A stretch of DNA of 64,000 bases, taken from the NCBI GenBank assembly GCA_025611195.1, contig GCA_025611195.1_4718.1; one strand, given 5' to 3'. Source of the DNA: a phage. How positions within the stretch are numbered: position 1 is the stretch's first letter; each line of letters opens with the position of its first letter. Below the pieces are notes generated by a model. That model did not search any database. It was not told the origin of the DNA and was given only the letters and a program-made list of their open reading frames with translations. Made by a program: the position numbers and the translations under genes. This document shows, piece by piece, positions 1 through 64,000 of this stretch.

Positions 1-3
1 GTA

Positions 4-1257
4 ATGCTTGAAGACACCGACAGAAACCCGGTCGATACCGTCGAACAGGCATTACATAGTTTCGCTCGCGTCTACCAGTCTGGTTTCCCGTTGGGTGAAA
101 CTAACCCAATGGATATCATCAACGCGTACGAACGAAGCTCGATTCGATTGAAGGTTGAGGGGAATAACCCACGCTTCCCGAAATTGAATACAGATGTCAG
201 CGTTGAGCAGCGTAACTATCAGTCTCCTGATAACGAATTGATGGATCGTTACCGCCGTGACCATTTCATGGGTTTGGGAGTTTCTCCAGAGATTATCGAT
301 ACTTCCTACCAATCTGAATTCGCGGCTTCTGTGATTACCGCCAACGCGATGCAAGAGAAGCAGTTCACGGTTTGTCGTGAGGTTATCACGAACGGCTTAA
401 CTGATCACATCAAGAAGTACACGGCTTACAGTCCTGTATTGTTGACGTCGCTACGAAACACGGTTCGTGCGAACATGTCTAAGCTCTCCCAAGCACAATT
501 GAAACAGCTTTTTGGTAGCGATTTCGAAAACGGCGTTATTCGTAACGTTAATGCTTATCAGGAGATCGACGACCAGTCAGCAACAATGGACCTGGATTAT
601 TCTAAACCGGAAGTTCAGGAAGTTATTGCCGATGCTTATGTATCCATGTTCTTAAACAGTCTGCAGGTGCGTTTACCGAACAGCAATGCTCGCCGCCTTG
701 AAGATCAGGTACGTGAATATAATCAGTACAAGGAAGCGATTACAGCGCAACTTGATGATTATTTAACCCCTGATTACGTCATGGGTCTGGGTGGGGTTGA
801 TGAAACAACACTGCAGATGATCCGCGCATGCATTATTGGTACCGCGATGCGTACGTGGGCAAAAGAGAACAACTTCAATCAGGAGCTGGCTGATCTCTTC
901 AGTCTTGACGATAAGAAGAATGCCGTGCAAGATTGGAAACGTGCATCCATGGAGCATATTGAAATCATGGGTAAATGCATGGGTGATTTTGCATTGTATA
1001 TTCAGAATCTGACGAAGAAGATTGAAGAGAAGATGGGGGATCAAGCACAGGACGGCAGCGTTTCATCTGATGGTTCTTGGTCGTCTGATTCAAGTAGTGA
1101 TACCGGTTCTTCTGATGACTTTGGTGGTGATGATTTCGGGGATACCGATTTCGATACCGAAACGATGGAGGAAACCTCAACAGAGGAGACAACCACGTCT
1201 GAGGATACGACTACCGACACAACGTCAGAAGACGAGACTTCAGGTGATATTGTCTAA
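4..1257 (+). CDS. hypothetical protein with acidic Ser/Asp/Thr-rich C-terminal tail; ORF is open to the window edge so the true start may lie upstream
   Basis: 417-codon ORF; last ~70 aa low complexity (SSDGSWSSDSSSDTGSSDDFGGDDFGDTDFDTE...); hairpin 1289-1323 follows stop. Confidence 0.6.
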   Translation: MLEDTDRNPVDTVEQALHSFARVYQSGFPLGETNPMDIINAYERSSIRLKVEGNNPRFPKLNTDVSVEQRNYQSPDNELMDRYRRDHFMGLGVSPEIIDTSYQSEFAASVITANAMQEKQFTVCREVITNGLTDHIKKYTAYSPVLLTSLRNTVRANMSKLSQAQLKQLFGSDFENGVIRNVNAYQEIDDQSATMDLDYSKPEVQEVIADAYVSMFLNSLQVRLPNSNARRLEDQVREYNQYKEAITAQLDDYLTPDYVMGLGGVDETTLQMIRACIIGTAMRTWAKENNFNQELADLFSLDDKKNAVQDWKRASMEHIEIMGKCMGDFALYIQNLTKKIEEKMGDQAQDGSVSSDGSWSSDSSSDTGSSDDFGGDDFGDTDFDTETMEETSTEETTTSEDTTTDTTSEDETSGDIV

Positions 1258-1288
1258 ACGGATGTAAAAAAAAATAACACATAGTTAA

Positions 1289-1323
1289 CCTTCTCCCCAA
1301 CCCGATGAGGGAAGGGGAGAAGG
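1289..1323. terminator. palindromic hairpin element (CCTTCTCCCC-AACCC-loop-GGGAA-GGGGAGAAGG) between convergent genes; A-run on plus side gives a U-run on the minus transcript
   Basis: perfect inverted repeat read directly; member of conserved hairpin family. Confidence 0.55.
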
Positions 1324-1339
1324 GCTATGCGCTATTTAA

Positions 1340-1618
1340 TTATTTTCGAGAGGTTAACCACGATTCAATTGCGGTGAGGTTGCATTTCAGTTCACGCCAA
1401 CTAGGGTGTGGTGGGATCACAGCACCTTTGTCGATTACGGTTAGCTGAACCTGGTACTTCTGTTGCATACGCGCTACCGTATCGCTTACCGAGAGGAAAA
1501 GCTGGTAACGTTCGTACGCTGTCAGTTCGCGGTCCTGATAAACCGCGTAGGTGGCTAACGTAACTTCGCGTAAGTCCTTTGCGTCTACAGAGACGGTGAT
1601 GAGTTTATATTGACTCAT
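1340..1618 (-). CDS. hypothetical protein (92 aa)
   Basis: ORF between two hairpins, co-oriented with downstream genes. Confidence 0.5.
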   Translation of the reverse strand: MSQYKLITVSVDAKDLREVTLATYAVYQDRELTAYERYQLFLSVSDTVARMQQKYQVQLTVIDKGAVIPPHPSWRELKCNLTAIESWLTSRK

Positions 1619-1637
1619 ACGGTTTCCTTATCGACTA

Positions 1638-1660
1638 GGGTATTGCAAACTACAATACCC
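1638..1660 (-). terminator. stem-loop GGGTATTG-loop-CAATACCC downstream of the 852-aa gene
   Basis: 8-bp perfect inverted repeat in the intergenic gap 1619-1680. Confidence 0.4.
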
Positions 1661-1680
1661 GTCATCGGATGATAACTTAA

Positions 1681-4239
1681 TTACTGCTCTTCACGTTCCA
1701 ACAGATACTCGGAAGCGGTAATACCGTTTACCGTACGTACTGCTTTCAGACGAGTATCATCACTCAGAATCACGGTAACAGACTGCAGACCTTTTACTTT
1801 GGTCTCGAAGGTCTTGAATACCTGATCCAGCATACGAGCAATGCTTGGGTTGGTTGCAGCCGATGCGTGAGTGTAACCATTCTGGTTCAGCTTCAGAATC
1901 TTGGCGTTGGTTGGTACACGAAGAACAACATGCGGACGCATTGCGAACACACTGTGGTTAAACCAGTAAGCATCGTTACTATCTTCGTCGGTGACGATGT
2001 CTGGATTAACACGCATGTCTTCGGTAGCCGCGTCTGCCAAACGACGTTCGATTTCGTCAGCATCCAGAGAGCCGTCCTTCTCCAGTTCTGCACGATACTC
2101 ACTCATGGCAACCAGATGACGTTCACGATTCGCTGCAGATTTTTCGTGAGCGGCTTTCAGGTAGTCATGCATGTTGTACAGTTCTGCTATGGAAAGACGA
2201 ATGTTCCACTGACCTTCGCCGTCACGATTGCAGTAGAGACACTTCAGCATGTTGACCCAGGTGTAGTAGCAATTGGAGAACTCATCTTCAATGAACTTTT
2301 GATCCATTTTAAGATCGTGAATCAGCCAACCGGACAGTTCTCCGATATCATCAACGAAGCTAGAGATGGTGGTTTCAGAGAAGTTCTTCGGTACGATACG
2401 TTTGATCAGCTTGTTAACGTCTTTGGTCATGCTATCGTTCAGGAAATGCCAAATACGCAGAGGGATGACGTCACGATACTGTTGCATGATCTGACGATAA
2501 GCTTTGATATCGTCGCTACGACCTTTATCAATAGACAACGCGTCCAGGAATTCATGGATAGCATCCAGCTCTTTGTCGGTATAGGTTCCCAGATAGGAAT
2601 TGACCGTGGCAAGGAATGCTAATGCGTCGTTTTGGTTGACGTCAGTGTTGGTCTGCTGAATGATCGCTACTGCAGCTTTGGTTTCAGCATCCTCAACGCT
2701 TGACGCTGCGATCGCGTCGGTAACAGTAAACAGTTTCATTTCGCGCTGTTCGCCGACAACGATCGGTTCACGTTGAATCGGTTTGTTAAGACTAACGCGA
2801 ACAACTTCTGCTTGCGCGATACGATCCAGTTTTACCATTTCCTGCTCTGCCATACGACGAGCGGTTGGATCTGATTCAAGTTCGATGTATTCCACTTCTT
2901 CCTCCGTGAGGGATGTAATGTCAACAATGGTTTCATGAAGAATTCCGTTTTCGTCGATACGTGCTCGACGAGCGAAGTGTCTGAAGTCATACAACGTTGG
3001 CCAGCGACAATTCGGCGCGTAGTCTTTGGCCTTCAAACGCATCTGCATAAATTCTTCATGTTGAACAACACGACCGTAACGCTTAGCATCTTCGGTCGCA
3101 TCAATTGGATTAACGGTCTTTGTTACCGTAGCGGAACGAGCCGTACGAATGGGTTCCGGTTTAGTCTGCACAGGTTCAGGTTGAACGGATTTCTGTTGTC
3201 CGGCCTTAACATGCCATTCGGGTTCTTCGTACCGTTCAGCAAATTGCTCGGCTGCTGCAAAGATATCATTGATGCCACCAATATCTCCTTCTGGGTTCGT
3301 CGAATATACCCGTGGTTGCGGTGCCTCATAACGCGGCGCTGCGGTAGCAGGTGCGTCATTAACGATAGGATCGTCATCACCAACATCGTACAAACGGTTG
3401 AACGCACAATCCTTCGAATCGATATACGATGGAGCTTGTGGTTGGATAACCGTCGGTCGAGGCTGTGCGCCGTATCCCGGCATTGTTGGAGCCATACCAC
3501 GCATAACTGCCGGGTTAGGTTGGTATTGTGGTTGTGGGTAGGTTCCACCATACGTGGGATATGCGGGCTGTTGCGGTTGACCGTACCCACCGCCAACCAT
3601 CGCATTTGCTTGCGGCCCACGGTAAGTCATCCCCAGTTGCATTACCTGCTGCTTCAGACCACGGGACTTCTGCGCTATTTGCGCTAGACTCCCACTTTTA
3701 TTTAGCTGCGTGTACTTATTCGCGGCTTCCGGGTTAATGCGCGATAATTCAATCGCACGATAATATTCCGGGTATTGATTGGCTTCAAAGAGCCAGGTTA
3801 CGAGGTGATACAGCGCAACTGTGCTCACAGCAGCAGAGACGATCTGGTCGTTGGACGCATTCTGCGGCATCGGGTTGATGTAAGAGAATACGTTCCAACA
3901 ACAGTCTTCAACAAGCGATTCCATCATCATATCGTTATTGGTGTAACGTGCGACGAACTCGGTTTGTATTTTATCCTGTTGGGCGAAGTCTTTCAGGACA
4001 TTGAAGACGGCTTGACGGATTTTGACGATCGTCGCTTCTTGGGTGATGAAGTTATAGTTCTGCTGATATGATGGTTGTTGGTACTGTGGTTGTTGATAGG
4101 TGTTATTCGGGTATGCGCCGTACGGTGGTTGCTGGTACTGTTGCTGGCGAACCTGCTCAGCCGCATAATTAATCGTGCTCGCATAAGGGTTTTCGCTGTA
4201 GCCCATTTGCTGATACATGTTGTTACTGCCATTATACAT
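1681..4239 (-). CDS. large hypothetical protein (852 aa) with Gln/Tyr/Pro-rich low-complexity regions
   Basis: long ORF; N-terminus MYNGSNNMYQQMGYSENPY...YQQPQYQQPSYQQNY and internal GGGYGQPQQPAYPTYGGTYPQPQYQPNP. Confidence 0.7.
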   Translation of the reverse strand: MYNGSNNMYQQMGYSENPYASTINYAAEQVRQQQYQQPPYGAYPNNTYQQPQYQQPSYQQNYNFITQEATIVKIRQAVFNVLKDFAQQDKIQTEFVARYTNNDMMMESLVEDCCWNVFSYINPMPQNASNDQIVSAAVSTVALYHLVTWLFEANQYPEYYRAIELSRINPEAANKYTQLNKSGSLAQIAQKSRGLKQQVMQLGMTYRGPQANAMVGGGYGQPQQPAYPTYGGTYPQPQYQPNPAVMRGMAPTMPGYGAQPRPTVIQPQAPSYIDSKDCAFNRLYDVGDDDPIVNDAPATAAPRYEAPQPRVYSTNPEGDIGGINDIFAAAEQFAERYEEPEWHVKAGQQKSVQPEPVQTKPEPIRTARSATVTKTVNPIDATEDAKRYGRVVQHEEFMQMRLKAKDYAPNCRWPTLYDFRHFARRARIDENGILHETIVDITSLTEEEVEYIELESDPTARRMAEQEMVKLDRIAQAEVVRVSLNKPIQREPIVVGEQREMKLFTVTDAIAASSVEDAETKAAVAIIQQTNTDVNQNDALAFLATVNSYLGTYTDKELDAIHEFLDALSIDKGRSDDIKAYRQIMQQYRDVIPLRIWHFLNDSMTKDVNKLIKRIVPKNFSETTISSFVDDIGELSGWLIHDLKMDQKFIEDEFSNCYYTWVNMLKCLYCNRDGEGQWNIRLSIAELYNMHDYLKAAHEKSAANRERHLVAMSEYRAELEKDGSLDADEIERRLADAATEDMRVNPDIVTDEDSNDAYWFNHSVFAMRPHVVLRVPTNAKILKLNQNGYTHASAATNPSIARMLDQVFKTFETKVKGLQSVTVILSDDTRLKAVRTVNGITASEYLLEREEQ

Positions 4240-4274
4240 TTCTTACGATCCTTTTTATTTTATTCGGTTATGTG

Positions 4275-6071
4275 TCAATCGATTATGTCACGATCGTTAA
4301 TTTCTACAATTTCTTCATCGAATCGACCGACGTCTTTCTTCAAGCCTGCATTTGTTGCTGCAACGTCATTTGCGATTTGTGGGGTAATGATTAACCGACC
4401 GCGTTCATCGATAGGTGCGTACATACTGAACTTCTGACGTCCGGTTGGTTCGGAGTGTGGAAGATTCAGATAGCTTGCGCAGAACGGGATGGAACCACTC
4501 ACCAAACGACTCTCGTCAGCCAACGCAGCACCGCCTGCATTTTGGCTCTGGAGAACAACATGCGTGCTCACTTTGAACAGCATGCAATCGCCCGGTGACT
4601 GAATCGATGTTGCCACTTTCTCACGCTTATCACGATTGCTCTGGATATTGAGAATCGCTTCCGTTGCAACTTGATTGCGCAACGCCTTCTGTACATCGCG
4701 ATTGGTCATCTCTTTACGGTTGTTCTGTCGTTTACCACGTTCCGTGGTTTTAAGATGGAACCCCAGTTTAAAGATGCTTTTACGCACATCCTCCATGACG
4801 TATTCCAACACCATCAATTCCTTACCGAACATCGTCGTGGTATCAACACGACTCATTTCGATAGTAACGTTGTCAATCAGATACGCCATAAATTCGTAGA
4901 AGTCGTCGCAAGGAATATTTTCCTGTTTGAACTTCTTCTGTTGAATTTCATCAACGTAAAGATCGAGACTGTCGATGTGGTGGTTTACATCACGCAACAA
5001 ACGCGCATCCGCATTGTTGTTATTAAAGATAATCAAACCGAGTAATGTACGCCAATGGTCTGGCGCATTAGCGAACTCTTCAACCGGATAGTCTTCCGGG
5101 AAACGATCGTAATAACGGTCGATGAGATATAAGAACGCGCCGACAAGGCCAAGAACAATACGTTCCGTACCTCCACGTCTTACAGCGATTTGAATATCGG
5201 GATGTTTATAACGTACAGCGTTAGCGCTACGGCTTTTACCGCTTTTGCTGATACTAAAGCCTTTAGGAATAACCCCCATGGTGCGATAGATTACCCATTG
5301 GTCGCGCGGAAAATCGCGTTCAGCAAGATTCCGTCCGGTGACGGCTTCGACGCCAGCAAAACGTCGGAAACATTCACCCACCCCATACTTCGCAAAGAGA
5401 TAGTGACCCAGTGTGGTTACGCTGGTGTGGTTGATGTTGTCACCGTTCACTTTACTTTGTTTGGTAAGATGATAGATTTGCGACCAGGGTAACGACAGGT
5501 AATGACGATAATCGATACCCGTTGGTGTATCATTGCTCAGGAACTGATACGGTGTACGTTTAACCGTGATTTTGTCACGCGGAAGCATGATGAACGCCAT
5601 GTCTTTCGTGTAACTGATTACAGGGTCAGCGAGCACTGCACTGAGAATGAAGTTCGCACCACGTAGACGCATTTTACCACCCTGACCTACCGCGGGCAAT
5701 AGGAGAGGATGTCGGATAATGCAGTAGTCCTTTCCTGGTTCGCGGCGGTCACCTGATTCCATCGCACCATACCAGCGGAATTCTAGCATCACCATAAACA
5801 CGTCGGAAGGTGCAAGGTCGAAGGTCAGCTTACCGCTATCCTTCCCTTTGGTTTTCTTTCCTCCGCTTAAGTAGTGGAACTGTTCGCGGGCCATACAACG
5901 ACGCAGGCCATGATACACCAGATCCTTAGGTAAACTATCTTTGCTGTTCCGCCAAAGACGATCAACATAGGACTCAACATCTTGCATCTTATCGACGACG
6001 ATGTTGCGTGCTATCTTCTCGTTCATCTTCGGTGCAAGCTCAGCGACAGCTTTGCAGAATCTAGGATCCAT
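4275..6071 (-). CDS. hypothetical protein (598 aa)
   Basis: long ORF tightly packed in minus-strand gene string; no motif recognised. Confidence 0.7.
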   Translation of the reverse strand: MDPRFCKAVAELAPKMNEKIARNIVVDKMQDVESYVDRLWRNSKDSLPKDLVYHGLRRCMAREQFHYLSGGKKTKGKDSGKLTFDLAPSDVFMVMLEFRWYGAMESGDRREPGKDYCIIRHPLLLPAVGQGGKMRLRGANFILSAVLADPVISYTKDMAFIMLPRDKITVKRTPYQFLSNDTPTGIDYRHYLSLPWSQIYHLTKQSKVNGDNINHTSVTTLGHYLFAKYGVGECFRRFAGVEAVTGRNLAERDFPRDQWVIYRTMGVIPKGFSISKSGKSRSANAVRYKHPDIQIAVRRGGTERIVLGLVGAFLYLIDRYYDRFPEDYPVEEFANAPDHWRTLLGLIIFNNNNADARLLRDVNHHIDSLDLYVDEIQQKKFKQENIPCDDFYEFMAYLIDNVTIEMSRVDTTTMFGKELMVLEYVMEDVRKSIFKLGFHLKTTERGKRQNNRKEMTNRDVQKALRNQVATEAILNIQSNRDKREKVATSIQSPGDCMLFKVSTHVVLQSQNAGGAALADESRLVSGSIPFCASYLNLPHSEPTGRQKFSMYAPIDERGRLIITPQIANDVAATNAGLKKDVGRFDEEIVEINDRDIID

Positions 6072-6110
6072 TACTCACTCCTTTCAGAAAGTTGCTTAAG
6101 CAGATTAAAG

Positions 6111-7553
6111 TTACTTTTTCGATGACGTCTTCTCAAGAATCTTGAAAAAGGTCATACCTATACCGACAACGGCCGCAGTTATACTCGCAGCGGCTTTCCA
6201 AACATCGACGTTACGTTGACGTCGCGCTTCTTCCGCTTCACGTTGTCTTTTTGCCTCTTCATCACGTCGACGTATCTCAGCAGCAAACTCGTCGTGCTTA
6301 CGTTTGGCTTCTTCGTCTCGACGACGAAGTTCAGCGACGAATTCTTCATGTTTGCGTTTGGCCTCGTCATCACGACGTTTTAAATCAGCTTGATAATCTT
6401 CGTGTATTTGTCTACGTAGATCATCTTGACGTTTCATTTCGGCTTGGTGTTGTTCCATCCTACGTTTTGATTCGTCTCTAAGCTGATCGAGTTCGGCTTT
6501 GTGTTGTTCATCGCGCAGCTTTGCGTCGGCGCGATGCGCTTCGTGCATCTGTGCGATAACCGCCTTGTGTTCATCCGCCATACGCCGCATTTCAGCCATC
6601 ACCCCTTTAAGGGTTTCTTCTGATGACTTACGTTCATAGCTACGCTGGTCGAAATCATTTTTGTAGGCTTCTTTTTGGATGGGGTCGCGCCAATGCAATG
6701 CCGATTCACGTGTCGGAAAAACATTATACTTCCACATCTCTTTTTCCAAATCTTCGACCGGTACGAAGACGGAGTCGTTATTCCCGAAGGTAACCAACAT
6801 ACCTGGCGCGCCTGCTCCATTCGTTGGTTTTATTTCGAACGCTTTCCCCAGCACGTTAACCCATAGGCTATACGGATTATGAAAGTCGGGCGGCGTCCAA
6901 TGGATAGTGAGTTGCGTTCCGAGAATCCGGAAACCCTCTGTCTTTCCTGTCAAGCTCCGCGCACATGTTGCGATGTAGGGGTGATCAATCCCTTTCGTAA
7001 CATGGTCTGCGCTTTTGTATTCTCCTTTAACTTTTACGATTGCCACGTTGATTTGCGCGACATAAATAGGTTGATTAAAGTTCAACGTGTTGAGGTCAAT
7101 TTGACATATCTCATCCAGCGTATCGTACCAGTCTTGCTGGTCTAATAGACGCGGTATTTTCTCTGTGTTAACGGTGCGATGGATATGCGGTTTCCTTATC
7201 GCATAACCGGTGCCGTTTTTAACGCGGAGTATATCCCGACGTCTACCCGCGTAGACGAAGTTTCTGAATGCACCATTCGCATTAGATATGTCATGGCTGT
7301 CAACTATTACAGGACTACGAAATTTTGAACGTCGTACGATCCTGAATGTATTGCCGTCCTCAACTCTACCAGGAATGTACTGGAACATATTGTCGGAGGT
7401 GATAACCAACACGGTATGGCCGGATTCATTAATACATGCCCACCCTAATTCCAGGTCATACAACGGTTCAGCATAACCGTCAATGCGATATGCGTGCGTA
7501 CCATCCCACGGTTCGAACGCGGTATCACATATTGGCATGGAGGGCATCGTCAA
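6111..7553 (-). CDS. hypothetical protein (480 aa) with C-terminal charged coiled-coil repeats and C-terminal transmembrane anchor
   Basis: repeats RRRDEEAKRKHEEFVAEL / RRRDEEAKRKHDEFAAEI then hydrophobic WKAAASITAAVVGIGMTFFKIL at C-terminus; preceded by promoter-like motif 7695-7716. Confidence 0.7.
   Translation of the reverse strand: MTMPSMPICDTAFEPWDGTHAYRIDGYAEPLYDLELGWACINESGHTVLVITSDNMFQYIPGRVEDGNTFRIVRRSKFRSPVIVDSHDISNANGAFRNFVYAGRRRDILRVKNGTGYAIRKPHIHRTVNTEKIPRLLDQQDWYDTLDEICQIDLNTLNFNQPIYVAQINVAIVKVKGEYKSADHVTKGIDHPYIATCARSLTGKTEGFRILGTQLTIHWTPPDFHNPYSLWVNVLGKAFEIKPTNGAGAPGMLVTFGNNDSVFVPVEDLEKEMWKYNVFPTRESALHWRDPIQKEAYKNDFDQRSYERKSSEETLKGVMAEMRRMADEHKAVIAQMHEAHRADAKLRDEQHKAELDQLRDESKRRMEQHQAEMKRQDDLRRQIHEDYQADLKRRDDEAKRKHEEFVAELRRRDEEAKRKHDEFAAEIRRRDEEAKRQREAEEARRQRNVDVWKAAASITAAVVGIGMTFFKILEKTSSKK
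6205..6400 (-). repeat. in-frame tandem direct repeats (~54 bp unit, about 3 copies) encoding the charged coiled-coil segment of the 480-aa protein
   Basis: repeated DNA blocks ...cgtcgacgtatctcagcagcaaactcgtcgtgcttacgtttggc / ...cgtctcgacgacgaagttcagcgacgaattcttcatgtttgcgtttggc. Confidence 0.6.
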
Positions 7554-7694
7554 CCTCCATCAGATTGAAAACTATCACGCATAATGCATTTCCCTTTTCT
7601 TGTTCTTATCAAGCCGACAGCCGACGGTTTCAGCATCGTCCCTAGCGCGAGAACGACCTTACGTGTTGTCTATGCCTTATTAATCGCAGGCGTC

Positions 7695-7716
7695 TGTCAC
7701 CTAGGTAATGTAAGCG
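7695..7716 (-). promoter_or_regulatory. early-promoter-like motif (minus-strand reading CGCTTACATTACCTAGGTGACA), degenerate copy of the motif at 15865-15888 and 53555-53578
   Basis: shared core TAC/TATTACCTAGGTGA upstream of a minus-strand gene start and just downstream of a hairpin. Confidence 0.4.
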
Positions 7717-7755
7717 TCAAATTTTTTCTATTTATAACGATAAACGGCATAGAAA

Positions 7756-7785
7756 CCTCCCCCAACCCTTACGGGCTGAGGGAGG
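7756..7785 (-). terminator. palindromic hairpin element (CCTCCCCC-AACCC-TTAC-GGGCTGA-GGGAGG) downstream of the 740-aa gene
   Basis: inverted repeat; same AACCC...GGGAAGG-type architecture as the other copies. Confidence 0.5.
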
Positions 7786-7884
7786 CTGACTTATGTATCA
7801 CGGTGCCGGATGAATGTCCGGTGCAATGAAACCATCCGCAACGTTGTCGTCAAGAATATCATCCAACGAAGCAGCTACGGTAGT

Positions 7885-10107
7885 TCAGTTAGTCTGAACC
7901 GGCAGCTTGATGTTTTCAGTGTAGACCTTACGCAGGTTCACAACGTTAATCAGACCCAGCAGCGGGCAGTTGTTAACGAAGCGGCAGCGAGGCTGAACCA
8001 TGGTTTCTTTAGAAACCTGACCGTTACGGGTAACCTGAGCAACAGATACCAGTTCCGGTACATACAGGAACATACCGAAGGTCAGCGGATCCGGAGAACC
8101 CTGGATACCACGAGACAGGGTCACGAAGATCTTATCACGCAGCAGGACGTTCGGGTTATCTACAACCACGAAGTTGAAGCTTACACCAACGGTACGGAAA
8201 TCACCATCGGTCTGCAGGAACTGCGGGATGTAGTTGTCGGTTGCTACTACGCAACGCGGTTTCTCATCAGCGTTGGAAGACAGCAGCTGCAGAGCTGGCT
8301 GATAACCAGACTCGGAGTACATGCGATATGCCATCTCACGAATCACGTTCATGATCGCAGCGGACACTTCGGCACGACGTTCTGCAGTGGTGGTACCCTG
8401 AACAGATTTCGCCAGGTCCAGATTGATTTCTTCGAACCACGGACGGATCAGGTAACGACCGAAACCTTCGATCTGGATATCACCGAACTGACGGAAGCGA
8501 GAGGTCGCAACCGCTTTCAGTGCATCTTTGTAGCTGAACAGTTTCTCAACCATCAGGTTGTCGAAACGTGCGTTAGCAGCTTGGATCAGAACGTCCAGGT
8601 CAGCAGCGTTTTCTTCCCAATCCAGCGGACGAGGAATAGAGAACGGAGCCAGCAGGCCGATTGCGTAACGTTCTTGCTTCATGTTGAAGTCAAGGTGTTT
8701 ACCACGTTCACGACGGTTGCTGTTGTTACGGCGAATACGCAGTTCGTAACCAACCAGTTTGAAGCTCAGGTCGTCAGCCAGGTCTTTAAATTCTTGGCTC
8801 TTACGCGGCTGTTCGATGTTGTCCTGATCAACCAGGCGATACAGTTCAGCGTTAGCACCGTTAACACGCAGACCTGCTTTCTCTACGTTGGAAGAACCGT
8901 AAACTTCGATAGCCAGCTGAGCAGCAGATTTCGCATCGATGATGTCCTGCAGCGCTTCAGCTTTCGCGCCTTTAACGTCAACGGTGTTCTCATCAACGAA
9001 GATGGAGTGGGTGTCGAACGCCAGGGTCATTTTGCGGAAGTCGCCTTCCAGGGATTTCTGGAAACCGTTGGTAATCAGACCGGATACGTCGAACGGAACG
9101 TAAGAGGTCTTGCTGTGCTTGGCTGATTTGATTTCCACCAGGATTTTGGTCAGCGTGATCTGAGCATCCAGCGCGTCGGTGTTGTCGCTGTAACCGTTAG
9201 CCAGAATGCTATCGTCTTCAGCGATACCGATCATGTCGATCAGTTTATCAACAGCCAGGTAAGACGTTTTGTAAGTTACGCCTTTGATCTCGATGTCGCG
9301 CGGAGCAACGATAGTTTTGTCAACGAAGTACTGCGCGTTAGCATCGTCAGCACGATAGATCGGATGCAGATCGGTCACGTCGTTGGACAGAACGTCGTTG
9401 TACATGAACGCATCCAGCAGCGGACGACGTACCCAATCAGCCGGAGTACCGTCAGCGTTACGACGCAGGTGGTTGAACACCAGCGGACGACGGAAAGATA
9501 CATCATAACCGATCTGGTTCGGAGCCAGAACGATGGTGTTGTACAGTTCGTTACCCATGCGGCTCAGACGAGAAGCCTTCACGTTGAACACAACGGAGTA
9601 CGGCATCATGTCACGCAGTTCTTTCTGGTCGTAGGACAGCTGAACCAGTTCTTCAGATTCGCAACCGCAGGAATCAGCAGCCATCATGACGAAGTTAGAG
9701 CTGTCAACTTCACGGCCAGACGGAGTGGTGCTGATGTTCATGGAACGTGCTTGTTTAGCATATTCCACCGGGTTGCCATGAGCCAGCATGATCAGTGCTG
9801 CTGCACGAGCCTGCTGTGCGTTCATGGTGAACAGCTGTTCTTCAATACGCTGCTTCTCTTCCGGAGTGGTGGTTTCGAAGCCCAGCATGGACAGAACCGG
9901 TTCTTCTGCTTTACGGATGTCGCTGCTGAAGCTCTTAACATCCATATCGTTAACCAGTTTGTCCATGGATTTGAAATCAACCTTAGAAGCAGATTCCATA
10001 GACAGGAAGGTGTTCTCCAGACCTTTGTCTGCTGGTTTGCTACCATTAGCGGTCAGGAACTGGCGAGTGGCCGCGACCTGTTGGCTAAGAAGGGTTTTAT
10101 CATTCAT
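7885..10107 (-). CDS. abundant protein, candidate major capsid protein of a jumbo phage (740 aa); identity not verifiable from sequence alone
   Basis: strongly biased codon usage (cgt/ctg/gaa/ggt-rich) typical of very highly expressed genes; size fits phiKZ-type MCP; N-terminal LSMESA motif shared with paralog family; hairpin after stop. Confidence 0.7.
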   Translation of the reverse strand: MNDKTLLSQQVAATRQFLTANGSKPADKGLENTFLSMESASKVDFKSMDKLVNDMDVKSFSSDIRKAEEPVLSMLGFETTTPEEKQRIEEQLFTMNAQQARAAALIMLAHGNPVEYAKQARSMNISTTPSGREVDSSNFVMMAADSCGCESEELVQLSYDQKELRDMMPYSVVFNVKASRLSRMGNELYNTIVLAPNQIGYDVSFRRPLVFNHLRRNADGTPADWVRRPLLDAFMYNDVLSNDVTDLHPIYRADDANAQYFVDKTIVAPRDIEIKGVTYKTSYLAVDKLIDMIGIAEDDSILANGYSDNTDALDAQITLTKILVEIKSAKHSKTSYVPFDVSGLITNGFQKSLEGDFRKMTLAFDTHSIFVDENTVDVKGAKAEALQDIIDAKSAAQLAIEVYGSSNVEKAGLRVNGANAELYRLVDQDNIEQPRKSQEFKDLADDLSFKLVGYELRIRRNNSNRRERGKHLDFNMKQERYAIGLLAPFSIPRPLDWEENAADLDVLIQAANARFDNLMVEKLFSYKDALKAVATSRFRQFGDIQIEGFGRYLIRPWFEEINLDLAKSVQGTTTAERRAEVSAAIMNVIREMAYRMYSESGYQPALQLLSSNADEKPRCVVATDNYIPQFLQTDGDFRTVGVSFNFVVVDNPNVLLRDKIFVTLSRGIQGSPDPLTFGMFLYVPELVSVAQVTRNGQVSKETMVQPRCRFVNNCPLLGLINVVNLRKVYTENIKLPVQTN

Positions 10108-10256
10108 TGAAAGTATCCTTTACAGAATTAACTTATATAAGTCGGTCGATAGACCATAGCGTACACGCGTGCATGCGCCACTATAGTATCAGTAAACACT
10201 TACCGTTATTGAGGTTGTGATACAACACTAAAAATGCCGCATAACTTTTCCCTACG

Positions 10257-10877
10257 TCACAAACGACGCAGGCGATAATGGATGGAACGATTGGTGCAAT
10301 ATGAACGGAACAGCGGCAATTGCGCAACTTCCGCAAGACTCATATTAATTCGCAGATGTTCAATAACGGCGCTGTAGTTATCAGCAATACGATCGCTCAA
10401 TAACTCTTCTGCCAATAAAGGAAGACAATCGACAACAATCGCGATCACATCCTCATTAACATAACGCACCCGAACACTCAACGGACGTTTGTCTGGGCTG
10501 TAAGTTGGATCCGCCAAACGACGTTCAATATCACGCGGATAGCTCGTCAGTAAATGGTAATAACCATTGTCATAACGATTGATGTACTCACACAGCACAT
10601 CAACATTCTTCTCCGACGGCAAACCTGTTTCGTCATAGTGATACGCAAACATACCACCAAGTAGGTTGTTAAGATGTACCGCAGGGTTCGCTTGTTCGTG
10701 TTCTTTCGTGATGAAGAAAGGCACGTTTTGGGCTGCGAAATAAAAACCTACATCATTGGGCGATAGTATGCCGAAAAGACTTTTAGGATCCAACAGCACC
10801 TGTAAGTCATCACGCGCATTTCGAATAATCGCGTGTTCTACCCAATTCGGAACGACGAGATATCGGAGTTCCTTCAT
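10257..10877 (-). CDS. hypothetical protein (206 aa)
   Basis: ORF with SD-like AGAGGT upstream of ATG. Confidence 0.6.
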   Translation of the reverse strand: MKELRYLVVPNWVEHAIIRNARDDLQVLLDPKSLFGILSPNDVGFYFAAQNVPFFITKEHEQANPAVHLNNLLGGMFAYHYDETGLPSEKNVDVLCEYINRYDNGYYHLLTSYPRDIERRLADPTYSPDKRPLSVRVRYVNEDVIAIVVDCLPLLAEELLSDRIADNYSAVIEHLRINMSLAEVAQLPLFRSYCTNRSIHYRLRRL

Positions 10878-10916
10878 TATGATTACCTCTTTGCAAGTAT
10901 CGAAAGGATTGAGTCG

Positions 10917-12527
10917 ATGGACCCAAAACAGATAGCCATTAAGATTATTACGTTACTGTTTCGTAACGCACAATTGAACCATCCCGATCCCAGTACGATC
11001 GACCATGTTAAATCCGTCTTAGATAAAGTCGAACCCCCGAAAAACCATCTCGCTACGGACATAGATAGAGAGGTTTTCAACAACCTGATGAATACCATTC
11101 ATTGGATGCTGGAACAACCGTTATCGGAACCTTTCGACAAACAACAGTTGTTACAAAGGATACGTTTAGATTGCCTTGAGCAAAGCAATCTTTACGAGAT
11201 TCTTGCCGACGGACTGTACGATATCGAAGACGATGCTCATATCAGTAAGGTCTGTTCGCTTTATTACAACGAATTGCGTAACCTGGTTACCCGCCGTCGT
11301 GTTTTCGAAACCTTTAGAAACACGTACATGGATATCAGTAACGGGCGACTTGGGGATAAAGAATTTTTCGATGCGATGGCGAATTTGAAATTATCGCTTG
11401 ATAGTATCGAAATGGATACCGAAAATCCCGAAGAGATGTCGTGTATGGTTGATGGCTTTATTGCCGACAGCGAAGACGATATCGAGAAAGTCGAACGCAT
11501 GTTCGTCAAAGCGATGGAACGTAACAGTCCTGAAGGTGGGTTTGTAACCGGCTGGCAAGGTTTTAATAAAATGTTGGGGTCGGTCGGCGTTTTACGTCGC
11601 GGTACCTTAGGACTGATTGGTGCAATGCAGCACCGAAATAAATCGGGTGTGTTGTTAAAACTGTTCACGCATCTGGCATTGTACAATAAACCTCATTTCT
11701 TTTTTCCGGAGCGAGCAAAGAAAGCATTACTGATTCATTTGTCAACAGAAAACGAAGTAGAAGAAAACACGCTTCAGATATACAAGAACATGCGAGAACA
11801 GGAAACAGGCGAATATGTCGATATTCGTAAGATTGACCCTCGCGAGGCATCACGTTATGTGTTGAAGGTGTTCAACGATGCGGGTTTCTCTGTTTGTATG
11901 CGCCGTGTTGACGGGATGAGTTACAAACAACTCGCTAATCTCATCGACCATTTCGAACGCATGGGTTATGAGGTCATGGCGTTGTTCATTGACTATCTGA
12001 AAATGTTCTCATCGGAAGGGCTGGATAGAAATGGACCGACCGGCGCATGGCTACAAGAACTCTTCAACAAAGTCCGTAACCTCTGCAGTGTTAAACGTAT
12101 TTTAGGTATGACCGTACACCAGCTGTCATCCGACGCGAAGATGCGCGCACGTGATGGTAACGACGAAGAGTTTGTTGACCAGGTCGCAGGCTTAAGTTAC
12201 TGGGATGGTTGTAAAGGGATTGACCGTGAGATCGATCTTGAAGTGATTGTTGATATCGTTAAGGAACCGGGTAAACGTCAAAGCTGGCAAGTCTTTGCAT
12301 TAGGGAAGGACCGTCAACCGGATAACGGTTCAACAAAACCTGAGGATAAACATTTCACAATGCCATTCCAAACCATCGGGATGCTTCCTGATGATTACGG
12401 TAAGAAAGCAGTATACTGCCGTAAGGTTGGTGGACAACCGGTCTCCGAGGGAGGTAAAGGTCCGTGGAACAAATTCGATGAAAATGCAGCACCGAGTAAT
12501 GAATTACAATTTGATTTAGAATTTTAA
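10917..12527 (+). CDS. hypothetical protein (~536 aa); start moved to internal ATG with AAAGGA Shine-Dalgarno
   Basis: track ORF 10833-12527 overlaps divergent gene start; ATG at 10917 has SD at 10903-10910. Confidence 0.65.
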   Translation: MDPKQIAIKIITLLFRNAQLNHPDPSTIDHVKSVLDKVEPPKNHLATDIDREVFNNLMNTIHWMLEQPLSEPFDKQQLLQRIRLDCLEQSNLYEILADGLYDIEDDAHISKVCSLYYNELRNLVTRRRVFETFRNTYMDISNGRLGDKEFFDAMANLKLSLDSIEMDTENPEEMSCMVDGFIADSEDDIEKVERMFVKAMERNSPEGGFVTGWQGFNKMLGSVGVLRRGTLGLIGAMQHRNKSGVLLKLFTHLALYNKPHFFFPERAKKALLIHLSTENEVEENTLQIYKNMREQETGEYVDIRKIDPREASRYVLKVFNDAGFSVCMRRVDGMSYKQLANLIDHFERMGYEVMALFIDYLKMFSSEGLDRNGPTGAWLQELFNKVRNLCSVKRILGMTVHQLSSDAKMRARDGNDEEFVDQVAGLSYWDGCKGIDREIDLEVIVDIVKEPGKRQSWQVFALGKDRQPDNGSTKPEDKHFTMPFQTIGMLPDDYGKKAVYCRKVGGQPVSEGGKGPWNKFDENAAPSNELQFDLEF

Positions 12528-12553
12528 ACGCAAAAAAAAAAGATTGTACGGTT

Positions 12554-12585
12554 CCCTCCTCCAACCCGTAAGGGAAGGAGGAGGG
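12554..12585. terminator. palindromic hairpin element CCCTCCTCC-AACCC-GTAA-GGGAA-GGAGGAGGG between convergent genes, A10 run on plus side
   Basis: perfect 9-bp stem plus inner CCC/GGG; conserved family. Confidence 0.6.
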
Positions 12586-12600
12586 TTATGACCGCGGTGG

Positions 12601-12927
12601 TTAACTTATCGTCATAAATTCGCTTGGTGAGAATTTCCAACCATTCTCATTGAGAAGTGTGTTGAGTTTCGCTGCGACGATAAGCCATGCATGCATAGCC
12701 GTTATGTCGTATTGGCGATTCACTCGACGTTGGTTTTCGATATTGATTTGCTCCTGTTCAGTGATGTTTGGATAGAGTGAGATAGCGCTGGGCTTACCCA
12801 ACGCGCTAGTCATCACCGCAGTACATTCACTGATAATGTTGTTTAAGTGGTAGTTGTATACCGTTCCACGCATGACGCGATGACGGCATTCGATAATAGC
12901 GTCGTAAATGATTTCTCGAGTAATCAT
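12601..12927 (-). CDS. hypothetical protein (108 aa)
   Basis: ORF in minus-strand gene string. Confidence 0.5.
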   Translation of the reverse strand: MITREIIYDAIIECRHRVMRGTVYNYHLNNIISECTAVMTSALGKPSAISLYPNITEQEQINIENQRRVNRQYDITAMHAWLIVAAKLNTLLNENGWKFSPSEFMTIS

Positions 12928-12933
12928 GATAAC

Positions 12934-13335
12934 TTAAAACATACGTTCGTTTTTAGCACGTGCGGCCATTACCAGATCGTAGATACCCGCGGTTCGTAAA
13001 CATTCGTCGTAGTAACGATGTGCGCCTTCCTCAGCCATCCATGATAACCCACGACTATCCGCAACAATAACCAATTTGTTATTGTTGAATGCACACACAA
13101 CACGGTAAGTCGCGTTGTTATTCGGATCGCGAGTGATCAGTTCATAGACACCGTTAACAGGTTTACTGAATTCGCCATTTAACGGGACGAGTTCGGTAGT
13201 ACCTTCAGCAAACGTTACGTTGATCGGAGAAGGATCTTTAGCGATAACAGTATATTCCACATTGTGTTCTTTACTGGTCATAATGCCGAAGTAAGAACTG
13301 ATAGGAGAACGCGGTACACTAAGAATATTAAACAT
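12934..13335 (-). CDS. hypothetical protein (~134 aa); start moved to ATG at 13335 with AAGAGGA SD
   Basis: longer track ORF would overlap upstream gene; internal start has strong SD. Confidence 0.5.
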   Translation of the reverse strand: MFNILSVPRSPISSYFGIMTSKEHNVEYTVIAKDPSPINVTFAEGTTELVPLNGEFSKPVNGVYELITRDPNNNATYRVVCAFNNNKLVIVADSRGLSWMAEEGAHRYYDECLRTAGIYDLVMAARAKNERMF

Positions 13336-13405
13336 GAAAGTTGTCCTCTTAATTGGATATAAATTGTTGAGTTTGTGATTGGGAAATGAAAACGTTGTTT
13401 CGGTT

Positions 13406-13978
13406 TTAGACGATGAGTGACCAGGTGGTAAGCACACCGCTTGCGAATTCGAGCTTAAGACGTTTACCGATAAGTTGTTGTTGAATCATCTTTTCAGTGA
13501 TACGTCGATCTTGCTGAACCGCTTTATCAAACGCTTCTTTCGCTTCGGCTTGGTAGAAGTTCGTTTCTTCGTTGTCGTCGATCTCTTCGAGAGCGTCATC
13601 GTCGATGTCAGCAAGTTTCACTCGACCGTTTTCATCAGGTTGTTCTGCAGGCTCATTGTCATAAGGCGTGTCTTTTGTTGGTGCGACACGATGATGCAAC
13701 TCGACCTGTGTTAACATGATCTCCATCTCACCATCGATAGGGATGATTTCATCGGCGCAGCCGTTTTCGGTCAGCTCTCGACTTTCCAGTAATGTCGTGG
13801 TGACAGAGAACACCTCTTCAACAGGAACCTCATCATCGTCGATAGTGTTAACCGTATTGCTGGTAACTTCGGCAACGACCATCAAATCGAATGCGTGAGG
13901 ATCACCTGGCATTTTGATTCCTGGAAGTTTGTTGAGGTACCAAGGATCGAGAATCATGATTTCTGGATTAAACATCAT
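13406..13978 (-). CDS. hypothetical acidic protein (190 aa)
   Basis: ORF; Asp/Glu-rich. Confidence 0.55.
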   Translation of the reverse strand: MMFNPEIMILDPWYLNKLPGIKMPGDPHAFDLMVVAEVTSNTVNTIDDDEVPVEEVFSVTTTLLESRELTENGCADEIIPIDGEMEIMLTQVELHHRVAPTKDTPYDNEPAEQPDENGRVKLADIDDDALEEIDDNEETNFYQAEAKEAFDKAVQQDRRITEKMIQQQLIGKRLKLEFASGVLTTWSLIV

Positions 13979-14049
13979 TTTACCTTTCTATGTTAGGTGG
14001 ATTGCGGATAGAAGAATCAATGCATAAACTAATTTAAGTTTGTTAAGGT

Positions 14050-14952
14050 TTACTTAGCCTTTGAGTTATGCGGACTAACATGCTGTTGTACTCGTTGGAT
14101 TGTATCGTAGTACGGGTTAGATTGGTTGAACATGTTGTTGTGTGGGGGATAGCCATATGGCGCATTTTGCCTTGTTGGTGAGAAACCTTGTTGAGAAGGA
14201 CGGTTTGAATTAACCGCGAGTACGTAGTAAACCAAATTTTGACGGTCGAATGTTCCTTCGTTTTTGAAAGTGTCGGCGTAGGCTTTTACCGCTGGAGTGA
14301 GCCTATCACCATCGGCTGTAATAATTGTACCGTCTGGGTAAACTTCCCGAACGACGCACCATGTTCCGATGAGAACATCTTTAGGTGCTGTATTACCATA
14401 TCCGGTTGTAACGGTAAGGTAAGTATCGAACCCTTCAGAACAACAAGGATGACGATAGATGGGTCCTGTCATTTCCGTTCTATCGGTATCGCTACATTGT
14501 TCTATTGAGAGCGATGATGTGTCGGTTTTGAAATTGTCAAATTCTTTCTTTAAGTCGATTACGGGTTCTTTCGTATAGTACTTCTTGATTGCTTTGACGT
14601 AAAGATCAGGAACGGTTGTCAGCAATCCGTTATACCTGATTCTCAGGTTTTCGAGTAATCCAAAGATGCTCGCGCATGCCTGTTCGCGAGGTTTTGTAAG
14701 ATAAGAGATCCCCTCAGGAACGCTGGGATCTTTGAGAAAGAAGATTGCGTTATTGTCGTTGTGCGATGCGTTGAAGAAAACGATTGATTCGATATATACG
14801 GAGCATAGGCTGTCATTGGCGTCGTCAGATAACACCCAGATGCACTCATCGGTCGTCTTGTTTAAAAGTTCTGTTTTGTCGACCAAACGTTGTTTCATTG
14901 CGAGGAAATGTGCCTGTTGTTCAGCAGTTAATTCACGATAAATAGTGGTCAT
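14050..14952 (-). CDS. hypothetical protein (~300 aa), paralog of 15038-15811
   Basis: start at ATG 14952 with AAGGAG SD; C-terminal block HPCCSEGFDTYLTVTTGYGNTAPKDVLIGTWCVVREVYPDGTIITADG matches HPECHTTYDRYLTITGGVAAPSPVDIGEWRMIREIYPDGRIVTFCG in the neighbour. Confidence 0.65.
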   Translation of the reverse strand: MTTIYRELTAEQQAHFLAMKQRLVDKTELLNKTTDECIWVLSDDANDSLCSVYIESIVFFNASHNDNNAIFFLKDPSVPEGISYLTKPREQACASIFGLLENLRIRYNGLLTTVPDLYVKAIKKYYTKEPVIDLKKEFDNFKTDTSSLSIEQCSDTDRTEMTGPIYRHPCCSEGFDTYLTVTTGYGNTAPKDVLIGTWCVVREVYPDGTIITADGDRLTPAVKAYADTFKNEGTFDRQNLVYYVLAVNSNRPSQQGFSPTRQNAPYGYPPHNNMFNQSNPYYDTIQRVQQHVSPHNSKAK

Positions 14953-15037
14953 GTTGGGCTCCTTGATTACGATAAGGATGATTGCGGTTTTGTGGGTTTG
15001 GTAGGGCCCTAAACAAAGGAACCCTACCAATATTAGG

Positions 15038-15811
15038 TTAATCAGGATCGGCGTAGAAATGGTGAGGATAGCCGGAGTACGATCCTGCGTTACCGGCTAT
15101 GGATTCTTTCTGGGAATCGACGACGAGCGCATAGAACTGTCGGGAATTTGTTAGCGTTGAGAAATAAGCGGAAAGGACTTTTTCATTCAATGCATCACAA
15201 GGTAGGCAGGTGCGACCGCAAAACGTCACGATACGGCCGTCAGGATAGATCTCACGAATCATTCTCCACTCACCGATATCCACTGGTGATGGCGCTGCTA
15301 CACCACCTGTTATCGTTAAGTAACGATCGTACGTGGTATGGCATTCAGGATGAATATAGATCGGCTTGTTCGTTTCGACAGGTTCCGAAGTATCTCGACG
15401 ACTAAGAAGCTCAACGACTTCAAGATAAATCGTTGGTAGATCGCGGAGAATACCGGTGCTACGACGTTTCTTTGTGATTCGCGGACGAATCTCGTTGAGA
15501 GCGTATTCGAGCTTACGTTCAGCTTCGTACGCATCGAGTTTTATCAAGCGACCCGGTTCATCGGAATGATCCTGAGTTACGTAAACGAAATACGTGTCGC
15601 CTTTTGCAGCGTGAAAGATTCGAGCGACCTTAAATGTTTCTACGGTACGATAACCAAGGCGCGATTGATTTTCCACAGGAGAAAATATCCAATGCCGTCC
15701 TTCGTCAGCCTCAACAATTTCGTTGAAACTATCTGTCTGTTCTGGGACCTGGTAGTCAGCCAGTAATGTGTCGAGAGCATCATCAGCCAGTTTGATGTAA
15801 ATATCTGTCAT
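15038..15811 (-). CDS. hypothetical protein (257 aa), paralog of 14050-14952
   Basis: shared C-terminal domain with adjacent gene; preceded by promoter-like motif. Confidence 0.65.
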   Translation of the reverse strand: MTDIYIKLADDALDTLLADYQVPEQTDSFNEIVEADEGRHWIFSPVENQSRLGYRTVETFKVARIFHAAKGDTYFVYVTQDHSDEPGRLIKLDAYEAERKLEYALNEIRPRITKKRRSTGILRDLPTIYLEVVELLSRRDTSEPVETNKPIYIHPECHTTYDRYLTITGGVAAPSPVDIGEWRMIREIYPDGRIVTFCGRTCLPCDALNEKVLSAYFSTLTNSRQFYALVVDSQKESIAGNAGSYSGYPHHFYADPD

Positions 15812-15864
15812 GTTTGTATCCTCGGTTATTAAGAGAAATTTACAGTGATAACAGTAAGCGTTGT

Positions 15865-15888
15865 TATCACCTAGGTAATATAGTCGCG
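15865..15888 (-). promoter_or_regulatory. conserved early-promoter-like motif (minus-strand reading CGCGACTATATTACCTAGGTGATA) followed by 5'-UTR inverted repeat AGTGATAACA...TGTTATCAC (15844-15870)
   Basis: near-identical to motif at 53555-53578; placed between a hairpin and the next gene start. Confidence 0.5.
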
Positions 15889-15924
15889 AAATAAACTGGA
15901 GTAATGCGCTTAAGACAGCATAAA

Positions 15925-15957
15925 CCCCTCTCCCAACCCGTCAGGGAAGGGAGAGGG
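15925..15957 (-). terminator. palindromic hairpin element CCCCTCTCCC-AACCC-GTCA-GGGAA-GGGAGAGGG
   Basis: inverted repeat immediately after stop of 15962-17329. Confidence 0.55.
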
Positions 15958-15961
15958 AATA

Positions 15962-17329
15962 TTAAACGGTTGGACGAACGGTATTGTCTTTTTCTGGTGC
16001 GATCCATAACGTGACCGTACCATGGCATGTCCACTGTGGTTCACGTACAGAAGAACCCGCCATCGTTACAGCGCAATCGGTACGCATGATGACCCCATAT
16101 GCTTCGCAGAGGTTGTTATCCTGCATCCACACAACTTTAGCGGGCATACCGGGATACAACAGATCCATGTTTGCGTATTCCCACACCAACTGCATTGTTC
16201 TACCGCGTAATCCAGCAGTATTGCTTATTTCACGCCATCGGTTATCGGTTACGCGTCCCATCCCTTTCGCCACCTTCACGTTATCGCTACGCTCTTCAGT
16301 TACGTACTCGCTAACGTTTACGGTACGACTGATTATGGTATCGCCCCCCTTTGATAATGTCATCCCCTGACTCATCTGACTTGCCGAAACAAAACGCCCA
16401 CCCGCATTACCTAACAACGAAGCCGCGTTATTGACGTCGCTTACCGACGCCCCTCTCGTACATGCAATTTCCACGTATTTGTCGCGATTGATCCAGGTCT
16501 TGTCCATACCCGGAAACATATCGGCAGGATAGTTGTAAAAGATAGCTGTACGTCGACCGTCAGAGAAACGGGTTTCGTCGTATAAGGGGTAGATATACAG
16601 ATACGGGGATTGATAATAACAACCGACATCTGCTGAATAAATACCAACCTGGTTCTGGATTTTATCTACGAGATCCATCGCATTGGTACCGTGTGGAAGA
16701 ATAAGCAACTTGAATGGGTTGTCGTTATTCGGTGCAACGATATCCACACCCTGCATTTTGAATCCGGTGTCAGCTTCAACCGCAGAAAGTATCTTGCTGA
16801 ATTCAAGGCGCAACACATCCAGCACTTTCGATCCAGTATAGTTCTCACCGGTTTCTGATTGCATGAAGCTTTCAAGAACAGGATCGAACAGTTGAAATTG
16901 AAGATCGACCATTTGTTCGTAGTCTTTCTTCGAAGAATCGGTTGCGGTACGTTCGTCGGTAGCAGACATACGACTGTCTACGGTTGTTAAACAGACCGCC
17001 CGGTAGACATAAGCCTGTGCGGCATCGTCTACGGTTTGGCGTTGTCCGCGCATCAGGCTGTACGCCTGCACGATGATGCGCATTTTAAGTTGTTGTTGGT
17101 ACGGTAGAATGTATTTTCCGTAACTGCCTGGTGGAAACTTTACAGAGATATAAAGTTCATCCCCTGCGTTACGTTCATAGTCTCGATACGTGTGGACTTG
17201 AGTCACTAAAGGAACAGACACCGTCATTGACGGCGTGATTAATTCCGCGGTGACTTTATACGCAACAGCAACAGCTTCCTGCGCAAACGTACCGATATAC
17301 CGTCCTAACGGCGTCTGTTTGTAATCCAT
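15962..17329 (-). CDS. hypothetical protein (455 aa), probable structural-module gene
   Basis: long ORF in tightly packed co-directional block 15962-21178. Confidence 0.7.
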   Translation of the reverse strand: MDYKQTPLGRYIGTFAQEAVAVAYKVTAELITPSMTVSVPLVTQVHTYRDYERNAGDELYISVKFPPGSYGKYILPYQQQLKMRIIVQAYSLMRGQRQTVDDAAQAYVYRAVCLTTVDSRMSATDERTATDSSKKDYEQMVDLQFQLFDPVLESFMQSETGENYTGSKVLDVLRLEFSKILSAVEADTGFKMQGVDIVAPNNDNPFKLLILPHGTNAMDLVDKIQNQVGIYSADVGCYYQSPYLYIYPLYDETRFSDGRRTAIFYNYPADMFPGMDKTWINRDKYVEIACTRGASVSDVNNAASLLGNAGGRFVSASQMSQGMTLSKGGDTIISRTVNVSEYVTEERSDNVKVAKGMGRVTDNRWREISNTAGLRGRTMQLVWEYANMDLLYPGMPAKVVWMQDNNLCEAYGVIMRTDCAVTMAGSSVREPQWTCHGTVTLWIAPEKDNTVRPTV

Positions 17330-17331
17330 GT

Positions 17332-17937
17332 TTAACGACCCCGTTGCTGTTGTTGAATGATGAATTCTTCGATCTTCGTGCCACGGAATTCGCTGTGACG
17401 AACTGCTTGCAGCTGCTCTTCAACGGTTGGACCAGCGTGGAGACCACCACGACGTGCACGGTTGATGCCGATGCGACGACGTTGACCGATTTCACGCAAA
17501 CGTGAAGATAATCCGCTCATTTCGGTTGGGTCTTTAATACGACCGCGTGCAACGTTCCACAGACCACCCATGAACTCTTCGAGAATACGACTGGCTTCGA
17601 GAGATGGTACGCGTGCGTTAGGATCGTTTTCGAGATTGTATTTAACGTATTCCGTGTGTTCCAGAAGAAGCATGAACATCTTCATGGCGTTCACGTCAGG
17701 ATTTGCAATACGCATAGGGACACCACGAGAATGCTTCTCAGCAGCCTGCGGTACGGTGAGCTGTGCGGGCACCTCTTCGTTCATGGTCATATCGTCGATT
17801 TCTGCAACCCCTGAAGAGTAGACACCGCTGACCTCATTGGTGTAATTGTCCACCATGAATTTACGGGGAATCCAGAATTCGAATTTACGTTCAAATAGAC
17901 GTTTGGTTGGAGTATCTTTAACGTGTTGTAGACTCAT
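17332..17937 (-). CDS. hypothetical protein (201 aa)
   Basis: ORF, overlaps neighbours by a few nt (coupling). Confidence 0.65.
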   Translation of the reverse strand: MSLQHVKDTPTKRLFERKFEFWIPRKFMVDNYTNEVSGVYSSGVAEIDDMTMNEEVPAQLTVPQAAEKHSRGVPMRIANPDVNAMKMFMLLLEHTEYVKYNLENDPNARVPSLEASRILEEFMGGLWNVARGRIKDPTEMSGLSSRLREIGQRRRIGINRARRGGLHAGPTVEEQLQAVRHSEFRGTKIEEFIIQQQQRGR

Positions 17938-19250
17938 GGCTCAATAGCTCCTGCTCGTAACAGCATAATAACGAACGGTGTGAAATAATAACGGTCCAGC
18001 GGAGAAAGCAACGGTAATGCGTCAACCATCTGTTTCAGTGCTGGGTGACTGATCGCTTTCTCATCGACCATATCACGCACCATACTCTCAATGATTGTCA
18101 TTGGGGCTTGGTTGCGATAGAAAGCCTCTGTGAAAACATAGTACGGATCGTCTGCTACCGATGGAAATAACGGAACGTCGTCATACTCCATCGATGTATG
18201 ATTGGTCACCAATGGGTTTGTCGGCGGTGTGTTTTCAGGCACAGCCAACTCTTTACCTACGTCTTCACCGAGCGACGTGGTCGCAGGCCACATACAGAAT
18301 CGCGCCCCGCTAAAACGAATCCCACCTGCAGCTGGGTACTGATAGAAACGCTTTGTTGACAACAGTGTGAATTTCACCGTCAACCGCGCCTCGTCTTCCC
18401 GACGTCCGTCCATGACCCATTCAAAGACAGAAATCGCGTTCGCTTCCTGGCTATCATCTACATTAAGACGTCCGAAGTTCCATGAGGGTTTTCCTTCAAG
18501 CGACGACCATAATTTCGTAAACGCGTTAACACACCAGGGGTCGTAGGTTGCAGCATCTTGACCAGGAACAAGCAGCGTGTTTAATTCACGGCTGTAAAAT
18601 TCGTGGTAATACGCGTGACAAAGTCCCAGCGCACGACGGAGATAATCATACTTACGATTGTATTTCTCCGTTGCCATTACGGGATGTTTTCCGTGCTTTA
18701 ACTGGTCTTGGTCGTACAGTGTATCCTCAACGATTTTCGCTTCCAGTTCGATAAGCTGTTTTTCGTCAAGAATACGCTGGAAGGAAATATCGCATTCGTA
18801 AGCCGGTGCTAAGCTGATGTTCTTCGGTGTGATTCTGGTGATAGTGTACACCGCGATACGATGATCGAGACCGGAGATTAACAGCATGTTACCTAAAAGA
18901 GGAACCGATACTGCCGGAAGTATACACGTACCCTCGGATTGAAAACGTGCGGTACCGTTGTCGTACGACGGCGTCAATGACGACATTAACTTGATAGGGT
19001 AATGTCTGATACGACGGTACTGTTGTTCGGCGATATCGCGGTTAGCTTGAAAACTGCTTTGTTCATCATCACGACCGAGAATCTGTTCGTAATAATCACA
19101 TTCTACGGAATAACCGGATGCGTAATTCACCAGTCCGATTTGACTATTGTATTGCTCATCCACCACCGCAGAACGATAAACATCGTCGCGAGCCTTCGCA
19201 GGCTGTTGGGGGTTGATGATGGGTTTCGCGGGCTTCTTAGCGAGCGCCAT
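17934..19250 (-). CDS. hypothetical protein (438 aa)
   Basis: long ORF, 4-nt overlap with downstream gene. Confidence 0.7.
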   Translation of the reverse strand: MALAKKPAKPIINPQQPAKARDDVYRSAVVDEQYNSQIGLVNYASGYSVECDYYEQILGRDDEQSSFQANRDIAEQQYRRIRHYPIKLMSSLTPSYDNGTARFQSEGTCILPAVSVPLLGNMLLISGLDHRIAVYTITRITPKNISLAPAYECDISFQRILDEKQLIELEAKIVEDTLYDQDQLKHGKHPVMATEKYNRKYDYLRRALGLCHAYYHEFYSRELNTLLVPGQDAATYDPWCVNAFTKLWSSLEGKPSWNFGRLNVDDSQEANAISVFEWVMDGRREDEARLTVKFTLLSTKRFYQYPAAGGIRFSGARFCMWPATTSLGEDVGKELAVPENTPPTNPLVTNHTSMEYDDVPLFPSVADDPYYVFTEAFYRNQAPMTIIESMVRDMVDEKAISHPALKQMVDALPLLSPLDRYYFTPFVIMLLRAGAIEP

Positions 19251-20829
19251 AGCGTTTCACTCCTACGATGGTACCGACAAGAATTCTCGGTACGAATAAA
19301 CTACGATGTTTGAACCATGAAGCGGTTGTTGGGATACGTTTGATGGCTTCGATAAGCCCGATTAGCGTATAACATCCCCGGCTGTTCTTCTTAGGCCAGT
19401 ACTTTTTATCTAAACCTAATACCGCAAACAGTTCATCCACCAGATTGGGATAACAACACAACGCTTCAAGCGTCTCAACCTGTAACTGACTTAAATCTAA
19501 CAGTATCGCCAGACGAACGTGGTAATCACTCCGTAAGTCTAACTGATCTTTCGCTTCAAGATCACCAACGTCGGTTAATGTCCACGCGTCTCTTGCGTAG
19601 CGGTATTTACCCTTCCAAACCTCAAGGAAAAAAGGAGATTGGTAATGGCATTTTGACCATTCTGGGTACTCGCGGAACCACCGAACAAGATCGGGATGGA
19701 ATTCACCTTCTTCGGCTAACGCGTCCAACGTCACCAACAGGTTAGGTTGTTCAGGATCGATAGCGAGTAGCGCGGTGAAAAGCGTGCTTGATGGAAGCTC
19801 GGTCTCCACGCTCGATGGTGGCAGCCATTCATCCAAATCGGGATACCGATACGCTTGAATCGATGCACCCTGTTCCGGCAAGAACGAATCACGAAGAATG
19901 TCCTGATACTGCACCACCATACCACCACGACGTGCACGGGATTTATCACGCACCGAGAGGCTCGGTTTGTAAAGGTACTCTTCGGGGAGTATCTGTTGGT
20001 GTACTTGAACCGGATACCGTGCTACGATGTGTGTTGGTGTGTCGTACGTGTAACGGTAAGAGAATGTAGCGTTGTACGAAGAACTGTTCTCATTCTTCTC
20101 TGGCTTCGGAGCGTCAGTGAAATCAAATTGACCAGAGATCTCTTCTTGCATTTCCCTGATAACCAATTTAACGCTCTTACCGTCACCTGCGACTGTCGTC
20201 ATGGTGGTTGCACGGTTGTCGAACCCGTCTCTAAGGTATTCGCTGAACTTATCCTTGTAACCCGCTATTGCTTCTCGGTGTGTGTGAATAACTTTTAACA
20301 GCATGAGAAACTGTGTAGGGATCGCATAGCTGTATTCAGCACTGAGAAACGCGGCAACATGCTGACTTGTGAGCAAACGTTTCATGTCGTACCACCAACG
20401 TTCGGCGGTGACCTGATCCTCGAACCGTTTGGTGATCTGCATGGTCGCAACCATCGTACTGTAAACAGGTACTAGCGATACGCCAAGGTTACGGTCTTCA
20501 AATACTGGAAGACTGTTTCGTTTGTAAACGGTATCGTACATGGACGCCTGTTCTTCAGGAACAACGTTAAGCTCGATTTGGATAAACCCGTCAGCAGGCC
20601 CTTTTACATCCTGATCAACAACTTGCGGCGGTTGCTCGTTCGCAGCGCTCATTTTAGCGTGAAGAGCTTCCCCTCGAAAAAGAATATTCTCGCGATTGTA
20701 ATCCCACCCGCAAAGCTCGCTGATCTGCCGTAATACCGCGATTGCAACTGGACGTGTTACCGTCGCGTATACGTCATTGATTTTTCGATCAAGTTTAGGC
20801 ATCGATGTCATCCTCGCTAATTTCACCAT
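19237..20829 (-). CDS. hypothetical protein (530 aa)
   Basis: long ORF. Confidence 0.7.
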   Translation of the reverse strand: MVKLARMTSMPKLDRKINDVYATVTRPVAIAVLRQISELCGWDYNRENILFRGEALHAKMSAANEQPPQVVDQDVKGPADGFIQIELNVVPEEQASMYDTVYKRNSLPVFEDRNLGVSLVPVYSTMVATMQITKRFEDQVTAERWWYDMKRLLTSQHVAAFLSAEYSYAIPTQFLMLLKVIHTHREAIAGYKDKFSEYLRDGFDNRATTMTTVAGDGKSVKLVIREMQEEISGQFDFTDAPKPEKNENSSSYNATFSYRYTYDTPTHIVARYPVQVHQQILPEEYLYKPSLSVRDKSRARRGGMVVQYQDILRDSFLPEQGASIQAYRYPDLDEWLPPSSVETELPSSTLFTALLAIDPEQPNLLVTLDALAEEGEFHPDLVRWFREYPEWSKCHYQSPFFLEVWKGKYRYARDAWTLTDVGDLEAKDQLDLRSDYHVRLAILLDLSQLQVETLEALCCYPNLVDELFAVLGLDKKYWPKKNSRGCYTLIGLIEAIKRIPTTASWFKHRSLFVPRILVGTIVGVKRYGAR

Positions 20830-21178
20830 ATCCTTGTTGTCGATATCCGGTATAATGAATCAGACTGCTCTGTAGAAGCTCTTTAACGAGCCCTAGACGC
20901 GTTTTATCTGCTTCATTGGACGTTTCCATTAATGTTTCTATTTCGTTGTTTAAAACAGCGTATAGCGCTTCTAACGGCAATCCTTGGATGATTGGTTTGC
21001 TGGTGCCTTCTGGCAATGCCGCAACAGGAATCTGCACGACGGTTTCATGCGCAGTATGCGGGTTAATACGACAAATATACATACCTGGTACTGAATGTCG
21101 CGGGCACGCCGCTACCAAGCATGTCTGTTGTTGCGCACCGTTAAGTGCGAGTGGTAGAAATTTTGCTTCACGTCTCAT
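20795..21178 (-). CDS. hypothetical protein (127 aa)
   Basis: ORF at head of block, after hairpin 21229-21251. Confidence 0.5.
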   Translation of the reverse strand: MRREAKFLPLALNGAQQQTCLVAACPRHSVPGMYICRINPHTAHETVVQIPVAALPEGTSKPIIQGLPLEALYAVLNNEIETLMETSNEADKTRLGLVKELLQSSLIHYTGYRQQGYGEISEDDIDA

Positions 21179-21228
21179 CGCAGATTCCTGTTTGAAAGAT
21201 AAGATATCACATGATGGTCGACAGCATA

Positions 21229-21251
21229 AAGCCCACCCCGAAGGGCGGGCT
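21229..21251 (-). terminator. hairpin AGCCCACCCC-GAA-GGGCGGGCT downstream of the 1127-aa gene
   Basis: GC-rich inverted repeat in intergenic gap. Confidence 0.45.
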
Positions 21252-21266
21252 GTTTATGCGCACGGA

Positions 21267-24200
21267 TTACTTGTAGGCACCGCAGTGTGCTTTGATGAGG
21301 AAAAGCACCGCTTGCATCGGTTTATTGAACTGTTGCCATAACGTCAATGCCGGATGGAACAACCAATCTTCCAGGCCAAGAACAATACCGTAGTTAACGA
21401 CATTATTAACATCGTTCTCAACGTTGAGTTCGCTATCCAGGAATTTATCGATTGAACGCAGGGCCTGCATGGCGTTGTCAGCAATAAGCCACGCTTCATG
21501 CGCTTCACGAGCCGCACGGAGCAATGCTTCCAGTTCGCTGGTGCTGGCTACCGGTAACTCCTCACTGGTGAGGTCGTCAGAAACCGTAAACTGGCGATTG
21601 ATACCGGTGTAGATCCACTGCATCAGTTTCGCCGCTTCCTCGTTCGGGTTGTTACGTGTTGTCGCATAGGTCGCGCTCATCTTCACGATATGCGTTTCAC
21701 CAAGATACGCTTTGGACCCAACGCCTTTACGATCGCTGTCTTTCCACGGCTGTACGGTAGCGACCATGAGCTTATCCCATTTCTGAATAGGAATACGCTT
21801 CAGACCAACAACCGATCCGGCGGATGTTTCGGACTGGTTGCTCTTCCGCACTTCGCCGAGTTCACGATCGATAGCAACGATTAATTCACGCGTCATGTTA
21901 CCAAGCATTTTGATTTCACCCAACGCAGCGATAAGCTTCTTCACATCGGTAATCGGTTCACCACCGATGGTAAGATGACGGATGAAACGTTTCAGAATAA
22001 TCCGTTCTGCTGCTGGGTTACCGCGACGCGCTTTAGCCAACGCTTGCTGTGTTTCGGCGAACAGCTTATCCCATGGAGCCGTAGCGGCGGTATAGTAACG
22101 GTGGTTGGTTTCAATCCAGTTACCGATACGGTTGACCGCACTCTTAACGGTATCCATGAATCCTTCCATCGCAATTTCGGTAGCTTCGACGTTACCCTGG
22201 AAGTTATCAGGACCGATCTCGCGTGCCGCTACCAGAATACCTTCCACCGCACTCACCGCATGCCGACCGATAGCCAGATTTCGCTGTGCTTCTTCAGCAC
22301 GCTCAACGAATTCCACCACTGCAGGATCGTCAACGATTTCCGCCTCGACAACAACACGTGTACCCGCATCACCTTCCAATGTCTCGATAGTGACAACCGG
22401 ATCGTTTTCACCAGCAACATCCTGGTACTCTTCCTGTTTGAGTTCGCCGTTATCGGCCGCTGCGACAGCGGTGAGTATACGGACGGTAACATCACCGAGT
22501 TCTTTCGCAGCGAATCCGTAGACGGTGCATGCTGTTGTCGCAAAGTTCATCAGTGCGCGTGTGCGTTTAACGATGTAGCCAACGCCGTAGTCACTACCGT
22601 TCTTATCGAGGTCGCGGATTAACCGTTCAGCTGTCTCCTGAAGTTGTGTAGCTGCTTTCAGAAGGTCTTCGTTAAACAGTTTCGTTGACGCATCGATCAG
22701 CATATCAACGCTAACGTTAGACGGTACGGCATCATCCTGCTGTTTCATGGCGCTAAGTTCGTCGCGGAACTTACGGATACCGTCTAAAGCGGCGTCGGCA
22801 CTATGTCCGAACGCGGCCACGCCAGACATTGTTGTTGCTGTCAGCATGTCCGTATCAGCGTTTGGACTTTCGCCTTCTTTAAGATCCTTCAGCTGGTCGA
22901 AGAACTTACGGGATGCTTCAGCGATACGTTTGCTGTCTTTTACCGCGTTTACGATTTTATCGACGGATTTAGCATCGTTCGCAAGCAGCGTATCGAGTTT
23001 GTTCCATTCGACGTTGACTTTCTTTTCATCCGAAGTATTACTCGGTGGAGGAAGCAGTTTCATCACCGGTGCTGTGCGTTGTTCTTTGGTCAGCTTGTTG
23101 GCCTTCCCTTCGATTTTTTTCTTATTAACACCAAAGAGATTTTTCAAACGCGCCACGAGGGCTTTTAAGAACTTCGCGACCGCTTCGTAAACCGATTTCA
23201 GAATCTGTTTAAAGCGACCCGGCTGCTTTTCCCCGTCTTCCAGATTAAGATCGCTGTTCAGCGCGACATCAAGCTGTTTGTACGATTCCATGATGTATTC
23301 GTCTTTGATTTCAGGACGAATCTCGAAGCTTTCCATCGGACCTTCAGCCGGACGGAATTCCATTTTCAGTTCGCCTTGCAGAGTAGGGTCGACAATGGCG
23401 ATCGCTTCACCCTGACCATCAGCGTTAAAGCGTTCAGCGTAACGAGTACGACGAACAATAACACTCTTATCCCCATCAAGACGACGTACCACCATGGTGC
23501 CAGGAATGTACGGTTGTTCTGTTTCAATGACGGTAACATCTGTCTCACCTTCACCGAGAATAACCGATGCGCGCTGTTCAACAACAGGAACATCTAATAC
23601 ACCACGGGCTTCCAGCTCTTGATGAATTTCGAACGACTCTTGTTTCAGATCTTTATCTTCTTCGTTTTCGTCGTCTTCATCGTCACCTTTGGTGTTTTCA
23701 TCACCCTCGGTGGTTTTGGTGTCGGCAGCATCAGCATCGGCGTCTGCGTTGGTGGGTTCTTCGGACGCAGGTTCGGCGGTGCCGTCCTCGGTAGGCGTTT
23801 CATCAGCGTTATCGACATCAACATCGCCTTGCAGTTCTGTTTCCTGAGCAACTGCTTCGGCTTTCTGCTCGCCGGTATTACCGTCATTAGCGTCGACAGC
23901 AGGTTGTTCGTCAGCGACGGTATCTTCAACCTTTTCTACTTTCTCTACGACACGTTTAATCACAGTGACTTTGATGGGTTCTTCCGTTGTTTTGGTTTCT
24001 GGTACCGCATCGGCTACCGCAGGTGCTGTTTCAACAACAGGTTCTGCTTCTTCCGGTTCGACGACACTACCTTTAACACCCTCGGTAGTTTCCGCAGGTT
24101 GTGCTGCCTGTTCGATTTGTGTTGGGTTGGTTGGATCGATGGCGTTAGCCGCATCCTGAATCTTGTTCTTCAGGTTATCGCGGTCAGCGTTAACGGTCGG

Positions 24201-24650
24201 GTCATTGGTCACTTTCGGTGCCGGTGTTTCGGTCGGTGCGTTTGCCGGATACGGGTTCTTCGGCTCTTCACCAGGTGCGGTTGGTACCGCGATCAGAACG
24301 AACGGTTGAACATCGTTACCGTCTTCCATGGTCACGCCACCGTTGCTCGGTGTGAAACGAATTCGTAAACTACCATCGATAGGACGGGTCACAATAACAG
24401 CACGCACGACATCCTCACCGTTTTCATCCGTGCTACGAATCACACGAACGGCGTCATCAACAGTAGCCCCTTCCTCGAGCGTATCTGATTCGATCGTCGC
24501 TTCGATGCTGTCTGGCCGTGCCGCTGTAGGTAATGCGATCACTTGCTCTTCTTTATCGGTAGAAAGCGTTGCTTTGACTTCGATGGGTGTATCGCCGCTT
24601 TCCAGGTTAAGATGCGACTTACGCATCAGATCAGCTAACGATTTTTTCAT
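21267..24650 (-). CDS. very large hypothetical protein (1127 aa) with long acidic low-complexity linker, virion-protein-like
   Basis: long ORF; ~250-aa Asp/Glu/Thr/Pro-rich region (…ADADADAADTKTTEGDENTKGDDEDDENEEDKD…). Confidence 0.75.
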   Translation of the reverse strand: MKKSLADLMRKSHLNLESGDTPIEVKATLSTDKEEQVIALPTAARPDSIEATIESDTLEEGATVDDAVRVIRSTDENGEDVVRAVIVTRPIDGSLRIRFTPSNGGVTMEDGNDVQPFVLIAVPTAPGEEPKNPYPANAPTETPAPKVTNDPTVNADRDNLKNKIQDAANAIDPTNPTQIEQAAQPAETTEGVKGSVVEPEEAEPVVETAPAVADAVPETKTTEEPIKVTVIKRVVEKVEKVEDTVADEQPAVDANDGNTGEQKAEAVAQETELQGDVDVDNADETPTEDGTAEPASEEPTNADADADAADTKTTEGDENTKGDDEDDENEEDKDLKQESFEIHQELEARGVLDVPVVEQRASVILGEGETDVTVIETEQPYIPGTMVVRRLDGDKSVIVRRTRYAERFNADGQGEAIAIVDPTLQGELKMEFRPAEGPMESFEIRPEIKDEYIMESYKQLDVALNSDLNLEDGEKQPGRFKQILKSVYEAVAKFLKALVARLKNLFGVNKKKIEGKANKLTKEQRTAPVMKLLPPPSNTSDEKKVNVEWNKLDTLLANDAKSVDKIVNAVKDSKRIAEASRKFFDQLKDLKEGESPNADTDMLTATTMSGVAAFGHSADAALDGIRKFRDELSAMKQQDDAVPSNVSVDMLIDASTKLFNEDLLKAATQLQETAERLIRDLDKNGSDYGVGYIVKRTRALMNFATTACTVYGFAAKELGDVTVRILTAVAAADNGELKQEEYQDVAGENDPVVTIETLEGDAGTRVVVEAEIVDDPAVVEFVERAEEAQRNLAIGRHAVSAVEGILVAAREIGPDNFQGNVEATEIAMEGFMDTVKSAVNRIGNWIETNHRYYTAATAPWDKLFAETQQALAKARRGNPAAERIILKRFIRHLTIGGEPITDVKKLIAALGEIKMLGNMTRELIVAIDRELGEVRKSNQSETSAGSVVGLKRIPIQKWDKLMVATVQPWKDSDRKGVGSKAYLGETHIVKMSATYATTRNNPNEEAAKLMQWIYTGINRQFTVSDDLTSEELPVASTSELEALLRAAREAHEAWLIADNAMQALRSIDKFLDSELNVENDVNNVVNYGIVLGLEDWLFHPALTLWQQFNKPMQAVLFLIKAHCGAYK

Positions 24651-24665
24651 AAAGCGTTATTCCTC

Positions 24666-25772
24666 TTAAAAGTAATATTTCAGCGCCTCGCGAGAGACCT
24701 CAAGCATAGCCGCCGTTGAATTCGTAAAGAACTCGGCATAGCCCACAAGCGGCACCTTGATCCACGCGGTATACGCTGTAAGGTATCGAGAAAGGGCTAC
24801 CATAGCATCATCAGAAGCAGTAGTAACTGACAACTGACCTTGTTGACGATAAACGTCGTTAAGTTTTGCTTGTAGATTCCCTGCAATTTCGAGTAACTCA
24901 CTGGCGTACTTTTTACGATGGTAACTAACCAGTAAATCAACACCCGTATTCACAGACTCGAGCAGAATACCAACTTGTTCTAATGTTGGCATTGTAACCA
25001 CCATATCCCGTTCAACGGACGGTACGTCCTGGACTTCAAACCGTGCGGATTGAATGGCGAGGGACTGTTGAATTGATCCGGAACCTGAGGCGGTAACCTG
25101 ATCGAGTCGCAGCATACGGTTGCCCAGTAACGTTACGTTGACGAGTCTCGATTCGTTCAGCGTACTGTAGACTTTATGCAATAACGTATACGCATCGCGA
25201 TTAATCACATCGATTAATGCGGTATCCGTCTGTTTTAAGATAATGTCGAGCGCTCTATCTAACGTATTAGCGAACTGCTTGAAATCATCACGGAACGACG
25301 AAGACAAGAGATATTCAGCGATTGCCAAATTCTGTTTGTATAATGTATTCCCGGTCGTGAAATCGAACCCAAAACTGTTCCCATACCGTAGATGTGGTGC
25401 CAGCATTGTCGAAGCTTCGAAGCTTTGCGCGATGGGTTTACGACCAACGGCTTTTGTGTAGTGGCGACGGATGTTACTGAGTTCGAGTTGTAGTGCGCGA
25501 CTACGATCGATAAACCGTGCGATAAACGCAGTAATGTTCCGCAACGTTGTCCAGATTGCATCGATGATGGCTTTGATGATTTTCATCGCAAGCTGATTGT
25601 ACGATTCCATCGTGAGGAGATCAGCACTTTCTGTGGTATAGCTGGTCGGCAGCATACCGCCCGCTTGTTGATAAATAAGCTGGTGAATTTGTCGTTGCGT
25701 TGCTGTCTCTGGCACAGGTAATGTCTTTAACAAGCTTAACGCTTGAATCTGTCCATCATAGGTCTGCAGCAT
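24666..25772 (-). CDS. hypothetical protein (~369 aa), member of E-[SG]-[FY] paralog family
   Basis: start moved to ATG 25772 with GAGGA SD; motif LTMESYNQLAMKIIKAIIDAIW. Confidence 0.65.
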   Translation of the reverse strand: MLQTYDGQIQALSLLKTLPVPETATQRQIHQLIYQQAGGMLPTSYTTESADLLTMESYNQLAMKIIKAIIDAIWTTLRNITAFIARFIDRSRALQLELSNIRRHYTKAVGRKPIAQSFEASTMLAPHLRYGNSFGFDFTTGNTLYKQNLAIAEYLLSSSFRDDFKQFANTLDRALDIILKQTDTALIDVINRDAYTLLHKVYSTLNESRLVNVTLLGNRMLRLDQVTASGSGSIQQSLAIQSARFEVQDVPSVERDMVVTMPTLEQVGILLESVNTGVDLLVSYHRKKYASELLEIAGNLQAKLNDVYRQQGQLSVTTASDDAMVALSRYLTAYTAWIKVPLVGYAEFFTNSTAAMLEVSREALKYYF

Positions 25773-27057
25773 TGCCGGTTTCCTCAAGTTCGAGATGTGC
25801 ATCAAGATAATCATTAAGACCGTCGATGACGTCACAGACAGTTAACAGGAATCGGGCAAAAGCGACCGCCTGGAAACCGACGACGTTACGCGCGATACCC
25901 ACACGCTGAACGATAGCGGATGAAGCGGTATCGTTGTTGTCCATCTGTTGTAGCAAACGTTCATAAGGCTGAATCCATTCGTCCTGGTCGGCAAGGCTTG
26001 CTTCAAGACACCGTTTAAATTCCAACTGTCGTAGCGTAGACCATAACGTACTTAATGCGTTGATAATCGCGTTGGTTCCGTCGATAACATCGTTCAACGG
26101 CAAGAAACGGAATCCGTCTTTTGCTGATTGGAAAGATACGGCTTCCCACACAACGCTGAATTGCGTTCCTGTTGCGTCTTCGATGTCGTGTACTTTAAGA
26201 TAGGAAGCACCAACAGGTACGTCAACGACGATATCGTCTGTTCCGGTAGGCTTTAACGGCTTCTCGCATAACGCATCGTTGATGGCCTCGAGAATATTCT
26301 CCCAACAGGCTTCGTTTTCTGCAGCGATACCTTCTTTGTTATCCGCTGATGGTGCTTTTAGTAGCTGCATTAATAACGGATCGAGTTGACGATGCCATGC
26401 TGCGAGGATCCCTGTGTTCGTTACGATGTTTTCTGCGGTTTGCCGTAAATCAGCAATACTGCTTACCGCACCGCCTTTCGGATGAAGATATCGCCAGTTG
26501 TAGGGAAAGTTCTCCCAGAATGCGTTATCTTCATTAACATCGTATTCGGAAATAGTTTTCAACGCAGCCGCTTTCTTTAATAACGGCTTCACCTGACGAA
26601 CGAATCGACGATAACAACGATTACAGATATCGATCGCGTAGCGGTATAACTCGTTCATGTAAAGCCATAATGCACGGGTTGCTTCTTTTGAGGTCTTGTC
26701 AAAACTTTCCATGTTCAAGCTCATCCCGCTGGAAGTTTCCTCTTCCAGACCCTCGATGATTTGGTTTGGGTCCATTCCCATTCCGGCTGCTGCGGTTGTT
26801 GCGATATGTTTGATCGTGCTGATATCGCGTTCTTCAACTTCAGTCATGTTTGGGACAATATCCAGCCGGAGTTTATTTAATGTTTGAAGGTGTTGTTCAC
26901 CTTCTTTCATCACCGTGTTTGTTTCGTCGATTGAGTGAAACTGATTCTCAATATTACTGGCATCGAGAATATTGCCAGCGATACCGAACGATTCTACAGG
27001 TTCATCATCAATCCCTTGAAACAACGATGTCATGGGTTGTTGTAACACGTTTTCCAT
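25756..27057 (-). CDS. hypothetical protein (433 aa), member of E-[SG]-[FY] paralog family
   Basis: motif LNMESFDKTSKEATRALWLY; same architecture as neighbours. Confidence 0.7.
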   Translation of the reverse strand: MENVLQQPMTSLFQGIDDEPVESFGIAGNILDASNIENQFHSIDETNTVMKEGEQHLQTLNKLRLDIVPNMTEVEERDISTIKHIATTAAAGMGMDPNQIIEGLEEETSSGMSLNMESFDKTSKEATRALWLYMNELYRYAIDICNRCYRRFVRQVKPLLKKAAALKTISEYDVNEDNAFWENFPYNWRYLHPKGGAVSSIADLRQTAENIVTNTGILAAWHRQLDPLLMQLLKAPSADNKEGIAAENEACWENILEAINDALCEKPLKPTGTDDIVVDVPVGASYLKVHDIEDATGTQFSVVWEAVSFQSAKDGFRFLPLNDVIDGTNAIINALSTLWSTLRQLEFKRCLEASLADQDEWIQPYERLLQQMDNNDTASSAIVQRVGIARNVVGFQAVAFARFLLTVCDVIDGLNDYLDAHLELEETGNAADL

Positions 27058-27163
27058 TTGGGACTCCTACGTAGGAAAATCTTGGCGGGTGATCATGTCC
27101 GCCATTTACCTTCTGAACCGTTGATTCAGAAGTCAAAAGATAACCGGATACCAACGCCATAAA

Positions 27164-27195
27164 CCTTCCTCCAACCCAACAGGGAAGGAGGAAGG
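27164..27195 (-). terminator. palindromic hairpin element CCTTCCTCC-AACCC-AACA-GGGAA-GGAGGAAGG
   Basis: inverted repeat directly after stop of 27206-28495. Confidence 0.55.
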
Positions 27196-27205
27196 GATAT
27201 AGTGG

Positions 27206-28495
27206 TTATGCTTTTTCGGTCACGGCGTTAAAGTATTTCGCTGCAGCAAATACGGCATCCGCATATTGACGTATCGAAGCGCGAAGAATCTTGGTTGACA
27301 GTACCGTACTTAAACGCGCCATTTCAGAAACCGCGCCTACATAAGGACGGATGGTTTCACGATCGGCTTCAGGCAACTTGTCGAGCATATCACCCCACTT
27401 CGTTTTGATTTTCATACCGTTGAGTTTAGCGGTACGCTCCACAGAACCAGCCAAAGCTTCAACCATGTGAAAATAAGAGGGGTCGATCGTACGGAACACG
27501 TTAAGATAGGAAGTTAACGCACCCTTCAGTTCGTTATCGTCTTTGAAAATGTTTGCGTTCTCTATCTCACCGGCCACCGTCATCTCGGCTTCAACCCGAA
27601 TATTTTTCACCAACGTATAGGCTTTAATCGCGTCACGTTCGTTTTCAACAGCATCGAGACCTTGAATAACGAATTCCTTCCCACCGCTCTCTGGAAAAAC
27701 AACTTTATTCAGCGCGGATTTGATCGCCAGCAGGTATTTGTCTAAGATAGACGGAAGTAGAGTTAGGTCGGTGAGGTCTGCGACCTTTTTATTGATATCA
27801 GCTACTTGCTTAAACAGTGAATCTACCCCGCTTGCGCTTGCAGCGAGTTGTTCGATATGCTTGCTTGCAAACATGGCATTCGCTGACTTCGCGTTAGGGA
27901 ACATATTGACCATATTTTCAGTGGGTTTATCCAGTTGTTTGATATGGCGTTCACCTTTATTCACGGCGGTTGCGATGCCGACAATTTTGTTGTATGCGAT
28001 GACCAGGTTCTTGAACAGCATCTGGAGCAGTTTGAACAGCTGCTCAGCGATATTTGCAATGATTACCCAGACAGCATATAACGCTTGTGCTGCGCGTTCT
28101 TTAAAGCCTTCCAATACAATAGCTTGCCCTTCCACTAACTTATCATTAGCCTGGAACATGTCTTCATCGGACATCCCCAGGTTAGCCGCTGATGTCGAAG
28201 CGATCTGACGGATAAGTGCGACGTCGCTCGCACGTGCTTCCAAGATCGTTGGTGCGATCATGTATGCTGTATCTTCCAGCGTTGCTGAGGTACGCACTGC
28301 AATTTCAGCCAGTTCGCTGGATTCATCGATTGTCTCGTCGGTACGTTGAATCACCAACTCAACTTCACCCTCTTCAATTTCTGCGTTAGGATCGTGCTGC
28401 TCCGCCGGAATCGTCGCGAGAAGATCTTCGGCGCTCAATAGAGAGAGTTCGAATGCGTTTTTATTGACGTTATCAAAAAGAGAAATACGTGCCAT
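27206..28495 (-). CDS. hypothetical protein (429 aa), member of paralog family
   Basis: shares ...DVALIRQI...LEGFKERAAQALYAVWVII with 28505-29821 (...DVALVRNV...VEGFKDTVVKAMKKIWDII). Confidence 0.7.
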   Translation of the reverse strand: MARISLFDNVNKNAFELSLLSAEDLLATIPAEQHDPNAEIEEGEVELVIQRTDETIDESSELAEIAVRTSATLEDTAYMIAPTILEARASDVALIRQIASTSAANLGMSDEDMFQANDKLVEGQAIVLEGFKERAAQALYAVWVIIANIAEQLFKLLQMLFKNLVIAYNKIVGIATAVNKGERHIKQLDKPTENMVNMFPNAKSANAMFASKHIEQLAASASGVDSLFKQVADINKKVADLTDLTLLPSILDKYLLAIKSALNKVVFPESGGKEFVIQGLDAVENERDAIKAYTLVKNIRVEAEMTVAGEIENANIFKDDNELKGALTSYLNVFRTIDPSYFHMVEALAGSVERTAKLNGMKIKTKWGDMLDKLPEADRETIRPYVGAVSEMARLSTVLSTKILRASIRQYADAVFAAAKYFNAVTEKA

Positions 28496-28504
28496 GTTAG
28501 TTCC

Positions 28505-29821
28505 TTAACCTTTGGTATAGGCTTTAACGAGAGTGTTGATAAATGAAGTCAGTGCGCGAAGATATTGGTAAGCGAATTGGTTTTCAATACGGTTCTCTTT
28601 ACCGCAAAGCAGAATCGCGCGCTTAACGAGTTTAGGGTAGATCTCGACGTACGGTTGGTAGCTCGCATCAAAATTCTGCTCGTTGAAGCGTTTCATGGTG
28701 ATTTCCTGGATGCGCTCCATGGTGCGAATTTTATTGCGAGAGAACATCTCAGAGAAAGCGTGTCCGCGTTTTGTTACCATCAACAGATCTTTCGCGAACG
28801 TCAGCTGTCGAACGCTACGCAAATCGTCAGGTGTTGGTAGGACGTACGTTTCCGGTTCACTATCCCATTCAACATCTTCAACGATAATATCCAAGTCGAG
28901 GTAACGTTTAACCGCATCGATGATGTTGTCTTTTGACGCATCGAATTCTTTCAAGAAGACTGCGCCGTTGATGTAGCGGATACGTTTTCCGGAAACCGTT
29001 GGGGTGATAACGTCAGCACCTTCCACAGAACCACGATTTTCCAGCGTTGATTTGACAGCGTGCAAGAAAGACAGATAATCAACGGGAAGTTTTTCGACCT
29101 TATCTAAATGGAAGTCGAAGATGTTTAATCCTAAACCATCAATAACTGAATAGCCGTCCGATTTAAGGAACATCTGATTGAAGGTATCGATGTTGCTTTT
29201 CAGTGTGTCTACACCACCAACTTTGTTACGGTTAGGGAAAAGTGCCCACCATTCAGGTTTAAACGCAACCTCTTTATTTTCCGTGTATTTGCCTTTGGGC
29301 ATTTGTTCGAGGTTCGCAACGGCTTTCTGAAAATTGCGTGTTTCGTCGTAAACAAGACGGGTGAGCTTCTCGAAGGCTGCTGCCAGAGTCAGGGCAATAT
29401 CAACGATGATATCCCAGATCTTTTTCATGGCTTTTACAACGGTGTCCTTAAACCCCTCAACAACCAAAGCTTCTCCAACCTCAACACGATCGGTTGGAGT
29501 CAGCAACGCTTCGGAGGGCAGACCCAGAGCAATCGATGCGGATTCTTGAACGTTACGAACTAATGCAACGTCACAGTAGTTAGCCGATTCGATAGTCGGA
29601 GCAACATCAAAACTGATTTCCCGCAGTGCAGCAACAGCAGGGAAAGCACGATCGAGTGCATCTTCATGTTCGTCGATTGTCGCCAAACGTAATTCAACAC
29701 CATCGGCATCGATGACTTCAGCGGTAGGCTCCACAGCAAGCGCTTCAGCAACAATAGGATCTTTTTCAAACGCCTCAAGGCTGATATCGCCTTGTGTCGT
29801 AAATAGTGGTATGTGTACCAT
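28505..29821 (-). CDS. hypothetical protein (~438 aa), member of paralog family
   Basis: start moved to ATG 29821 with GGAGA SD; paralogous to 27206-28495. Confidence 0.7.
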   Translation of the reverse strand: MVHIPLFTTQGDISLEAFEKDPIVAEALAVEPTAEVIDADGVELRLATIDEHEDALDRAFPAVAALREISFDVAPTIESANYCDVALVRNVQESASIALGLPSEALLTPTDRVEVGEALVVEGFKDTVVKAMKKIWDIIVDIALTLAAAFEKLTRLVYDETRNFQKAVANLEQMPKGKYTENKEVAFKPEWWALFPNRNKVGGVDTLKSNIDTFNQMFLKSDGYSVIDGLGLNIFDFHLDKVEKLPVDYLSFLHAVKSTLENRGSVEGADVITPTVSGKRIRYINGAVFLKEFDASKDNIIDAVKRYLDLDIIVEDVEWDSEPETYVLPTPDDLRSVRQLTFAKDLLMVTKRGHAFSEMFSRNKIRTMERIQEITMKRFNEQNFDASYQPYVEIYPKLVKRAILLCGKENRIENQFAYQYLRALTSFINTLVKAYTKG

Positions 29822-29869
29822 GTGTTGTCTCCAGTAATGATTCAAAAGATAAACCTGGACGGCATATAA

Positions 29870-29901
29870 CCCTCTCCCAACCCGTAAGGGAAGGGAGAGG
29901 G
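29870..29901 (-). terminator. palindromic hairpin element CCCTCTCCC-AACCC-GTAA-GGGAA-GGGAGAGGG
   Basis: inverted repeat after stop of highly expressed 441-aa gene. Confidence 0.55.
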
Positions 29902-29923
29902 AATATATCAGTCTATTAACTGA

Positions 29924-31249
29924 TTACTGCTGTGCTGCGTCAGCCGGTTTCTCAGCCGCCTGGCCGCCGTACTCTTTCAGCATTTTAGCAGCGCCGTCCA
30001 GGACAGCGTTACCTGCCTGAACACCGTATTTCATCAGACCAGTCTGCGGGTTCACGTAGCAGGAACGTGCGTCTTTCAGTGCAGACAGTACAGCTTGAAC
30101 ACGCTGTTTTTCCTGAGCGGAAACTTCGCCTTTCTTAGACAGATCAGCTTCCATATCGTCACCGAATTTAACAGCGTCTTTGAAGCCCTGGGATTTCTTA
30201 CCGATGTTGCCTTTCAGCGCCAGCAGTTTGTCAGCCAGTACTTCAACACCGCTAACCGCAGCGGCCAGCTGATTCAGGGACAGGACGGTAGCTTCAACTT
30301 CTTTTGCTTCACCGGAGCGTTCCCAGGTTACTTTACCGTCGTTGGTTTTGAAACCCCAACCTGCCGGGCCAGCAACATCTGCGATTGCCGGTGCGTTCAG
30401 TTTATCAGCGTACTCGGTGTGAGATTTAGCAACAACGGTGTTGACGAATTTATCAGCACGGTCGTCAGCAGCCTTCATTGCTTTCTCGAAGGTGTCAGCG
30501 ATTTTGGTCGCACCGGTAACCAGATCGTCGCCACCGATGTAACCTGAAATGCCGCTACCCAGGGTAACTTTGGCATTTTTAGCAGCGCCTTTACGTTTGG
30601 CAATCATTTCTTTCAGTTTAGCAGCGCGTGCTTTCAGTTTGGTTGCGCCGTCGAAGATACGATCCATGAACTTCACGAAGGTTTCCCAGGAAGTTTTCAG
30701 GAAGTTCTTGATGGTTGCCCACAGTTTCTGCCACCATTTTTGTTCTTCCAGGAAGATCATGTTGGTTGCGTCGTAACGGGAAGCGGAACCACCGAAGCTT
30801 TCGAAGGACGGCATGGTTTCCGGCAGTTTGAAACCGATAGTACCACACAGGCGTTTCAGGTTACGCATGTGTTCCTGAGCGGTTTGTGCAGACATACCAC
30901 CGTCTTTTAGGTAGCTTTCGGTTGCAACAACGGTTTCCGTCAGTTCGTCCATGGCTTCGTCCATGGCTTCTGCGGTTTCGTCGTCTTTTGCAATTTCGAT
31001 AACAACAGCATCAACCTGCTCGATATCGCCACGAACTTCGATAGCCAGTTCGGTTTCAGCTGCGGTATCTTCAGCGATTTCAGCGCGTTCGGTCAGTTCA
31101 GCTACAACGGTTTCATCTGCTGCTGCTGCGGCATCAGCTGCCGGTTCTGCTTCAACGGTTGCCGCTGCATCTGGATCGATCTCAGCAGCCAGTTGAACCA
31201 GCTGTGCGTTAGATGGATTTGCGACAAGACGATCAAAAATAGAAGGCAT
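29924..31249 (-). CDS. abundant hypothetical protein (441 aa), likely virion/head-associated; distant member of paralog family
   Basis: very strong codon bias like the 740-aa gene; Ala/Glu/Asp/Lys-rich; ATESYLK motif. Confidence 0.75.
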   Translation of the reverse strand: MPSIFDRLVANPSNAQLVQLAAEIDPDAAATVEAEPAADAAAAADETVVAELTERAEIAEDTAAETELAIEVRGDIEQVDAVVIEIAKDDETAEAMDEAMDELTETVVATESYLKDGGMSAQTAQEHMRNLKRLCGTIGFKLPETMPSFESFGGSASRYDATNMIFLEEQKWWQKLWATIKNFLKTSWETFVKFMDRIFDGATKLKARAAKLKEMIAKRKGAAKNAKVTLGSGISGYIGGDDLVTGATKIADTFEKAMKAADDRADKFVNTVVAKSHTEYADKLNAPAIADVAGPAGWGFKTNDGKVTWERSGEAKEVEATVLSLNQLAAAVSGVEVLADKLLALKGNIGKKSQGFKDAVKFGDDMEADLSKKGEVSAQEKQRVQAVLSALKDARSCYVNPQTGLMKYGVQAGNAVLDGAAKMLKEYGGQAAEKPADAAQQ

Positions 31250-31274
31250 AATTTGTTTCCTTTACAATAAATTG

Positions 31275-31290
31275 CACATTAGCTAATGTG
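31275..31290. promoter_or_regulatory. perfect 16-bp palindrome CACATTAGCTAATGTG upstream of the 441-aa gene
   Basis: exact palindrome read directly, ~25 nt upstream of start codon region. Confidence 0.35.
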
Positions 31291-31292
31291 GC

Positions 31293-31317
31293 TTAAGTGG
31301 ACCGTTAGCCCACTTAA
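31293..31317 (-). terminator. stem-loop TTAAGTGG-loop-CCACTTAA overlapping stop codon of 31314-31844
   Basis: 8-bp perfect inverted repeat. Confidence 0.4.
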
Positions 31318-31844
31318 AAGCCCTTAAAACCCGGTGCCATAGGTTGCCCAAACACCGCATTCAAAGTACATATGATGTCCTGGATGCCATTGTCCCAATG
31401 GAGCCAAGTACGCACCATCTCTTCGTCTGACAACGTGATATAACTCATAAGTTTACCGCTGCTTTCCAGACGTTGGTGTGAACTTAGCGACTGACGATCT
31501 GACCAGTTATCAATCAATTGACCGGCAATCTGAACGTTCGTGTCTCGTCTACCCGTGTGAATGAACCGCAGTGTATCACGGATAAACTCCAGACTGGTGA
31601 AATTCAGATTTGGGTTATGGCTGTTCATTTCCACCCAATCGGTGATGGGGTACATCAAACGATAAAGGGTAGAAAGAACCTGACGTTCATATTTCCAGTC
31701 GTCGAGAGGGGTACCGTCGACCAAACGCTGATACAAACTAACAACGTCACGATCGTAGTTCTCCTGGCGTTTTACACCGTTAACCGGAAATCCAAAGAAC
31801 CCGGTACCGTATAACGTTAAAGGGACGTCACGAAGTGCACTCAT
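31314..31844 (-). CDS. hypothetical protein (~176 aa)
   Basis: start ATG at 31844 overlaps stop of upstream gene in ATGA arrangement (translational coupling). Confidence 0.6.
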   Translation of the reverse strand: MSALRDVPLTLYGTGFFGFPVNGVKRQENYDRDVVSLYQRLVDGTPLDDWKYERQVLSTLYRLMYPITDWVEMNSHNPNLNFTSLEFIRDTLRFIHTGRRDTNVQIAGQLIDNWSDRQSLSSHQRLESSGKLMSYITLSDEEMVRTWLHWDNGIQDIICTLNAVFGQPMAPGFKGF

Positions 31845-32743
31845 ACAGCCGCCTCTTCTTTTCGTTTGATGTCGTAACGAAGTTTCTTCAGTCGCTCTTC
31901 GTGATATTCGATCTGCTGCTGGATTTTTGGATCGTTGCCCGCATTCTGTTGCTTTTGCTTCAGTGACAAAATCCAATACTCCAGTGCTTGGGCTTCTTCT
32001 TTGGCCGCTTGCAATGATGCTTCTTCACGTTCGCTGCGCCAGATACGGAAACGGTAAACGAGCGTGTCGGTTACATCACCGTTAGCCCACGAACCCATAC
32101 GCATCGGGTCAGTATTACCCGCGTTGTACAACCCATTACCAACACCGTCTTCATCAGAAACCACGACATCCGGGATTTTATCCAACCCAGCAAGGATCTG
32201 TTGTTTCTGTCCACACAGCACTTCGGTGGCAATGGCGAAACCGTACATATTGGCGGTCAGGTAAGCAATCTCGTTTTTGGTGAAGAACTCACCAAGTGCT
32301 TTATCACCACCTGGCATGCTTTCGCAGATGACCGTCGCACGAAGCAGTGTACGAGCGTAGCTAACGTAGAAGCCCAAGGACTCAACAAGACGTACCAGAG
32401 CGGCTTCTTTGAAACTTAGACCGTCGGCAGCAACATCGATTTCCAGGTTTTTGTTAACACGTTTAACAATTTCTGGAATCAGGTCAACAGCATTACGTAA
32501 CGCTAAGTGAACGTTTTCTACCCAGCTTCCAGATCGAACGCGGGTTAAACGCTGGTGCAGATCCTTGTCAGCGAGTTTCCATAATGCGCTTTCTCCCTTT
32601 TGGAGAAGCGAAGCGGATGTCTCGTAGTAAGGAATCGCGGTGTTGTTGATTTCGTCACGGATTGATTCAAGTGCGTCAGCAACACCGGTGCGTTTAAAAA
32701 GCGGCTTCAAACCGCGAATGAATTCTTTAAAATCGATTGCCAT
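31841..32743 (-). CDS. hypothetical protein (300 aa)
   Basis: ORF. Confidence 0.65.
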   Translation of the reverse strand: MAIDFKEFIRGLKPLFKRTGVADALESIRDEINNTAIPYYETSASLLQKGESALWKLADKDLHQRLTRVRSGSWVENVHLALRNAVDLIPEIVKRVNKNLEIDVAADGLSFKEAALVRLVESLGFYVSYARTLLRATVICESMPGGDKALGEFFTKNEIAYLTANMYGFAIATEVLCGQKQQILAGLDKIPDVVVSDEDGVGNGLYNAGNTDPMRMGSWANGDVTDTLVYRFRIWRSEREEASLQAAKEEAQALEYWILSLKQKQQNAGNDPKIQQQIEYHEERLKKLRYDIKRKEEAAV

Positions 32744-32782
32744 GAGTGAGCACCTATGCTATTTCGAAACAGGTTACGTGTA

Positions 32783-33889
32783 TTAACGAATCTGTGGGAC
32801 GTTTCCGGTACGGAGCGCCTGGAGGATCGTCAGAAGATCGGAACCCGAGGTTGACGAACTGTTGGATTTTTCCAGCTGCTTGAAGCTTACGGTGGTCCCT
32901 TGATCCAAGCTGTGGAAATAGAAGGTCACCATCTCTTCAGCTTCGTCGATGATGATCAACTGCATTGCAAGGGCTTCAGCCATGACTTTCTGACGTGTGT
33001 TATAGTCAGATAAACGACGTCCGATCTTACGCTCGATGGCTTCCTGGTTAGCCTTAGAGATGATATAGGTGGAGGCGATTGCTCCAGAAGAAGGGATCTT
33101 TGTGCTCGCTGCTGCTTTTGCGGCATTGATGCGCGCAGCATTAACAGCCTTGCGGATACCCTCTTTATCCATGCGTGAGATTCGTTTATGTTCACGAACC
33201 AGATCGCTAAGCAGGATCATATCGCTCCAGAAAGATAGCTCACCGGCCATCATGCGATGCCAACGTGCTCGCCAGGTGTTCTGTGGACCGCCAATCGCTA
33301 AAATCGCTGCAAGCACTTCCGCTGGCGAACTCGCGATACGCATGCTGATGTTCAACGGCATTTTCATCGTTGCCTGACCATCGGTCAGCGTTACGGTTAA
33401 GAACTTGCCGGTAACCGCGTTCGCATCTTTGTTCAGCAATTCGATCGCAGCGTCGCTGGCTCCAACATCGGCGATGTTTTTTTGTTTCCCCTGCAGGTTG
33501 AATCCTTTGTCATCAAGGAAAACAAGGCTTTTGCTATCCGCACTTTCCAGTGCTAATTTAACAGCCTTATCCATCAGGTTAGCGTTACGGTTTGGGTTCA
33601 CACGACCCAGCGTTTTATCGACACTGATATTACCCACCTGCATGATGGTGTTCAACGCCAGTAAATAGAACCCGGTATACATGTTTTCAGCGGTGCGCAT
33701 GCAGTTGCCTAACGCATTGCGTGCGTCGCTATAATACAACTCACGTTCAAAAATCAACGGCGCGATAACGCGTGAAGGTTGTGAGAGTTCAACCAGCGAA
33801 CCTGGCTGGATAAGTTTATTAACTTCGTAGACTTTAGCGATACCGGACGCAACAACGTTAACAGCGTCGGCAATTTCTGATGCTACCAT
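32783..33889 (-). CDS. hypothetical protein (368 aa)
   Basis: ORF. Confidence 0.65.
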   Translation of the reverse strand: MVASEIADAVNVVASGIAKVYEVNKLIQPGSLVELSQPSRVIAPLIFERELYYSDARNALGNCMRTAENMYTGFYLLALNTIMQVGNISVDKTLGRVNPNRNANLMDKAVKLALESADSKSLVFLDDKGFNLQGKQKNIADVGASDAAIELLNKDANAVTGKFLTVTLTDGQATMKMPLNISMRIASSPAEVLAAILAIGGPQNTWRARWHRMMAGELSFWSDMILLSDLVREHKRISRMDKEGIRKAVNAARINAAKAAASTKIPSSGAIASTYIISKANQEAIERKIGRRLSDYNTRQKVMAEALAMQLIIIDEAEEMVTFYFHSLDQGTTVSFKQLEKSNSSSTSGSDLLTILQALRTGNVPQIR

Positions 33890-33923
33890 ATTGAAATCCT
33901 TATTTACAAATAAAGGAAAGAAA

Positions 33924-35129
33924 ATGTCTAATTACTACGACCAAGCTATTCAAACCATTCAGGAGAATAATGCGTCGTTAACACCCGAAGCTGTGGAGGC
34001 AGCGGGCAATGCGGTGTTATTCACTGATTCGGATTGGGCAATAGCGCGGAAGAATATTCGTACCAGTGTCGGTCAAGGGACATACGAGGACAGTATCGCC
34101 AGACGGTATCGGAATGTGTCACCTATTCCAGGTAACAGCCCGATTCCGATTAACCGCGATCATGCCGGTATTACCTTCTTCACACGACCTAATTTACATC
34201 TTACCGACGCGAACTTAAAACGAGATCGACGTTTGTGGTCGTTACGCACGGATAACCCTAACAGTATTCAGGCTGTTGTCCGCGACTACTTGGACCCTGT
34301 GGGTGCCAGAAAGCGGAACCATCGAGGACGTGCCATCGTCGATGAGCGCAATCCATTCATAAGTATACTGACGGACAACCTAACGGATATCAGTGGCTTC
34401 AACGACATGGAAATGCAGGTTTACCAGGGTAAACCGGGATTACGTCAAGAAACCGTTGTGATGGCTGACGGTTCAGTGGATATGTTCCAGCCCTATAACC
34501 TGAACGCGACGTTCAAGAACATCATGGGTAACCCCATCATGTTCCTTCATTATATTTGGTTGATTTACATCGCAGGCGTGCATAATGGCGAACTGACGCC
34601 AAGCCCTCAGGCCATCATTGATAATGAAATGGATTACTGGACAAGATGCTATCGTATCATCTTGGATCCGACTGGGATGTATGTTCGTTATATCTTCGCA
34701 CCGACCGCGATGTTTCCTGTCGGGTTACCGATCGGTAATATGGCTAACTACAGCGTCGATAAACCCTTCACGCAAGATAACGAACGTATCACTATCCCAT
34801 ACCAAGCGGTTGGTAACAACGCATTCGATGAAATTCTGAAGGATGAATTCAATCGCCTTGTTCTGATGTTCTATTACGGTGAGAACGATACCCGTACGTT
34901 CCTTGAAGATGAGGAGTTGGTACCTATCTCACCCTACGAGCGTCGAATCATGTCGTATCGTGTCGATATGTATCCATTTATTCATCCGTTGACCTCAGAG
35001 CTTCTTTGGTTCGTACCCGCTGATGCTTACAACGAATTCTATCTGGATCTTGAGCCATCGGCGTTACCACCGGATACGTTCAGTCGCGATCTTGTCCGTA
35101 CCACCATTCCGCAAAATTACGAGGGATAA
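33924..35129 (+). CDS. hypothetical protein (~401 aa)
   Basis: ATG at 33924 preceded by AAAGGAAAG; immediately followed by 997-aa gene. Confidence 0.65.
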   Translation: MSNYYDQAIQTIQENNASLTPEAVEAAGNAVLFTDSDWAIARKNIRTSVGQGTYEDSIARRYRNVSPIPGNSPIPINRDHAGITFFTRPNLHLTDANLKRDRRLWSLRTDNPNSIQAVVRDYLDPVGARKRNHRGRAIVDERNPFISILTDNLTDISGFNDMEMQVYQGKPGLRQETVVMADGSVDMFQPYNLNATFKNIMGNPIMFLHYIWLIYIAGVHNGELTPSPQAIIDNEMDYWTRCYRIILDPTGMYVRYIFAPTAMFPVGLPIGNMANYSVDKPFTQDNERITIPYQAVGNNAFDEILKDEFNRLVLMFYYGENDTRTFLEDEELVPISPYERRIMSYRVDMYPFIHPLTSELLWFVPADAYNEFYLDLEPSALPPDTFSRDLVRTTIPQNYEG

Positions 35130-35132
35130 TAA

Positions 35133-38126
35133 ATGAGCGTAACCAACAAAGATCTTGCTGAACAGCTCAATCGCTATATGCTTTCACCTATTGAGATGCA
35201 GGCTGTTGCAAGCGATATGATCCGTTTGGCTTCTGATGGTGAATTAACCCTGGTTGACCCCAGCTGTCCGTTTGTTTATCTGCTGGAGGTTGCAACGGCG
35301 ACGGCTGCGAACCAGAACGCACGGGATGAGTCCCGTGTTCGCGAACTGTATCCAAAACTTGCAACGAACTGGAATCAGCTCTATCGTTGGATGTATGATG
35401 AGTCGTACGTCGGACGTTTCGCAATGCCGGGTAAAACGGAAATCATTTATTCGTTAGGGTATCAGGAAATCCTCGATCGCGCTGTAGAAATTCCAAACAC
35501 CGCTTCCTCCGATGATTTAAGCCGTTCTTACAGCCGTAAGTTAGTGATACCACGTACGACGGCGTTTACGGTAGCCGGAATGGATTTCGGGTTGCATTAT
35601 CCCATCGAAATCCAAGTGCAGGCGCACGACCAGATACGCGTTGTTTATAACACGGATAACATCAGCCCGTTGCAAACCTTGGAGAGTAACCAAGTTGAGT
35701 ATGGGGTTGTTCGTGTAAAAGCGGGCAAAGTGTTGGTGATGCGTATCCCGCTGTTCCAGTTTAAAACGCTGGTAAAAGATGTGCCGTTTAACAGCGTTCA
35801 CGGGATGAACAGCAGCATTACCTTCGAAGATCAGTTTTACCATTGTCGTGCGTACATGTCGTCGGATAACGATACCTGGACGGAGATAGCGACAACCCAC
35901 AGTCAACAGATCTACGATCCGTTAACACCGACCATCGCGTTACAAGTAGAAGGGAACAAACTTAACTGGCGTGTTCCTGAAATTTATTTGTCTCAAGGTA
36001 CGATGGATAAAAGCACCATTCGACTTGAGGTGTTGACGACGAAAGGGAAAATCAGCGTCGACCCGTCTGATTACGACGTGACCGATTGGAAAGATAACTA
36101 CATCGATTTGTCACCAAAAGCCGAACAGAAATACAGTGCGCCGCTAAGTGCGTTCAACATTAAAGGGATTTATAGTGAAGGGGCGTTGTCGGGCGGACGA
36201 TCCGCATTAACGTTCGAGGAGCAACGTGAACGCGTTATGGCAGGCGTGAACAAAACCAAGGTACCGATCACGGGAACACAGGTAGAGCTGGTGCTTCAAG
36301 ATGCGGGTTATGGGATGGTAACCACTATCGACAACGTAACAAATCGTTCGTTCCTGGCAACCCGAGATTTACCGCAATTGAGCGACAGCGTGCCGCAGGC
36401 CGGTTCGTTGATGGGGTCTTTCTATACGTCAGCCGCAGCATTGGTGAAAAGTAAGTTTGTCGCCGATAACGGCGATCGTATCACGATTAAACCTGACTGC
36501 CTGTATCGTGACAGTAACGGAAGTATCGCGCTGTTGTCAGACGATGAAATTGATCGTATTAATGCAGGCGACTCCGATGCGAAGTTGAACGCAGTAAACA
36601 ACGCCATGTTGTTTTACAGCCCGTTTCATTACGTGTTGGATGCGACAAGCGATTTCGACATTCATGCTTATTACCTGGATGCTCCTAAGATCGGCACACA
36701 AGCATTCCTCGACGCGAACGAGACAATCCCGTTAACCGCTATGGTGACCGGATACCGTCTGGACCGTATCGCTGAAGGATATCGTCTAAGCCTCATCGTC
36801 GAAGGTAACGACGCATGGAAAGCGCTCGACGATAAAAACGTGCATGTGCAACTGGGATTCAATCCGCGGGGTGAGGGTGATTACGCAACGATGTTAGCAT
36901 CGCCTACAACCGATGATGAAGGTCGTCGTTTGTTCACCTTCGATATCACCACGAATTATGATTTTACACGAATCCTGGCTGATGATTCCACAGCGTATGA
37001 ACCGTATATCGCACTGACGTCCTTCTCGATGTATGAATCCACACCACGCGATTACTGGGCGTCATTACAACAGTACCTGGAAATCTTCCATGTGGTGACG
37101 GATTACGCGCCGGAAGATGTCGACGGTATTTTACACAGCGCTTCCGATAATTACCTGGTTAAGAAACTTACGCTTCAAAATGGGTATTGTTTCTACCGTG
37201 AACGTCTCACCGCAACCTTTGGTTATGATCTGGATGGTCTTTGGATGCGCTCTCGTACGGTAGCCTCGGAGATTACGTATAAACGTTACACCGAGAACAT
37301 TCCGTGGGTGTATGAAGAAGATATTCCAGCGACGGATGAGACCGGTTCGGTTATCATTGAGCAAGGTGAAGACGGTACGTTGTCGGTTAAATACCTGCAT
37401 CGTAAAGGTGACCCGAAATTAAACAGTGATGGAAGCCAAGCCTATCGTTATCTGAAAGGCGACATCATGAAAGATAATTACGGTAATCCGATTCCTGTCG
37501 ATGAACGTGAAGTTCTGCGTAACCTGGACATGTTCTTTATCGATGCGTCGTATCTGCTAGCGAACGATACTGACGTGATTGACTATCGTAATGCGATTCC
37601 TACGCAGCTTATCGAGTGGATCAAGAACGATATCATCACGTTCAGGAATTTCTGTTATGAGGAAACGGAAATTTCACTGTATCCTAAACAATCGTTGGGG
37701 TATGTGGACGTTATTGTGGAGAACGGATTGGAAACGACGCTTCCTGCTGCCCTATCGTTTAACGTAACGCTGTACTTACCGGCTAAGCAATACGCGGATT
37801 TGGATCTACGTCAAGTCCTTCAAGCGATGGTATCGAAAGTCATCAATAAATGCTTAACATCCCGTACAGTGGCTAAAGCAGAAATGATCGCGATGATTCG
37901 TGAGGAAGGTGGCGACGACATCCTTAACGTTGAAATCGATGATTTTGGACCAGGTAAGAACCTCAGTGTTTATACCGCGAAGAACGACGGTGTTCGTTGT
38001 GCGGTGAAGAAAGAGCTTTATGTGAAAGCGGATGGTATCTTGTCCGTACGTGAAGCGATCGATGTAAGTTTTGTGAAACATGCACAAAGCAACAGTTCGG
38101 CATTAGCGCAAGGCCTTCGTGTCTAA
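35133..38126 (+). CDS. large hypothetical protein (997 aa), probable virion component
   Basis: long ORF, hairpin after stop. Confidence 0.75.
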   Translation: MSVTNKDLAEQLNRYMLSPIEMQAVASDMIRLASDGELTLVDPSCPFVYLLEVATATAANQNARDESRVRELYPKLATNWNQLYRWMYDESYVGRFAMPGKTEIIYSLGYQEILDRAVEIPNTASSDDLSRSYSRKLVIPRTTAFTVAGMDFGLHYPIEIQVQAHDQIRVVYNTDNISPLQTLESNQVEYGVVRVKAGKVLVMRIPLFQFKTLVKDVPFNSVHGMNSSITFEDQFYHCRAYMSSDNDTWTEIATTHSQQIYDPLTPTIALQVEGNKLNWRVPEIYLSQGTMDKSTIRLEVLTTKGKISVDPSDYDVTDWKDNYIDLSPKAEQKYSAPLSAFNIKGIYSEGALSGGRSALTFEEQRERVMAGVNKTKVPITGTQVELVLQDAGYGMVTTIDNVTNRSFLATRDLPQLSDSVPQAGSLMGSFYTSAAALVKSKFVADNGDRITIKPDCLYRDSNGSIALLSDDEIDRINAGDSDAKLNAVNNAMLFYSPFHYVLDATSDFDIHAYYLDAPKIGTQAFLDANETIPLTAMVTGYRLDRIAEGYRLSLIVEGNDAWKALDDKNVHVQLGFNPRGEGDYATMLASPTTDDEGRRLFTFDITTNYDFTRILADDSTAYEPYIALTSFSMYESTPRDYWASLQQYLEIFHVVTDYAPEDVDGILHSASDNYLVKKLTLQNGYCFYRERLTATFGYDLDGLWMRSRTVASEITYKRYTENIPWVYEEDIPATDETGSVIIEQGEDGTLSVKYLHRKGDPKLNSDGSQAYRYLKGDIMKDNYGNPIPVDEREVLRNLDMFFIDASYLLANDTDVIDYRNAIPTQLIEWIKNDIITFRNFCYEETEISLYPKQSLGYVDVIVENGLETTLPAALSFNVTLYLPAKQYADLDLRQVLQAMVSKVINKCLTSRTVAKAEMIAMIREEGGDDILNVEIDDFGPGKNLSVYTAKNDGVRCAVKKELYVKADGILSVREAIDVSFVKHAQSNSSALAQGLRV

Positions 38127-38147
38127 AACAAAATAGCATGAGCATAA

Positions 38148-38179
38148 CCCTCCTCCAACCCAACAGGGAAGGAGGAGGG
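38148..38179. terminator. palindromic hairpin element CCCTCCTCC-AACCC-AACA-GGGAA-GGAGGAGGG between convergent genes
   Basis: identical to copy at 60307-60338. Confidence 0.6.
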
Positions 38180-38188
38180 AATATGTTG

Positions 38189-40981
38189 TTATCTTACGTT
38201 GCTGCTATTCTGCTGTTCGCTGAACCAACAGTACACCTTGAGATCGGTACCGTATTTCAATGCGATATACGCATTCAGTGCGGCACAGAACAAAGACGCG
38301 AATGCCCATATCAGCGAAGGATCAACATCTTCCGTTACTACCGGGGGAGTATTATCCGGTTCCCATGATGGAGAACTGTCCATGAACGTCGTGTACCATT
38401 CCCGCCGTTGTTCTTCAGTGGTAAAGTCGCTATGAGGTTCCAACGCTTCTTTTGCCAGACGTCGATATTCGAACATATGCGTTGCTAAAGCCGATGAGTT
38501 ACCAGATTCGCCTTCATAGTTCGGATCCACCGCATAACAGAGTTCTGTGGAATTTAACAAAGCAATCGCTTGTATGATGCTGTCGGCAGTGCCTGCACTA
38601 TAGAGCTCGATAGACCGCGAAAGCTTTTCACAGAACGTATTTAACGCGGCAGGATTGGACACCTGAAGGTCGAGGCCTAATGTCCACGGATAGTTACTGA
38701 ACACGCCCGTAAACCGCGGCATAACACCCAACAGATGTTGTCCGATTACGGCACGGTTATAAACAGCCCGGTTATAGACTTGAAACGCAGCCTCCAAGGC
38801 TTGGTTATAATGACGACGAAGTTCATCACGCGAGTTGCGGAATCTGTTTGCCGCAAGACTTGTGGCTGCGACGCTACAAACATCGTAATCGGTGGACGAG
38901 AGCACAGTTTCGTTAAGATCGAACGCTTCCTGTTTCAACGTTCCGCTAACAGCCGCTGCTTCGCTGTTTGCTTTATCGACAACTGTACTCAAAGCGTTGA
39001 TGTAACGCTTAGCTCGGACCTCCAACCATTGTGCGATGCCGAGAATATCCACCGCAGCTTTAGCAAGGTCGCGTGCGTTCACGATTTCGTTCTTCAACGC
39101 ACCTAAACCTTTATTCTCAGGCGATGAGGCTTGTTGACGAATCATGCTGTTCAACATGGTAAGCAGATTATCCAACTCGTGTCCGCTGACCTTGTTACGC
39201 GCATCGGTAACTGGCCCTTGCAGGAATTTACGGCAACCATCGTTGTATCGAATCAGTTTATCCACATCGATCGATTCGTTCGTGGATTCCTTGAACTGAT
39301 CCTTCAATTCTTCACGGTAGTCATGGATTTCACTTGCGAGATTATCGATAGTGATACCATCGTGTCCAAGAAGAACTTTATTGAAGTTACCTTTCTCGAA
39401 TGCAAGAGCAAGACCTTCACGAATCTTAGCGAGTTTATCCTGATCGAGTTCACGACCGTTCGATAGCTCTTTCACTTCCGAGCTGATTAATGCCGAAACG
39501 TTACCCAGATTGTCGGTAACCCCTTTGAACGCTCCCGACCAAATCGTTCCTGCTTCAGCGTATTTCGCAATGGTCTGAATACCGACGGTGTGCAGCGATG
39601 CTAAACGTTTCTTCGTGCCTTCGGTAAGCAATGCGTCTTTAGCTCGCGTAAGTTGACTGTTATTAGCTTCCGCCTGCTGAATCGCTGCTTTCGCACTTCC
39701 ATTACGCCAGCTCTTAACCAGCCAATCAACCAAACGTTTTAGGATATTGACGGTGTATTCCATTGTCCGCCGTAACGTTTCCCACGCGCTTTCTGCGGTA
39801 TAGATGCCGTACCCTTCCATCTTCGTTGGGTCAAAGAAACCTTCCTGCACGAGATCGGTACGTGTGTAGCCATCAGCAGCTTCTACTTCCGCCTGGGTTT
39901 TATCCCAGAAGTCGTCACTCTTTGCAGCAATCGCTGTATCTTTAACGTCCAGGATGATCTGACCAACCGTTTGTGCAAACAGCAAGGCCGCACGTACCGA
40001 TTGTGCGAACATCCGCTGATATTTGATTCGAACGCATTGCATCTGGGTTAGCAGATTCAGTTGTGCGATCCCATCCAAGGTGCTATCCTGAGCAAGCCCT
40101 TCGGCTTTAGCGATAACCTGTTTTACACGTTCAGCGACATCACCGTACTGCTGGCAAACATCCCGCAGAATACGTACCGCGAAGACCCCGGTACCGATAT
40201 AGTTCAATAGGTCTTTTAACGACCATTCGGTCGGACAATCGGTCGGCGCAATAGGGAGTAAGCAACCATCACCGTCCATGAATCTCTCTAATGCGTTAAT
40301 ATCCTGATTTTCTACGCTCATGGGGATATCGACATCAGCCGCTTGCAGATCCAGCATCTGTTGTAGGATGTTGGTATCGGCTTGTACAAGCGTCGCAAGC
40401 GCTTGGCTGTGTGCGATTATTGGTAACGCAGGCGACCATACTGCAGCAAGCTTGTCGACGTGACGTTGAATGGCATACCCCATATCCTCGATCACATCGG
40501 GATGCTCGATAACCCCCTGAAGCGTTTGATGTAGCTCACCGAGTTGCTGAGACAGATCGACCATCATGGTGTTGAAGGTTTCGCCATCCTCTTTGTGGTT
40601 GTCCAGACGCTCGAGTTCATGTCGAAGCAATGTAACGAGCTGTCCGTTGCCTTCTTGCTTCAGCTTGCTTTCCATTAACGTAATGGCTTTATCGACGATC
40701 TGACACGCTTCACGAAAACCGGTTGTGGAAGGAAGCTCTGTCCATAACGCCAGCGGTTTACCGTCAAGGGCTTCCGGCATCGATAACGAAAGCATAGACA
40801 GTTGTTGACGTGATACTTGCTGTTCACGGTGTAATGTTTCTTTTAACGCCAGGAGATCGTCAAGAAACGCGCCGTTAAGGGTGGTCGTACGCGGTGTTGA
40901 ATTAATACCGTCAGTTAACGATTCAAGCACCAGGAGACCGTTATCAGCTGAAGAGAGTCCCGCGGCAAGATATTTGTTCAT
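38189..40981 (-). CDS. large hypothetical protein (930 aa), long member of paralog family
   Basis: long ORF; N-terminal ...TTGFREACQIVDKAITLMES... Confidence 0.75.
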   Translation of the reverse strand: MNKYLAAGLSSADNGLLVLESLTDGINSTPRTTTLNGAFLDDLLALKETLHREQQVSRQQLSMLSLSMPEALDGKPLALWTELPSTTGFREACQIVDKAITLMESKLKQEGNGQLVTLLRHELERLDNHKEDGETFNTMMVDLSQQLGELHQTLQGVIEHPDVIEDMGYAIQRHVDKLAAVWSPALPIIAHSQALATLVQADTNILQQMLDLQAADVDIPMSVENQDINALERFMDGDGCLLPIAPTDCPTEWSLKDLLNYIGTGVFAVRILRDVCQQYGDVAERVKQVIAKAEGLAQDSTLDGIAQLNLLTQMQCVRIKYQRMFAQSVRAALLFAQTVGQIILDVKDTAIAAKSDDFWDKTQAEVEAADGYTRTDLVQEGFFDPTKMEGYGIYTAESAWETLRRTMEYTVNILKRLVDWLVKSWRNGSAKAAIQQAEANNSQLTRAKDALLTEGTKKRLASLHTVGIQTIAKYAEAGTIWSGAFKGVTDNLGNVSALISSEVKELSNGRELDQDKLAKIREGLALAFEKGNFNKVLLGHDGITIDNLASEIHDYREELKDQFKESTNESIDVDKLIRYNDGCRKFLQGPVTDARNKVSGHELDNLLTMLNSMIRQQASSPENKGLGALKNEIVNARDLAKAAVDILGIAQWLEVRAKRYINALSTVVDKANSEAAAVSGTLKQEAFDLNETVLSSTDYDVCSVAATSLAANRFRNSRDELRRHYNQALEAAFQVYNRAVYNRAVIGQHLLGVMPRFTGVFSNYPWTLGLDLQVSNPAALNTFCEKLSRSIELYSAGTADSIIQAIALLNSTELCYAVDPNYEGESGNSSALATHMFEYRRLAKEALEPHSDFTTEEQRREWYTTFMDSSPSWEPDNTPPVVTEDVDPSLIWAFASLFCAALNAYIALKYGTDLKVYCWFSEQQNSSNVR

Positions 40982-40996
40982 AAAACACTCCGTTGG

Positions 40997-41027
40997 CCTA
41001 GGGGAAGGTTTTCAGCCTTCCCCTAGG
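40997..41027 (-). terminator. hairpin CCTAGGGGAAGG-loop-CCTTCCCCTAGG (12-bp perfect stem)
   Basis: perfect inverted repeat after stop of 41041-43845. Confidence 0.55.
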
Positions 41028-41040
41028 GTTATAAACACAA

Positions 41041-43845
41041 TTAAGCTAATTTACCGAAACCGGCTTTCTGTAGTTTCTCGTTGATGATTTTCGCTTCAGC
41101 GAAGACGTAATCGCGGTAGGCGGTCACTAACGCATCCACACGTGAACGCAAGGCTTCTTCGAAGCTATACCACGCTGCGATTTCACGAATCTGTGCGTTG
41201 ATATAATCAACGGTTGAGCGAAGCTCGGTTGCGTTTTCTTGCGGGATGGCTTTCACCTGGCGAGCAACGTCATTTAAACGACGGAACTGTGTTTCGATTT
41301 CTTTAAACTTACTGTCGGCAAGTTTGCTGAATTCGTCACCGGAACGGGTAAATAACAGATAGCTGTTGCCGTCAAGTGCGGTCGCTAACTGCTGAAGTAC
41401 GTTGGTGTCCGGATACACAGGAGTACCGCTTTGCAATACTTTCTCACCGAATTCCGCGAAGTCCTTCGGCGGTAAGTGTGCAGACGTTGTCAACTCGTTG
41501 AAACGGAAAGTCAGCGAATTATCATAAAGCATCCGGTACGCTTCCATACCCTGTTTCATGGTACCAGCCAGGTTAGCCAGACGCGGAGCAATCTCACCTT
41601 CTTTAGCGCGTTTCTGATCTTCTAACGCCCCTTCGAGTTCTTTACACTGGTCATTCAGATACACGATACGATCGGGACGCAGACGACGCATCTCACGAAG
41701 AATAGTATCCAGCTTACCTTCCTGGAAATAACCTAACGTTAAAGACGTACACGCTTGCTGAAGACGATCGAACACCGGTAAGGTCACCATCTCTTTACGG
41801 ATACCATCAACAATCGCAGAAACAGCCGAAAGTTTCTGTTCGGTGGTTAATGGAGCGTCAGAGACCGACTTGCTGGGCGCGCCAACAACGTTACGCATTG
41901 CGTCGGTATCCTCGGTTTTATCAACCTCTTTACGAACGTTCTCATCAGGAACATAAACGTTCGCGTTACGTTTCGCCTGCTTGATGGCGTCGTTGGCTGC
42001 TTTTTCGGTGGCCGCTACACTATCGGCACGTTTCTTCAAGAGTTCAATAATCCAGAGCAACAGACGACGAATCGCTGTATAGGCTGTCGTGATGATGACA
42101 CCGATAACAGCCATCTTCATGATACCGAACGATTCCATGGTCGGCTCTAACGCCCGGTCTGGCATATACCGTTCACGCAGTTCCAGATAGATCTGCTCAT
42201 CTGGTTTGCTGATCTCACCACGATGCGAAGTCCGATAGATGGCTTCGTCAATCTCAACAAGATCTTTACGTGCTTGACGGTCTGTTTCGGTCAAATAAGC
42301 GCAGCCGGATACGTCGTCTTCAAAACTTTCGAACTTAAAGAAATCGACAACCATCTTGGCAAGCGCCTCTTTCTTAGCAGGATCGAGCGTCTTCGCATCC
42401 TCTTTTTGCTTATCCATTTTTTCCTTGAATTTCTCTTTATAGTCATTCAAGGGTTTTACCGCTCTTGCCTTCAACGCGTTATAGATAGCTTTCCACTCAT
42501 CGTCACGTTCGAGGACAATGAAATGGTTCTTGAGTTCGAAAGCACGATAGCGTGCAACGAGCTGTTCTACCTGAATGTGAGCGAGTTGGATATCCATTAA
42601 CCAACGCGACATCGCCGAGATCAAACGGCTATAAGCGAACAACGTTTGGTAGGTTAACTTCATGTATGTTTCATACAGCTCAATATCGCCGCTCTGAATA
42701 TTGGCTGTTGGATTCATTTCCTTTGTTGCCCTGAAGACCTGTTCTGCTTCTCTCAGCGTCTTTTCGAACTTAACGTCATTAAACGCAGTGAATGGTTCAG
42801 CCAACTCATGCATTTTATCGTGGAGTTCGCGGATCCAAGATTCCTTGCTGTCGCGGATGGTGTTTTCATCATGGAGCGCAGTCTGATGTTTTCGTACCCA
42901 TTCTTCCACGATATCAGCAGCTGCAACCACCTGGACACGATCTGAAATCAATGGGACAATCGCGTGAAGTGCCCCAACACATTCTGGCGTGTCCCAGTGT
43001 TTCTGGAGGTCACCACGGAAACGGTCGATGTCTTTTAAGGTGGTACCTAAGTCAAGGAAAGTGCCGCCATTATGACTCATTTGTGCGACAAGATCGGCAA
43101 ATACCTTTTGTTTTTCGATGACAAAAGGAACCATCCGCATAAGCCATTCAGCAGTTGCTTTAGCCTTTTCTTTCAGATTTTTGTCGGCGATTTCTTTAAG
43201 GTTAATCGCGCTACTGTATCCTGCAAGTTCGTTGTAGACGTCGTTAACCGTCATCTCTTTATCCAACATTTCTTTGAAACGTGGATAATCTGCACCTAAC
43301 GCGTCGATGACTTCTTGGATGATGTCGTCTGTGGTGGCGATAAATTTATTTGTGCCACCGTAATGTTTCCAGATTTTCTGTAGCATCTTCTTAAAGAATT
43401 CGAAGACGAATGTCCAGATACGCTTGATGAGTTCCCAGACTTTCTTCGCGCCATCGACAAACAGTTTAGAGACCTTGGCAACGAATCCTTCCTGTACCAA
43501 CTCAACGCCGTTACGTGATGGGATTTCCGTGAAGAAAGCATCTGGCAGTTGTTTCGGGAACGCATCGCCAAGACGCATACGTAGTTCAGGTACATCGGCA
43601 CGAGAGATACCGCGTGTTACTAACTGTTCGTGAAGACGAACATTTTCTTCACCAGAGGCTACGAATTCGTTAACGTCAAATGAAACCAGTTCTTGATCTT
43701 CGGTGGTGACGACGCTTGAACCATCACTGGTTTGGATGTCTTCGTCAGGGAACGCCATCAGCATACCGTGACGCATTTCAACCACTCCGTAATCGGTTGC
43801 TAAACCGAATTCGTTGTGATCGGGAGTAATAACTGGGATACTCAT
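41041..43845 (-). CDS. large hypothetical protein (934 aa), long member of paralog family
   Basis: N-terminal ...GVELVQEGFVAKVSKLFVDGAKKVWELIKRIW matches EGF-helix motif of the ~430-aa paralogs. Confidence 0.75.
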   Translation of the reverse strand: MSIPVITPDHNEFGLATDYGVVEMRHGMLMAFPDEDIQTSDGSSVVTTEDQELVSFDVNEFVASGEENVRLHEQLVTRGISRADVPELRMRLGDAFPKQLPDAFFTEIPSRNGVELVQEGFVAKVSKLFVDGAKKVWELIKRIWTFVFEFFKKMLQKIWKHYGGTNKFIATTDDIIQEVIDALGADYPRFKEMLDKEMTVNDVYNELAGYSSAINLKEIADKNLKEKAKATAEWLMRMVPFVIEKQKVFADLVAQMSHNGGTFLDLGTTLKDIDRFRGDLQKHWDTPECVGALHAIVPLISDRVQVVAAADIVEEWVRKHQTALHDENTIRDSKESWIRELHDKMHELAEPFTAFNDVKFEKTLREAEQVFRATKEMNPTANIQSGDIELYETYMKLTYQTLFAYSRLISAMSRWLMDIQLAHIQVEQLVARYRAFELKNHFIVLERDDEWKAIYNALKARAVKPLNDYKEKFKEKMDKQKEDAKTLDPAKKEALAKMVVDFFKFESFEDDVSGCAYLTETDRQARKDLVEIDEAIYRTSHRGEISKPDEQIYLELRERYMPDRALEPTMESFGIMKMAVIGVIITTAYTAIRRLLLWIIELLKKRADSVAATEKAANDAIKQAKRNANVYVPDENVRKEVDKTEDTDAMRNVVGAPSKSVSDAPLTTEQKLSAVSAIVDGIRKEMVTLPVFDRLQQACTSLTLGYFQEGKLDTILREMRRLRPDRIVYLNDQCKELEGALEDQKRAKEGEIAPRLANLAGTMKQGMEAYRMLYDNSLTFRFNELTTSAHLPPKDFAEFGEKVLQSGTPVYPDTNVLQQLATALDGNSYLLFTRSGDEFSKLADSKFKEIETQFRRLNDVARQVKAIPQENATELRSTVDYINAQIREIAAWYSFEEALRSRVDALVTAYRDYVFAEAKIINEKLQKAGFGKLA

Positions 43846-44282
43846 GCATTCTCTCCTTGCAGTGCGTTAGCGAAAGCTGTTGCAAGTTGCGCAACCAGTT
43901 TCGGATCAACGCCTTCGATAACGTCGGGCAGCCCCGCGGTTTCTTGGTCACGAACAGCAGCTGCTAATAACAGCATGGTTTCAGGTGCTGTCGGCTCATG
44001 CACCATGCGGTAACGCAGGCACCAGAAGTAGCGGGCAACGTCTAACGCATCAGCCAACCCAATAACCAGCACCTTGTTCAGCTTATCCAGCCCTTCACGG
44101 ATTTTAGGGAGATGTTCACGAACGAAAATGCTATCTGCGGTCAGATCTTCTTTTTCAGCGAATACCGGCATGCTGTAACCAGCGATGTAACCTGCGGCAA
44201 TACTCAATGCACGGGTCTGTTGTTCGGCCGGGAAATCACGTACCAGGTCTTTCAGCTGAACGGCGAAATCAGAAATATTCAT
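43842..44282 (-). CDS. hypothetical protein (146 aa)
   Basis: ORF, 4-nt overlap with downstream gene. Confidence 0.55.
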   Translation of the reverse strand: MNISDFAVQLKDLVRDFPAEQQTRALSIAAGYIAGYSMPVFAEKEDLTADSIFVREHLPKIREGLDKLNKVLVIGLADALDVARYFWCLRYRMVHEPTAPETMLLLAAAVRDQETAGLPDVIEGVDPKLVAQLATAFANALQGENA

Positions 44283-44311
44283 GTTAAATTCCTTTATAGT
44301 GAGGTTAAAGA

Positions 44312-45631
44312 TTAGGCGACAATAGAGTCAAGTGTTGCTGCCGTTTTAAACAGATCGTTGTTGATAACCGTAGACAGTGTTTTCTGAACCTGCTCCTGCT
44401 TCACGGCTTGCTGAACATCAGAACGCAACGCGATGGTAATGAGCTCCATAACGGTACGATTATCGTTGACCGTTTTCAAGATCTTGTCGATTTCTTTTAT
44501 CGCGTCTAGTGTCGAAACGCGGATATCCTGAGGTAAATCACGATCTTTAAGACGTCCAACCAACTCTTGTTTTAATTTCGCAACACGATCCTTGTCGCTG
44601 GTGTACGTGGAATAGGTAAAGTCGTATAGTGTTATTGTTTTCAGGTTGACGAAAAGAGCTACCGTACTCATTGTACCCAGGATTGGGTTAATTAACGATA
44701 AACCAACGATTGCGCCAATAACGGACAATGAACATACAGCATATTGCGTCCAAATACTATTGCGATCCCTTACTGATATTTTTCCGAGACGTTTGTAAAT
44801 TTTTGCTAGCGCGTCTGCCATTGCAGCTCCGCCGCCATGACGGGTGACGAATTGATCGGCGACAAATTCCGCTGAAGTATCGGAATAGCGACCCATGTGC
44901 GTTGCGACACGTGTCTGCTCTTCTTTATTGCTTATATACACGGTGTACCAGGTGGCAACATCGCTTGATTCCGCAATGACGTTGACGTCAACCGTTGTAC
45001 CCATCGCATCGTTTAATGATTTCGCGAGCGTGATCTTTTTCTCTTTATCTGTTGTTTGTAGTAATTCGCGTGCGGCGGTTGCGAGAGAAAAATCCGTCTT
45101 AGCGGATTCGGCGATAAATTCCAGGAAAGTAAAAGCGTGCCCAACTTCGTGCAATACAAACGCTGCTTTGTTTTCCGGAGTGAATTCCGTATCACGAATA
45201 AATCCGTCGGTTACAAATACGCGGATAACGATTTTCTCGAACGCACCTTTCACCCTACCATTGACAAGATCGACCACACCGACGATTTCATCGATATTCT
45301 TACTTAACTGTTTAAAATCTCTGTTTCGATAGAACTGTTTACGCCATTCTTCAATAAGCACATTGTTTTTTGTAATGTCTGGAGTAATACAGGAACAGTT
45401 AATTTCACTCATGTTCGGTATTACTTCTGTCTGGATGGTCAACCCAGTGTGTTTGCGTATTAAATCGGATAGTGGCTTACCACTGATATATTTTACCTTT
45501 TCTTCATAGCTGGTAAGATTATCCATTGTTTTGAATAACTCGGTCATTTCCTTGAACAAGGAACCATCTTGAAACTTGATGGCCTCCATCGTTAATTCGT
45601 CATGACCATACACGCGTTGTAGTAATGACAT
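44312..45631 (-). CDS. hypothetical protein (439 aa) with HExxH zinc-metallopeptidase-like motif and C-terminal hydrophobic segments
   Basis: AFVLHEVGHAF motif; later hydrophobic stretch VIGAIVGLSLINPILGTMSTVALFV. Confidence 0.65.
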   Translation of the reverse strand: MSLLQRVYGHDELTMEAIKFQDGSLFKEMTELFKTMDNLTSYEEKVKYISGKPLSDLIRKHTGLTIQTEVIPNMSEINCSCITPDITKNNVLIEEWRKQFYRNRDFKQLSKNIDEIVGVVDLVNGRVKGAFEKIVIRVFVTDGFIRDTEFTPENKAAFVLHEVGHAFTFLEFIAESAKTDFSLATAARELLQTTDKEKKITLAKSLNDAMGTTVDVNVIAESSDVATWYTVYISNKEEQTRVATHMGRYSDTSAEFVADQFVTRHGGGAAMADALAKIYKRLGKISVRDRNSIWTQYAVCSLSVIGAIVGLSLINPILGTMSTVALFVNLKTITLYDFTYSTYTSDKDRVAKLKQELVGRLKDRDLPQDIRVSTLDAIKEIDKILKTVNDNRTVMELITIALRSDVQQAVKQEQVQKTLSTVINNDLFKTAATLDSIVA

Positions 45632-45852
45632 TGTACACTCTCTAAATTTACGTAAATTTAAGGGCTAATGGATCGGCTGGCCGCACCAATCACAATGTGT
45701 TCGTTGCTATGCAACGGCATTCATAGAAATACCTTTTGACGGTAACATCACCGTTCATACCCCAAGCGATAAGAGTGGTCGGTTAAAAACAACAGAACGT
45801 GGGGATGATATAGAAAATCACCTTTTAACACTTATTACGAGTTTAGCAAGCC

Positions 45853-47604
45853 ATGAGCGAACAAGAACGAAAACCTAAGAAGAAACTGCTCGGTATTCAA
45901 TGTCGACACATCAGCTATAACGAAGCGAACGATGGTAGTAAGAACGACCTCATGATCGCAAAAGAGATCATGTTCTTCGATGATAATACGCAAGCGACGA
46001 ACCTTCGCTTCTTCGAGAATTACAAACGTCCGTTTTGGGTGACGGTAGAGAGTAAACGCAAGAACAAATATAAAAAGGAAAGCGAGAAGCTCTCGCACGT
46101 GCGACGCTACGATGTCCGTCAAAGTGAGCTGGTTGAAAAGATCAGCTCGGTGCTTTATAAAAGACGTGCTGACGATAACACCCGTTTACAGCAGCTTGCA
46201 CGGAGTCCCTACCTCTATGGCACGGACGTTAGCGCCAGCTGTTATTTAAAAACCCAATACAATACAAAATGGCCGGAATACGTCGATAAATTACCCGCGT
46301 CTATCGCATGTTTCGATATCGAAACCGATGTTGTCCACGGACACGGTAAGATCGTCTGTATGTCTATTACAATGGGATACAATGCGATCCTTTGCTATAC
46401 CAAGGACTTCGTTGGTCATATTCCGAATGCGATTGAGAAAACCCATGAGAAGATTCGATATTACCTGGCCGAACGTCTGAACACCAAAGAAGATCCTCAT
46501 GCGTTCGAAAAATATCAGTACGATGTTCGAATCGTAGAAAGCCCAGCACAAGCGGTCATCCAATGCATGCAGAAGGTTCACGAATGGCAGCCGGATTATC
46601 TCCTTGGCTGGAATATCGCGTTCGATATTCCGCGTATGCTCCAGGCACTGAACGAGGAAGGGTATCGTCCCGAGGATGTTTTCTCCGATCCTCGTGTACC
46701 ACCTAAGTATCGTATTGCTCGCTGGGTACCACCGAAGACCGACAAGGTATCTGCTTCAGGTCGTAAAACCAACCTTACCCTTGAGCAAACCTGGCCGATG
46801 TTTTATACGATGGCCACGTATCAGGTTATGGATGCGATGTGTGGTTATAAGTTCGTTCGTTTAGGAAGACCGGATGAGGGGAGATACTCACTCGATGCGG
46901 TGTTAGAGCGAAATAAATGTCATACGAAATTAAAAGCAATTCCTGGTACAGAGGGGTTCACGGAGCTTGCGTGGCACGAAGAGATGCAAACGAACCATCA
47001 AATCGACTACGGCGTATATAACCTTTGGGATAACCAGGGTATCGAGGCGTTGGACCAGAAAACAAAAGACTATTCGATGACCATCCCTATTCGTTTGGCA
47101 GCATCGGATTTGAAAGATTTCAGTTCTAACCCTAAACGTATCTGCGATAAACTTTTCTTCGTTTATCTTAACCGTGGGGAAGTCATGGGATGCACCGCCG
47201 ACGACATGACCCAGGAAGAAGATAAGTGGGTTATCTCACGAACCGGACATATCGTCACATTGCCATGCGATCTCATGGCGGACAACGGCATCCATCTCTT
47301 CTGGGATATGCCGAACCTGAGAAGTTATATCCGTCTATTCGTTGCAGACCTCGACATTAGCAGTTCATACCCGAATGGGCAGATCCTGTTGAATCTATCC
47401 AGAGCATGTGTTTTTCGTGAGCTCTCACGCATTGAAGGCGTCTCTGACTATCAGTTCAGGAAGTTAGGTATCAACTTTATTACCGGAGGTAAAACGAACG
47501 CTGTAGACTTCTGTAGAATCGTTTATAAAGCACCATCGATGTTCGAACTCTTAGAACATTTCGATGCAACGCGTCCAAAAGGGGAAGCGCGGACCATCGA
47601 ATGA
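45853..47604 (+). CDS. family B DNA polymerase, N-terminal fragment (3'-5' exonuclease domain plus polymerase motif A); polymerase appears split
   Basis: Exo I CFDIETDV, Exo II LLGWNIAFDIPRM, Exo III YNLWD, motif A ADLDISSSYPNG; no motif B/C before the stop. Confidence 0.7.
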   Translation: MSEQERKPKKKLLGIQCRHISYNEANDGSKNDLMIAKEIMFFDDNTQATNLRFFENYKRPFWVTVESKRKNKYKKESEKLSHVRRYDVRQSELVEKISSVLYKRRADDNTRLQQLARSPYLYGTDVSASCYLKTQYNTKWPEYVDKLPASIACFDIETDVVHGHGKIVCMSITMGYNAILCYTKDFVGHIPNAIEKTHEKIRYYLAERLNTKEDPHAFEKYQYDVRIVESPAQAVIQCMQKVHEWQPDYLLGWNIAFDIPRMLQALNEEGYRPEDVFSDPRVPPKYRIARWVPPKTDKVSASGRKTNLTLEQTWPMFYTMATYQVMDAMCGYKFVRLGRPDEGRYSLDAVLERNKCHTKLKAIPGTEGFTELAWHEEMQTNHQIDYGVYNLWDNQGIEALDQKTKDYSMTIPIRLAASDLKDFSSNPKRICDKLFFVYLNRGEVMGCTADDMTQEEDKWVISRTGHIVTLPCDLMADNGIHLFWDMPNLRSYIRLFVADLDISSSYPNGQILLNLSRACVFRELSRIEGVSDYQFRKLGINFITGGKTNAVDFCRIVYKAPSMFELLEHFDATRPKGEARTIE

Positions 47605-47652
47605 ATCAAGTATGTTGATCCTCGTTTAACAAAAAGAAAACGCATGCGAAGC

Positions 47653-47684
47653 CCCTCCCCCTGGCGGAAGCCGGAGGGAGGGGT
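47653..47684. terminator. hairpin CCCCTCCCCC-TGGCGGAAGCCGGA-GGGAGGGG between convergent genes
   Basis: inverted repeat. Confidence 0.5.
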
Positions 47685-47701
47685 GGAAGTTTTATGTGTT
47701 T

Positions 47702-48151
47702 TTAATTATTGTTGATGGGGTTATCGTCCGGCTTATATTCGATGCCGTAGGCGACGTAACGGTCTGTCGTATGGACGACAAGCGAGATGGGGAAATCATA
47801 ATGCGTGGTTTTGTCTCGGACGAGCTGAGTAAAGAGATCCATATAACGTATTAAGTCTTCACTGGTGTAATCAGAAGGGAAGAAGACGTCGATGGTTATT
47901 GAATCTTCATAGAGGCGTATAACCAACTTATCCAGAAGGTCGGCATATTGGTTAGCCGGGGTGACGTCCAGCTCACAGATATCACGATCTCCTTCGTCTC
48001 GTGATACCCACATCATGGTATCCTGTAATGAGGTTTCAAGGATCTCGAAAATGCATTTTGCTGTAAGTTTTAGTTTATTTGTTACGTCATGGTTAGGTGA
48101 ATAATGGTCACGGATGTTTTTCACTGCGTCTTTGATAGAGAAAGTCATCAT
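47702..48151 (-). CDS. small paralog array member P1 (149 aa)
   Basis: AAGGAG SD; C-terminal YDFPISLVV...EYKPDDN motif shared with P6-P9. Confidence 0.65.
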   Translation of the reverse strand: MMTFSIKDAVKNIRDHYSPNHDVTNKLKLTAKCIFEILETSLQDTMMWVSRDEGDRDICELDVTPANQYADLLDKLVIRLYEDSITIDVFFPSDYTSEDLIRYMDLFTQLVRDKTTHYDFPISLVVHTTDRYVAYGIEYKPDDNPINNN

Positions 48152-48161
48152 TGATGCTCCT

Positions 48162-48671
48162 TCAAATGAAATTAATACGTGCGGCTGTCGAAACGAGTTC
48201 GCTTGTAAAGCAATGCTTACCGTCGGTGTTTACCGTGTATGTAAGTTTACAAACCTTAGCGGCAGGGTTAGCACCGATAACAAGGACGGTCGTCATATCG
48301 AACAGTTCCACACGTTGAAGAAATGCCGTATCGGCTACCTTCTGTAAACCGGTTGCTTCAAAATCGATGTGGTCGTTAAGAGGCACCAATTGGATTTCAA
48401 TGCGTTCTTTGAAAAGTTTAAACGTTACTGAAAACCGATGAGGTTCGGTATTAAGCCATAAAGGTCCACGTTGGAAGTGCTGATATGCTTCATTCGCGGT
48501 GTTCTCGAAAACCCAGCAGTCGTGGACAAGAGAAGCCTCTTGTAACGATGATTCCAGGTAGTCAAATACCTTGTTTATCGTTTTCTCAAGCATAGGCGCT
48601 AGTGAACCAGGGTATCCGGCAAATGCTGCTTCGGCAATCGATTTTATTGATACGATGTTGTTCTGACTCAT
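48162..48671 (-). CDS. small paralog array member P2 (~169 aa)
   Basis: start moved to ATG 48671 with AAGGAA SD; same size class and context. Confidence 0.55.
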   Translation of the reverse strand: MSQNNIVSIKSIAEAAFAGYPGSLAPMLEKTINKVFDYLESSLQEASLVHDCWVFENTANEAYQHFQRGPLWLNTEPHRFSVTFKLFKERIEIQLVPLNDHIDFEATGLQKVADTAFLQRVELFDMTTVLVIGANPAAKVCKLTYTVNTDGKHCFTSELVSTAARINFI

Positions 48672-48675
48672 TTCT

Positions 48676-49128
48676 TTATTCCTTGTTGGCTTCTTCAATG
48701 TGCTTGGTGTCGTAAGACAAATGCTGAATTAATTTTCTAGGTTCGATGAAAATACGACATGTGATAAACACATCAGGGTTGTATTGTTCCACGCAACGTC
48801 CGAAGGCTCGTTTTGCGGACTGACGCATCAATGTTAATTCCTGATCGTTCATCTCATCATCAAATTCGATGTGTATCGTGATTTTATCGGGAAATAAATA
48901 GATAGAGTAGTCGCTACCGATATCACCGTCGTCAAAACGATAATCGTTGTGGTAATGGTGGAGTTTACCTTCGTGTATCGTCTGGTACCACCCAACGATA
49001 CTATCAAGACCCATACCCAGGCGTCCGAATGCTTGAGTAATAACATCCTCAACGACGGATGCGGGCGTGGGACCATTGAATAGACGATCTAAGCGCTTTT
49101 TCATTGATTTGTCGGTTTTCATGTTCAT
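48676..49128 (-). CDS. small paralog array member P3 (~150 aa)
   Basis: start moved to ATG 49128 with AGGAAA SD; AFGRCVEQYNPDVFITCRIFIEP resembles family C-terminal motif. Confidence 0.55.
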   Translation of the reverse strand: MNMKTDKSMKKRLDRLFNGPTPASVVEDVITQAFGRLGMGLDSIVGWYQTIHEGKLHHYHNDYRFDDGDIGSDYSIYLFPDKITIHIEFDDEMNDQELTLMRQSAKRAFGRCVEQYNPDVFITCRIFIEPRKLIQHLSYDTKHIEEANKE

Positions 49129-49158
49129 TGTTTCTTTTCCTGTGTAGTCGGTATACAA

Positions 49159-49190
49159 CCCTTCCCCGGCCTGATGGCTAGGGAAGGGGC
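49159..49190 (-). terminator. hairpin CCCTTCCCC-loop-GGGAAGGGG inside the small-paralog array
   Basis: inverted repeat between P4 and P3. Confidence 0.45.
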
Positions 49191-49202
49191 TATGCTACGT
49201 TG

Positions 49203-49601
49203 TTATGCTTCGCAATCAGCTGAAGACGTCGCGCCTTTCTTACCAGCGATACGCCAAATCCGACACGCTGGATAATGGTTAACCTCTAGAGAGCAAGGAA
49301 TGTTATATTTCTCTTCCAGCGCATAAAGACATTTCGTTAGCTGCTCCAGCGCGTTCTCGTCGTGTCGTAACGCGTGGTGGCCTAATCGATGTTGGTCGTT
49401 CTTTATATACGCCTCGAAGAGAACATGTTGGCGATGTACGCTGACGTTTACAGCCTCGAGTATAGCTTGGTCGAGCATACGACTAAAGCACATCAACGAG
49501 TCAGATACGTTTTCTCGCTTAACCAGATCGATCATGGCGGGAATATACGAATGGTCGATGTTATCGATGACCGCTTTAGCGACGGAATCAGCAACGTTCA
49601 T
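49203..49601 (-). CDS. small paralog array member P4 (~132 aa)
   Basis: start at ATG 49601; N-terminus MNVADSVAKAVIDNIDH and C-terminus LEEKYNIPCSLEVNHYPA near-identical to P5. Confidence 0.65.
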   Translation of the reverse strand: MNVADSVAKAVIDNIDHSYIPAMIDLVKRENVSDSLMCFSRMLDQAILEAVNVSVHRQHVLFEAYIKNDQHRLGHHALRHDENALEQLTKCLYALEEKYNIPCSLEVNHYPACRIWRIAGKKGATSSADCEA

Positions 49602-49637
49602 CTTTTTAATCCCTAGTTTGTTATTGATCACGTATAT

Positions 49638-50033
49638 TTACTCTTTGACGTCAGTTGTCGTTTCGACATGCTTCTCACTACTGACGTACCAGAGCAGGTA
49701 CGCTGGGAAAAGATTGACCTCTAAGCTAAATGGGATATTGTATTTCTCTTCCATTTTACAGAGATGTTCTTTAATTAAATTTCTCGCGTCTCTGTCACCA
49801 CGAACAGAGTGCCAGTCTAGTTCTTTGTTCTCCTTTACCAGGACCTCTACGATGATACGTTGCTCGTGAACCTCGGTTTTCACAGTGAAAAGTAAATCGC
49901 TGCTATCAAAACGGGTAAAACGAATGTATGAACCAGGTGTTTTTTCTTGTTTAATAATATCGATCATGGTAGAAATGCGCGGATGATCGATGTTGTCGTT
50001 AACAGCTTTAACGATGGATTCTACAATGCTCAT
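49638..50033 (-). CDS. small paralog array member P5 (131 aa)
   Basis: MSIVESIVKAVNDNIDH...MEEKYNIPFSLEVNLFPA; tandem duplicate of P4. Confidence 0.65.
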   Translation of the reverse strand: MSIVESIVKAVNDNIDHPRISTMIDIIKQEKTPGSYIRFTRFDSSDLLFTVKTEVHEQRIIVEVLVKENKELDWHSVRGDRDARNLIKEHLCKMEEKYNIPFSLEVNLFPAYLLWYVSSEKHVETTTDVKE

Positions 50034-50065
50034 TTTTTATCCTTAATGTTATCGATTTGGAAATA

Positions 50066-50833
50066 TTACTTATTTTTGCTTTCTTTATAGACAGTTGTTA
50101 CCCACGATGGGAAAGCCGGATGGAAACAGAGCGTGAACGTAACTGTCGTATCGTATTTAAACGCGCAGTTCACTAACCGGGTATCGAACGTTTTCCTTAG
50201 ACCATCATCATCGTTATCGATGACAGCCATATCTCTTAATATCCCAAGCACGTTAACGCCGTCGAGTGTCTGGGTTACGACAAGTCGTCGTAATGGCCCG
50301 CATGTATAGTCACGTACAAATCCTTTCTTCGGGTCCGATACCCTGTTTAACGCATCGTGATTTTTGATGAATTCATCGGCGATACAATAGGTTTGTTCCC
50401 TTGCTTTATCGGGATCGTATTCTGCTAATAGTTCCTTCGTGTCGAACGTTATCATGTTATTATCATTCGATTCAGAAGGGAAACATAAAACTAAACGAAC
50501 AGGGTATTCGTATTGATCTGTTCTTGTTTCGAAAGCATTAGCTAGACACGGCTTGTATGCCTTTGCGTCGACATTGTCCAAACATGGATGCAATAATGCA
50601 TGAATAACGGCACCATCGTCAGTTAAACCGAATTCCAGAAATTGTACTTTATCAGTATCCGCTACGGTTTTCTGAAGATACGCTTTACCGTTTACGATAT
50701 CGGTATCCCACATATCGTCGTTTAACGATTCTTCAAACTTATCGAATATATGGTTTACGAGATTGACGAGTTCATCAATACGGCACTGTTGGTTGAATTC
50801 GATTAATCGCTGAACTTTATCTTTGATAGACAT
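50066..50833 (-). CDS. small paralog array member P6 (255 aa, possibly a two-domain fusion)
   Basis: contains AFETRTDQYEYPVRLVLCFPSE motif mid-protein and second related half. Confidence 0.6.
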   Translation of the reverse strand: MSIKDKVQRLIEFNQQCRIDELVNLVNHIFDKFEESLNDDMWDTDIVNGKAYLQKTVADTDKVQFLEFGLTDDGAVIHALLHPCLDNVDAKAYKPCLANAFETRTDQYEYPVRLVLCFPSESNDNNMITFDTKELLAEYDPDKAREQTYCIADEFIKNHDALNRVSDPKKGFVRDYTCGPLRRLVVTQTLDGVNVLGILRDMAVIDNDDDGLRKTFDTRLVNCAFKYDTTVTFTLCFHPAFPSWVTTVYKESKNK

Positions 50834-50835
50834 GA

Positions 50836-51294
50836 TTACCCCTTAGTTTCTTCTTCGTCTGGAGAGTACTCCATTGTGTAGAATTCATAACCATCGGAAA
50901 ACTTGAGTGTTAATGTAATAGGGAAATCGCACGGCATAGCTGATTTCGTAAACGCGTTATTAGCAACATCAGCCAACCGACGTATAGCATCAGTCCCGCT
51001 GACGCTGAACGGTAGTTGTATGTTGATAAGGATGCGGTGCTTGTAAACATGGAAAACAACGGTACTGTCAAGATAAACGCTATGGAACGGTATTGTTGGG
51101 ATGCGTTCCACGATGGTAAAATACGTCCCGTCATTATCGCTATGTCCCATCGACCAAATATCGGATTTGCGTAGATTTTGTTTGAGGGATTCGATACTTC
51201 GAGTGACGGTATCAACAACAGGCGTGACGTAAGTGTCTTTATGCGAGTCGAAAAGTTCGTTGACGTTAGATTCGAATGAATACATTGTTGCCAT
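50836..51294 (-). CDS. small paralog array member P7 (152 aa)
   Basis: C-terminus AFTKSAMPCDFPITLTLKFSDGYEFYTMEYSPDEE; start overlaps P8 stop (TAATG). Confidence 0.65.
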   Translation of the reverse strand: MATMYSFESNVNELFDSHKDTYVTPVVDTVTRSIESLKQNLRKSDIWSMGHSDNDGTYFTIVERIPTIPFHSVYLDSTVVFHVYKHRILINIQLPFSVSGTDAIRRLADVANNAFTKSAMPCDFPITLTLKFSDGYEFYTMEYSPDEEETKG

Positions 51295-51773
51295 TATTCT
51301 ACCTCTTTCTTCATCTTCATCGGAACAGAGAGTGCTGTTATCTCTGTTCCATTATCCGGTTCATACTCCAATGTAACGAGATTGCAGCCATCCGATAATT
51401 CATAATCGATCGCTAGGGGGAACGAGACACCGTGCGACTTTATGCATTTACCAAATGTCTCGTTGGCTGTATACATTAGAAGTTGCTTTGCGGCAAGCCC
51501 GTTTACGCTGAAAGGTAATCGTGCTGTCGCAGCGATACGATTATTGTAAACTCTGATATCGGTGATATCTACAATCGTAGCATTGCCGTGTTGTGTCGTT
51601 GGAACGGATAGGCTGTAGAAGTAAGGTTCGGAGTCGGAATCGGGCTCGTTAAATAATTCCCAGCACCCGTCCTCCTGCAATCTTACTTCGAGTATTTCAA
51701 AGCTTTTAATTATCGATTCTACCAGCTGCTCACCGTAAGAATCCCATGTCGTCATTTTTAACACCTTCGACAC
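51294..51773 (-). CDS. small paralog array member P8 (159 aa)
   Basis: C-terminus TFGKCIKSHGVSFPLAIDYELSDGCNLVTLEYEPDNG. Confidence 0.65.
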   Translation of the reverse strand: MSKVLKMTTWDSYGEQLVESIIKSFEILEVRLQEDGCWELFNEPDSDSEPYFYSLSVPTTQHGNATIVDITDIRVYNNRIAATARLPFSVNGLAAKQLLMYTANETFGKCIKSHGVSFPLAIDYELSDGCNLVTLEYEPDNGTEITALSVPMKMKKEVE

Positions 51774-51825
51774 CTTTTAACCGATGCGTGCCCCACCTAA
51801 CAAGGGACACGATATCGTTGATTAA

Positions 51826-52326
51826 TTACTCTTCTGTGTTTTCATTGTCAGGATCGTAATGGAATTCGAACAGCCCTGAACCGTCATGTCCGTTGATTGT
51901 TAGTATAACGGGCATATCGAATCCTCGGACGCGCGAATGAAAACACTGTGCTAATTTTAGTTTGGCGTATGCCGCTATTTCATTGACGGCAATACACGAC
52001 TCACCTGTTATACTCAGTATAACGTCGATACTAACAACGTTGTCGTGCAACGCAAAACGCCAGCGATCGATACGATTATTATCTTTAGCAGCTGTCTCGT
52101 TTACGAGATAGACTTTATCGTCAACTGACAAAGCAGGGCTCCAGCAACGTTCGTTTATTAAATTCGCCTGGAGTTTTAGTATCGTCTGATCAATAATATC
52201 CCAACACGCAACCAGTGTGGTGTCGGGCACTGAACAGAGAAGGGCGAGCACTTTATCCTTTATTTTAAGTGCTTCCACAGAGCGTCCGCAAATACCATGC
52301 ATTTCAACCTTCTTATTCATATTCAC
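51826..52326 (-). CDS. small paralog array member P9 (166 aa)
   Basis: C-terminus LAQCFHSRVRGFDMPVILTINGHDGSGLFEFHYDPDNE. Confidence 0.65.
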   Translation of the reverse strand: MNMNKKVEMHGICGRSVEALKIKDKVLALLCSVPDTTLVACWDIIDQTILKLQANLINERCWSPALSVDDKVYLVNETAAKDNNRIDRWRFALHDNVVSIDVILSITGESCIAVNEIAAYAKLKLAQCFHSRVRGFDMPVILTINGHDGSGLFEFHYDPDNENTEE

Positions 52327-52363
52327 CTCTTTCTTAATCTAAATGTTAGTTGGGGTGGGATGC

Positions 52364-52966
52364 TTACATGCTTTCTAGCATATTGACGATCATGGAACCC
52401 ATACCGAAACTCGGTCTCTCGCCAATGTACTCAGCAAGCTGACGATGAACGTCTTTTGGATTCCCTTCTTCACCGTCGGCGTCGATGTAAACCGAAAAAG
52501 AAAATGAATCGCAATCCACGCTGATAACCAGACGACGCTCATTGCGTTCCTTGAGTGTGTCGACAATAGCTGCTTTCAGTACTGCGATCGCGTTCATCGC
52601 GTGCAAGATATCTCCATCGGGTTTCGGCAGATCGATCTTTTCTTTCAGGTCGATATTGATGTTGGTTACAATTGGATTGAGGTCGACCTTGACATAATCG
52701 TTAGGGTACATGCGAATAATCGCACGATCGATATCTGAACCGTAAAAGTCAACACGCGGCTTTAACACTTCTTTGTTTGGATCCATGTTTTCATCCATAC
52801 CCGCCTGTAGAAAGCGTTCTACGTTATCCAGTTCACGATAGATTGACGCTTCGATTTCTTTCAGATAGTTGGCTGCGGTTTCATGTTCTTTACGCAGCTC
52901 GTCTTTAAGGAGCTGTACGGTGGTTTCACTGGAACGAATGCTGTTTGCGAACTGGGTAATTGACAT
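52364..52966 (-). CDS. small array gene P10 (~200 aa)
   Basis: start moved to ATG 52966 (AAGGAA SD) because the longer track ORF runs through the terminator at 53014-53043. Confidence 0.55.
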   Translation of the reverse strand: MSITQFANSIRSSETTVQLLKDELRKEHETAANYLKEIEASIYRELDNVERFLQAGMDENMDPNKEVLKPRVDFYGSDIDRAIIRMYPNDYVKVDLNPIVTNINIDLKEKIDLPKPDGDILHAMNAIAVLKAAIVDTLKERNERRLVISVDCDSFSFSVYIDADGEEGNPKDVHRQLAEYIGERPSFGMGSMIVNMLESM

Positions 52967-53013
52967 ATCGAATTCCTTAAATTCTCTTGAGTTCAATTGA
53001 TGATGAAAAGCTG

Positions 53014-53043
53014 TTAAAAAAATGGTGGGGTTCTCCCCCACCA
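53014..53043 (-). terminator. canonical intrinsic terminator: stem TGGTGGGG/CCCCACCA with U7 tract on minus-strand transcript
   Basis: inverted repeat 53023-53043 plus A7 on plus strand 53016-53022 immediately 3' (minus sense) of hairpin. Confidence 0.6.
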
Positions 53044-53066
53044 AAACGTCAGACACACGCAGAAAA

Positions 53067-53489
53067 TCAATTCAGTGATGCATACAACGCATAACGACTG
53101 TAGATTTCAACCGCTGGTCCATTATGCGTTAACAGACCATCTCGGTTGTAGTATTGGAAAAATGAATAACGTTTGTCGAAGTGATAAACGAAAGCAATGT
53201 CTTTGCCAAGACCTGTGATGTGCGGTCTGTTTTTATCTAGCAATGCTTTGACTTTTAACAGTGTTGCCGCACGCGCTTTAACATTAGGGATTAATCCATC
53301 ACAGTCGATATAAATCGTGTAACCTGTTTCTGATGCTGCGACAGTTGTATTGCGATTGACGCGAAAGATTTTTGTTTTGTATGTATCATCTTCAAGGATT
53401 GGGTTTTGTTTTTCGTATTTTCGTTTACGCAGAAATTCTACAACGGTAATATAGTTAGCGGTAATATGTCCGGTTATAGCTTGTAACAT
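53067..53489 (-). CDS. first gene of small array, P11 (140 aa)
   Basis: AAGAGGA SD; immediately downstream of promoter-like motif 53555-53578. Confidence 0.6.
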   Translation of the reverse strand: MLQAITGHITANYITVVEFLRKRKYEKQNPILEDDTYKTKIFRVNRNTTVAASETGYTIYIDCDGLIPNVKARAATLLKVKALLDKNRPHITGLGKDIAFVYHFDKRYSFFQYYNRDGLLTHNGPAVEIYSRYALYASLN

Positions 53490-53554
53490 CTTGACATCCT
53501 CTTATATTGGATTGATTACAGTTATCTTAAATAGGTGATAAGATATCTTGCTCT

Positions 53555-53578
53555 TATCACCTTAGTAATATAGTCGTG
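53555..53578 (-). promoter_or_regulatory. conserved early-promoter-like motif (minus-strand reading CACGACTATATTACTAAGGTGATA) followed by 5'-UTR inverted repeat AGGTGATAAG...CTTATCACCT (53533-53562)
   Basis: near-identical to 15865-15888; sits between hairpin 53618-53660 and start of P11. Confidence 0.5.
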
Positions 53579-53617
53579 AAATAGACTGCGTTAACAAGAA
53601 ATAAAAACAGCATAAAA

Positions 53618-53660
53618 CCTCCTCCCCCATCCTTCAAGAGGACGGTGGGAAGAGGGAGAG
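53618..53660 (-). terminator. degenerate copy of the pyrimidine/purine-arm hairpin element
   Basis: imperfect inverted repeat CCTCCTCCCCCATCC...GGACGGTGGGAAGAGGGAG after stop of 53664-54065. Confidence 0.35.
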
Positions 53661-53663
53661 AGA

Positions 53664-54065
53664 TTAAATGTCGTGGACGGCAATGCCGTTTAACCAGCAA
53701 TACAGCTTAACGCGACACGGATATCGCTTCGTTGCAGCAGCCATTTCATCGCGTAAACGCTGGTAGATTTCATCCTGGTGTTCACGTTCAATGGGGTAAT
53801 CAGCCCAACATTCGATCATGACGTCACCATTAGTCAAAATCGTCGTACGCATCCTGTCCTGGACACGACGATCTTTCCCAGCATTAGGGAAATACATTCC
53901 TTCAGTACGAATAAGGTCGCCACAGGGCATGACTAACCATTCGTTCGTTTTGCTGGTATTCTTATAATCCAATACAGCTTGCATTGCGGTGTCAACGCTA
54001 AAAGAAACATAATTCCAAACGGGGGTCCAACGATAGATTGCAGGTTGTTCAAGTGTTTCGTTCAT
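53664..54065 (-). CDS. hypothetical protein (133 aa)
   Basis: ORF. Confidence 0.55.
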   Translation of the reverse strand: MNETLEQPAIYRWTPVWNYVSFSVDTAMQAVLDYKNTSKTNEWLVMPCGDLIRTEGMYFPNAGKDRRVQDRMRTTILTNGDVMIECWADYPIEREHQDEIYQRLRDEMAAATKRYPCRVKLYCWLNGIAVHDI

Positions 54066-54117
54066 GAGGCGCTTTTCCTATTTTTTATTTTCTGCACAGG
54101 ATAAATTCAACGGCATA

Positions 54118-54152
54118 AAGCCCTTCCCTGCCCTTATATGGGGCGGGAAGAG
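54118..54152 (-). terminator. degenerate hairpin element (CCCTTCCCTGCCC-TTATAT-GGGGCGGGAAGAG)
   Basis: imperfect inverted repeat in 215-bp intergenic region. Confidence 0.35.
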
Positions 54153-54280
54153 TTTATGACCGCAATGAGAATCTCTCACGACAAGCTCACGACGATTATC
54201 GCATCACCCCGCGAGTGAGGGAGATCAGGATCACCTCCTACGTCGTAATGACAGCAATCCTGTTAACGTCGCCTTAGGCA

Positions 54281-54919
54281 TTATGCAAAGCGACGCATGT
54301 AACCTGCCAGATAGTTACGCGTATCGAAGTAGGCGATTTCAGGAATTGCGATATTAAGGTCGATAGCGCGGATTTCAACTTGGCGACGGCTTTCATCATA
54401 GATCGCATCCATCAGACGCAGTACTGTCAGGAAAGCCATGCGGGTATGGTAGTCCAGCGGCATGTTATCGATACCGCGATACAGATAACGGTTTGCGTTA
54501 AACGCCCCTTCACTGTTATCTTTCCAGATCTTCAGAATATCAGCAAAAGCGGCGCGGAAAACCTCAGGATTATCCACATCCAGTAACGCACGGAAGGCAG
54601 ACATCAAAGATCGCTGATGACGGATCAAGGACTGCGGCGTTTGCGGCATGGTCGGACCCATTTCTTCCGCATATTTCTGGAACGGGGCGACCAGGGTTGC
54701 GGCACGAGAAGCAACGATAGAAACAGCAGGCGATTCTTTCACCGCTGGTTTCGCAGGCTTTTCTTCAACGGTGGTTTCCTTCTTCTCAACAGCAACCGTT
54801 TCCGGTTGTGCTACAACGTTGTTGGTCGGAGCAGCAGTCGCACCATTTTCCACGGCGGTCTCTACTGCTGTAATCTTTTCTTCCATTTGTGCGGAACGTT
54901 GGTCTTTATTCTTGCTCAT
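54281..54919 (-). CDS. hypothetical protein (212 aa)
   Basis: ORF downstream of RNAP fragment gene. Confidence 0.6.
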   Translation of the reverse strand: MSKNKDQRSAQMEEKITAVETAVENGATAAPTNNVVAQPETVAVEKKETTVEEKPAKPAVKESPAVSIVASRAATLVAPFQKYAEEMGPTMPQTPQSLIRHQRSLMSAFRALLDVDNPEVFRAAFADILKIWKDNSEGAFNANRYLYRGIDNMPLDYHTRMAFLTVLRLMDAIYDESRRQVEIRAIDLNIAIPEIAYFDTRNYLAGYMRRFA

Positions 54920-54944
54920 GTCTATTTCCTTTCATTTAACAAGG

Positions 54945-56246
54945 TTAACTAATATAAAGTTCAGGATCGTAAGGCGCTAATGATACACTGGCGTTATGCA
55001 TTGCTTTCATCATAGTGTTCATGAAAACGTTGTTTACACCGGTGATCTCTGCCCCGATCGCGTCTGGGGTTGGAGCCATCGCGTTACCGCAACAGGTAGC
55101 ACAGTATTCCAATGGACCTGCTTTACAGCGCTGAGGATCGCGTAACTTGATGGTTTGTCCTTCCAAGGAAGCGAGTAATTCAGCATCAATAAGTTTAAGC
55201 GCTGCGCCGTCGATCATGTAACGGCCGACAAGTAGCTTATCTTTGATGTGGTCGCGGTTTACCGTGAACAGAATATGTTCTTGGGTGCCGCAGTCGTCCA
55301 TCGTGATTTTAAGGTTCTGTGTTGCGCGTTGTGATTCTTTAGCCGTTTGTCCAGCTAAAGCGGTCAACGCACCACGTGAGAACGAACCAGCACGTGCACT
55401 GTTGTTGTACTCCGCCCAATGGTCGACACGCATCCCTTCAGCCAGGCTGTGTGTGATAACGTTACGTTTACCAGGGTCAACGAAGTCAGCCTCAACCCCC
55501 ATCATGATGTGCGTTTTCTTTCGAGTATTACCGAAACTCTTGCCAGGGTTAATATAGAACCCTTCCGATTCATCGCCCTTAAAGGATTCCTTATCCATTT
55601 TGGTTAGCGTGGCTTCGAGTTTGATCAGTTCTTCAGGCGTGAACTTACCTTCCTCTTGCAAACGCGCTAACTCTTTATCACGATAGGCAATAATATCATC
55701 GTCGACCGTTAACGCTTTATCGCTCATCGATGGCACAATCAAACGGTTGATAGCGGTTAATGCGCTGATATTGTTGGTGAATTTCTTCACTTCGCTTGCG
55801 TATAGCGGGCCAATCGGACGTTCGTTAGGATCGGGTATTCCCTCTTCAGGGTCGTCTGCTACGCGTGGCGCAATCAGTGATTCTAGTGTACCGCTGGTCA
55901 ACCGTCCTGCCTGATATTCAATCTGAATACCGAAAGCATCATAAAGGACGTACATATTGAACAACGCTTCACCGAAGGTTGTGGCGGTTGTGTTCTTAAC
56001 CGACGGTAGATCACCAGGTGCAAGCTCCAACGGCTCCCAGAAATTCAACAAGGGTTTTGTTGGTTCTGTTTCCCATTGGTGTTCTTCACCGTCGATGGTA
56101 ACCGTAACGATGTTACCTTGACGACGTAATTTAGGCTGATACTTCTCAGCACCGCCTTCCGTAAAAGCAAATGCGTCGTTAATCCATTCAAGATAACGGT
56201 AGTGCCCTTCACGCAACGCGTAAAGGAAATAATCACGAGGTGTCAT
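54945..56246 (-). CDS. multisubunit RNA polymerase beta-prime-like fragment (bridge helix to start of trigger loop), 433 aa
   Basis: ARAGSFSRGALTALAGQTAKESQRATQNL resembles bridge helix ([22 protein letters not shown]); LRDPQRCKAGPLEYCATCCGNAMA...DAIGAEITGVNNVFMNTMMKAMH resembles LRSPxTC...CxxCYGxDLA...[24 protein letters not shown] of bacterial RpoC (recalled from memory). Confidence 0.65.
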   Translation of the reverse strand: MTPRDYFLYALREGHYRYLEWINDAFAFTEGGAEKYQPKLRRQGNIVTVTIDGEEHQWETEPTKPLLNFWEPLELAPGDLPSVKNTTATTFGEALFNMYVLYDAFGIQIEYQAGRLTSGTLESLIAPRVADDPEEGIPDPNERPIGPLYASEVKKFTNNISALTAINRLIVPSMSDKALTVDDDIIAYRDKELARLQEEGKFTPEELIKLEATLTKMDKESFKGDESEGFYINPGKSFGNTRKKTHIMMGVEADFVDPGKRNVITHSLAEGMRVDHWAEYNNSARAGSFSRGALTALAGQTAKESQRATQNLKITMDDCGTQEHILFTVNRDHIKDKLLVGRYMIDGAALKLIDAELLASLEGQTIKLRDPQRCKAGPLEYCATCCGNAMAPTPDAIGAEITGVNNVFMNTMMKAMHNASVSLAPYDPELYIS

Positions 56247-56259
56247 GTAACAACTCCTT

Positions 56260-57138
56260 TTAAACGTGGGTCAGGTCACCGTGACGTGAAACGAACTCTG
56301 ATAACGCTCGGGTTGCTTCTTTGGATTCTTCAACCATCGGGAAGTTTGTGGTAACAAGTTCTCGTAGGACAGGAATGATTTCATTATCTTCGAGATCGGA
56401 AGCTAACGCGAATGCGATCAGTTCTTGGGCGTACGCATACGGCTGCTGACGTAATGCGGCAAGCTGATTCCGACACTGCGACATTAGCAGGTCCAGTGGA
56501 ACCGCTATTGTACCCCCTTCATCAATATACTGACCGAATACCGGTGGGAACGCATCGCTGATTACACGAATTCGTCGACGGATGCGATCAGGAATCTGGA
56601 CGTTTTCTTCGTCGGCGATATTTTCGCTGTCTTTCTCCAGCTTCTTGGTTAACACCTGCTGGATACGTGGGAGCAAGCTTGAATGCACGAAACTGATTAA
56701 TGATGCTACGTCCACAGCATCGACACCGTAAATATAACGCGTGCATTCCGCTAGCGTTTCAGCTGCGGTGTAGTCTTCATCTTCAACGATGGCGAGTAGA
56801 AAAGCGGTATCGTCGTGTGTTTCCAGGTCTAATAACGTAGACGTCAACGCATGAAGATATTTCAGGCTATCCAAAGATAGTTGCCCTTCGTTAACTCGGA
56901 TCCCGAAGGCAAGCAGTTGTTGTTTATAAAGTTCGATACATCCGTTTGTTAAAATGATATCGAGTTCGTTTAAATCGTATTGTTCCCCAGCACCTGACAA
57001 CATCGTACTACAAAACGTTTCCAGTTGCTCGCATTTAAAATCTTGGTATAAACGATGCATGCAGTGCTGTAACAGCGTACGCCTTGTTTCAGGGATCTTA
57101 CCTTCTAACAAAGCCAAGACGGAATCAATCATATCCAC
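56260..57138 (-). CDS. hypothetical protein (292 aa)
   Basis: ORF directly upstream (in transcript sense) of RNAP fragment gene. Confidence 0.65.
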   Translation of the reverse strand: MDMIDSVLALLEGKIPETRRTLLQHCMHRLYQDFKCEQLETFCSTMLSGAGEQYDLNELDIILTNGCIELYKQQLLAFGIRVNEGQLSLDSLKYLHALTSTLLDLETHDDTAFLLAIVEDEDYTAAETLAECTRYIYGVDAVDVASLISFVHSSLLPRIQQVLTKKLEKDSENIADEENVQIPDRIRRRIRVISDAFPPVFGQYIDEGGTIAVPLDLLMSQCRNQLAALRQQPYAYAQELIAFALASDLEDNEIIPVLRELVTTNFPMVEESKEATRALSEFVSRHGDLTHV

Positions 57139-57228
57139 TCCGATGCGGTAAATGTCTACTAGCTCTCATAATCTATTGAAGAAACTACCAGCTTACGCCA
57201 ACTTAGATTAATCAGGAGTAACCATCCC

Positions 57229-57702
57229 ATGCCAGTTTCATCCAAACCAAGAAAAAAATCAGTAGGAAAACCTAAAGCTCAGGAAACAACAGCGATTCGT
57301 TGGGACGAGTTACGTGAACCTATCGAAAACTGCGAATTGTTATTAGGCACCCTGGGTGCGGCTATTTACCAGGCAACACAACCTTGCCGTTTACGATTAA
57401 CCCAAAACAAGCGTGATGAGTTCGTTGCGTTATCAACAAGCACGAATAAAGATCTGACCGAACTTCAAACCGAGTTGACGACGATCAAGAACTCCATTAC
57501 GCCGATGTATGGTAAAGAAGTCGACGAACAAAGTATTCTGTTACAGTACAACTACGGGATGTCGTTAATGAACATCCTGGAACGCGCATCCGATATTCTG
57601 CGTCCTGACGTTGCACGCCTGAGCCAACTGCGTGTTGAAGGGATGGAGAACCAGATTCGATTCGCCAACAGTGTTAAATCTCAAGGAGCCACCGAAGCAT
57701 GA
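57229..57702 (+). CDS. hypothetical protein (157 aa)
   Basis: ORF, 4-nt overlap with following gene. Confidence 0.6.
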   Translation: MPVSSKPRKKSVGKPKAQETTAIRWDELREPIENCELLLGTLGAAIYQATQPCRLRLTQNKRDEFVALSTSTNKDLTELQTELTTIKNSITPMYGKEVDEQSILLQYNYGMSLMNILERASDILRPDVARLSQLRVEGMENQIRFANSVKSQGATEA

Positions 57703-59357
57703 GCGAACAAGAAAAAGATGTCGTGACGAATCAGGAAGCCACCGAGCGTTCAGAGTCGTCCGTTGAAACTACGATCCCAGCAAGTGAGGGTAAAGACGAA
57801 GCCGTCGCTACCGAAGGAGAGGTAGCGGCTCCAGAAGCAACCCGTGAAGAAGAACCATCACATCCACCGCTGGTTGATTTCTCGAAGGCGACGATACGTT
57901 TCCAATGCGAAGACATTCGTCCTAAGAGTCCGAAGAAAACAAAACGTCAGCCGTTGGTGTTACCGCTGTATTCTCCGCGTGTACAGACAGCGTATTACAA
58001 GGAATACATCAACGAAGCAATGGATACCGTGCAAGCCATTGTCGCTCAACGCGGTAAGCCTTCGGACGAGCAATTTGATAAATTCAGTAAAGCGGTAGTG
58101 CAATCGGTTGCTGATGGGCAATACCAACCGCGCGGGCCAGCTCATGATCGTGCGTTGGAGCGTAAGGGCAGTCAGTGGACTAACGTACCCGTAGACTCAT
58201 CGGGCGTTGGTCGTGTTATTCCTGGCATCCCACAACCGAACCATATTCCTGATGATGTCGAAGCGCCGCTGACAGGAACCGACGCAATCTATTTTGCAAT
58301 CCGCAATACGAAATCGGGCGCACCTGCGGTAATGCCGTTATGGCATAGCGGTATTAAGCTGCAGTTCAATCCACCGTCAAATGAACGTGTCGCAATTATG
58401 CATGAACGTATTGCACGCGATAAAATCCTGGGTGGGCGTGATAGTACCGGTTTCCTGTTTTCGGCAACCTCGATTATCACCATGAAGCACGCAATCGAAT
58501 TAGCATTAGAATGCTGTTACATGGCCAACGTACCGAACCTGGATATCCAGCGTTTGAAAGACATTATCCCGGTTACCGATGTTCCGGCACTGTTGTTGAA
58601 CGTGCTGGTAACCATGTACCCGTACGGGTATCCTTACGTGCAGACCTGCTATCAGAATCCAGAAACCTGCGACTATCGTGTTGAAGATACCGTAAGCTTT
58701 GCGAAGCTCTATCAAGTTGACAACAGCGCAATTACCAAACGTATGCGACAGATCATGACCGAAGGTCCGGTCATGACCGATGAACTTTTGCGTGAGTATG
58801 CGAACGAGCTGGGCGAAACAAACTCCCGTACGCTGGATCTGTCTGACAACGGTTCGGTTATCATTGAGCTTGAAGTACCGAAGATTTCACGTCAGATCGC
58901 CATGGGCGAACGCTGGTTAAGCGATACACTGGAAGATCTGCGTGATATTCTATCGCGTCCGTCAATGACCGAAGAAGAGCGTGATCGTGTTATTCGTGAG
59001 CGTCAGTTCTATAGCTGGATGCGTCAGTATGATGCGTGGATCAAATCGATGCATGTGTCGGTAAACGGTACCATGCGTCGTGTAAGCGATGCAGATACGG
59101 CAACGGTATTAGCACAGCTGTCTCGTGACAGCGACCTTCGTGAACGCTATATCGATGGGCTGATGCAGTTCATCGGTGATTCGACGATTGCGCTCGCAGC
59201 GATGCCTGCCTGGAAATGTCCGAAATGTAATACCGATATTGCTGACAATCTGCGTGACCAGAAATACTACGATCTGATTGCTTTGGATGTACCCCAGCTT
59301 TTTTTTACCCTAAACTCCGTCCAATCTCTTCAGGAGGGGATGGACGCGGTATTCTAA
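57699..59357 (+). CDS. hypothetical protein (552 aa); 3' end contains U-UUU-UUU slippery heptamer and may be extended by -1 frameshift
   Basis: long ORF; T8 run at 59299-59306 in X-XXY-YYZ register; -1 frame open from the run into 59420-59779. Confidence 0.7.
   Translation: MSEQEKDVVTNQEATERSESSVETTIPASEGKDEAVATEGEVAAPEATREEEPSHPPLVDFSKATIRFQCEDIRPKSPKKTKRQPLVLPLYSPRVQTAYYKEYINEAMDTVQAIVAQRGKPSDEQFDKFSKAVVQSVADGQYQPRGPAHDRALERKGSQWTNVPVDSSGVGRVIPGIPQPNHIPDDVEAPLTGTDAIYFAIRNTKSGAPAVMPLWHSGIKLQFNPPSNERVAIMHERIARDKILGGRDSTGFLFSATSIITMKHAIELALECCYMANVPNLDIQRLKDIIPVTDVPALLLNVLVTMYPYGYPYVQTCYQNPETCDYRVEDTVSFAKLYQVDNSAITKRMRQIMTEGPVMTDELLREYANELGETNSRTLDLSDNGSVIIELEVPKISRQIAMGERWLSDTLEDLRDILSRPSMTEEERDRVIRERQFYSWMRQYDAWIKSMHVSVNGTMRRVSDADTATVLAQLSRDSDLRERYIDGLMQFIGDSTIALAAMPAWKCPKCNTDIADNLRDQKYYDLIALDVPQLFFTLNSVQSLQEGMDAVF
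59299..59306 (+). other. homopolymeric T8 tract / candidate -1 programmed ribosomal frameshift or slippage site
   Basis: 0-frame codons CTT TTT TTT ACC; -1 frame has no stop until 59779. Confidence 0.4.
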
Positions 59358-59419
59358 TCGATCCGCGATACGGGTTACACGACGGACAACTTGTTCGTAA
59401 TGATGAAAAAATCTGGGAA

Positions 59420-59779
59420 TTGCTGTTAGCGCGTAAAGGCGACGGTGGCATGAAGCTGAACATCGAAATGGGTATTGCGTACGACACCATGTTTGGCTTG
59501 TACGATCGTGTTAACGACTGGACGCCGCTGAAATGGGTTGCTCAGCATCCCGCTGAAGATCCCTGGGACAGATTAGGGATTAAGCCCTTAATCGAAGATT
59601 ATGTTCGATTCGGTATTAAAGAGTTCATGACGCTGGATGCGTTTTTACAAGCACCGTATCCTTACGCGCAAACGGTACTCAAAATCGCACAAGACGAACT
59701 GCGGAAACGTAGTGCGGTACTGGACGACGATGAGGACAAGTTACGACGAGAAGAAGAACGTTTACGAAACGGAAAATAA
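59420..59779 (+). CDS. ORF in -1 frame relative to 57699-59357: either frameshift extension of that gene or a separate small gene with weak initiation signals
   Basis: annotated start is TTG; first ATG (59450) lacks a good SD; frame is open upstream across the T8 run. Confidence 0.4.
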   Translation: MLLARKGDGGMKLNIEMGIAYDTMFGLYDRVNDWTPLKWVAQHPAEDPWDRLGIKPLIEDYVRFGIKEFMTLDAFLQAPYPYAQTVLKIAQDELRKRSAVLDDDEDKLRREEERLRNGK

Positions 59780-59780
59780 A

Positions 59781-60290
59781 ATGGCGAGATTTACCAGTTT
59801 GATTGGGTTGGATATTTGGGAAACACCGGCTGACGTTCGGGTTATTCCTGTCAACACCGTCGGTGTGATGGGGCGCGGTCTTGCCAAACAGGCAGCAGAT
59901 CGCGTGCCCGGTCTTCTTGAAGCGTACCGTAAGCAGTGTCAAGATGGGTTTAAGGTGGGTGAAGTCGTATCGTATCAGCATGGCGATAACGATCAACTCA
60001 CCTACGTGTTGTTTCCATCAAAATCGGATTGGCGTGAAAGAACACGACGCGAGTATATCGTTAACGGCTTACTGGCGTTAAAAGCATGGTTATTGGAGCT
60101 TCAGTTCGAAAGAGACGGCTTCTCATACCAGCGTCCGGCTGAACCGCTGATTGTCGCAATTCCTCCGGTCGGTTCTGGTTGCGGTAATATCGGTTACGGA
60201 CAATCTGAAACAATCCAGCCTCAATGGGTACGCGCACAAATCAAACAGTATCTTGCCACCGTACCGAACGTTCATTTCTACTTGTTCTAA
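59781..60290 (+). CDS. macro-domain-like protein (putative ADP-ribose binding/hydrolase, TARG1/DarG-like), ~169 aa
   Basis: VIPVNTVGVMGRGLAKQAADRVPG resembles N-x-x-G-x-M-G-x-G-[IL]-A macro signature; LIVAIPPVGSGCGNIGYG...W..V...I resembles the second glycine-rich loop; ATG at 59781 right after upstream stop. Confidence 0.55.
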   Translation: MARFTSLIGLDIWETPADVRVIPVNTVGVMGRGLAKQAADRVPGLLEAYRKQCQDGFKVGEVVSYQHGDNDQLTYVLFPSKSDWRERTRREYIVNGLLALKAWLLELQFERDGFSYQRPAEPLIVAIPPVGSGCGNIGYGQSETIQPQWVRAQIKQYLATVPNVHFYLF

Positions 60291-60306
60291 TGCACAGATA
60301 GCATAA

Positions 60307-60338
60307 CCCTCCTCCAACCCAACAGGGAAGGAGGAGGG
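60307..60338. terminator. palindromic hairpin element CCCTCCTCC-AACCC-AACA-GGGAA-GGAGGAGGG between convergent genes
   Basis: identical to copy at 38148-38179. Confidence 0.6.
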
Positions 60339-60355
60339 AATATGTTGCTTTGCTA

Positions 60356-60730
60356 TTAATGTTCGTTCCAGATGGCATCTTCCGGTGGAACAATAGGATC
60401 TTTCTTCGGCATTGACGGTACTTCATGACGATGCTTACGGAATTGCCTATCGATAACCTCACGAAGCCGGTACGCATCAACCCACGTTGATTTATTGAAC
60501 AGCTCCAACGTCACAGTTAACCGCGTTCTTGACATTGAATAGCTTTTCTTTGCAATCAAATCGGGATAATTCAGTTGAGCGAACCATGCCCGTATTTGTG
60601 CTTCGGTAAAAGCGATGCTGTAATAACTAAGTTTACCGTCATTAAAATCGTGCGCGTGGGTGTAACGTCCAGCGTAACGCCAAACAAGATGCACATTCAG
60701 ATCTATCCATGGTGGGGTGGTATCAGCCAT
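60356..60730 (-). CDS. hypothetical protein (124 aa)
   Basis: ORF. Confidence 0.55.
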   Translation of the reverse strand: MADTTPPWIDLNVHLVWRYAGRYTHAHDFNDGKLSYYSIAFTEAQIRAWFAQLNYPDLIAKKSYSMSRTRLTVTLELFNKSTWVDAYRLREVIDRQFRKHRHEVPSMPKKDPIVPPEDAIWNEH

Positions 60731-60739
60731 GTGTTACCC

Positions 60740-61309
60740 TCAACGATTTTTCATCACTTTACCCAGGCTTTCGATATTATCCCAAAAGCGATTTTTACTT
60801 GGCGCATCGCCGACGATAACCGACATCAAATCACGACGTTCGCGACTGATGATGCCCTGCGATTTCCAGATCACCATCGTCCAGCAAGCTGCCAGAACGA
60901 ACAGGTGGTTAATACTCGGTTTGGTTTGCGCGATGAATGCAAGCCATGCCCAGATACCGGTATATACTATCGTCACTAAAAAGAGAGAGATTGTTGCAAC
61001 GACAACAACGAAGTTTTGGATGGCTGGCTGATTGGCGTTATCCTGAAAAGCGGTAAGATCGGGAAGATTACCTTCAACGGAACTCGTATCATCGATTTCC
61101 AATTCTTCGATTTCTTTTCGTGTGTCGGGAGCTAATCCGGCATCATCAAGATGCTTCTTTAACCGCTGAATACTTAATCGTTGACCGACAGGGATATTAA
61201 TGTTGTCGTAACTATTAAGCGCATCAACCAGGGAGCGTCCGTCAACGAGAACCAAGCTCGCAGTACCCATCGTCTGCGGTTTTATTTTGTAAAGGTCTTT
61301 TACTTTCAT
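60740..61309 (-). CDS. hypothetical membrane protein (189 aa)
   Basis: two hydrophobic segments (FVVVVATISLFLVTIVYTGIWAWLAFI and LFVLAACWTMVIW). Confidence 0.6.
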   Translation of the reverse strand: MKVKDLYKIKPQTMGTASLVLVDGRSLVDALNSYDNINIPVGQRLSIQRLKKHLDDAGLAPDTRKEIEELEIDDTSSVEGNLPDLTAFQDNANQPAIQNFVVVVATISLFLVTIVYTGIWAWLAFIAQTKPSINHLFVLAACWTMVIWKSQGIISRERRDLMSVIVGDAPSKNRFWDNIESLGKVMKNR

Positions 61310-61330
61310 GTAGGCACCACCTCCAACGTG

Positions 61331-63943
61331 TTATACGTCCGGCGTAAAATCAAAAGGAACGTCCGTACGAATGATATCATAACGTTTTCCTAAGAAATAG
61401 AACTCTTCGGGAACCAGACCGGGAATAATGCTATCGCCGATGAACTGTGGGTATGCCCAGATGTACTGAGTGAGTCCTTCGAACATATCCAGGTTATTTG
61501 CGTGGTTACCCATGATACGTTTCCAGAGTTCGCGTTTATACGGTGTTTTGACATCGAACCCATAAAGCGGTGCGAGGTCTTCGCCAGGAACAAACCCCAG
61601 GTAATAGTGGATCTGACTAACCGGGAACCCAAGCGTATCTCGCGGAATGGTGATCGCTTGCTCAGCCTTGGTGACATGCGTCTCAATAATCCAGTCGTAG
61701 CACTCCGAATAGAACCGATCGAATTTCTCTGGATTATACCACGCTTTGGGAAGATTCAGTTTCTCCGTGAACGCGTTCGACATGATCGTCGGCAAGAACG
61801 GAAGAACGCCGGTTTTGATCTGCGTGTATTTCGATTTTACCCGATTGACCAGATTCCAGCAACTGTATCCTAATTGATCGTTGCAGAACTCAACGTAGAG
61901 ATCGTAATCCCCACCCGATAATGGATTATTAATATCGCCGATGTCTGCCGCATATTTGTTGGGGTATCGGTTATTGAAAGCCAGTTTGGTTTGGTAATCG
62001 TAAATGCACGGTTTATTGTTCTTCGTGTTAATCCACCACCAGGGTTCACCCACCTGCACACAAATGTCTTGGACATGCGGGTAGATGATATCAGCAAACG
62101 CGGTTAACACATCCCCTAACCACGCCATCGCGTGCTGGTTGCATGGCGACAACAACCAAGACGGCGGCGTATATCCGGTTGCTGCTATGTTTCCTTCCCA
62201 ATCCTGCTGCGCCCACTCGAACGGGCATGCCGTACTCATCAATTCGTAACTTAAACTGATGGTGATAGAGAAATGGTGTTTTGCAGCGTATGCGGCGAAA
62301 GCTTCATGCCATGCGATACAGGGTGGGTTGAGTACATCTGTGGTGTTCACCAGTAACTTACTCGCACTTGGTGTCCAGACAGTATCGTAGAAATGCGACA
62401 TTCCAACATAGTGCACTAATTCATCTTGATATCCCGCATAAACCAGGTTCTCAAATACGCGTTCCGGCGTGATATTGTAATGGTCGTCATAAGCGGTTAT
62501 CGCACGAAGCTCGTGTGGTGTACATTGGTGACGATTAACCGTCATTTCCTGATACACCCCATCAATAGGAAGAATCTCGACGGTTAAACCAAGGTCGATC
62601 GGTGTTTCCAGGTAGGTTGTTTCGGTCGCGGCTTCCTTATAATGTCGAGAACTCATGCTGAACATCAACGACGTGACCGATTCAAGGTCGATAGGTTCGT
62701 CAGCATAGAACCCCGCCATCGCGTCGTTGAAATCGATCGTCACGATTGCGCTTGTACCGTCTTCAGAGACATCTGTCGCATATCGGGTTAATGAGATATA
62801 CTGACGACTATCGTCTTTGTGTACAATGGTTAAAACCGGCGGGTTTTCGGTATCGGCAAAGTTACGCTGGTCACCGGTAAACGTGATCTTGGCTTTAAAG
62901 ATCAAACCGAACAACGACGTCATGGGATCATACGCAACACAACCATGATCTAGCGTATCCGTTGTCCGCCATTCTATCCCTACCAACCCGTTAGCGGTAT
63001 GGCATCGCATATACGCATTAAGTGTCATGTCTTTACTAACAACCGCGAAGTTCTCTGTAGATTGACCATTGATAATCCAATACATCGGTTGCCAGAGGTT
63101 ACGCGTGCCTTTTGCGTAGCGGTAGGTTGGTGCGCCTTTAGGGTTGCCGTTATTGAGATGGAATACGGCAGTACCTTGGTAATGATCGTTCGTGTTAATC
63201 GGAACACTGTACGCGTCGCCGAGGTCCGTACGTTCGACCTTCGTGACAGTTGCGTTTTCAAACAGCCCGCGTAGTGTAGGAAGACCAATATCATCAGGCG
63301 CGTTTTCTCGACGAATTGCGTCCGCGATGCGGTGGGCTAGGGCGGGGTAAATGGTCTCACCCTGCTGTAGGTTTGCCAGACCTACAAAGCGATCGGGGTT
63401 GATACCAGCAATCAATAACTCGACATCGCCCTTCGTTCTATCGTCATGGAGGTATTTCAGTCCAGTAAGATCAAGATGTTGAATTAACGACAACAGATTG
63501 TACTTACGGTTTTCAACAGTCAGTGCAAGATCACCTGCCCAAACCAAACTTCCCTCATCCGCCGTTACTCTAACGGATTGGCGGCCTGTGATGGACGTTG
63601 TTGTCGTTTTATTTAATTGTCCTTGTAGGAAGTCGGTTGCGAGGTCAAAGGCAACGCCGTAACGGTCAGCGACCGCCTGCATGATTTCACGTAACTGGGT
63701 ATCTTCTTCAATGATGATCTTGACAGGTATTCCCAAGAACGCCTTGGCGAGGTCTCGCTTAACCATCGAGACGAATACGGATTTGTAATATCGGCCTCCA
63801 TCTTTCCCTTTAAAAAGAATGGAGGTTGTTTCGGGTGACGATAGAACACGTGCAAATTCAACATCGTCGAAAGTAAGAGAAAGTCCGTTTTTCTCGTTGG
63901 TTAATCTTAGTATTTCATTTTGCGCGGTTTCATGTAACTTCAT
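61331..63943 (-). CDS. large hypothetical protein (870 aa), Trp/Tyr-rich, possibly virion-associated
   Basis: long ORF; no motif recognised. Confidence 0.75.
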   Translation of the reverse strand: MKLHETAQNEILRLTNEKNGLSLTFDDVEFARVLSSPETTSILFKGKDGGRYYKSVFVSMVKRDLAKAFLGIPVKIIIEEDTQLREIMQAVADRYGVAFDLATDFLQGQLNKTTTTSITGRQSVRVTADEGSLVWAGDLALTVENRKYNLLSLIQHLDLTGLKYLHDDRTKGDVELLIAGINPDRFVGLANLQQGETIYPALAHRIADAIRRENAPDDIGLPTLRGLFENATVTKVERTDLGDAYSVPINTNDHYQGTAVFHLNNGNPKGAPTYRYAKGTRNLWQPMYWIINGQSTENFAVVSKDMTLNAYMRCHTANGLVGIEWRTTDTLDHGCVAYDPMTSLFGLIFKAKITFTGDQRNFADTENPPVLTIVHKDDSRQYISLTRYATDVSEDGTSAIVTIDFNDAMAGFYADEPIDLESVTSLMFSMSSRHYKEAATETTYLETPIDLGLTVEILPIDGVYQEMTVNRHQCTPHELRAITAYDDHYNITPERVFENLVYAGYQDELVHYVGMSHFYDTVWTPSASKLLVNTTDVLNPPCIAWHEAFAAYAAKHHFSITISLSYELMSTACPFEWAQQDWEGNIAATGYTPPSWLLSPCNQHAMAWLGDVLTAFADIIYPHVQDICVQVGEPWWWINTKNNKPCIYDYQTKLAFNNRYPNKYAADIGDINNPLSGGDYDLYVEFCNDQLGYSCWNLVNRVKSKYTQIKTGVLPFLPTIMSNAFTEKLNLPKAWYNPEKFDRFYSECYDWIIETHVTKAEQAITIPRDTLGFPVSQIHYYLGFVPGEDLAPLYGFDVKTPYKRELWKRIMGNHANNLDMFEGLTQYIWAYPQFIGDSIIPGLVPEEFYFLGKRYDIIRTDVPFDFTPDV

Positions 63944-64000
63944 TGAAAACCTCAGCCCTTTAGAATTAGATGTACTGCTTACCGCCCACGAAGGAAGTTA

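Follow-up and report, generated by a model that had tools for sequence, protein, structure and literature searches.

The window analysed here, a stretch of 64,000 nucleotides of phage DNA, is ~96% identical to the E. coli jumbo phage Goslar, a nucleus-forming chimallivirus. It contains seven near-identical bipartite hairpins and about six looser relatives, all of them intergenic and at gene 3' ends. The canonical form is built from a pyrimidine arm of 9-10 bp, an AA/AA or UU/UU internal loop, CCC/GGG and a loop of 4-5 nt. The core AACCCN4GGGAA occurs six times in the window, compared with 0.09 expected from shuffles, and among 36 perfect hairpins with arms of at least 8 bp the 5' arm is all-pyrimidine in nine and all-purine in none. 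An earlier note on this DNA had listed 13 copies; a hairpin is present at each of these positions, but the one at 40997 does not belong to the family, and a member at 21219-21264 had been overlooked. The members are as follows (E, covariance-model value; dG in kcal/mol; box, the downstream T(T)ATGCYGT described below).

1280..1333, both strands: putative bidirectional terminator, convergent gp036-like (+) / gp037-like (-); hairpin 1289-1323, arms CCTTCTCCCC/GGGGAGAAGG, inner AACCC-GATGA-GGGAA; TATG after the hairpin on both strands (CATA 1280-1283, TATG 1326-1329); dG -27.8 on +, -28.0 on -; E 9e-10
7747..7794, - strand: putative terminator, ~95 nt past the end of the major head protein gene (7885-10107, -); as - RNA an unbroken stem with G.U pairs, CCUCCCUCAGCCC-GUAA-GGGUUGGGGGAGG, then UUUCUAUGCCGU; dG -30.5 on - vs -18.5 on +; E 0.0025
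12546..12593, unstranded: canonical copy, convergent DnaB-like helicase (+) / gp044-like (-); hairpin 12554-12585; box TTATGACCG on the + side only; E 6e-16
15918..15965, - strand: canonical copy, tandem -/-; hairpin 15926-15957, adjoining the stop of gene 15962-17329; sense strand ...GGGAGAGGG-GTTTATGCTGT; E 4e-20
21219..21264, - strand: short member, tandem junction (21178/21267); - strand GCCCGCCC-TTCG-GGGTGGGC-TTTATGCTGT; dG -26.6 on -; E 0.34
27157..27203, - strand: canonical copy, tandem -/-; hairpin 27164-27195; sense CCTTCCTCC-TTCCC-TGTT-GGGTT-GGAGGAAGG-TTTATGGCGT; E 1e-17
29862..29909, - strand: canonical copy, tandem -/-; hairpin 29870-29901; downstream on the sense strand TTATATGCCGT; E 7e-21
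38140..38187, both strands: canonical bidirectional copy, convergent 35133-38126 (+) / 38189-40981 (-); hairpin 38148-38179; boxes TTATGCTC on - and AATATGTTGT on +; dG -28.2/-29.3; E 5e-19
47644..47692, unstranded: variant, convergent DNA polymerase (+) / 47702-48151 (-); CCCCTCCCCCTGGC-GGAA-GCCGGAGGGAGGGG, then TTTTATGTGT 6 nt further along the + strand; dG -31.2/-27.7; E 0.09
49151..49196, - strand: variant, tandem junction; CCCTTCCCCGGCC-TGAT-GGCTAGGGAAGGG; GCTATGCTAC on the + side, TATA replacing TATG on the - side; E 0.0016
53610..53663, - strand: variant, tandem junction; then TTTTATGCTGT on the - strand; dG -28.4 on - vs -22.0 on +; E 0.003
54113..54160, - strand: variant, tandem junction; + strand hairpin GCCCTTCCCTGCCC...GGGGCGGGAAG, followed by CTTTATGCCGT on the - strand; E 0.07
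60299..60346, both strands: canonical bidirectional copy, convergent 59730-60290 (+) / 60356-60730 (-); hairpin 60307-60338; boxes on both strands; E 7e-19

Conservation and covariation of the hairpins

A covariance model trained on canonical copies taken from four Goslar-like genomes detects seven window sites at E<=1e-9, which were themselves part of its input. It also recovers variants outside its input at 49151 (E 0.0016), 7747 (0.0025) and 53610 (0.0031) and, more weakly, at 54113 (0.07), 47644 (0.09) and 21222 (0.3). Every match is intergenic on the gene map, in agreement with the earlier view of one structured family at gene 3' ends. The alignment supports the stem in that 99.3% of cells are paired, double compensatory changes occur at 5 of 12 pairs and the covariation score is reached by 0 of 500 shuffles. 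Computed dG values are about -25 to -33 kcal/mol for 48-nt windows including the hairpin. Most copies, as had been noted, have no run of four or more U.

Goslar and two other Goslar-like genomes carry the element at the orthologous positions as well, so the absence from related phages that would have counted against the earlier interpretation was not observed. The copies at 38148 and 60307 are indeed identical, flanks included; the Goslar orthologue of the latter (93445-93476) shows a double compensatory arm change and, like several other Goslar orthologues of window hairpins, is annotated 'putative transcriptional terminator'. In an IMG/VR search, the bipartite form was found in Goslar-like genomes only. 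The loop, previously described as conserved, is the most variable part, with AACA, GTAA, GTCA, GTGA, AGCA and ATCA at orthologous sites of genomes that are ~96% identical. In the sense RNA the internal loop can read either AA/AA or UU/UU and switches from one to the other among related genomes, and in one of these the central 14 nt of the copy at 12546..12593 are inverted in situ. The invariant part is CC-TT-CCC...GGG-TT-GG, which is unchanged in 37 distinct copies, beyond what pairing needs. Conservation beyond the needs of a stem is real, but is located in this inner stem and in the TATGCYGT box rather than in the loop. Canonical copies are perfect palindromes without G.U pairs, even at tandem junctions, which a DNA-level constraint or gene conversion fits as well as RNA folding does.

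Placement, polarity and the downstream box

In the window, a strong hairpin is present at all five convergent junctions and at 14 tandem junctions with gaps of at least 50 nt, and tight operon junctions have none. Likewise, 17 of 20 convergent junctions in Goslar carry a strong hairpin, with the pyrimidine arm first in 17/17. Pyrimidine-first hairpins outnumber purine-first ones by 47 to 14 (p=3e-5), and the box accompanies 35/44 of the former vs 1/12 of the latter (Fisher p=1e-5). At tandem junctions, the sense RNA is the stabler fold in 43 cases vs 13 (Wilcoxon p=4e-6), and where the dG gap is at least 4 kcal the sense strand is favoured in 16/17; in looser tandem copies, G.U pairs make the sense-strand RNA the better fold. 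Convergent sites are strand-symmetric in fold stability (p=0.5).

The CATAA and TATG flanks described earlier are present, but they do not form a symmetric frame; they belong to a directional box, T(T)ATGCYGT, which follows the hairpin on the strand, or strands, of an incoming gene. The box is one-sided at tandem junctions and often two-sided at convergent ones, with exceptions such as 12546..12593 (+ only). Among Goslar tandem -/- hairpins, TATG occurs 0-6 nt past the stem in 22/58 on the - strand and 5/58 on the + strand; at convergent hairpins the corresponding values are 10/17 and 12/17. The + side difference between convergent and tandem hairpins is significant (Fisher p=1e-6; background 1.4-2.4%). 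Goslar contains 40 copies of TATGCYGT, of which 20 are intergenic (intergenic DNA being 6.7% of the genome), and intergenic copies directly follow a strong hairpin in 18/20 cases in Goslar and 6/6 in the window.

Comparison with mapped terminators of phiKZ-type phages

In phiKZ, the terminator consensus 5'-BCCYCCCCHWWDGGGRRGGBYTTATKYYGT-3' is found at 61 of 133 termination regions in ONT-cappable-seq data (Putzeys et al. 2024, PMC10914365), and motif A of 201phi2-1, shared by 59 terminators, is reported to resemble it strongly (PMC11512511). The 201phi2-1 major-capsid terminator, GGCCAGTCC-TTCG-GGACTGGC-TTTATGTTGT, outperformed lambda T0 in uninfected P. chlororaphis and therefore works with host RNA polymerase; the earlier suggestion of a dedicated factor or phage-specific polymerase is not borne out. 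The reported 201phi2-1 transcript end at 132,419 lies 8 nt past the stem of this terminator.

Like the phiKZ motif, the window elements are pyrimidine-arm-first GC-rich hairpins at gene 3' ends without a long U-run, with two-sided versions at convergent genes; their C-rich arm comes first, and a TTATGCYGT box replaces the U-run. The 30-nt phiKZ consensus matches window positions 21221-21250 with three mismatches (0 expected). The first 50 kb of phiKZ share this architecture, with CATAA-hairpin-ATTATG present at two of the convergent junctions, and a hairpin with T(T)TATGYYGT follows the major capsid gene in the window phage, SL2 (phiKZ-like), 201phi2-1, RSF1 and Simmy50. The box reads TTATKYYGT in phiKZ and T(T)ATGCYGT in the Goslar-like form, whose dominant stem is longer and bipartite (9-10 bp, 2x2 internal loop, CCC/GGG), compared with 7-8 bp in phiKZ, and whose loop is variable, not TTCG-like as in phiKZ. 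The Goslar-like elements were identified in sequence, those of phiKZ and 201phi2-1 at mapped transcript ends. Judged by this likeness, the family is the Goslar-like version of a conserved transcription terminator mapped in phiKZ-type phages. The kind of terminator is already known (motif published in 2024); no description of the Goslar-lineage family was found in the literature searched.

The hairpins are probably intrinsic transcription terminators, often bidirectional, of the type of phiKZ-like nucleus-forming jumbo phages (Chimalliviridae), because their polarity and box match the motif found by experiment at transcript 3' ends of phiKZ (61) and 201phi2-1 (59). This assignment draws on motif identity with distant relatives (capsid protein ~24-32% identical); from it we infer that transcripts of the window phage end at the hairpins, and which polymerase would respond. 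The nascent RNA would fold a very stable GC-rich hairpin with an all-pyrimidine 5' arm and an all-purine 3' arm, and the T(T)ATGCYGT box directly downstream would substitute for a U-run. By analogy with the one mapped 201phi2-1 site, the transcript would end ~8 nt past the stem, within the box. With arms that form perfect Watson-Crick palindromes, the same DNA folds on the opposite strand too; at convergent gene pairs, a box on both sides would make a two-way terminator, and tandem junctions would retain the sense-side box alone. The terminal hairpin probably also shields the mRNA 3' end.

Bacterial intrinsic (Rho-independent) terminators similarly close a transcription unit with a GC-rich hairpin, and further likenesses are the 3' end ~8 nt past the stem in one mapped relative, the function of the 201phi2-1 element with host RNA polymerase and, as in bidirectional intrinsic terminators, a palindrome serving both directions at convergent genes. 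Unlike them, the family has the TATGCYGT box instead of a U-run and a strong pyrimidine-first polarity. Some features fit termination less well: the box is only moderately U-rich, and in canonical convergent copies the + strand continues past the stem with AAUAUG, a weak ending by the standards of canonical intrinsic terminators; TATG doubles as the phiKZ late-promoter core; canonical palindromes are perfect even at tandem junctions; and the inner CC-TT-CCC/GGG-TT-GG is more constant than pairing requires.

Alternative roles and non-members

Each element might both stop and restart transcription, with the hairpin terminating and the TATG after it serving as a late promoter of the non-virion RNAP. 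The phiKZ late promoter core is TATG, with +1 at G, and TATG is necessary for activity (Yakunina 2015, PMC4666361); GP123, a core beta-like subunit, binds it as single-stranded non-template DNA (PMC12809450). The box likewise presents TATG on the non-template strand, and the RNAP core of this phage family reads that tetranucleotide as single-stranded DNA; at tandem junctions a gene is present downstream, and the ATG of the box is an annotated start codon in 4/53 cases. However, conservation of phiKZ late promoters is limited to TATG (Yakunina 2015, PMC4666361), unlike the box of 8-9 nt, which hardly ever occurs between genes without an upstream hairpin. Boxes lie on both strands at convergent junctions, where only the antisense of the converging gene is downstream, whereas at Goslar divergent junctions, where promoters must exist, TATG follows the hairpin in 0/8 cases on either side. 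Moreover, a separate promoter-like motif lies between terminator and next gene at window junctions 15882 and 53572 (- strand). Such a dual role is therefore unlikely.

The 3' hairpin might instead serve mainly as an RNA tag, loosely like the histone mRNA stem-loop, bound by an RNA-binding protein of the phage that stabilises the mRNA or exports it from the phage nucleus, with termination secondary. Inner stem and internal loop vary less than pairing alone would demand, and in chimalliviruses, which encode RNA-binding proteins such as ChmC, transcription and translation are separated; but eCLIP of PhiPA3 ChmC indicates binding mostly just downstream of start codons without a defined motif. The flipping internal loop, the hypervariable loop and the complete absence of the bipartite inner module from looser members and the phiKZ form make this role very improbable. 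Spread by copying, as REP/MITE-like extragenic palindromes or DNA-level protein-binding palindromes without a transcription-specific role, would suit the many near-identical copies (two identical ones 22 kb apart), the perfect canonical palindromes, the in-situ inversions and the loop and arm variants swapped at orthologous sites, which suggest gene conversion. REP/BIME elements are likewise numerous, imperfectly palindromic, intergenic, at gene 3' ends and able to stabilise upstream mRNA. The REP family has a conserved 5' tetranucleotide, but none of this type was noticed here, nor were target-site duplications, and the Goslar genome tables list no annotated transposase. Copies are confined to gene 3' ends, with none in coding DNA and essentially none in divergent intergenic regions; box direction tracks gene orientation, G.U pairs in non-canonical members are biased towards the sense strand, and occupancy of orthologous sites is conserved, no presence/absence polymorphism having been seen where sites of four related genomes were compared. 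An origin by copying alone is thus scarcely credible, and intrinsic termination remains the preferred reading.

Two other hairpins of the window fall outside the family.

40992..41036, - strand: mixed-arm 12-bp hairpin, CCTAGGGGAAGG-ttttcag-CCTTCCCCTAGG, tandem junction, no TATG box
53023..53060, - strand: classical terminator, GGTGGGG(G)AGAACCCCACC then AU7, purine-first arm, no TATG box

The first, proposed earlier as a degenerate member at 40997, was rejected for its mixed arms (CCTAGGGGAAGG) and lack of a box; it probably serves as a generic terminator or stabilises the 3' end. The second corresponds to the classical hairpin with U7 already recognised near 53014-53043 and represents a separate class, hairpin plus U-run, within the same genome; its Goslar orthologue is at 86155, and similar Goslar sites are at 24169 and 108126.

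Distribution of the hairpin family

Compared over 6 kb, the window and Escherichia phage vB_EcoM_Goslar (Goslar) share 95.9% identity, and no other close match turned up in the phage collection searched. Goslar is a 237-kb jumbo phage with an annotated nuclear shell protein, tubulin PhuZ and split RNA polymerase beta-like subunits, and on these grounds is a nucleus-forming chimallivirus. The identity with Goslar, its annotation and an orthologue of the RNA polymerase subunit gp078 at window 54945-56246 indicate that the genome carrying the hairpins has its own multisubunit RNA polymerases, as in chimalliviruses. Genes were placed in the window by mapping Goslar proteins onto it (56 genes, 47 on the minus strand), with the whole Goslar genome as context.

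The core AACCCN4GGGAA of the hairpin family occurs six times in the window against 0.09 expected. Nine of the 36 perfect hairpins in the window with arms of at least 8 bp have an all-pyrimidine 5' arm, and none has an all-purine one. In Goslar, perfect hairpins comprise about 27 pyrimidine-first and four purine-first examples, only one of the latter being GC-rich; junction hairpins comprise 47 pyrimidine-first and 14 purine-first examples, and all 17 at convergent junctions are pyrimidine-first. Seven canonical copies in the window score E<=1e-9 with a covariance model of the canonical form, by construction because they helped to build it; the model also recovers looser copies at 49151, 7747, 53610, 54113, 47644 and 21222 (E 0.0016-0.34), which were left out of model building. 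All family copies are intergenic. An Rfam 15 scan of the window gave no match at the gathering threshold. In pattern scans of IMG/VR, a loose pattern returned mostly chance matches, and with two tight patterns, matches to the canonical form were almost confined to Goslar and two Goslar-like contigs.

Every gene junction was folded on both strands, and hairpins of -15 kcal/mol or stronger were counted as strong. The window has strong hairpins at all five convergent junctions and at 14 tandem -/- junctions, and none at tight operon-internal junctions. The corresponding numbers in Goslar are 17/20 for convergent (including the wrap-around of the circularly permuted genome), 58/196 for tandem -/-, 4/11 for +/+ and 8/20 for divergent junctions.

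At tandem junctions, the RNA fold is more stable on the sense strand in 43 cases versus 13 (Wilcoxon p=4e-6), and where the strands differ by at least 4 kcal, the sense strand is favoured in 16 of 17; at convergent sites, fold stability is symmetric between strands. In the window, this is clearest for the hairpin that follows the gene of the major head protein (-30.5 kcal/mol on the minus strand versus -18.5 kcal/mol on the plus strand): its minus-strand RNA folds into an unbroken stem that includes G.U pairs and is capped by a GUAA loop. These results point to selection acting on the hairpins at the RNA level.

Anatomy and variation of the canonical hairpin

On the minus strand, the sense strand of most genes, a canonical copy consists of a 9-bp pyrimidine arm (CCCTCCTCC, CCCTCTCCC or CCTTCCTCC), TT, CCC, a 4-nt loop, GGG, TT and a purine arm. 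When 37 distinct canonical copies are aligned (window, Goslar and the Goslar-like IMG/VR contigs 3300011560_000001 and 3300045988_173921), the alignment has 99.3% paired cells. In the covariance analysis across related genomes that the earlier note had proposed, the arms do covary: 5 of 12 pairs have double compensatory changes, every one from C-G to U-A, and one-sided (G.U) changes are absent from the 37 copies. Neither shuffles nor slid registers come near the observed covariation score. Between the copy at 60307 and its Goslar orthologue, the arm has undergone a double compensatory change (CCCTCCTCC to CCCTCTCCC).

The invariant portion of the canonical copies is CC-TT-CCC...GGG-TT-GG. The loop, which had been described as conserved, is the most variable part: AACA, GTAA, GTCA, GTGA, AGCA or ATCA occur at orthologous sites in genomes of about 96% identity. 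The sites themselves are stable: every compared orthologous position is filled in four related genomes, contrary to the absence that the earlier note had named as refuting.

At two convergent sites, the hairpin centre is inverted between relatives. Between window 12554-12585 and 8898-8929 of contig L130, the central 14 nt (AACCCGTAAGGGAA) are the exact reverse complement, with arms and flanks unchanged; the second site is Goslar 224384, compared with contigs L141 and L072. This is in-situ palindrome-mediated inversion. As AA is on the plus strand in 13 of 15 Goslar copies, it was considered whether the AA/UU internal loop keeps to one strand orientation. This was ruled out: besides these two inversions, one tandem site is reversed in each of the three genomes examined. 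Whether a copy reads AA/AA or UU/UU is thus no fixed functional feature. In addition, loop and arm variants appear swapped between sites, which suggests gene conversion among hairpin copies.

Three further IMG/VR contigs of 30-49 kb carry GGCCTCC-TTCCC-GAAA/GGAT-GGGTT-GGAGGCC followed by TTTTTATGCTG (L016 9647-9678, L131 515-546 and L136 3244-3275). Their inner module and downstream motif match those of Goslar. Detectable Goslar-like proteins were not found in them, so these apparently unrelated viral contigs were set aside from the comparison.

The downstream box and mapped terminators of related phages

The hairpins had been described as framed by CATAA on the left and TATG on the right. These flanks are real, but rather than a symmetric frame they constitute one directional motif, T(T)ATGCYGT (the box), which lies 3' of the hairpin as read on the strand of the gene that runs into it.

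Table. Goslar hairpins with TATG 0-6 nt past the last G-C pair
Tandem -/- junctions: minus strand 22/58; plus strand 5/58
Convergent junctions: minus strand 10/17; plus strand 12/17
Divergent junctions: minus strand 0/8; plus strand 0/8

On the plus side, convergent and tandem junctions differ at Fisher p=1e-6 (chance frequency, 1.4-2.4%). The counts of 22/58 and 12/17 are conservative because the heuristic for the stem boundary is imprecise at some looser hairpins; a cruder window method gives 34/58 and 15/17. In a TATG-anchored profile, the next four positions are C in 29/53, Y in 43/53, G in 30/53 and T in 32/53, giving TATG-C-Y-G-T. Goslar contains 40 copies of TATGCYGT, 20 of which fall within the 6.7% intergenic portion of the genome, and a strong hairpin directly precedes 18 of these 20 as well as all six in the window.

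As the earlier note had claimed, most copies do not have a canonical U-tract. Sense-side flanks are TTATGCTA, TTATATGC, TTTATGGC, GTTTATGC and AATATGTT, and the run of about four or more consecutive U within 8 nt of the stem that is typical of intrinsic terminators is not seen in these flanks; among pyrimidine-first boxed tandem hairpins of Goslar, only 4 of 19 have a T-run of at least four. The box makes a poor U-tract, and the poorest where AAUAUGCUGU follows the stem, on the plus strand of canonical convergent copies. The 3' arm GGAGGAGGG with the ATG also resembles a ribosome-binding site with a start codon. A small-ORF or leaderless start was ruled out, as the median length of ORFs beginning at the box ATG is 17 codons and the ATG is an annotated start in only 4 of 53 cases.

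The box is carried by 35/44 pyrimidine-first versus 1/12 purine-first hairpins of Goslar (Fisher p=1e-5). The same genome has a second class, with a purine-first or mixed hairpin and a run of 7-10 U, without the TATG box. The classical hairpin with U7 noticed earlier near 53014-53043 belongs to this separate class:

Window 53023-53060, minus strand: hairpin with U-run
Goslar 24169: hairpin with U-run
Goslar 86155: hairpin with U-run
Goslar 108126: hairpin with U-run

In the jumbo phage phiKZ, ONT-cappable-seq mapped 133 termination regions, 61 of which contain BCCYCCCCHWWDGGGRRGGBYTTATKYYGT, i.e., a pyrimidine-first hairpin and then TTAT; mapped sites are mostly intergenic or inside the next gene, and convergent genes have bidirectional termination regions (PMC10914365). 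In 201phi2-1, another jumbo phage, motif A is present in 59 of 132 mapped terminators and is said to strongly resemble the phiKZ consensus (PMC11512511). The window and Goslar hairpins are like these motifs in polarity and box (TTATKYYGT in phiKZ and T(T)ATGCYGT here), but the Goslar-lineage element has an extended bipartite stem. Like phiKZ-type terminators, the hairpins are located downstream of genes, are GC-rich with a pyrimidine 5' arm (CCYCCCC in the phiKZ type) and a purine 3' arm (GGGRRGG), and have the box (TTATKYYGT) directly 3' of the stem in the sense direction. The published 30-nt phiKZ consensus matches window 21221-21250 with three mismatches (0 expected); the earlier note missed this site, and the described hairpin is present at every position that it did list. 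A spot check of the first 50 kb of phiKZ found GCCCTCCC-loop-GGGAGGGC-ATTATG; the opposite flank is CATAA at convergent junctions 25214 and 34917 (CATAA-hairpin-ATTATG).

The phiKZ terminator signal (polarity and TTATGYYGT box) is conserved among very distant chimalliviruses: 3' of the major capsid gene, a hairpin with T(T)TATGYYGT is present in the window phage, SL2 (phiKZ-like), 201phi2-1, Ralstonia phage RSF1 and Erwinia phage Simmy50. At the same position, other branches have a hairpin with an ordinary U-run (SEGD1, which is SPN3US-like, PhiEaH1, pVa-21 and Machina). Assuming that the paper's coordinates equal those of GenBank, the transcript end reported for 201phi2-1, 132,419, is 8 nt past the stem of its capsid-gene hairpin and inside TTTATGT[T]GT. 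This capsid terminator outdid lambda T0 in uninfected P. chlororaphis. Transcript-end data for Goslar were not found in the literature searched. The existing Goslar annotation labels some copies as putative terminators, and the Goslar genome paper does not describe the hairpin family.

Function of the hairpins and divergence from Goslar

The placement of the family, its covariation and sense bias, the direction rule of the box and the motif match are all observed, and the hairpins are very likely intrinsic terminators of the chimallivirus type. They would stop transcription one way at tandem junctions and both ways at convergent junctions, and probably stabilise the mRNA 3' end too; we infer that transcripts of this phage end at them. 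The interpretation in the earlier note holds in part: the family of 3'-end hairpins without a U-tract stands, and the conserved loop does not. The element is a lineage-specific form, with an extended bipartite stem, of the terminator kind published in 2024.

How the box acts is a more tentative matter. TATGCYGT might be a sequence-specific stop or pause signal for the phage's own multisubunit RNA polymerase instead of a degenerate U-tract, although we consider this rather unlikely. The phiKZ non-virion polymerase binds single-stranded non-template TATG of late promoters in a core beta-lobe pocket (PMC12809450), and as the TATG core of the box is the same tetranucleotide, one pocket could serve both start and stop; the elongating enzyme would be paused, giving the upstream hairpin a chance to act. 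Consistent with such a signal, the box is kept both ways at convergent sites, including those whose stem has no U after it (AAUAUGCUGU), is tightly tied to hairpin polarity (35/44 versus 1/12) and is conserved across E. coli, Pseudomonas, Ralstonia and Erwinia phages. However, the boxed terminator of 201phi2-1 functions with host polymerase, and the sole mapped 3' end is 8 nt past the stem and not at the G of TATG. An in vitro termination study of phiKZ-type phage polymerases was not found in the literature searched. The boxed and U-run classes could correspond to the two phage polymerases, with temporal gene classes as a candidate alternative. The contrast between branches and the dependence of the box on the direction of the incoming transcript make the role of the box directly testable with purified phage polymerases.

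The tetranucleotide shared with the phiKZ late-promoter core, in which +1 is the G of TATG (PMC4666361), also agrees with a stop-restart module in which the TATG after the hairpin is a late promoter. This is improbable, as boxes at convergent junctions point at the antisense of the converging genes, the box is longer than the promoter core, and at divergent junctions TATG occurs at about chance frequency and never beside a hairpin, an observation that bears on boxed hairpins rather than on promoters in general. Moreover, two window junctions have a separate promoter-like motif between the terminator and the next gene. An RNA tag bound by a binding protein is highly improbable, and a REP-like or DNA-level palindrome is scarcely credible; both are weakened by the internal loop that flips between relatives, the variability of the hairpin loop, a box whose side depends on gene orientation, and orthologous sites that are filled throughout the four related genomes compared. 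Features of REP or MITE elements (presence/absence polymorphism, target-site duplication or a transposase) were not found, and no transposase is annotated in Goslar.

As intrinsic terminators, the hairpins provide a predicted terminator map for Goslar-type phages, a main E. coli model of phage-nucleus biology, with about 13 sites in the window and more than 40 across the whole Goslar genome. The map predicts transcription-unit limits and two-way stops at convergent gene pairs. The hairpins are also candidates for compact, strong, bidirectional insulators in engineering.

The promoter-like motif, (A/T-rich)TTTCACGGCTATATTACYTAGGTGA, probably serves this lineage as its early (virion polymerase) promoter:

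Window 15882, minus strand: motif, small hairpin immediately after it at the predicted transcript 5' end (15845-15870)
Window 53572, minus strand: motif, small hairpin likewise (53533-53562)
Goslar 2567, 113797, 142800, 160791, 166069, 172978, 201944 and 226695, minus strand: motif

Its intergenic copies in Goslar lie 39-131 nt before start codons, including that of chmA (nuclear shell). The only GC-rich purine-first perfect hairpin of Goslar (170953-170972, GGGAGGGAGG-ttgc-CCTCCCTCCC) lies 3' of chmA; the sense-strand sequence after it, TTATACGTCC, narrowly misses the box motif.

The window differs from Goslar at several loci. Its DNA polymerase gene (45853-47604, plus strand) is unbroken and encodes 583 aa. 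In the Goslar counterpart (79690-83200), about 1.76 kb of inserted DNA, which encodes the NUMOD1/HNH endonuclease gp069, interrupts the gene after codon 499, and the last 85 codons pick up again at about 82945; the insert appears to be a mobile intron or homing-endonuclease insertion that Goslar has and the window phage lacks. At window 13976-15961, the adjacent minus-strand genes 14050-15030 and 15038-15811 are missing from Goslar, and this two-gene insertion accounts for the coordinate offset of about 1.7 kb between window and Goslar. The two genes appear to be mutual paralogues with the common stretch PIY.HP.C...YL.T.G...G.W...RE.YPDG. The minus-strand genes 44312-45631 and 27206-28495 have 48% and 76% protein identity to Goslar, versus 95-100% elsewhere, and may be fast-evolving or exchanged modules. 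The orthologue of Goslar gp067 has a noted weak similarity to a virion structural protein.

Follow-up and report, generated by a model that had tools for sequence, protein, structure and literature searches.

Nucleus-forming jumbo phages carry an essential early protein that was named JADA in 2026 and was found to set off the Avs5 defence (PMC12931631). In Pseudomonas phages the protein is essential, early and abundant, and its location shifts to the early-infection (EPI) vesicle (PMC12931631). JADA is composed of an N-terminal domain, a long linker described as a 'disordered or flexible region', and a rigid, dimeric C-terminal domain (PMC12931631). The JADA of Pa36 forms foci at EPI vesicles, and its C-terminal domain is sensed by Avs5 (PMC12931631). 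Cryo-EM, mass photometry and modelling of the Pa36 protein revealed only a dimer, held together via the C-terminal domain (PMC12931631). According to its authors, the molecular function of JADA remains to be elucidated (PMC12931631).

No transposon insertion was recovered in phiKZ orf124, and phage transcription is strongly disturbed when KZ124 is knocked down by antisense. In Churi, the ortholog is classed as non-structural and is present at 15 min. The functional data for the family come from the Pseudomonas phages Pa36, phiKZ and Churi; for Goslar, a jumbo phage of E. coli, they consist of virion mass spectrometry. Our literature search found no published functional study of Goslar gp38, and nothing relevant on jumbo-phage condensates or PhiPA3 gp140/141.

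The gene and its neighbourhood

The DNA analysed here, referred to as the window, is a stretch of 64,000 nucleotides. To judge from its sequence, it belongs to a Goslar relative within the Chimalliviridae, the nucleus-forming jumbo phages: it displays 95.7% nucleotide identity with Goslar across 12 kb, and the capsid gene nearby carries a PhiKZ_MCP Pfam domain (E 1.6e-217). The gene under study has the portal gene on one side and the major capsid gene on the other, though not as its direct neighbours on both sides, and the following features define its immediate surroundings.

Positions 1681 to 4239, minus strand: coding sequence of the 852-residue protein, stop codon included, taken from the list of open reading frames, with an ATG start.
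Positions 4249 to 4253, minus strand: AAGGA, a Shine-Dalgarno-like sequence 9 nt 5′ of the ATG at 4239.
Positions 4275 to 6071, minus strand: upstream neighbour, a phiKZ gp123-type, beta-like non-virion RNA polymerase (nvRNAP) subunit, assigned through phrog_2943.

The PHROGs match of the upstream neighbour to phrog_2943, 'polymerase', has an E-value of 7e-120. Its stop codon is separated by a gap of 35 nt from the ATG of the 852-residue frame on the same strand. In Goslar the corresponding neighbour, gp039, is annotated 'polymerase' and carries an nvRNAP flag in Table S4. With the AAGGA motif 9 nt ahead of this ATG, the N-terminal tail discussed below belongs to the translated protein.

The 852-residue protein exhibits 95.7% amino acid identity with Goslar gp038 (YP_009820723.1, HOV27_gp038), and it is the direct ortholog of this gp38, which is annotated as a hypothetical protein. 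The two share their length of 852 residues, their neighbours and both low-complexity segments. They differ by a few substitutions within these segments, and Goslar gp38 alone has virion mass-spectrometry data, which put it at about 25 copies per virion.

Probable membership of the JADA family

JADA genes are defined in part by their place immediately after the gp123-type nvRNAP subunit gene, downstream of it and in the same direction, and the window has this arrangement. A homolog occupies the same slot in 11 other chimalliviruses, namely phiKZ, 201phi2-1, Xoo-sp14, RTH11, pEa_SNUABM_54, SPLA10, RSL2, FLC9, Eowyn, LucasX and the P0005 contig. The sequences can be joined stepwise, from the window to P0005 (E 1.4e-108), from P0005 to Xoo-sp14 (2e-6), and from Xoo-sp14 to phiKZ gp124 (2e-7) and to RTH11 (4e-24). 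PhiKZ gp124 in turn gives a full-length match to 9rp3_A, 'Gp316/JADA', with E = 0. The bridging by tblastn via Xoo-sp14 was required because divergence within the family is too rapid for a profile built from a single clade.

Further evidence comes from the C-terminal part of the protein.

Positions 1684 to 3099, minus strand: C-terminal domain, residues 381–852, homologous to the JADA domain solved in PDB 9RP3.

Comparison by hhalign of a profile of the Goslar and P0005 clades with one of phiKZ, 201phi2-1, RTH11, Xoo-sp14 and RSL2 gave a probability of 98.7% (E 4.3e-16, 237 columns), in which residues 404–673 matched phiKZ 364–625. Against the PDB, 9rp3_A ranked first for the clade profile, though at E 0.2. 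Taken together, the 852-residue protein is very probably a member of the JADA family (phiKZ gp124, Pa36 gp316, PDB 9RP3).

With the whole protein as a single sequence, phmmer found no JADA match in the PDB, and scans of Pfam and PHROGs gave no real match. A Pfam match to Cas9_C_2 at residues 730–791 scored 18.5 bits against a cutoff of 27 and was regarded as due to chance. Word-indexed homolog searches returned close relatives and P0009 only, the query being probably swamped by low-complexity words, and an exhaustive HMM search of 1.84 billion representatives returned P0005 and one fragment of 47 residues only. The IMG/VR locus search with the clade alignment recovered Goslar-like contigs only, and the same search with pEa54 and P0009 found nothing; an alignment of the whole family offers no stretch of sufficient conservation for such a search. 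The JADA identity was absent from the earlier note on this DNA.

Domain layout

The protein displays the three-part layout of JADA, with a helical region at 56–203, about 100–170 residues of low-complexity or unstructured sequence, and a mixed alpha/beta region at 381–852. In the alignment these parts agree with the boundaries of phiKZ, which lie at residues 170 and 270. Two of them are delimited as follows.

Positions 3619 to 4050, minus strand: predicted all-helical N-terminal domain, residues 64–207, from AF2 secondary structure and from the position of the JADA N-terminal domain.
Positions 3100 to 3423, minus strand: second part of the linker, residues 273–380, acidic and Pro-rich, with little predicted structure.

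In the full-length AF2 model, the helices from 56 to 203 are the best-scoring part, with a pLDDT of 55–70. Homology of this domain to those of phiKZ-type JADA was not demonstrable by hhalign; the N-terminal sub-alignments gave a weak, colinear match of residues 69–156 to 52–138 (probability 3.7%, E 0.011). The second part of the linker holds NRLYDVGDDDP at 281–291, a motif that 201phi2-1 and phiKZ also have, and a single predicted short helix at 323–335.

Both AF2 models were poor, with a pLDDT of 38.7 for the full-length protein and a pLDDT of 49.7 and pTM of 0.31 for the C-terminal domain; therefore pLDDT was not taken as a measure of disorder, and fold matches were treated as supportive only. 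With this poor C-terminal model as the query, Foldseek placed 9rp3_A and 9rp3_B at ranks 1 and 2 (probability 1.00 and 0.99, E 1.1e-4); no other PDB entry matched at E <= 1e-3. The TM-scores were only 0.15–0.19, owing to the quality of the model. The top BFVD matches of the same model were proteins from the JADA slot.

Relative to phiKZ gp124, the window protein has the same slot after the gp123-type nvRNAP, the same strand, the same three-part layout and a homologous C-terminal domain, and both phages belong to the Chimalliviridae. The identity is about 15%, and the window protein is 131 residues longer, with a linker richer in Tyr. It also has an extra 63-residue tail with periodic Tyr, whereas phiKZ has a shorter N-terminus of N/P/Q and aromatic residues.

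Two low-complexity segments

The earlier note described an 852-residue frame with a Q/Y/N/P-rich start of about 60 residues and a second, internal block, and the list of reading frames and the composition bear this out.

Positions 4051 to 4239, minus strand: N-terminal low-complexity tail, residues 1–63, Q/Y/N/P-rich by composition.
Positions 3424 to 3618, minus strand: internal low-complexity block, residues 208–272, P/G/Q/Y-rich by composition and placed by MAFFT alignment.

The strings quoted in that description are found at residues 48–62 (YQQPQYQQPSYQQNY) and 216–243 (GGGYGQPQQPAYPTYGGTYPQPQYQPNP). The tail is composed of Q 0.24, Y 0.19, N 0.14 and P 0.10, with Q+Y+P+N+G at 0.71, Q+N+S+G+Y at 0.68, charged residues (K/R/D/E) at 0.05, I/L/V/F/M/W at 0.08 and an entropy of 3.20 bits. 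The internal block is composed of P 0.22, G 0.15, Q 0.15, A 0.11 and Y 0.11, with Q+Y+P+N+G at 0.66, charged residues at 0.03 and an entropy of 3.19 bits. The ordered parts of the protein have an entropy of about 4.1 bits. The top 30-residue stretch of the protein reaches a Q+Y+P of 0.77, compared with 0.43 for the runner-up among the 121 frames of at least 100 residues in the window. The Q/Y/P-rich composition is thus a single case within the window, yet common in the protein's own family.

Residues 1–63 harbor 12 Tyr, one per about 5 residues, and Phe64 lies just outside the segment. The spacing of these Tyr has a CV of 0.37, and 37 of 20,000 shuffles were equally regular (p about 0.002). 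The aromatic spacing of the internal block is not significantly even (3717/20,000 shuffles). Both segments fit the prion-like, or sticker-and-spacer, compositional class, being about 60 residues or more in length, polar and Tyr-rich, with few charged or aliphatic residues. In comparisons of the bare segments with the PDB (phmmer/HMMER), chance matches only were obtained and none was significant.

Selection on the segments

In the comparison with Goslar, dN/dS is 0.09 for the N-tail and 0.21 for the linker block; in the comparison with L010 the values are 0.06 and 0.07. The C-terminal domain has a dN/dS of 0.04. These ratios place both low-complexity segments under purifying selection. Among the five closely related sequences of the Goslar clade, 18 of the 19 aromatic positions in the segments are invariant, the sole change being Y25F, compared with 79 of the 109 remaining ones (Fisher p 0.042). 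All 12 aromatic positions of the N-tail remain aromatic and all 7 Tyr of the linker block are invariant in this clade. The differences from Goslar gp38 in the segments include P38S, T47A and Q50P, and none falls at a Tyr.

These data also bear on whether the segments are a neutral low-complexity expansion, produced by slippage, or an untranslated artefact of annotation. The indels of the Goslar clade, which are all within the N-tail (after residues 41, 45, 50 and 54), and the relatives that have no tail would suit such an origin. The low dN/dS, the ribosome-binding site before the first ATG, the presence of the tail in each of the five sequences of the Goslar clade, the most distant of which has 79% identity, and the presence of a linker in every ortholog argue against it. 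Tandem Repeats Finder detected no DNA tandem repeats over positions 3300–4300, and for this reason recent slippage was rejected as the source of the peptide repeats. A neutral or artefactual origin is therefore scarcely credible.

The linker and the tail across orthologs

In a MAFFT alignment of 15 orthologs, the internal block aligns to the phiKZ linker at 170–270, and residues 208–272 evidently correspond to the first 65 residues of the published interdomain disordered linker of JADA. The linker is low-complexity in all 15 orthologs. Twelve have aromatic/polar linkers with 6–11% aromatic residues, 49–68% Q/N/G/P/S/T and 4–20% charged residues; three, those of Xoo-sp14, SPLA10 and RSL2, are Arg/Asp-rich, mixed-charge and poor in aromatics, and so aromatic stickers are not universal in the family. 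The mean gap between aromatics in the ortholog linkers is mostly 9–11 residues. Their spacing is significantly even in FLC9 (0/5000 shuffles) and LucasX (22/5000), marginally so in RTH11 (146/5000) and phiKZ (212/5000), and not significantly so in P0009, Eowyn, 201phi2-1 and P0005. P0009 and Eowyn, at an identity of at most 17–22%, have Y/Q/P linkers similar in composition to that of the window. The composition thus recurs over deep divergence without conservation of sequence.

The earlier note would have taken the loss of the segments from otherwise conserved relatives as a sign of a neutral insertion. Such relatives exist for the N-tail: the P0005 clade, Xoo-sp14, RSL2 and SPLA10 lack the Y/Q/P tail, with the rest of the protein conserved, and in most clades it is absent or strongly reduced. 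The same does not hold for the linker, given its low complexity in 15/15. The Y/Q/N/P tail is an extra segment specific to the Goslar clade, in which the aromatic/polar pattern of the linker is duplicated as a free N-terminal tail. The family itself is known; the aromatic/polar (or Arg/Asp) low-complexity pattern is the part that had gone undescribed.

An alternative account of such segments is that of flexible spacers, with no sticker role for the aromatics; selection would keep them disordered, soluble and constrained in length, and they would allow the N-terminal domain to act at a distance from the dimeric C-terminal domain. The family linkers agree with it in that they lack sequence conservation and stay within 87–161 residues in 15/15 orthologs, as do the switch of composition to Arg/Asp in three clades, the coming and going of the N-tail among clades, the accumulation of indels in the tail, and the published wording, which is simply 'disordered or flexible region' (PMC12931631). 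A pure spacer, however, does not need 10–20% Tyr or Trp. The aromatics are the most conserved positions of the segments and are evenly spaced in several independent clades, and an aromatic density of about 0.07–0.12 recurs across unrelated spacer chemistries (G/N, Q/P and G/R). Moreover, the free N-terminal tail connects nothing and is left unexplained. We regard a purely passive role as somewhat unlikely.

Comparison with eukaryotic and host low-complexity domains

The earlier note likened the segments to eukaryotic low-complexity domains that drive condensation. The likeness stands: aromatics make up 10–20% of segments of Q/N/G/P spacers with few charged residues, and it is strengthened by the regular Tyr spacing of the N-tail, the conserved aromatics, the dN/dS of 0.06–0.21 and the recurrence of the pattern in distant orthologs. 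The prion-like domains of FUS and hnRNPA1 are about 135–215 residues long and are described by the stickers-and-spacers model. As a functional analogy, the FET/hnRNP domains share with the window segments the polar Q/N/G/S/P spacers, the 10–20% of evenly spaced aromatics, the scarcity of charged and aliphatic residues, the retention of composition without sequence conservation, and the connection to an oligomerising folded domain. The orthologs of LucasX and Xoo-sp14 have RGG/YGG-like repeats, as in FET/hnRNP proteins. The differences are that there is no evolutionary relationship, that the window segments are shorter (about 65 residues) and richer in Pro, and that no RNA-binding domain was identified.

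A second analogy is the disordered linker of the E. coli single-stranded DNA-binding protein SSB (residues about 113–168), for which roles in cooperativity and phase separation have been reported. It is G/Q/P-rich with sparse aromatics and lies between a folded oligomeric domain and another element; it differs in that aromatics account for about 4% of it and Gly for 30%. The window linker and the SSB linker of the same host species share G[YW]GQPQQP, GYGQPQQP in the former and GWGQPQQP in the latter. A shared 6-mer arose in 133 of 20,000 composition-preserving shuffles (0.7%), and the match may be a low-complexity coincidence.

On another reading, the segments would not drive self-association but recruit defined partners, through short linear motifs or by mimicry of host disordered regions such as the SSB linker. 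Candidate partners would be replication or division proteins, ribosomes or RNA. In the Goslar clade, 201phi2-1 and phiKZ, the low-complexity block is directly followed by a motif N-x-[LA]-Y-D-V-[GP]; phiKZ gp124 is stated, at second hand in PMC11849849, to bind host DnaX/FtsZ; and the Arg-rich, RGG-like linkers of Xoo-sp14, LucasX, RSL2 and SPLA10 would suit RNA binding. Yet the SSB match is a single short low-complexity word found after searching for it, the LYDV motif occurs in just 3 clades among the 15 orthologs, and the bare segments have no significant PDB match by HMMER. Docking of this kind is accordingly improbable.

Envelope and virion

Binding to the cell wall or envelope, which the earlier note put forward as another role, finds no counterpart in the data. 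There is no Pfam or PHROG match to LysM, SPOR, PG_binding, CW_binding, SLH or similar domains, and no N-terminus resembling a signal peptide was seen. The top 19-residue Kyte-Doolittle stretch (KD 1.71, residues 133–151), the sole one that approaches the threshold for a transmembrane segment, lies within the predicted helical N-terminal domain. Family members are reported to be early, non-structural and cytosolic, then located at the early-infection vesicle.

The virion proteome, which the same note proposed to check, gives an ambiguous answer. Mass spectrometry of CsCl-purified Goslar virions recovered gp038 (26 peptides, 28% coverage), at an estimated 17–39 copies per virion. No N-terminal tryptic peptide of gp38 occurs among the peptides examined, which is uninformative, as those expected from that region are very long. 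In the same sample the co-transcribed nvRNAP neighbour was at 0.14 copies, DnaB at 1.5 and the DNA polymerase at 0.1. Together with the position of the gene between those for the portal and the major capsid protein, this is what would be expected of a virion or ejected protein whose Tyr/Pro-rich modules touch the host envelope or the capsid interior. However, chimallin (about 126 copies) and PhuZ (about 170), neither of which is a virion protein, are present in the same preparation, showing that abundant intracellular proteins carry over into it. Gp38 is outside the 28-protein cryo-EM model and is not discussed in that paper, and 201phi2-1 gp204 and phiKZ gp124 have no virion-protein flag while their neighbours are flagged. 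The early, non-structural Churi ortholog and the passage of JADA from the cytosol to EPI vesicles also disagree with a virion role, as does the lack of an envelope-binding Pfam domain. A function in the virion is very unlikely.

Proposed role of the segments

The best overall explanation, to which we assign a probability of roughly 0.5, is that the protein is a JADA ortholog whose disordered segments, maintained by selection, act as sticker and spacer elements for clustering. The aromatic residues would serve as weak stickers among polar spacers. As the C-terminal domain dimerises, which is published for the Pa36 JADA, each particle would display four low-complexity segments. Multivalent contacts of low affinity, with other copies or with partners, could then concentrate JADA at the site of early transcription and translation around the EPI vesicle. 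JADA would then act as a sticky tether or as a scaffold resembling a condensate, not as a folded binding module. The foci of the Pa36 protein at EPI vesicles, the absence of transposon insertions from phiKZ orf124 and the effect of KZ124 knock-down on transcription agree with this idea. Multivalent association driven by stickers in the segments is itself put forward tentatively, at somewhat less than even odds, from composition and conservation.

An extension of this model, which we consider rather unlikely, is that JADA scaffolds a condensate-like layer which surrounds the early-infection vesicle. A cohesive, selectively permeable meshwork might be built from the dimeric C-terminal domain and from the aromatic/polar linkers and tails (in some clades, linkers that are Arg-rich and mixed-charge). 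Ahead of the formation of the chimallin nucleus, such a meshwork could enrich nascent phage mRNA, ribosomes, or factors for import and assembly, and would be the bacterial-virus counterpart of the condensates of eukaryotic viral factories or of cohesive FG-nucleoporin domains. It would explain why JADA is essential, abundant and early, and why transcription collapses on its depletion. It would also explain the co-sedimentation with Goslar virions and the patrolling of the same site by Avs5.

If the segments drive clustering at the EPI vesicle, they would represent one of the rare phage examples of a prion-like domain with a function, and would give mechanistic access to the part of the chimallivirus life cycle that is least understood. 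Should they play no such part, what is left is an ordinary JADA ortholog with low-complexity regions that could be removed for structural work. The JADA of the Goslar group makes the function of the protein accessible to study in a tractable E. coli system.

Composition of the open reading frame

The ORF under study is:

1681–4239, minus strand: 852-aa ORF with an ATG start

A Shine-Dalgarno sequence, AAGGA, lies 9 nt 5′ of this ATG. The N-terminal tail, residues 1–63, consists of Q (0.24), Y (0.19), N (0.14) and P (0.10), with a charged fraction of 0.05. The internal block, residues 208–272, is composed of P (0.22), G (0.15), Q (0.15), A (0.11) and Y (0.11), with a charged fraction of 0.03. 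Their entropies are 3.20 and 3.19 bits, against about 4.1 bits in the ordered parts of the protein. The top Q+Y+P fraction over 30 residues is 0.77, versus 0.43 in the next of the window's 121 ORFs of at least 100 aa. The Q/Y/P-rich segments claimed in the earlier note are thus borne out by measurement, and both strings it quoted are found, at residues 48–62 and 216–243. Tandem Repeats Finder detects no DNA tandem repeat behind the blocks; therefore the peptide periodicity does not come from recent slippage.

Two other low-complexity tails were observed in the window. An ORF of about 348 aa (14053–15096, minus strand) has a C-terminal tail rich in Q/N/P/Y/F, SQQGFSPTRQNAPYGYPPHNNMFNQSNPYY, and ranks second in Q/Y/P richness among the long ORFs. 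The portal protein (ortholog of Goslar gp36; 4–1257, plus strand) ends in an acidic tail of about 70 residues rich in Ser/Thr/Asp/Glu, ...SSDGSWSSDSSSDTGSSDDFGGDDFGDTDFDTETMEETSTEETTTSEDTTTDTTSEDETSGDIV.

Identity of the protein

Over its first 12 kb, the window has 95.7% identity to the nucleus-forming Escherichia jumbo phage vB_EcoM_Goslar, and the protein shares 95.7% amino acid identity with its ortholog Goslar gp38 (YP_009820723.1), annotated as 'hypothetical'. Pfam and PHROGs searches with the protein gave no matches. The gene directly upstream encodes a gp123-type non-virion RNA polymerase (nvRNAP) subunit (phrog_2943, E 7e-120); the other neighbors are the portal gene, a small ORF and the gene for a PhiKZ-type major capsid protein.

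Close relatives are few. Sequence searches found four at 79–99% identity, and an HMM run exhaustively over 1.84 billion representatives added one further clade, P0005 (E 1.4e-108), whose contig has the same gene order as the window. With P0005, tblastn reached Xoo-sp14_124 (E 2e-6) and, weakly, 201phi2-1 gp204. Xoo-sp14_124 in turn led to phiKZ gp124 (2e-7), RTH11 (4e-24), PhiPA3 and the chimalliviruses of Erwinia, Salmonella, Ralstonia and Burkholderia. In every genome examined, the homolog is the first gene downstream of that for the gp123-type polymerase subunit. A profile of Goslar and P0005 matched one of phiKZ, 201phi2-1, RTH11, Xoo-sp14 and RSL2 with 98.7% probability (E 4.3e-16, 237 columns), aligning window residues 404–673 with phiKZ 364–625. 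Along its whole length, phiKZ gp124 matches PDB chain 9rp3_A, 'Gp316/JADA' (E = 0).

Searches against known structures lend tentative support. In a search of the PDB with the clade profile, 9rp3_A came top, at an E value of only 0.2. The AF2 model of residues 362–852 is poor (pLDDT 49.7); with it, Foldseek gave 9rp3_A/B as the sole PDB matches at E ≤ 1e-3 (E 1e-4, with low TM-scores), and JADA-slot proteins of other chimalliviruses were matched in BFVD. Homology between the N-terminal domain and that of JADA was not demonstrable by hhalign (probability 3.7%). The window protein shares with the family its synteny, genome type, C-terminal domain homology and three-part architecture, and is very probably a JADA ortholog. 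JADA is a known, recently named family, and the internal block is a feature published before as its 'disordered linker'.

Published properties of JADA, and a gene further upstream

JADA stands for Jumbo phage Avs5 Defense Activator (Muralidharan et al., Mol Cell 2026, PMC12931631). The protein is essential, abundant and expressed early, and its gene invariably lies directly downstream of the nvRNAP subunit gene. It comprises an N-terminal domain (1–170), a long disordered linker (170–270) and a C-terminal domain (270–721). The C-terminal domain is a rigid dimer, the sole part visible by cryo-EM, and by itself suffices to trigger the Avs5 Sir2 NADase. Upon infection, tagged JADA relocates to the early-infection (EPI) vesicles; according to the authors, its molecular function 'remains to be elucidated' (PMC12931631). 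Independent data are in agreement. PhiKZ orf124 had zero transposon insertions after filtering (PMC12676376), and a polar artefact is unlikely because orf125, downstream of it, accepts many. When KZ124 was knocked down by antisense, phage transcription was strongly perturbed at 30 min (PMC12571901). In Churi, the ortholog is listed as non-structural and was seen at 15 min (PMC11849849).

In CsCl-purified virions, Goslar gp038 gave 26 peptides and an estimate of about 25 (17–39) copies per virion (Table S4, bioRxiv 10.64898/2026.04.21.720040). The same sample contained 0.14 copies of the nvRNAP subunit gp39, 1.5 of DnaB and 0.1 of DNA polymerase, along with about 126 of chimallin and about 170 of PhuZ, both non-virion proteins. 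The copy number of gp38 is thus far above that of the co-transcribed nvRNAP subunit, DnaB and DNA polymerase, and below that of chimallin and PhuZ. The protein is absent from the cryo-EM model and undiscussed in that paper, and the phiKZ and 201phi2-1 orthologs carry no virion flag. The signal could reflect carry-over of an abundant protein, co-sedimenting assemblies or real packaging.

Two genes upstream of JADA, in the slot of phiKZ gp122, lies the Goslar gp40 ortholog (6111–7553, minus strand; 480 aa). It has a long charged coiled-coil with about three near-identical repeats, RRRDEEAKRKH(E/D)EF(V/A)AE(L/I), and ends in a hydrophobic helix, AASITAAVVGIGMTFFKIL, resembling a tail anchor. Most orthologs in the syntenic slot (P0005 contig, Xoo-sp14, RSL2, FLC9, pEa54 and RTH11) likewise have a hydrophobic helix at the C-terminus, which is weaker in those of phiKZ and 201phi2-1. 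PhiKZ orf122 likewise had zero transposon insertions (PMC12676376), and its knock-down likewise perturbed transcription (PMC12571901). The gp40 ortholog could act together with JADA as its partner at a membrane or the EPI vesicle.

Linker and tail across the family

Fifteen orthologs were aligned, and the linker was delimited by the published phiKZ boundaries. By this measure, the interdomain linker begins with the internal block. The linker is of low complexity in all 15 and 87–161 residues long. Twelve of the linkers are aromatic/polar (Q/N/G/P/S/T 0.49–0.68, aromatic 0.06–0.11, charged 0.04–0.20). The chemistry of their spacers differs greatly: Q/P/Y in Goslar, P0009 and Eowyn, G/N/W in RTH11, G/Q/N/W in FLC9, G/R/Y (RGG-like) in LucasX and G/P/Q/M in phiKZ. 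Aromatic density of linkers is consistent at 0.07–0.12, the mean gap being mostly 9–11 residues. The remaining three linkers are of Arg/Asp(/Gly) mixed charge (K/R/D/E 0.39–0.58), with runs such as RDRDDRDDRRDDRRGGGRR.

JADA orthologs with an Arg/Asp linker
L003, 7975–10122: Xoo-sp14
L008, 4156–6540: SPLA10
L009, 5836–7926: RSL2

The Tyr-periodic N-terminal block is a free tail limited to the Goslar clade. Its counterpart in Erwinia phage pEa_SNUABM_54 is looser (Y/P/Q/S), the N-termini of phiKZ and 201phi2-1 are shorter (N/P/Q/aromatic), and that of SPLA10 is rich in Arg/Asp; the Xoo-sp14 and RSL2 orthologs have no comparable tail. To our knowledge, the family-wide low-complexity linker pattern and the Tyr-periodic tail of the Goslar clade are undescribed; literature searches turned up no account of either.

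The main rival explanation of these segments is a passive tether. The switch of the linker to Arg/Asp in three clades and the patchy distribution of the tail argue for it, yet a tail that is free at the N-terminus and links no two parts is left unexplained. We regard a passive tether as somewhat unlikely.

Selection on the segments

Against Goslar, the tail has a dN/dS of 0.09 and the linker block one of 0.21; the values of the N- and C-terminal domains are 0.03 and 0.04. Against the more distant relative L010, it is 0.06 for the tail and 0.07 for the linker block, with dS near saturation. Of the 19 aromatic positions in the two blocks, 18 do not vary among the five sequences of the Goslar clade, the sole change being Y25F; of the other positions, 79 of 109 are invariant (Fisher p 0.042). 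All tail indels in this clade fall between tyrosines. The spacing of the tail tyrosines is 7, 5, 5, 6, 10, 5, 3, 5, 5, 5, 4, 2, a regularity equaled in 37 of 20,000 shuffles. Aromatic residues are also spaced significantly evenly in the P0003 tail and in the linkers of FLC9 and LucasX, and marginally so in RTH11 and phiKZ; no significance was reached for the linker block of the window protein or for P0009, Eowyn, 201phi2-1 or P0005. These comparisons of sequences show that selection maintains the two blocks and that their aromatic residues are conserved. Conserved, evenly spaced aromatic residues are left unexplained by a passive tether.

The JADA gene of L010 (3501–6089, IMGVR_UViG_3300011560_000001) looks mosaic relative to that of the window. 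Over residues 381–852 it differs by 61 synonymous and 10 non-synonymous changes, exactly the counts found for Goslar, while the N-terminal 330 or so residues diverge strongly (dS 1.0–2.9). Such a pattern suggests recombination with a breakpoint within the gene, close to where the linker ends; therefore, tail, N-terminal domain and linker together may swap as a module, apart from the C-terminal domain sensed by Avs5.

Possible role of the segments

The stickers-and-spacers model was derived from the low-complexity domains of FET and hnRNP proteins. The pattern of the blocks matches this type of domain, and by that analogy we tentatively favor such a mechanism (probability about 0.35–0.4). Low-complexity segments on a dimeric core would give multivalent weak association, which could explain how the abundant early JADA is concentrated in foci at the EPI vesicle. 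For the envelope binding that the earlier note had also proposed, no support was found.

Alternatively, the segments could hold docking motifs for partners, which we consider improbable. The linker word GYGQPQQP (residues 221–228; 3555–3578, minus strand) matches GWGQPQQP in the disordered linker of the SSB of the host, E. coli (ssb locus L016, 2126–2662). A 6-mer shared with the SSB linker arises in only 133 of 20,000 (0.7%) composition-preserving shuffles of the window linker. The likeness could be low-complexity coincidence or mimicry. Just past the block lies NRLYDVGDDDP (residues 281–291; 3387–3419, minus strand), equivalent to NSLYDVPVNEP in 201phi2-1 gp204 and NAAYDVPGSSP in phiKZ gp124. 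The common pattern, N-x-[LA]-Y-D-V-[GP], is seen in these three clades and is missing from the other orthologs sampled; its core is expected by chance at about 0.05–0.1 per sequence in the shuffled region. It may be a docking motif. PhiKZ gp124 is also reported, at second hand, to bind DnaX/FtsZ.

The pattern of tail and linker offers a concrete, testable lead on the function of JADA.

Follow-up and report, generated by a model that had tools for sequence, protein, structure and literature searches.

The gene described here is assigned as the Goslar-lineage orthologue of the Chimalliviridae core gene cg35 (phiKZ gp122, RAY gp001), and the 64,000-nucleotide stretch of phage DNA in which it lies (hereafter the window) comes from a Goslar-like jumbo phage. 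Its product is predicted to be a tail-anchored membrane protein with a cytoplasmic N-terminal domain, and it appears to be made early and to be absent from the virion. Taken jointly, these features suggest an early tail-anchored cg35 protein with an ER/K-like stalk that acts as a membrane tether or spacer, a reading that we hold tentatively, as plausible but short of probable. The finding matters because cg35 (phiKZ gp122) has already been recorded as a core gene yet has no known function, a point on which an earlier, sequence-only reading of the window was silent. That reading had described a membrane-anchored early protein with tandem repeats that encode coiled-coil heptads and can vary in copy number. 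The open reading frame (ORF), the repeats, the terminal helix, and the promoter motif stood up to analysis; the heptads and a rapid variation in copy number did not. The features are listed in Table 1.

Table 1. Features of the cg35 gene and its upstream region in the window
Feature	Position	Strand	Basis or remark
Terminator-like G+C-rich hairpin 3' of the capsid gene, followed by TTTCTATGCCG	7745..7785	(-)	arms 7773-7785 and 7756-7768
GAAAAAATTT, preceding TACATTACCTAGGTGA	7719-7728	(-)	
Early-promoter-like motif TACATTACCTAGGTGA	7697..7712	(-)	150 nt upstream of ATG
Shine-Dalgarno GGAGG	7554..7558	(-)	6 nt before ATG at 7547
Coding sequence, 478 aa + stop	6111..7547	(-)	ORF list; orthology to Goslar gp040
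N-terminal globular domain, ~aa 1-290, mixed beta/alpha	6678..7547	(-)	hhalign; without Pfam, NCBIfam or PDB relative
YERKSSEE motif (aa 304-311) at the N-domain/stalk junction	6615..6638	(-)	alignments
Charged alpha-helical stalk, seven 18-residue units (aa 317-442)	6222..6599	(-)	autocorrelation, charge pattern, AF2
Three best-kept 54-nt DNA repeat copies, in frame, encoding aa 380-433	6249..6410	(-)	repeat search, 67-70% identity
Predicted C-terminal transmembrane (tail-anchor) helix AAASITAAVVGIGMTFF (aa 452-468), small-residue-rich	6144..6194	(-)	hydropathy
Basic C-terminal tail KILEKTSSKK (aa 469-478) + stop codon	6111..6143	(-)	sequence

Gene assignment and start codon

The ORF list of the window contains a minus-strand ORF at 6111-7553. 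The true start is assigned to the ATG at 7547, with a product of 478 aa. Relatives with 460- and 489-aa alleles carry an in-frame TAA two codons 5' of this ATG, and this rules out initiation from the TTG at 7553. The window protein and gp040 of Escherichia phage Goslar are equal in length and 98% identical, with 0 gaps. No match to the gene was found in complete E. coli genomes and PLSDB plasmids.

Goslar gp040 is entered as cg35 in Table S3 of a published core-gene survey, where cg35 appears as a gene without an assigned function, restricted to phages that encode chimallin (PMC10299810). It is one of the 21 core genes reported as family-specific, all of which, except chimallin, were without a function in 2023 (PMC10299810). 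The homology searches made in this study, a non-systematic test of that restriction, returned no relatives outside chimallin-encoding phages. The gene is flanked by the major capsid gene and the nvRNAP-beta gene in the window, in Goslar, PhiPA3, RSL2, and SPN3US, and in 46 IMG/VR loci. PhiPA3 gp138, 201phi2-1 gp202, SPN3US gp76, and RSL2 ORF116 are members of the family, and its PHROGs (7727, 7286, and 15024) are all annotated as function-unknown. The literature retrieved under gp040 or gp122 concerned mostly unrelated proteins of Asesino, PhiPA3, and SPN3US.

N-terminal domain and junction motif

Pfam, NCBIfam, and PDB sequence searches returned no family for the window protein. The FUSC family of Pfam scored 13.7 bits against a cutoff of 30.9 and was dismissed as below threshold. 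phrog_7727 was a weak match (E 1e-4). By hhalign, aa 29-288 matched two other chimallivirus clusters with probabilities of 98.2% (E 6e-14) and 96.2% (E 2e-9). Iterated HMM-versus-sequence searches stayed inside the Goslar clade, and the clades were connected by profile-profile comparison only. A search with the N-domain among 1.84 billion representatives found only three clusters, and a profile search of a 5.8-billion-protein set added only two further proteins. Two AF2 models, built on shallow alignments, had mean pLDDT values of 55 and 43, with the N-domain unreliable in both.

The YERKSSEE motif, at the junction of domain and stalk, resembles a juxtamembrane RKDxSE motif of other clades. 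Its short BLAST matches to SPN3US gp76 (E 0.002) and RSL2 ORF116 (E 0.058) are single comparisons of uncertain significance. A site for the phiKZ-type prohead protease at YERKSSEE or RKDxSE, which would free the protein from the membrane, was considered and downgraded, because the pattern of conservation misfits the S/A/G-X-E protease motif (A-X-E in SPN3US). SSE falls at aa 308-310 in the window protein and RKDxSE occurs in other clades, but what is conserved is a Ser at P2, not P3. SPN3US gp76 has SSE though the SPN3US protease uses A-X-E, and the P0017 sequence is without an S/A/G-X-E-type motif between domain and anchor.

Early-promoter-like motif and timing of expression

An early-promoter-like motif upstream of the gene, noted in the sequence-only reading, was confirmed. 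TACATTACCTAGGTGA occurs at three sites in the window, against 0.14 expected. It was unchanged in six related loci, one of which encodes a protein only ~30% identical. In Goslar, chmA is preceded at 65-80 nt by TATATTACCTAGGTGA, itself preceded by GAAAAAAATTT, and 15 of 16 positions of TACATTACCTAGGTGA agree with this chmA early-promoter motif. The chmA transcription start of Goslar has been mapped, at 5 min post infection, in the TATATTACCTAGGTGA stretch. The gene is predicted to be transcribed from a chmA-type early promoter and to head an operon that runs into the nvRNAP beta-subunit gene. The terminator-like hairpin on the capsid side is kept in relatives through base changes on both arms. 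A hairpin with the element TTTATGC(C/T)GT was found again in several intergenic regions of the window.

Published phiKZ RNA-seq gives the time course of the orthologue. Control counts of PHIKZ122 at 5, 10, 15, 20, and 30 min were 3405, 4255, 2580, 2200, and 945, and those under chmA knockdown at the same times were 2895, 4753, 4960, 5776, and 5927. The PHIKZ122 counts track those of the nvRNAP gene PHIKZ123 and run opposite to those of the capsid gene PHIKZ120. By these data, expression of phiKZ gp122 is early and nucleus-independent. An action early in infection, as had been proposed for the gene, is supported by the invariant motif, its 15/16 match to the chmA promoter, and PHIKZ122 transcripts that are present at 5 min and lower by 30 min. 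Virion proteomics of Goslar detected 151 proteins, trace amounts of the nvRNAP protein gp039 included, and gp040 was absent. The protein appears to be early and non-virion.

Antisense knockdown of PHIKZ122 has been reported to cause a weak drop in plaques and in ChmA. The same ASO caused a strong change in phage transcription at 30 min, by which it was grouped with chmA, the nvRNAP subunits, and PicA. The knockdown phenotype could be partly polar on gp123.

Repeats and helix type of the stalk

The Arg/Glu/Lys-rich peptide repeat quoted in the sequence-only reading was recovered, as the copies LKRRDDEAKRKHEEFVAE, LRRRDEEAKRKHDEFAAE, and IRRRDEEAKRQREAEEAR. Its DNA counterpart, described as 54-bp in-frame tandem repeats, was recovered in part. 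Copies of 54 nt in frame do occur, and a weaker 54-nt register continues to 6542 with one 87-nt (54+33) step; the best copies are only 67-70% identical, and Tandem Repeats Finder reported no repeat scoring at least 30.

At the protein level, the main signals in BLOSUM autocorrelation were those of lags 18 (z=10.4) and 36 (z=6.3), with weaker ones at lags 11, 29, and 47. The unit of 18 residues corresponds to five helical turns; the repeats are old, and the units have diverged from one another. The heptads and coiled coil claimed previously were not borne out. No lag below 11, lag 7 included, reached z>2 in this autocorrelation, and the best fixed-register a/d hydrophobic occupancy of the stalk was 0.25, against 0.8 for GCN4. 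Charged residues make up 56% of the stalk and hydrophobic residues 16%; the last three units are 67-72% charged and the N-terminal units less so. Residues three or four positions apart show an excess of opposite charges (i+3, z=6.0; i+4, z=4.7), and like charges are depleted. AF2 placed one helix over aa 310-475, with pLDDT ~80-90 across aa 330-430; a single long helix in such a model is compatible with a monomer and a bundle alike. In periodicity and composition the stalk resembles a charged single helix of the ER/K type and not a canonical coiled coil. Each 18-residue unit carries a narrow Leu1-Ala8-His12-Phe15 stripe, by which weak bundling of stalks could still occur.

Length alleles

The proteins of relatives are 460, 478, 489, and 507 aa long, with steps of 18 and 11 aa. 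These length classes are lineage alleles. All 14 full-length members listed in the 90% cluster have 478 aa. The proposal that variation in repeat number changes the length of the stalk therefore holds between relatives, in the 18- and 11-aa classes, and not within the 90% cluster, where length is constant.

The stalk might also be a contingency locus, in which frequent slippage of the repeats switches stalk length inside a phage population. The repeats are in frame and the length classes lie one unit apart, as such a locus would have it. The DNA copies are under the TRF threshold and, at 67-70% identity, are not slippage-prone. Rapid switching of copy number is also unlikely given that length is constant within the lineage and the comparison with Goslar is free of gaps. 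One lineage has a recombinant stalk instead, with a dS of 0.15 in the N-domain against 0.81 in the stalk. We consider frequent switching highly improbable.

C-terminal hydrophobic helix

A single terminal hydrophobic helix had been proposed, and AAASITAAVVGIGMTFF is the only segment of its kind by the Kyte-Doolittle scale. The 19-residue maximum of 1.76 (aa 453-471) is the sole value above 1.6 in the protein. The helix ends 10 residues before the C-terminus, and by hydropathy the protein has no signal peptide or second TM segment. On the Eisenberg scale the hydrophobicity of the helix averages 0.69, and its hydrophobic moment is low (0.19). Its 17 uncharged residues are rich in Ala and Gly and make it no more than marginally hydrophobic; a crude Hessa-scale sum, calculated from approximate scale values, was +1.35 kcal/mol. 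The 10-residue tail that would cross the membrane contains four lysines. The dN/dS of the tail region ranged from 0.02 to 0.14, and purifying selection was strongest there in two of four pairwise comparisons (dN/dS 0.02).

Among relatives, every Goslar-clade sequence has a TM-like C-terminal helix, as do 20 of the 22 members of the RSL2/SPN3US-type cluster and 7 of the 15 in the phiKZ-type cluster. Wherever present, it ends 0-18 residues from the C-terminus. The anchor is not universal, since the other 8 of 15 in the cluster with phiKZ-like PA7, PhiPA3, and 201phi2-1 have no TM-like tail; in the phiKZ/PhiPA3/201phi2-1 clade the tails are amphipathic and charged. PhiPA3 gp137, which is inserted upstream, was considered as a separate anchor and has no hydrophobic segment. 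At the sequence level the three-part architecture first described for the window protein holds, here as a globular N-domain, a long helical stalk, and a C-terminal hydrophobic anchor, and orthologues at the same position in most chimallivirus clades keep it.

Proposed role and alternative explanations

From the architecture and timing, we infer a role as an early membrane tether or spacer. [quoted passage not shown] The stalk would set the N-domain ~20 nm off the membrane (~140 residues x 0.15 nm). Gain or loss of a unit of 18 or 11 residues would shift this spacing by whole turns (~2.7 or 1.65 nm), so that the orientation of the N-domain to the anchor would be roughly kept. The N-domain may capture or position a phage component in the vesicle-to-nucleus phase. 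In its most specific and rather unlikely form, this proposal makes cg35 the first phage-encoded tail-anchored organelle tether. The protein would insert into the EPI vesicle membrane from the cytoplasm in the first minutes. Recruitment or positioning by its N-domain would then bring the nascent chimallin shell, or some other early factor, to the distance set by the stalk. The genome could in this way leave the lipid compartment and enter the protein nucleus, with stalk-length alleles tuning the gap.

In every clade the gene directly follows the major capsid gene on its downstream side, and the protein may be a platform on the membrane where procapsids assemble. It would be fixed in the inner membrane by its anchor, and the portal or the capsid shell would be nucleated or held there by the N-domain, much as T4 proheads start on the membrane; the protein would stay behind at prohead departure. 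According to a review, chimallivirus capsids form on the inner membrane; absence from the virion suits an assembly factor, and giant phages have no confirmed scaffold counterpart in the literature. Nevertheless, the terminator-like hairpin and an early promoter of its own set the gene apart from the capsid gene, and PHIKZ122 transcripts come early, with a time course that runs counter to that of the capsid gene. The plaque defect on knockdown is weak, against +++ for the capsid gene. Furthermore, the family is reported to be confined to phages that encode chimallin; Prichard et al. note that some other core genes occur in PBS1. A procapsid platform is unlikely on this balance. About as doubtful is a C-terminal helix that serves as a protein-protein element, for oligomerisation or for insertion into the chimallin shell or another lattice, with the protein soluble or shell-associated. 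Its marginal hydrophobicity, small-xxx-small patterns typical of helix packing, the amphipathic charged tails of the phiKZ/PhiPA3/201phi2-1 clade, and the specificity of the family for nucleus-forming phages would fit such an element. However, a hydrophobicity of 0.6-0.8 with a moment of ~0.2 falls in the transmembrane, not the surface-helix, region of the Eisenberg plot. The helix is also extreme C-terminal and Lys/Arg-flanked in ~30 divergent sequences, and several proteins stop exactly there, which is the classic tail-anchor pattern.

A factor for the assembly, delivery, or regulation of the nvRNAP, co-expressed with the downstream beta subunit, is quite improbable. Such a factor would account for the conserved adjacency and co-orientation with the nvRNAP beta gene, for the parallel read counts of PHIKZ122 and PHIKZ123, and for the place of the PHIKZ122 ASO among the strong effects on phage transcription at 30 min. 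That transcription effect may be polarity on gp123, and the plaque phenotype is much weaker than for the nvRNAP subunits. A membrane anchor fits poorly with an enzyme active inside a protein-bounded nucleus. gp122 is not known to be a subunit of purified phiKZ nvRNAP.

Comparison with known systems

T4 gp40 acts with the portal protein gp20 in membrane-bound prohead initiation. T4 proheads start on the membrane (PMC5694885). A non-virion, membrane-associated helper among head genes would suit the place of cg35 beside the capsid gene; no homology was detected, and the window gene is predicted to be early, not late.

The E. coli proteins ElaB, YqjD, and YgaM are small, ribosome-binding, C-tail-anchored inner-membrane proteins. 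They share with the window protein a cytoplasmic N-terminal part, a helical linker, a single TM segment at the extreme C-terminus, and a very short tail. They differ in that no sequence similarity was found (Pfam, NCBIfam) and that the N-domain of the window protein has ~290 aa. Golgins and SNAREs are eukaryotic tail-anchored tethers and fusogens that capture or approach another structure at a set distance. The likeness, by analogy only, lies in the tail anchor and the elongated membrane-proximal helical region; the stalk of the window protein looks ER/K-like, with no hydrophobic-seam coiled coil, and neither a SNARE motif of heptads nor a Pfam match was found. Myosin VI/X and caldesmon contain ER/K single alpha-helix (SAH) domains. 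The stalk resembles them in being >55% charged, in its strong i+3/i+4 opposite-charge enrichment, and in its few hydrophobic residues, and departs from them in the Leu1-Ala8-His12-Phe15 stripe and the less charged N-terminal units.

Nucleus-forming phages first form a lipid vesicle and then a protein nucleus, and their capsids are assembled on the inner membrane. In the literature searched, no phage-encoded membrane protein for the vesicle, nucleus, or capsid-assembly steps was found, and the terms "transmembrane" and "membrane protein" are absent from the recent reviews consulted. cg35 is a concrete candidate for this missing link between phage proteins and membranes, as its product appears early, is absent from the virion, is predicted to be tail-anchored in most clades, and has a stalk of quantised length. 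The other cg35 clades share a homologous N-domain and the same capsid/nvRNAP-beta position, and most have a charged helix and a C-terminal hydrophobic helix. The Goslar clade differs from them in its 18-residue-repeat stalk, in being without the juxtamembrane RKDxSE motif, and in having the longest stalk between N-domain and anchor (145-192 residues, against 67-124 in other clades). Unlike the Goslar clade, the phiKZ/PhiPA3 clade is without the TM-like tail. This anchor-less clade includes the model phages phiKZ, PhiPA3, and 201phi2-1, which may explain why the feature has been overlooked.

Gene identity and neighbourhood

At the DNA level, the region shares 97.3% identity with Escherichia phage vB_EcoM_Goslar, a jumbo phage that forms a nucleus; its counterpart of the gene is gp040, annotated 'hypothetical protein'. 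The open reading frame 6111-7553 of the sequence-only reading is real, but it starts at the ATG at 7547 and not at the TTG at 7553. GGAGG lies 6 nt before this ATG, and relatives carry an in-frame TAA two codons upstream of it. RefSeq gp040 is also 478 aa long and is 98% identical to the window protein, without gaps. The flanking features are listed in the table.

Features in and around the gene, with the recurrent regulatory elements
Feature	Position	Strand	Remark
gp040 orthologue	6111-7547	-	478 aa
phiKZ-type major capsid gene	7885-10107	-	upstream of gp040 orthologue; Pfam PhiKZ_MCP, E 1.6e-217
nvRNAP (non-virion RNA polymerase) beta-subunit gene	4275-6071	-	downstream of gp040 orthologue; phrog_2943
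gp038 orthologue	1681-4239	-	852 aa
Plus-strand ORF	7584-7829	+	81 aa
Terminator-like hairpin	7756-7785		after capsid gene
16-nt motif TAYATTACYWAGGTGA	7697-7712, 15867-15882, 53557-53572	-	also locus L058, 22963-22978
Hairpin with TTTATGC(C/T)GT	7745-7785		G+C-rich, CCTCCC...GGGAGG type
Same element, other intergenic regions	upstream of 15038-15811, 20795-21178, 25756-27057, 28505-29821, 48676-49128, 53067-53489, 53664-54065	-	strand of the genes

The second gene downstream of the gp040 orthologue on the same strand, which encodes 852 aa, corresponds to Goslar gp038 ('hypothetical'), found in virions at an estimated 17-39 copies (bioRxiv 10.64898/2026.04.21.720040, Table S4); gp40 may therefore head a transcription unit with both virion and non-virion products. 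The 81-aa ORF lies wholly inside the capsid-gp40 intergenic region, across the hairpin and promoter motif, has no annotation in Goslar, and is probably spurious.

Family and conserved gene order

No relatives of the window protein were found in Pfam, NCBIfam, or PDB, and a search of 1.84 billion proteins with the N-domain alone recovered just three clusters at 50% identity. PhiPA3, RSL2, SPN3US, and a distant relative of Goslar all keep the gene order DnaB helicase, small virion protein, capsid, X, and nvRNAP beta, and sequence comparison establishes both this synteny and the family membership of X, the gene between capsid and polymerase. X was extracted from each of 47 IMG/VR loci retrieved via the polymerase gene. 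In profile-profile comparison, the Goslar-clade N-domain matched the RSL2/SPN3US type (98.2%, E 6e-14) and the phiKZ/PhiPA3 type (96.2%, E 2e-9), showing that the N-domains of the three sequence clusters are homologous. This agrees with the published grouping of Goslar gp040, phiKZ gp122, and RAY gp001 as core gene cg35, 'hypothetical' and marked unique to chimallin-encoding phages (Prichard et al. 2023, PMC10299810, Table S3).

Promoter and leader

Changes on both arms preserve the terminator-like hairpin in relatives. Approximately 45 nt downstream of it lies the promoter motif TACATTACCTAGGTGA, preceded by GAAAAAATTT. The 16-nt form TAYATTACYWAGGTGA has only three sites in the 64 kb window, against 0.14 expected, and the motif upstream of gp40 is unchanged in relatives, down to one with a protein just ~30% identical. 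In Goslar, TATATTACCTAGGTGA, preceded by GAAAAAAATTT, is located 65-80 nt upstream of chmA, the chimallin gene, with TAYATTACYWAGGTGA in exact form, and the chmA transcription start was mapped within that stretch from 5-min RNA-seq. The early-promoter-like motif reported in front of the gene is thus confirmed, and TAYATTACYWAGGTGA likely marks the early (virion RNA polymerase) promoters of the strongest class.

Four distinct relatives, marine or other (L011, L013, L015, and L016), have a related element, TAYATTAC, upstream of their cg35 gene; it was not found there in other clades. The recurrent hairpin followed immediately by TTTATGC(C/T)GT resembles a terminator joined to what may be a late promoter element of the TATG type, presumably linked to the phiKZ late-promoter motif.

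Expression, virion content, and knockdown

Normalised reads of PHIKZ122, the phiKZ orthologue, at 5, 10, 15, 20, and 30 min were 3405, 4255, 2580, 2200, and 945 in the control and 2895, 4753, 4960, 5776, and 5927 under chmA knockdown (Gerovac et al. 2025, Source Data Fig. 3b). The second replicate was alike, and PHIKZ122 parallels the nvRNAP gene PHIKZ123; the capsid gene, by contrast, rose from ~21,000 to 121,000 reads only with nucleus formation (Gerovac et al. 2025). Thus, cg35 is early and nucleus-independent in phiKZ. For gp40 in Goslar, the promoter evidence points in this direction too, in line with the early action proposed from sequence.

gp040 is absent from the Goslar virion protein sheet of ~151 Goslar proteins, which is complete and whose detection reaches three peptides of nvRNAP gp039 (bioRxiv 10.64898/2026.04.21.720040, Table S4). 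In a phiKZ antisense screen, PHIKZ122 knockdown lowered plaques and ChmA weakly (+). It was among the knockdowns named for a strong effect on phage transcription at 30 min, with polarity on gp123 possible.

Repeat stalk

The protein comprises an N-domain of ~290 aa, a stalk, and a C-terminal hydrophobic helix. The tandem repeats claimed for the stalk are strong as an 18-residue protein period and weak as 54-nt DNA copies: three copies at 6249-6410 share 67-70% identity in a repeat search, a fainter register extends to 6542, and Tandem Repeats Finder reported none. BLOSUM autocorrelation of aa 312-448 peaked at lags 18 (z=10.4), 36 (z=6.3), and 54 (z=3.8), with minor peaks at 11, 29, and 47; no lag below 11, lag 7 included, exceeded z=2. 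Seven in-register units cover aa 317-442.

The stalk is not the heptad coiled coil that had been proposed, because it is highly charged (56%) with few hydrophobic residues (16%), and hydrophobic a/d occupancy in the best fixed heptad register is 25%, versus 80% in GCN4. Residue pairs of opposite charge are strongly over-represented at i+3 (z=6.0) and i+4 (z=4.7), and those of like charge are depleted at both. This charge pattern resembles an ER/K single alpha-helix, with an additional thin stripe at unit positions 1, 8, 12, and 15 running straight along an 18/5 helix. In the AF2 model, of low overall confidence, aa 310-475 form one unbroken helix, with confidence highest in the repeats.

Length alleles

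Close relatives have discrete lengths of 460, 478, 489, and 507 aa, all differing in the stalk: one 18-aa unit deleted, 11 aa inserted, or 11 + 18 aa inserted. These are whole-turn quanta (18 residues, 5 turns; 11 residues, ~3 turns). In the 90% cluster to which the 478-aa form belongs, 14/14 full-length members among the matches listed are 478 aa; the 489- and 507-aa forms fall in a neighbouring cluster. The predicted length variation therefore exists as lineage alleles and not as rapid slippage; a slippage-driven contingency locus is largely refuted and now highly improbable.

One 507-aa lineage (L055 1501-3024) compared with the window gene has a near-identical N-domain (98% aa, dS 0.15) and a stalk (73% aa, dS 0.81) as diverged as those of distant lineages, which points to recombination of stalk modules inside the gene. 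The N-domain (dN/dS ~0.07), stalk (0.07-0.22), and tail (0.02-0.14) are all under purifying selection. The leader of the 507-aa allele carries a 51-nt insertion relative to the window (L055 ~1350-1400) with two short palindromes, CCTTCTTGACGATATCAAGAAGG and the GCATGACGC..GCGTCAGC pair; the rest of the 150-nt leader is well conserved across Goslar-like phages.

C-terminal helix and proposed role

The single terminal hydrophobic helix was recovered as described: AAASITAAVVGIGMTFF (aa 452-468), followed directly by KILEKTSSKK, is the sole strongly hydrophobic segment (Kyte-Doolittle 19-residue maximum 1.76; mean Eisenberg hydrophobicity 0.69, moment 0.19). This architecture is kept well outside the Goslar clade. 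In all Goslar-clade, 20/22 RSL2/SPN3US-type, and 7/15 phiKZ-type sequences, the 17-residue stretch with the highest hydrophobicity sits 0-18 residues from the C-terminus, in most cases after a charged helix and an RKDxSE motif. The other 8 phiKZ-type tails, including PA7 (a phiKZ-like genome used as stand-in for phiKZ gp122), PhiPA3, and 201phi2-1, are amphipathic and charged. The linker from N-domain to anchor spans 145-192 residues in Goslar-like phages versus 67-124 in other clades.

We tentatively propose, mostly from architecture, that cg35 is an early tether or spacer. The predicted tail-anchored protein would hold its N-domain in the cytoplasm on a rigid spacer of ~20 nm and may act early at the inner membrane or the inner-membrane-derived early phage infection (EPI) vesicle, whose membrane-acting components, according to reviews, have not been identified. 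Reviews also place capsid assembly on the inner membrane, and a procapsid assembly platform would fit the gene position but not the timing; we consider it unlikely. It is similarly doubtful that the terminal helix is a non-membrane interaction helix, a reading favoured by the amphipathic phiKZ-type tails and opposed by the hydrophobic majority elsewhere. A factor linked to nvRNAP, the neighbour whose expression cg35 parallels, is less probable still.

Tethers of this general type, tail-anchored and with a helical spacer, are known; in a phage, and especially in the biology of nucleus-forming phages, such an architecture would be new. The family is already catalogued, solely as 'hypothetical', and the literature searched held no mention of a membrane anchor or function for it. 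The question becomes directly testable in a tractable host.

Further observations

PhiPA3, 201phi2-1, PA7, and relatives (L005 3949-4989, L036, L039, L047, and related loci), the clade to which the Pseudomonas model phages belong, have lost the TM-like tail; most other chimallivirus clades retain it. A juxtamembrane R-K-D-x-S-E/D directly before the anchor is conserved in cg35 of L017-L025, L040, L043, L046, and L048-L054. The Goslar clade has RRQRNVDVWK in its place and a similar YERKSSEE at the stalk start (window 6615-6638).

Many draft assemblies that carry the label E. coli (O157 among them), Shigella flexneri, or one of several Salmonella serovars contain Goslar-like contigs of ~236-248 kb (proteins P0020-P0047), and one fragment bears the label Clostridioides difficile. 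Neither the 5,426 complete E. coli genomes nor the PLSDB plasmids gave a match, which suggests that the phage was carried over or persists in a carrier state in cultures of the isolates, or that the assemblies are contaminated.
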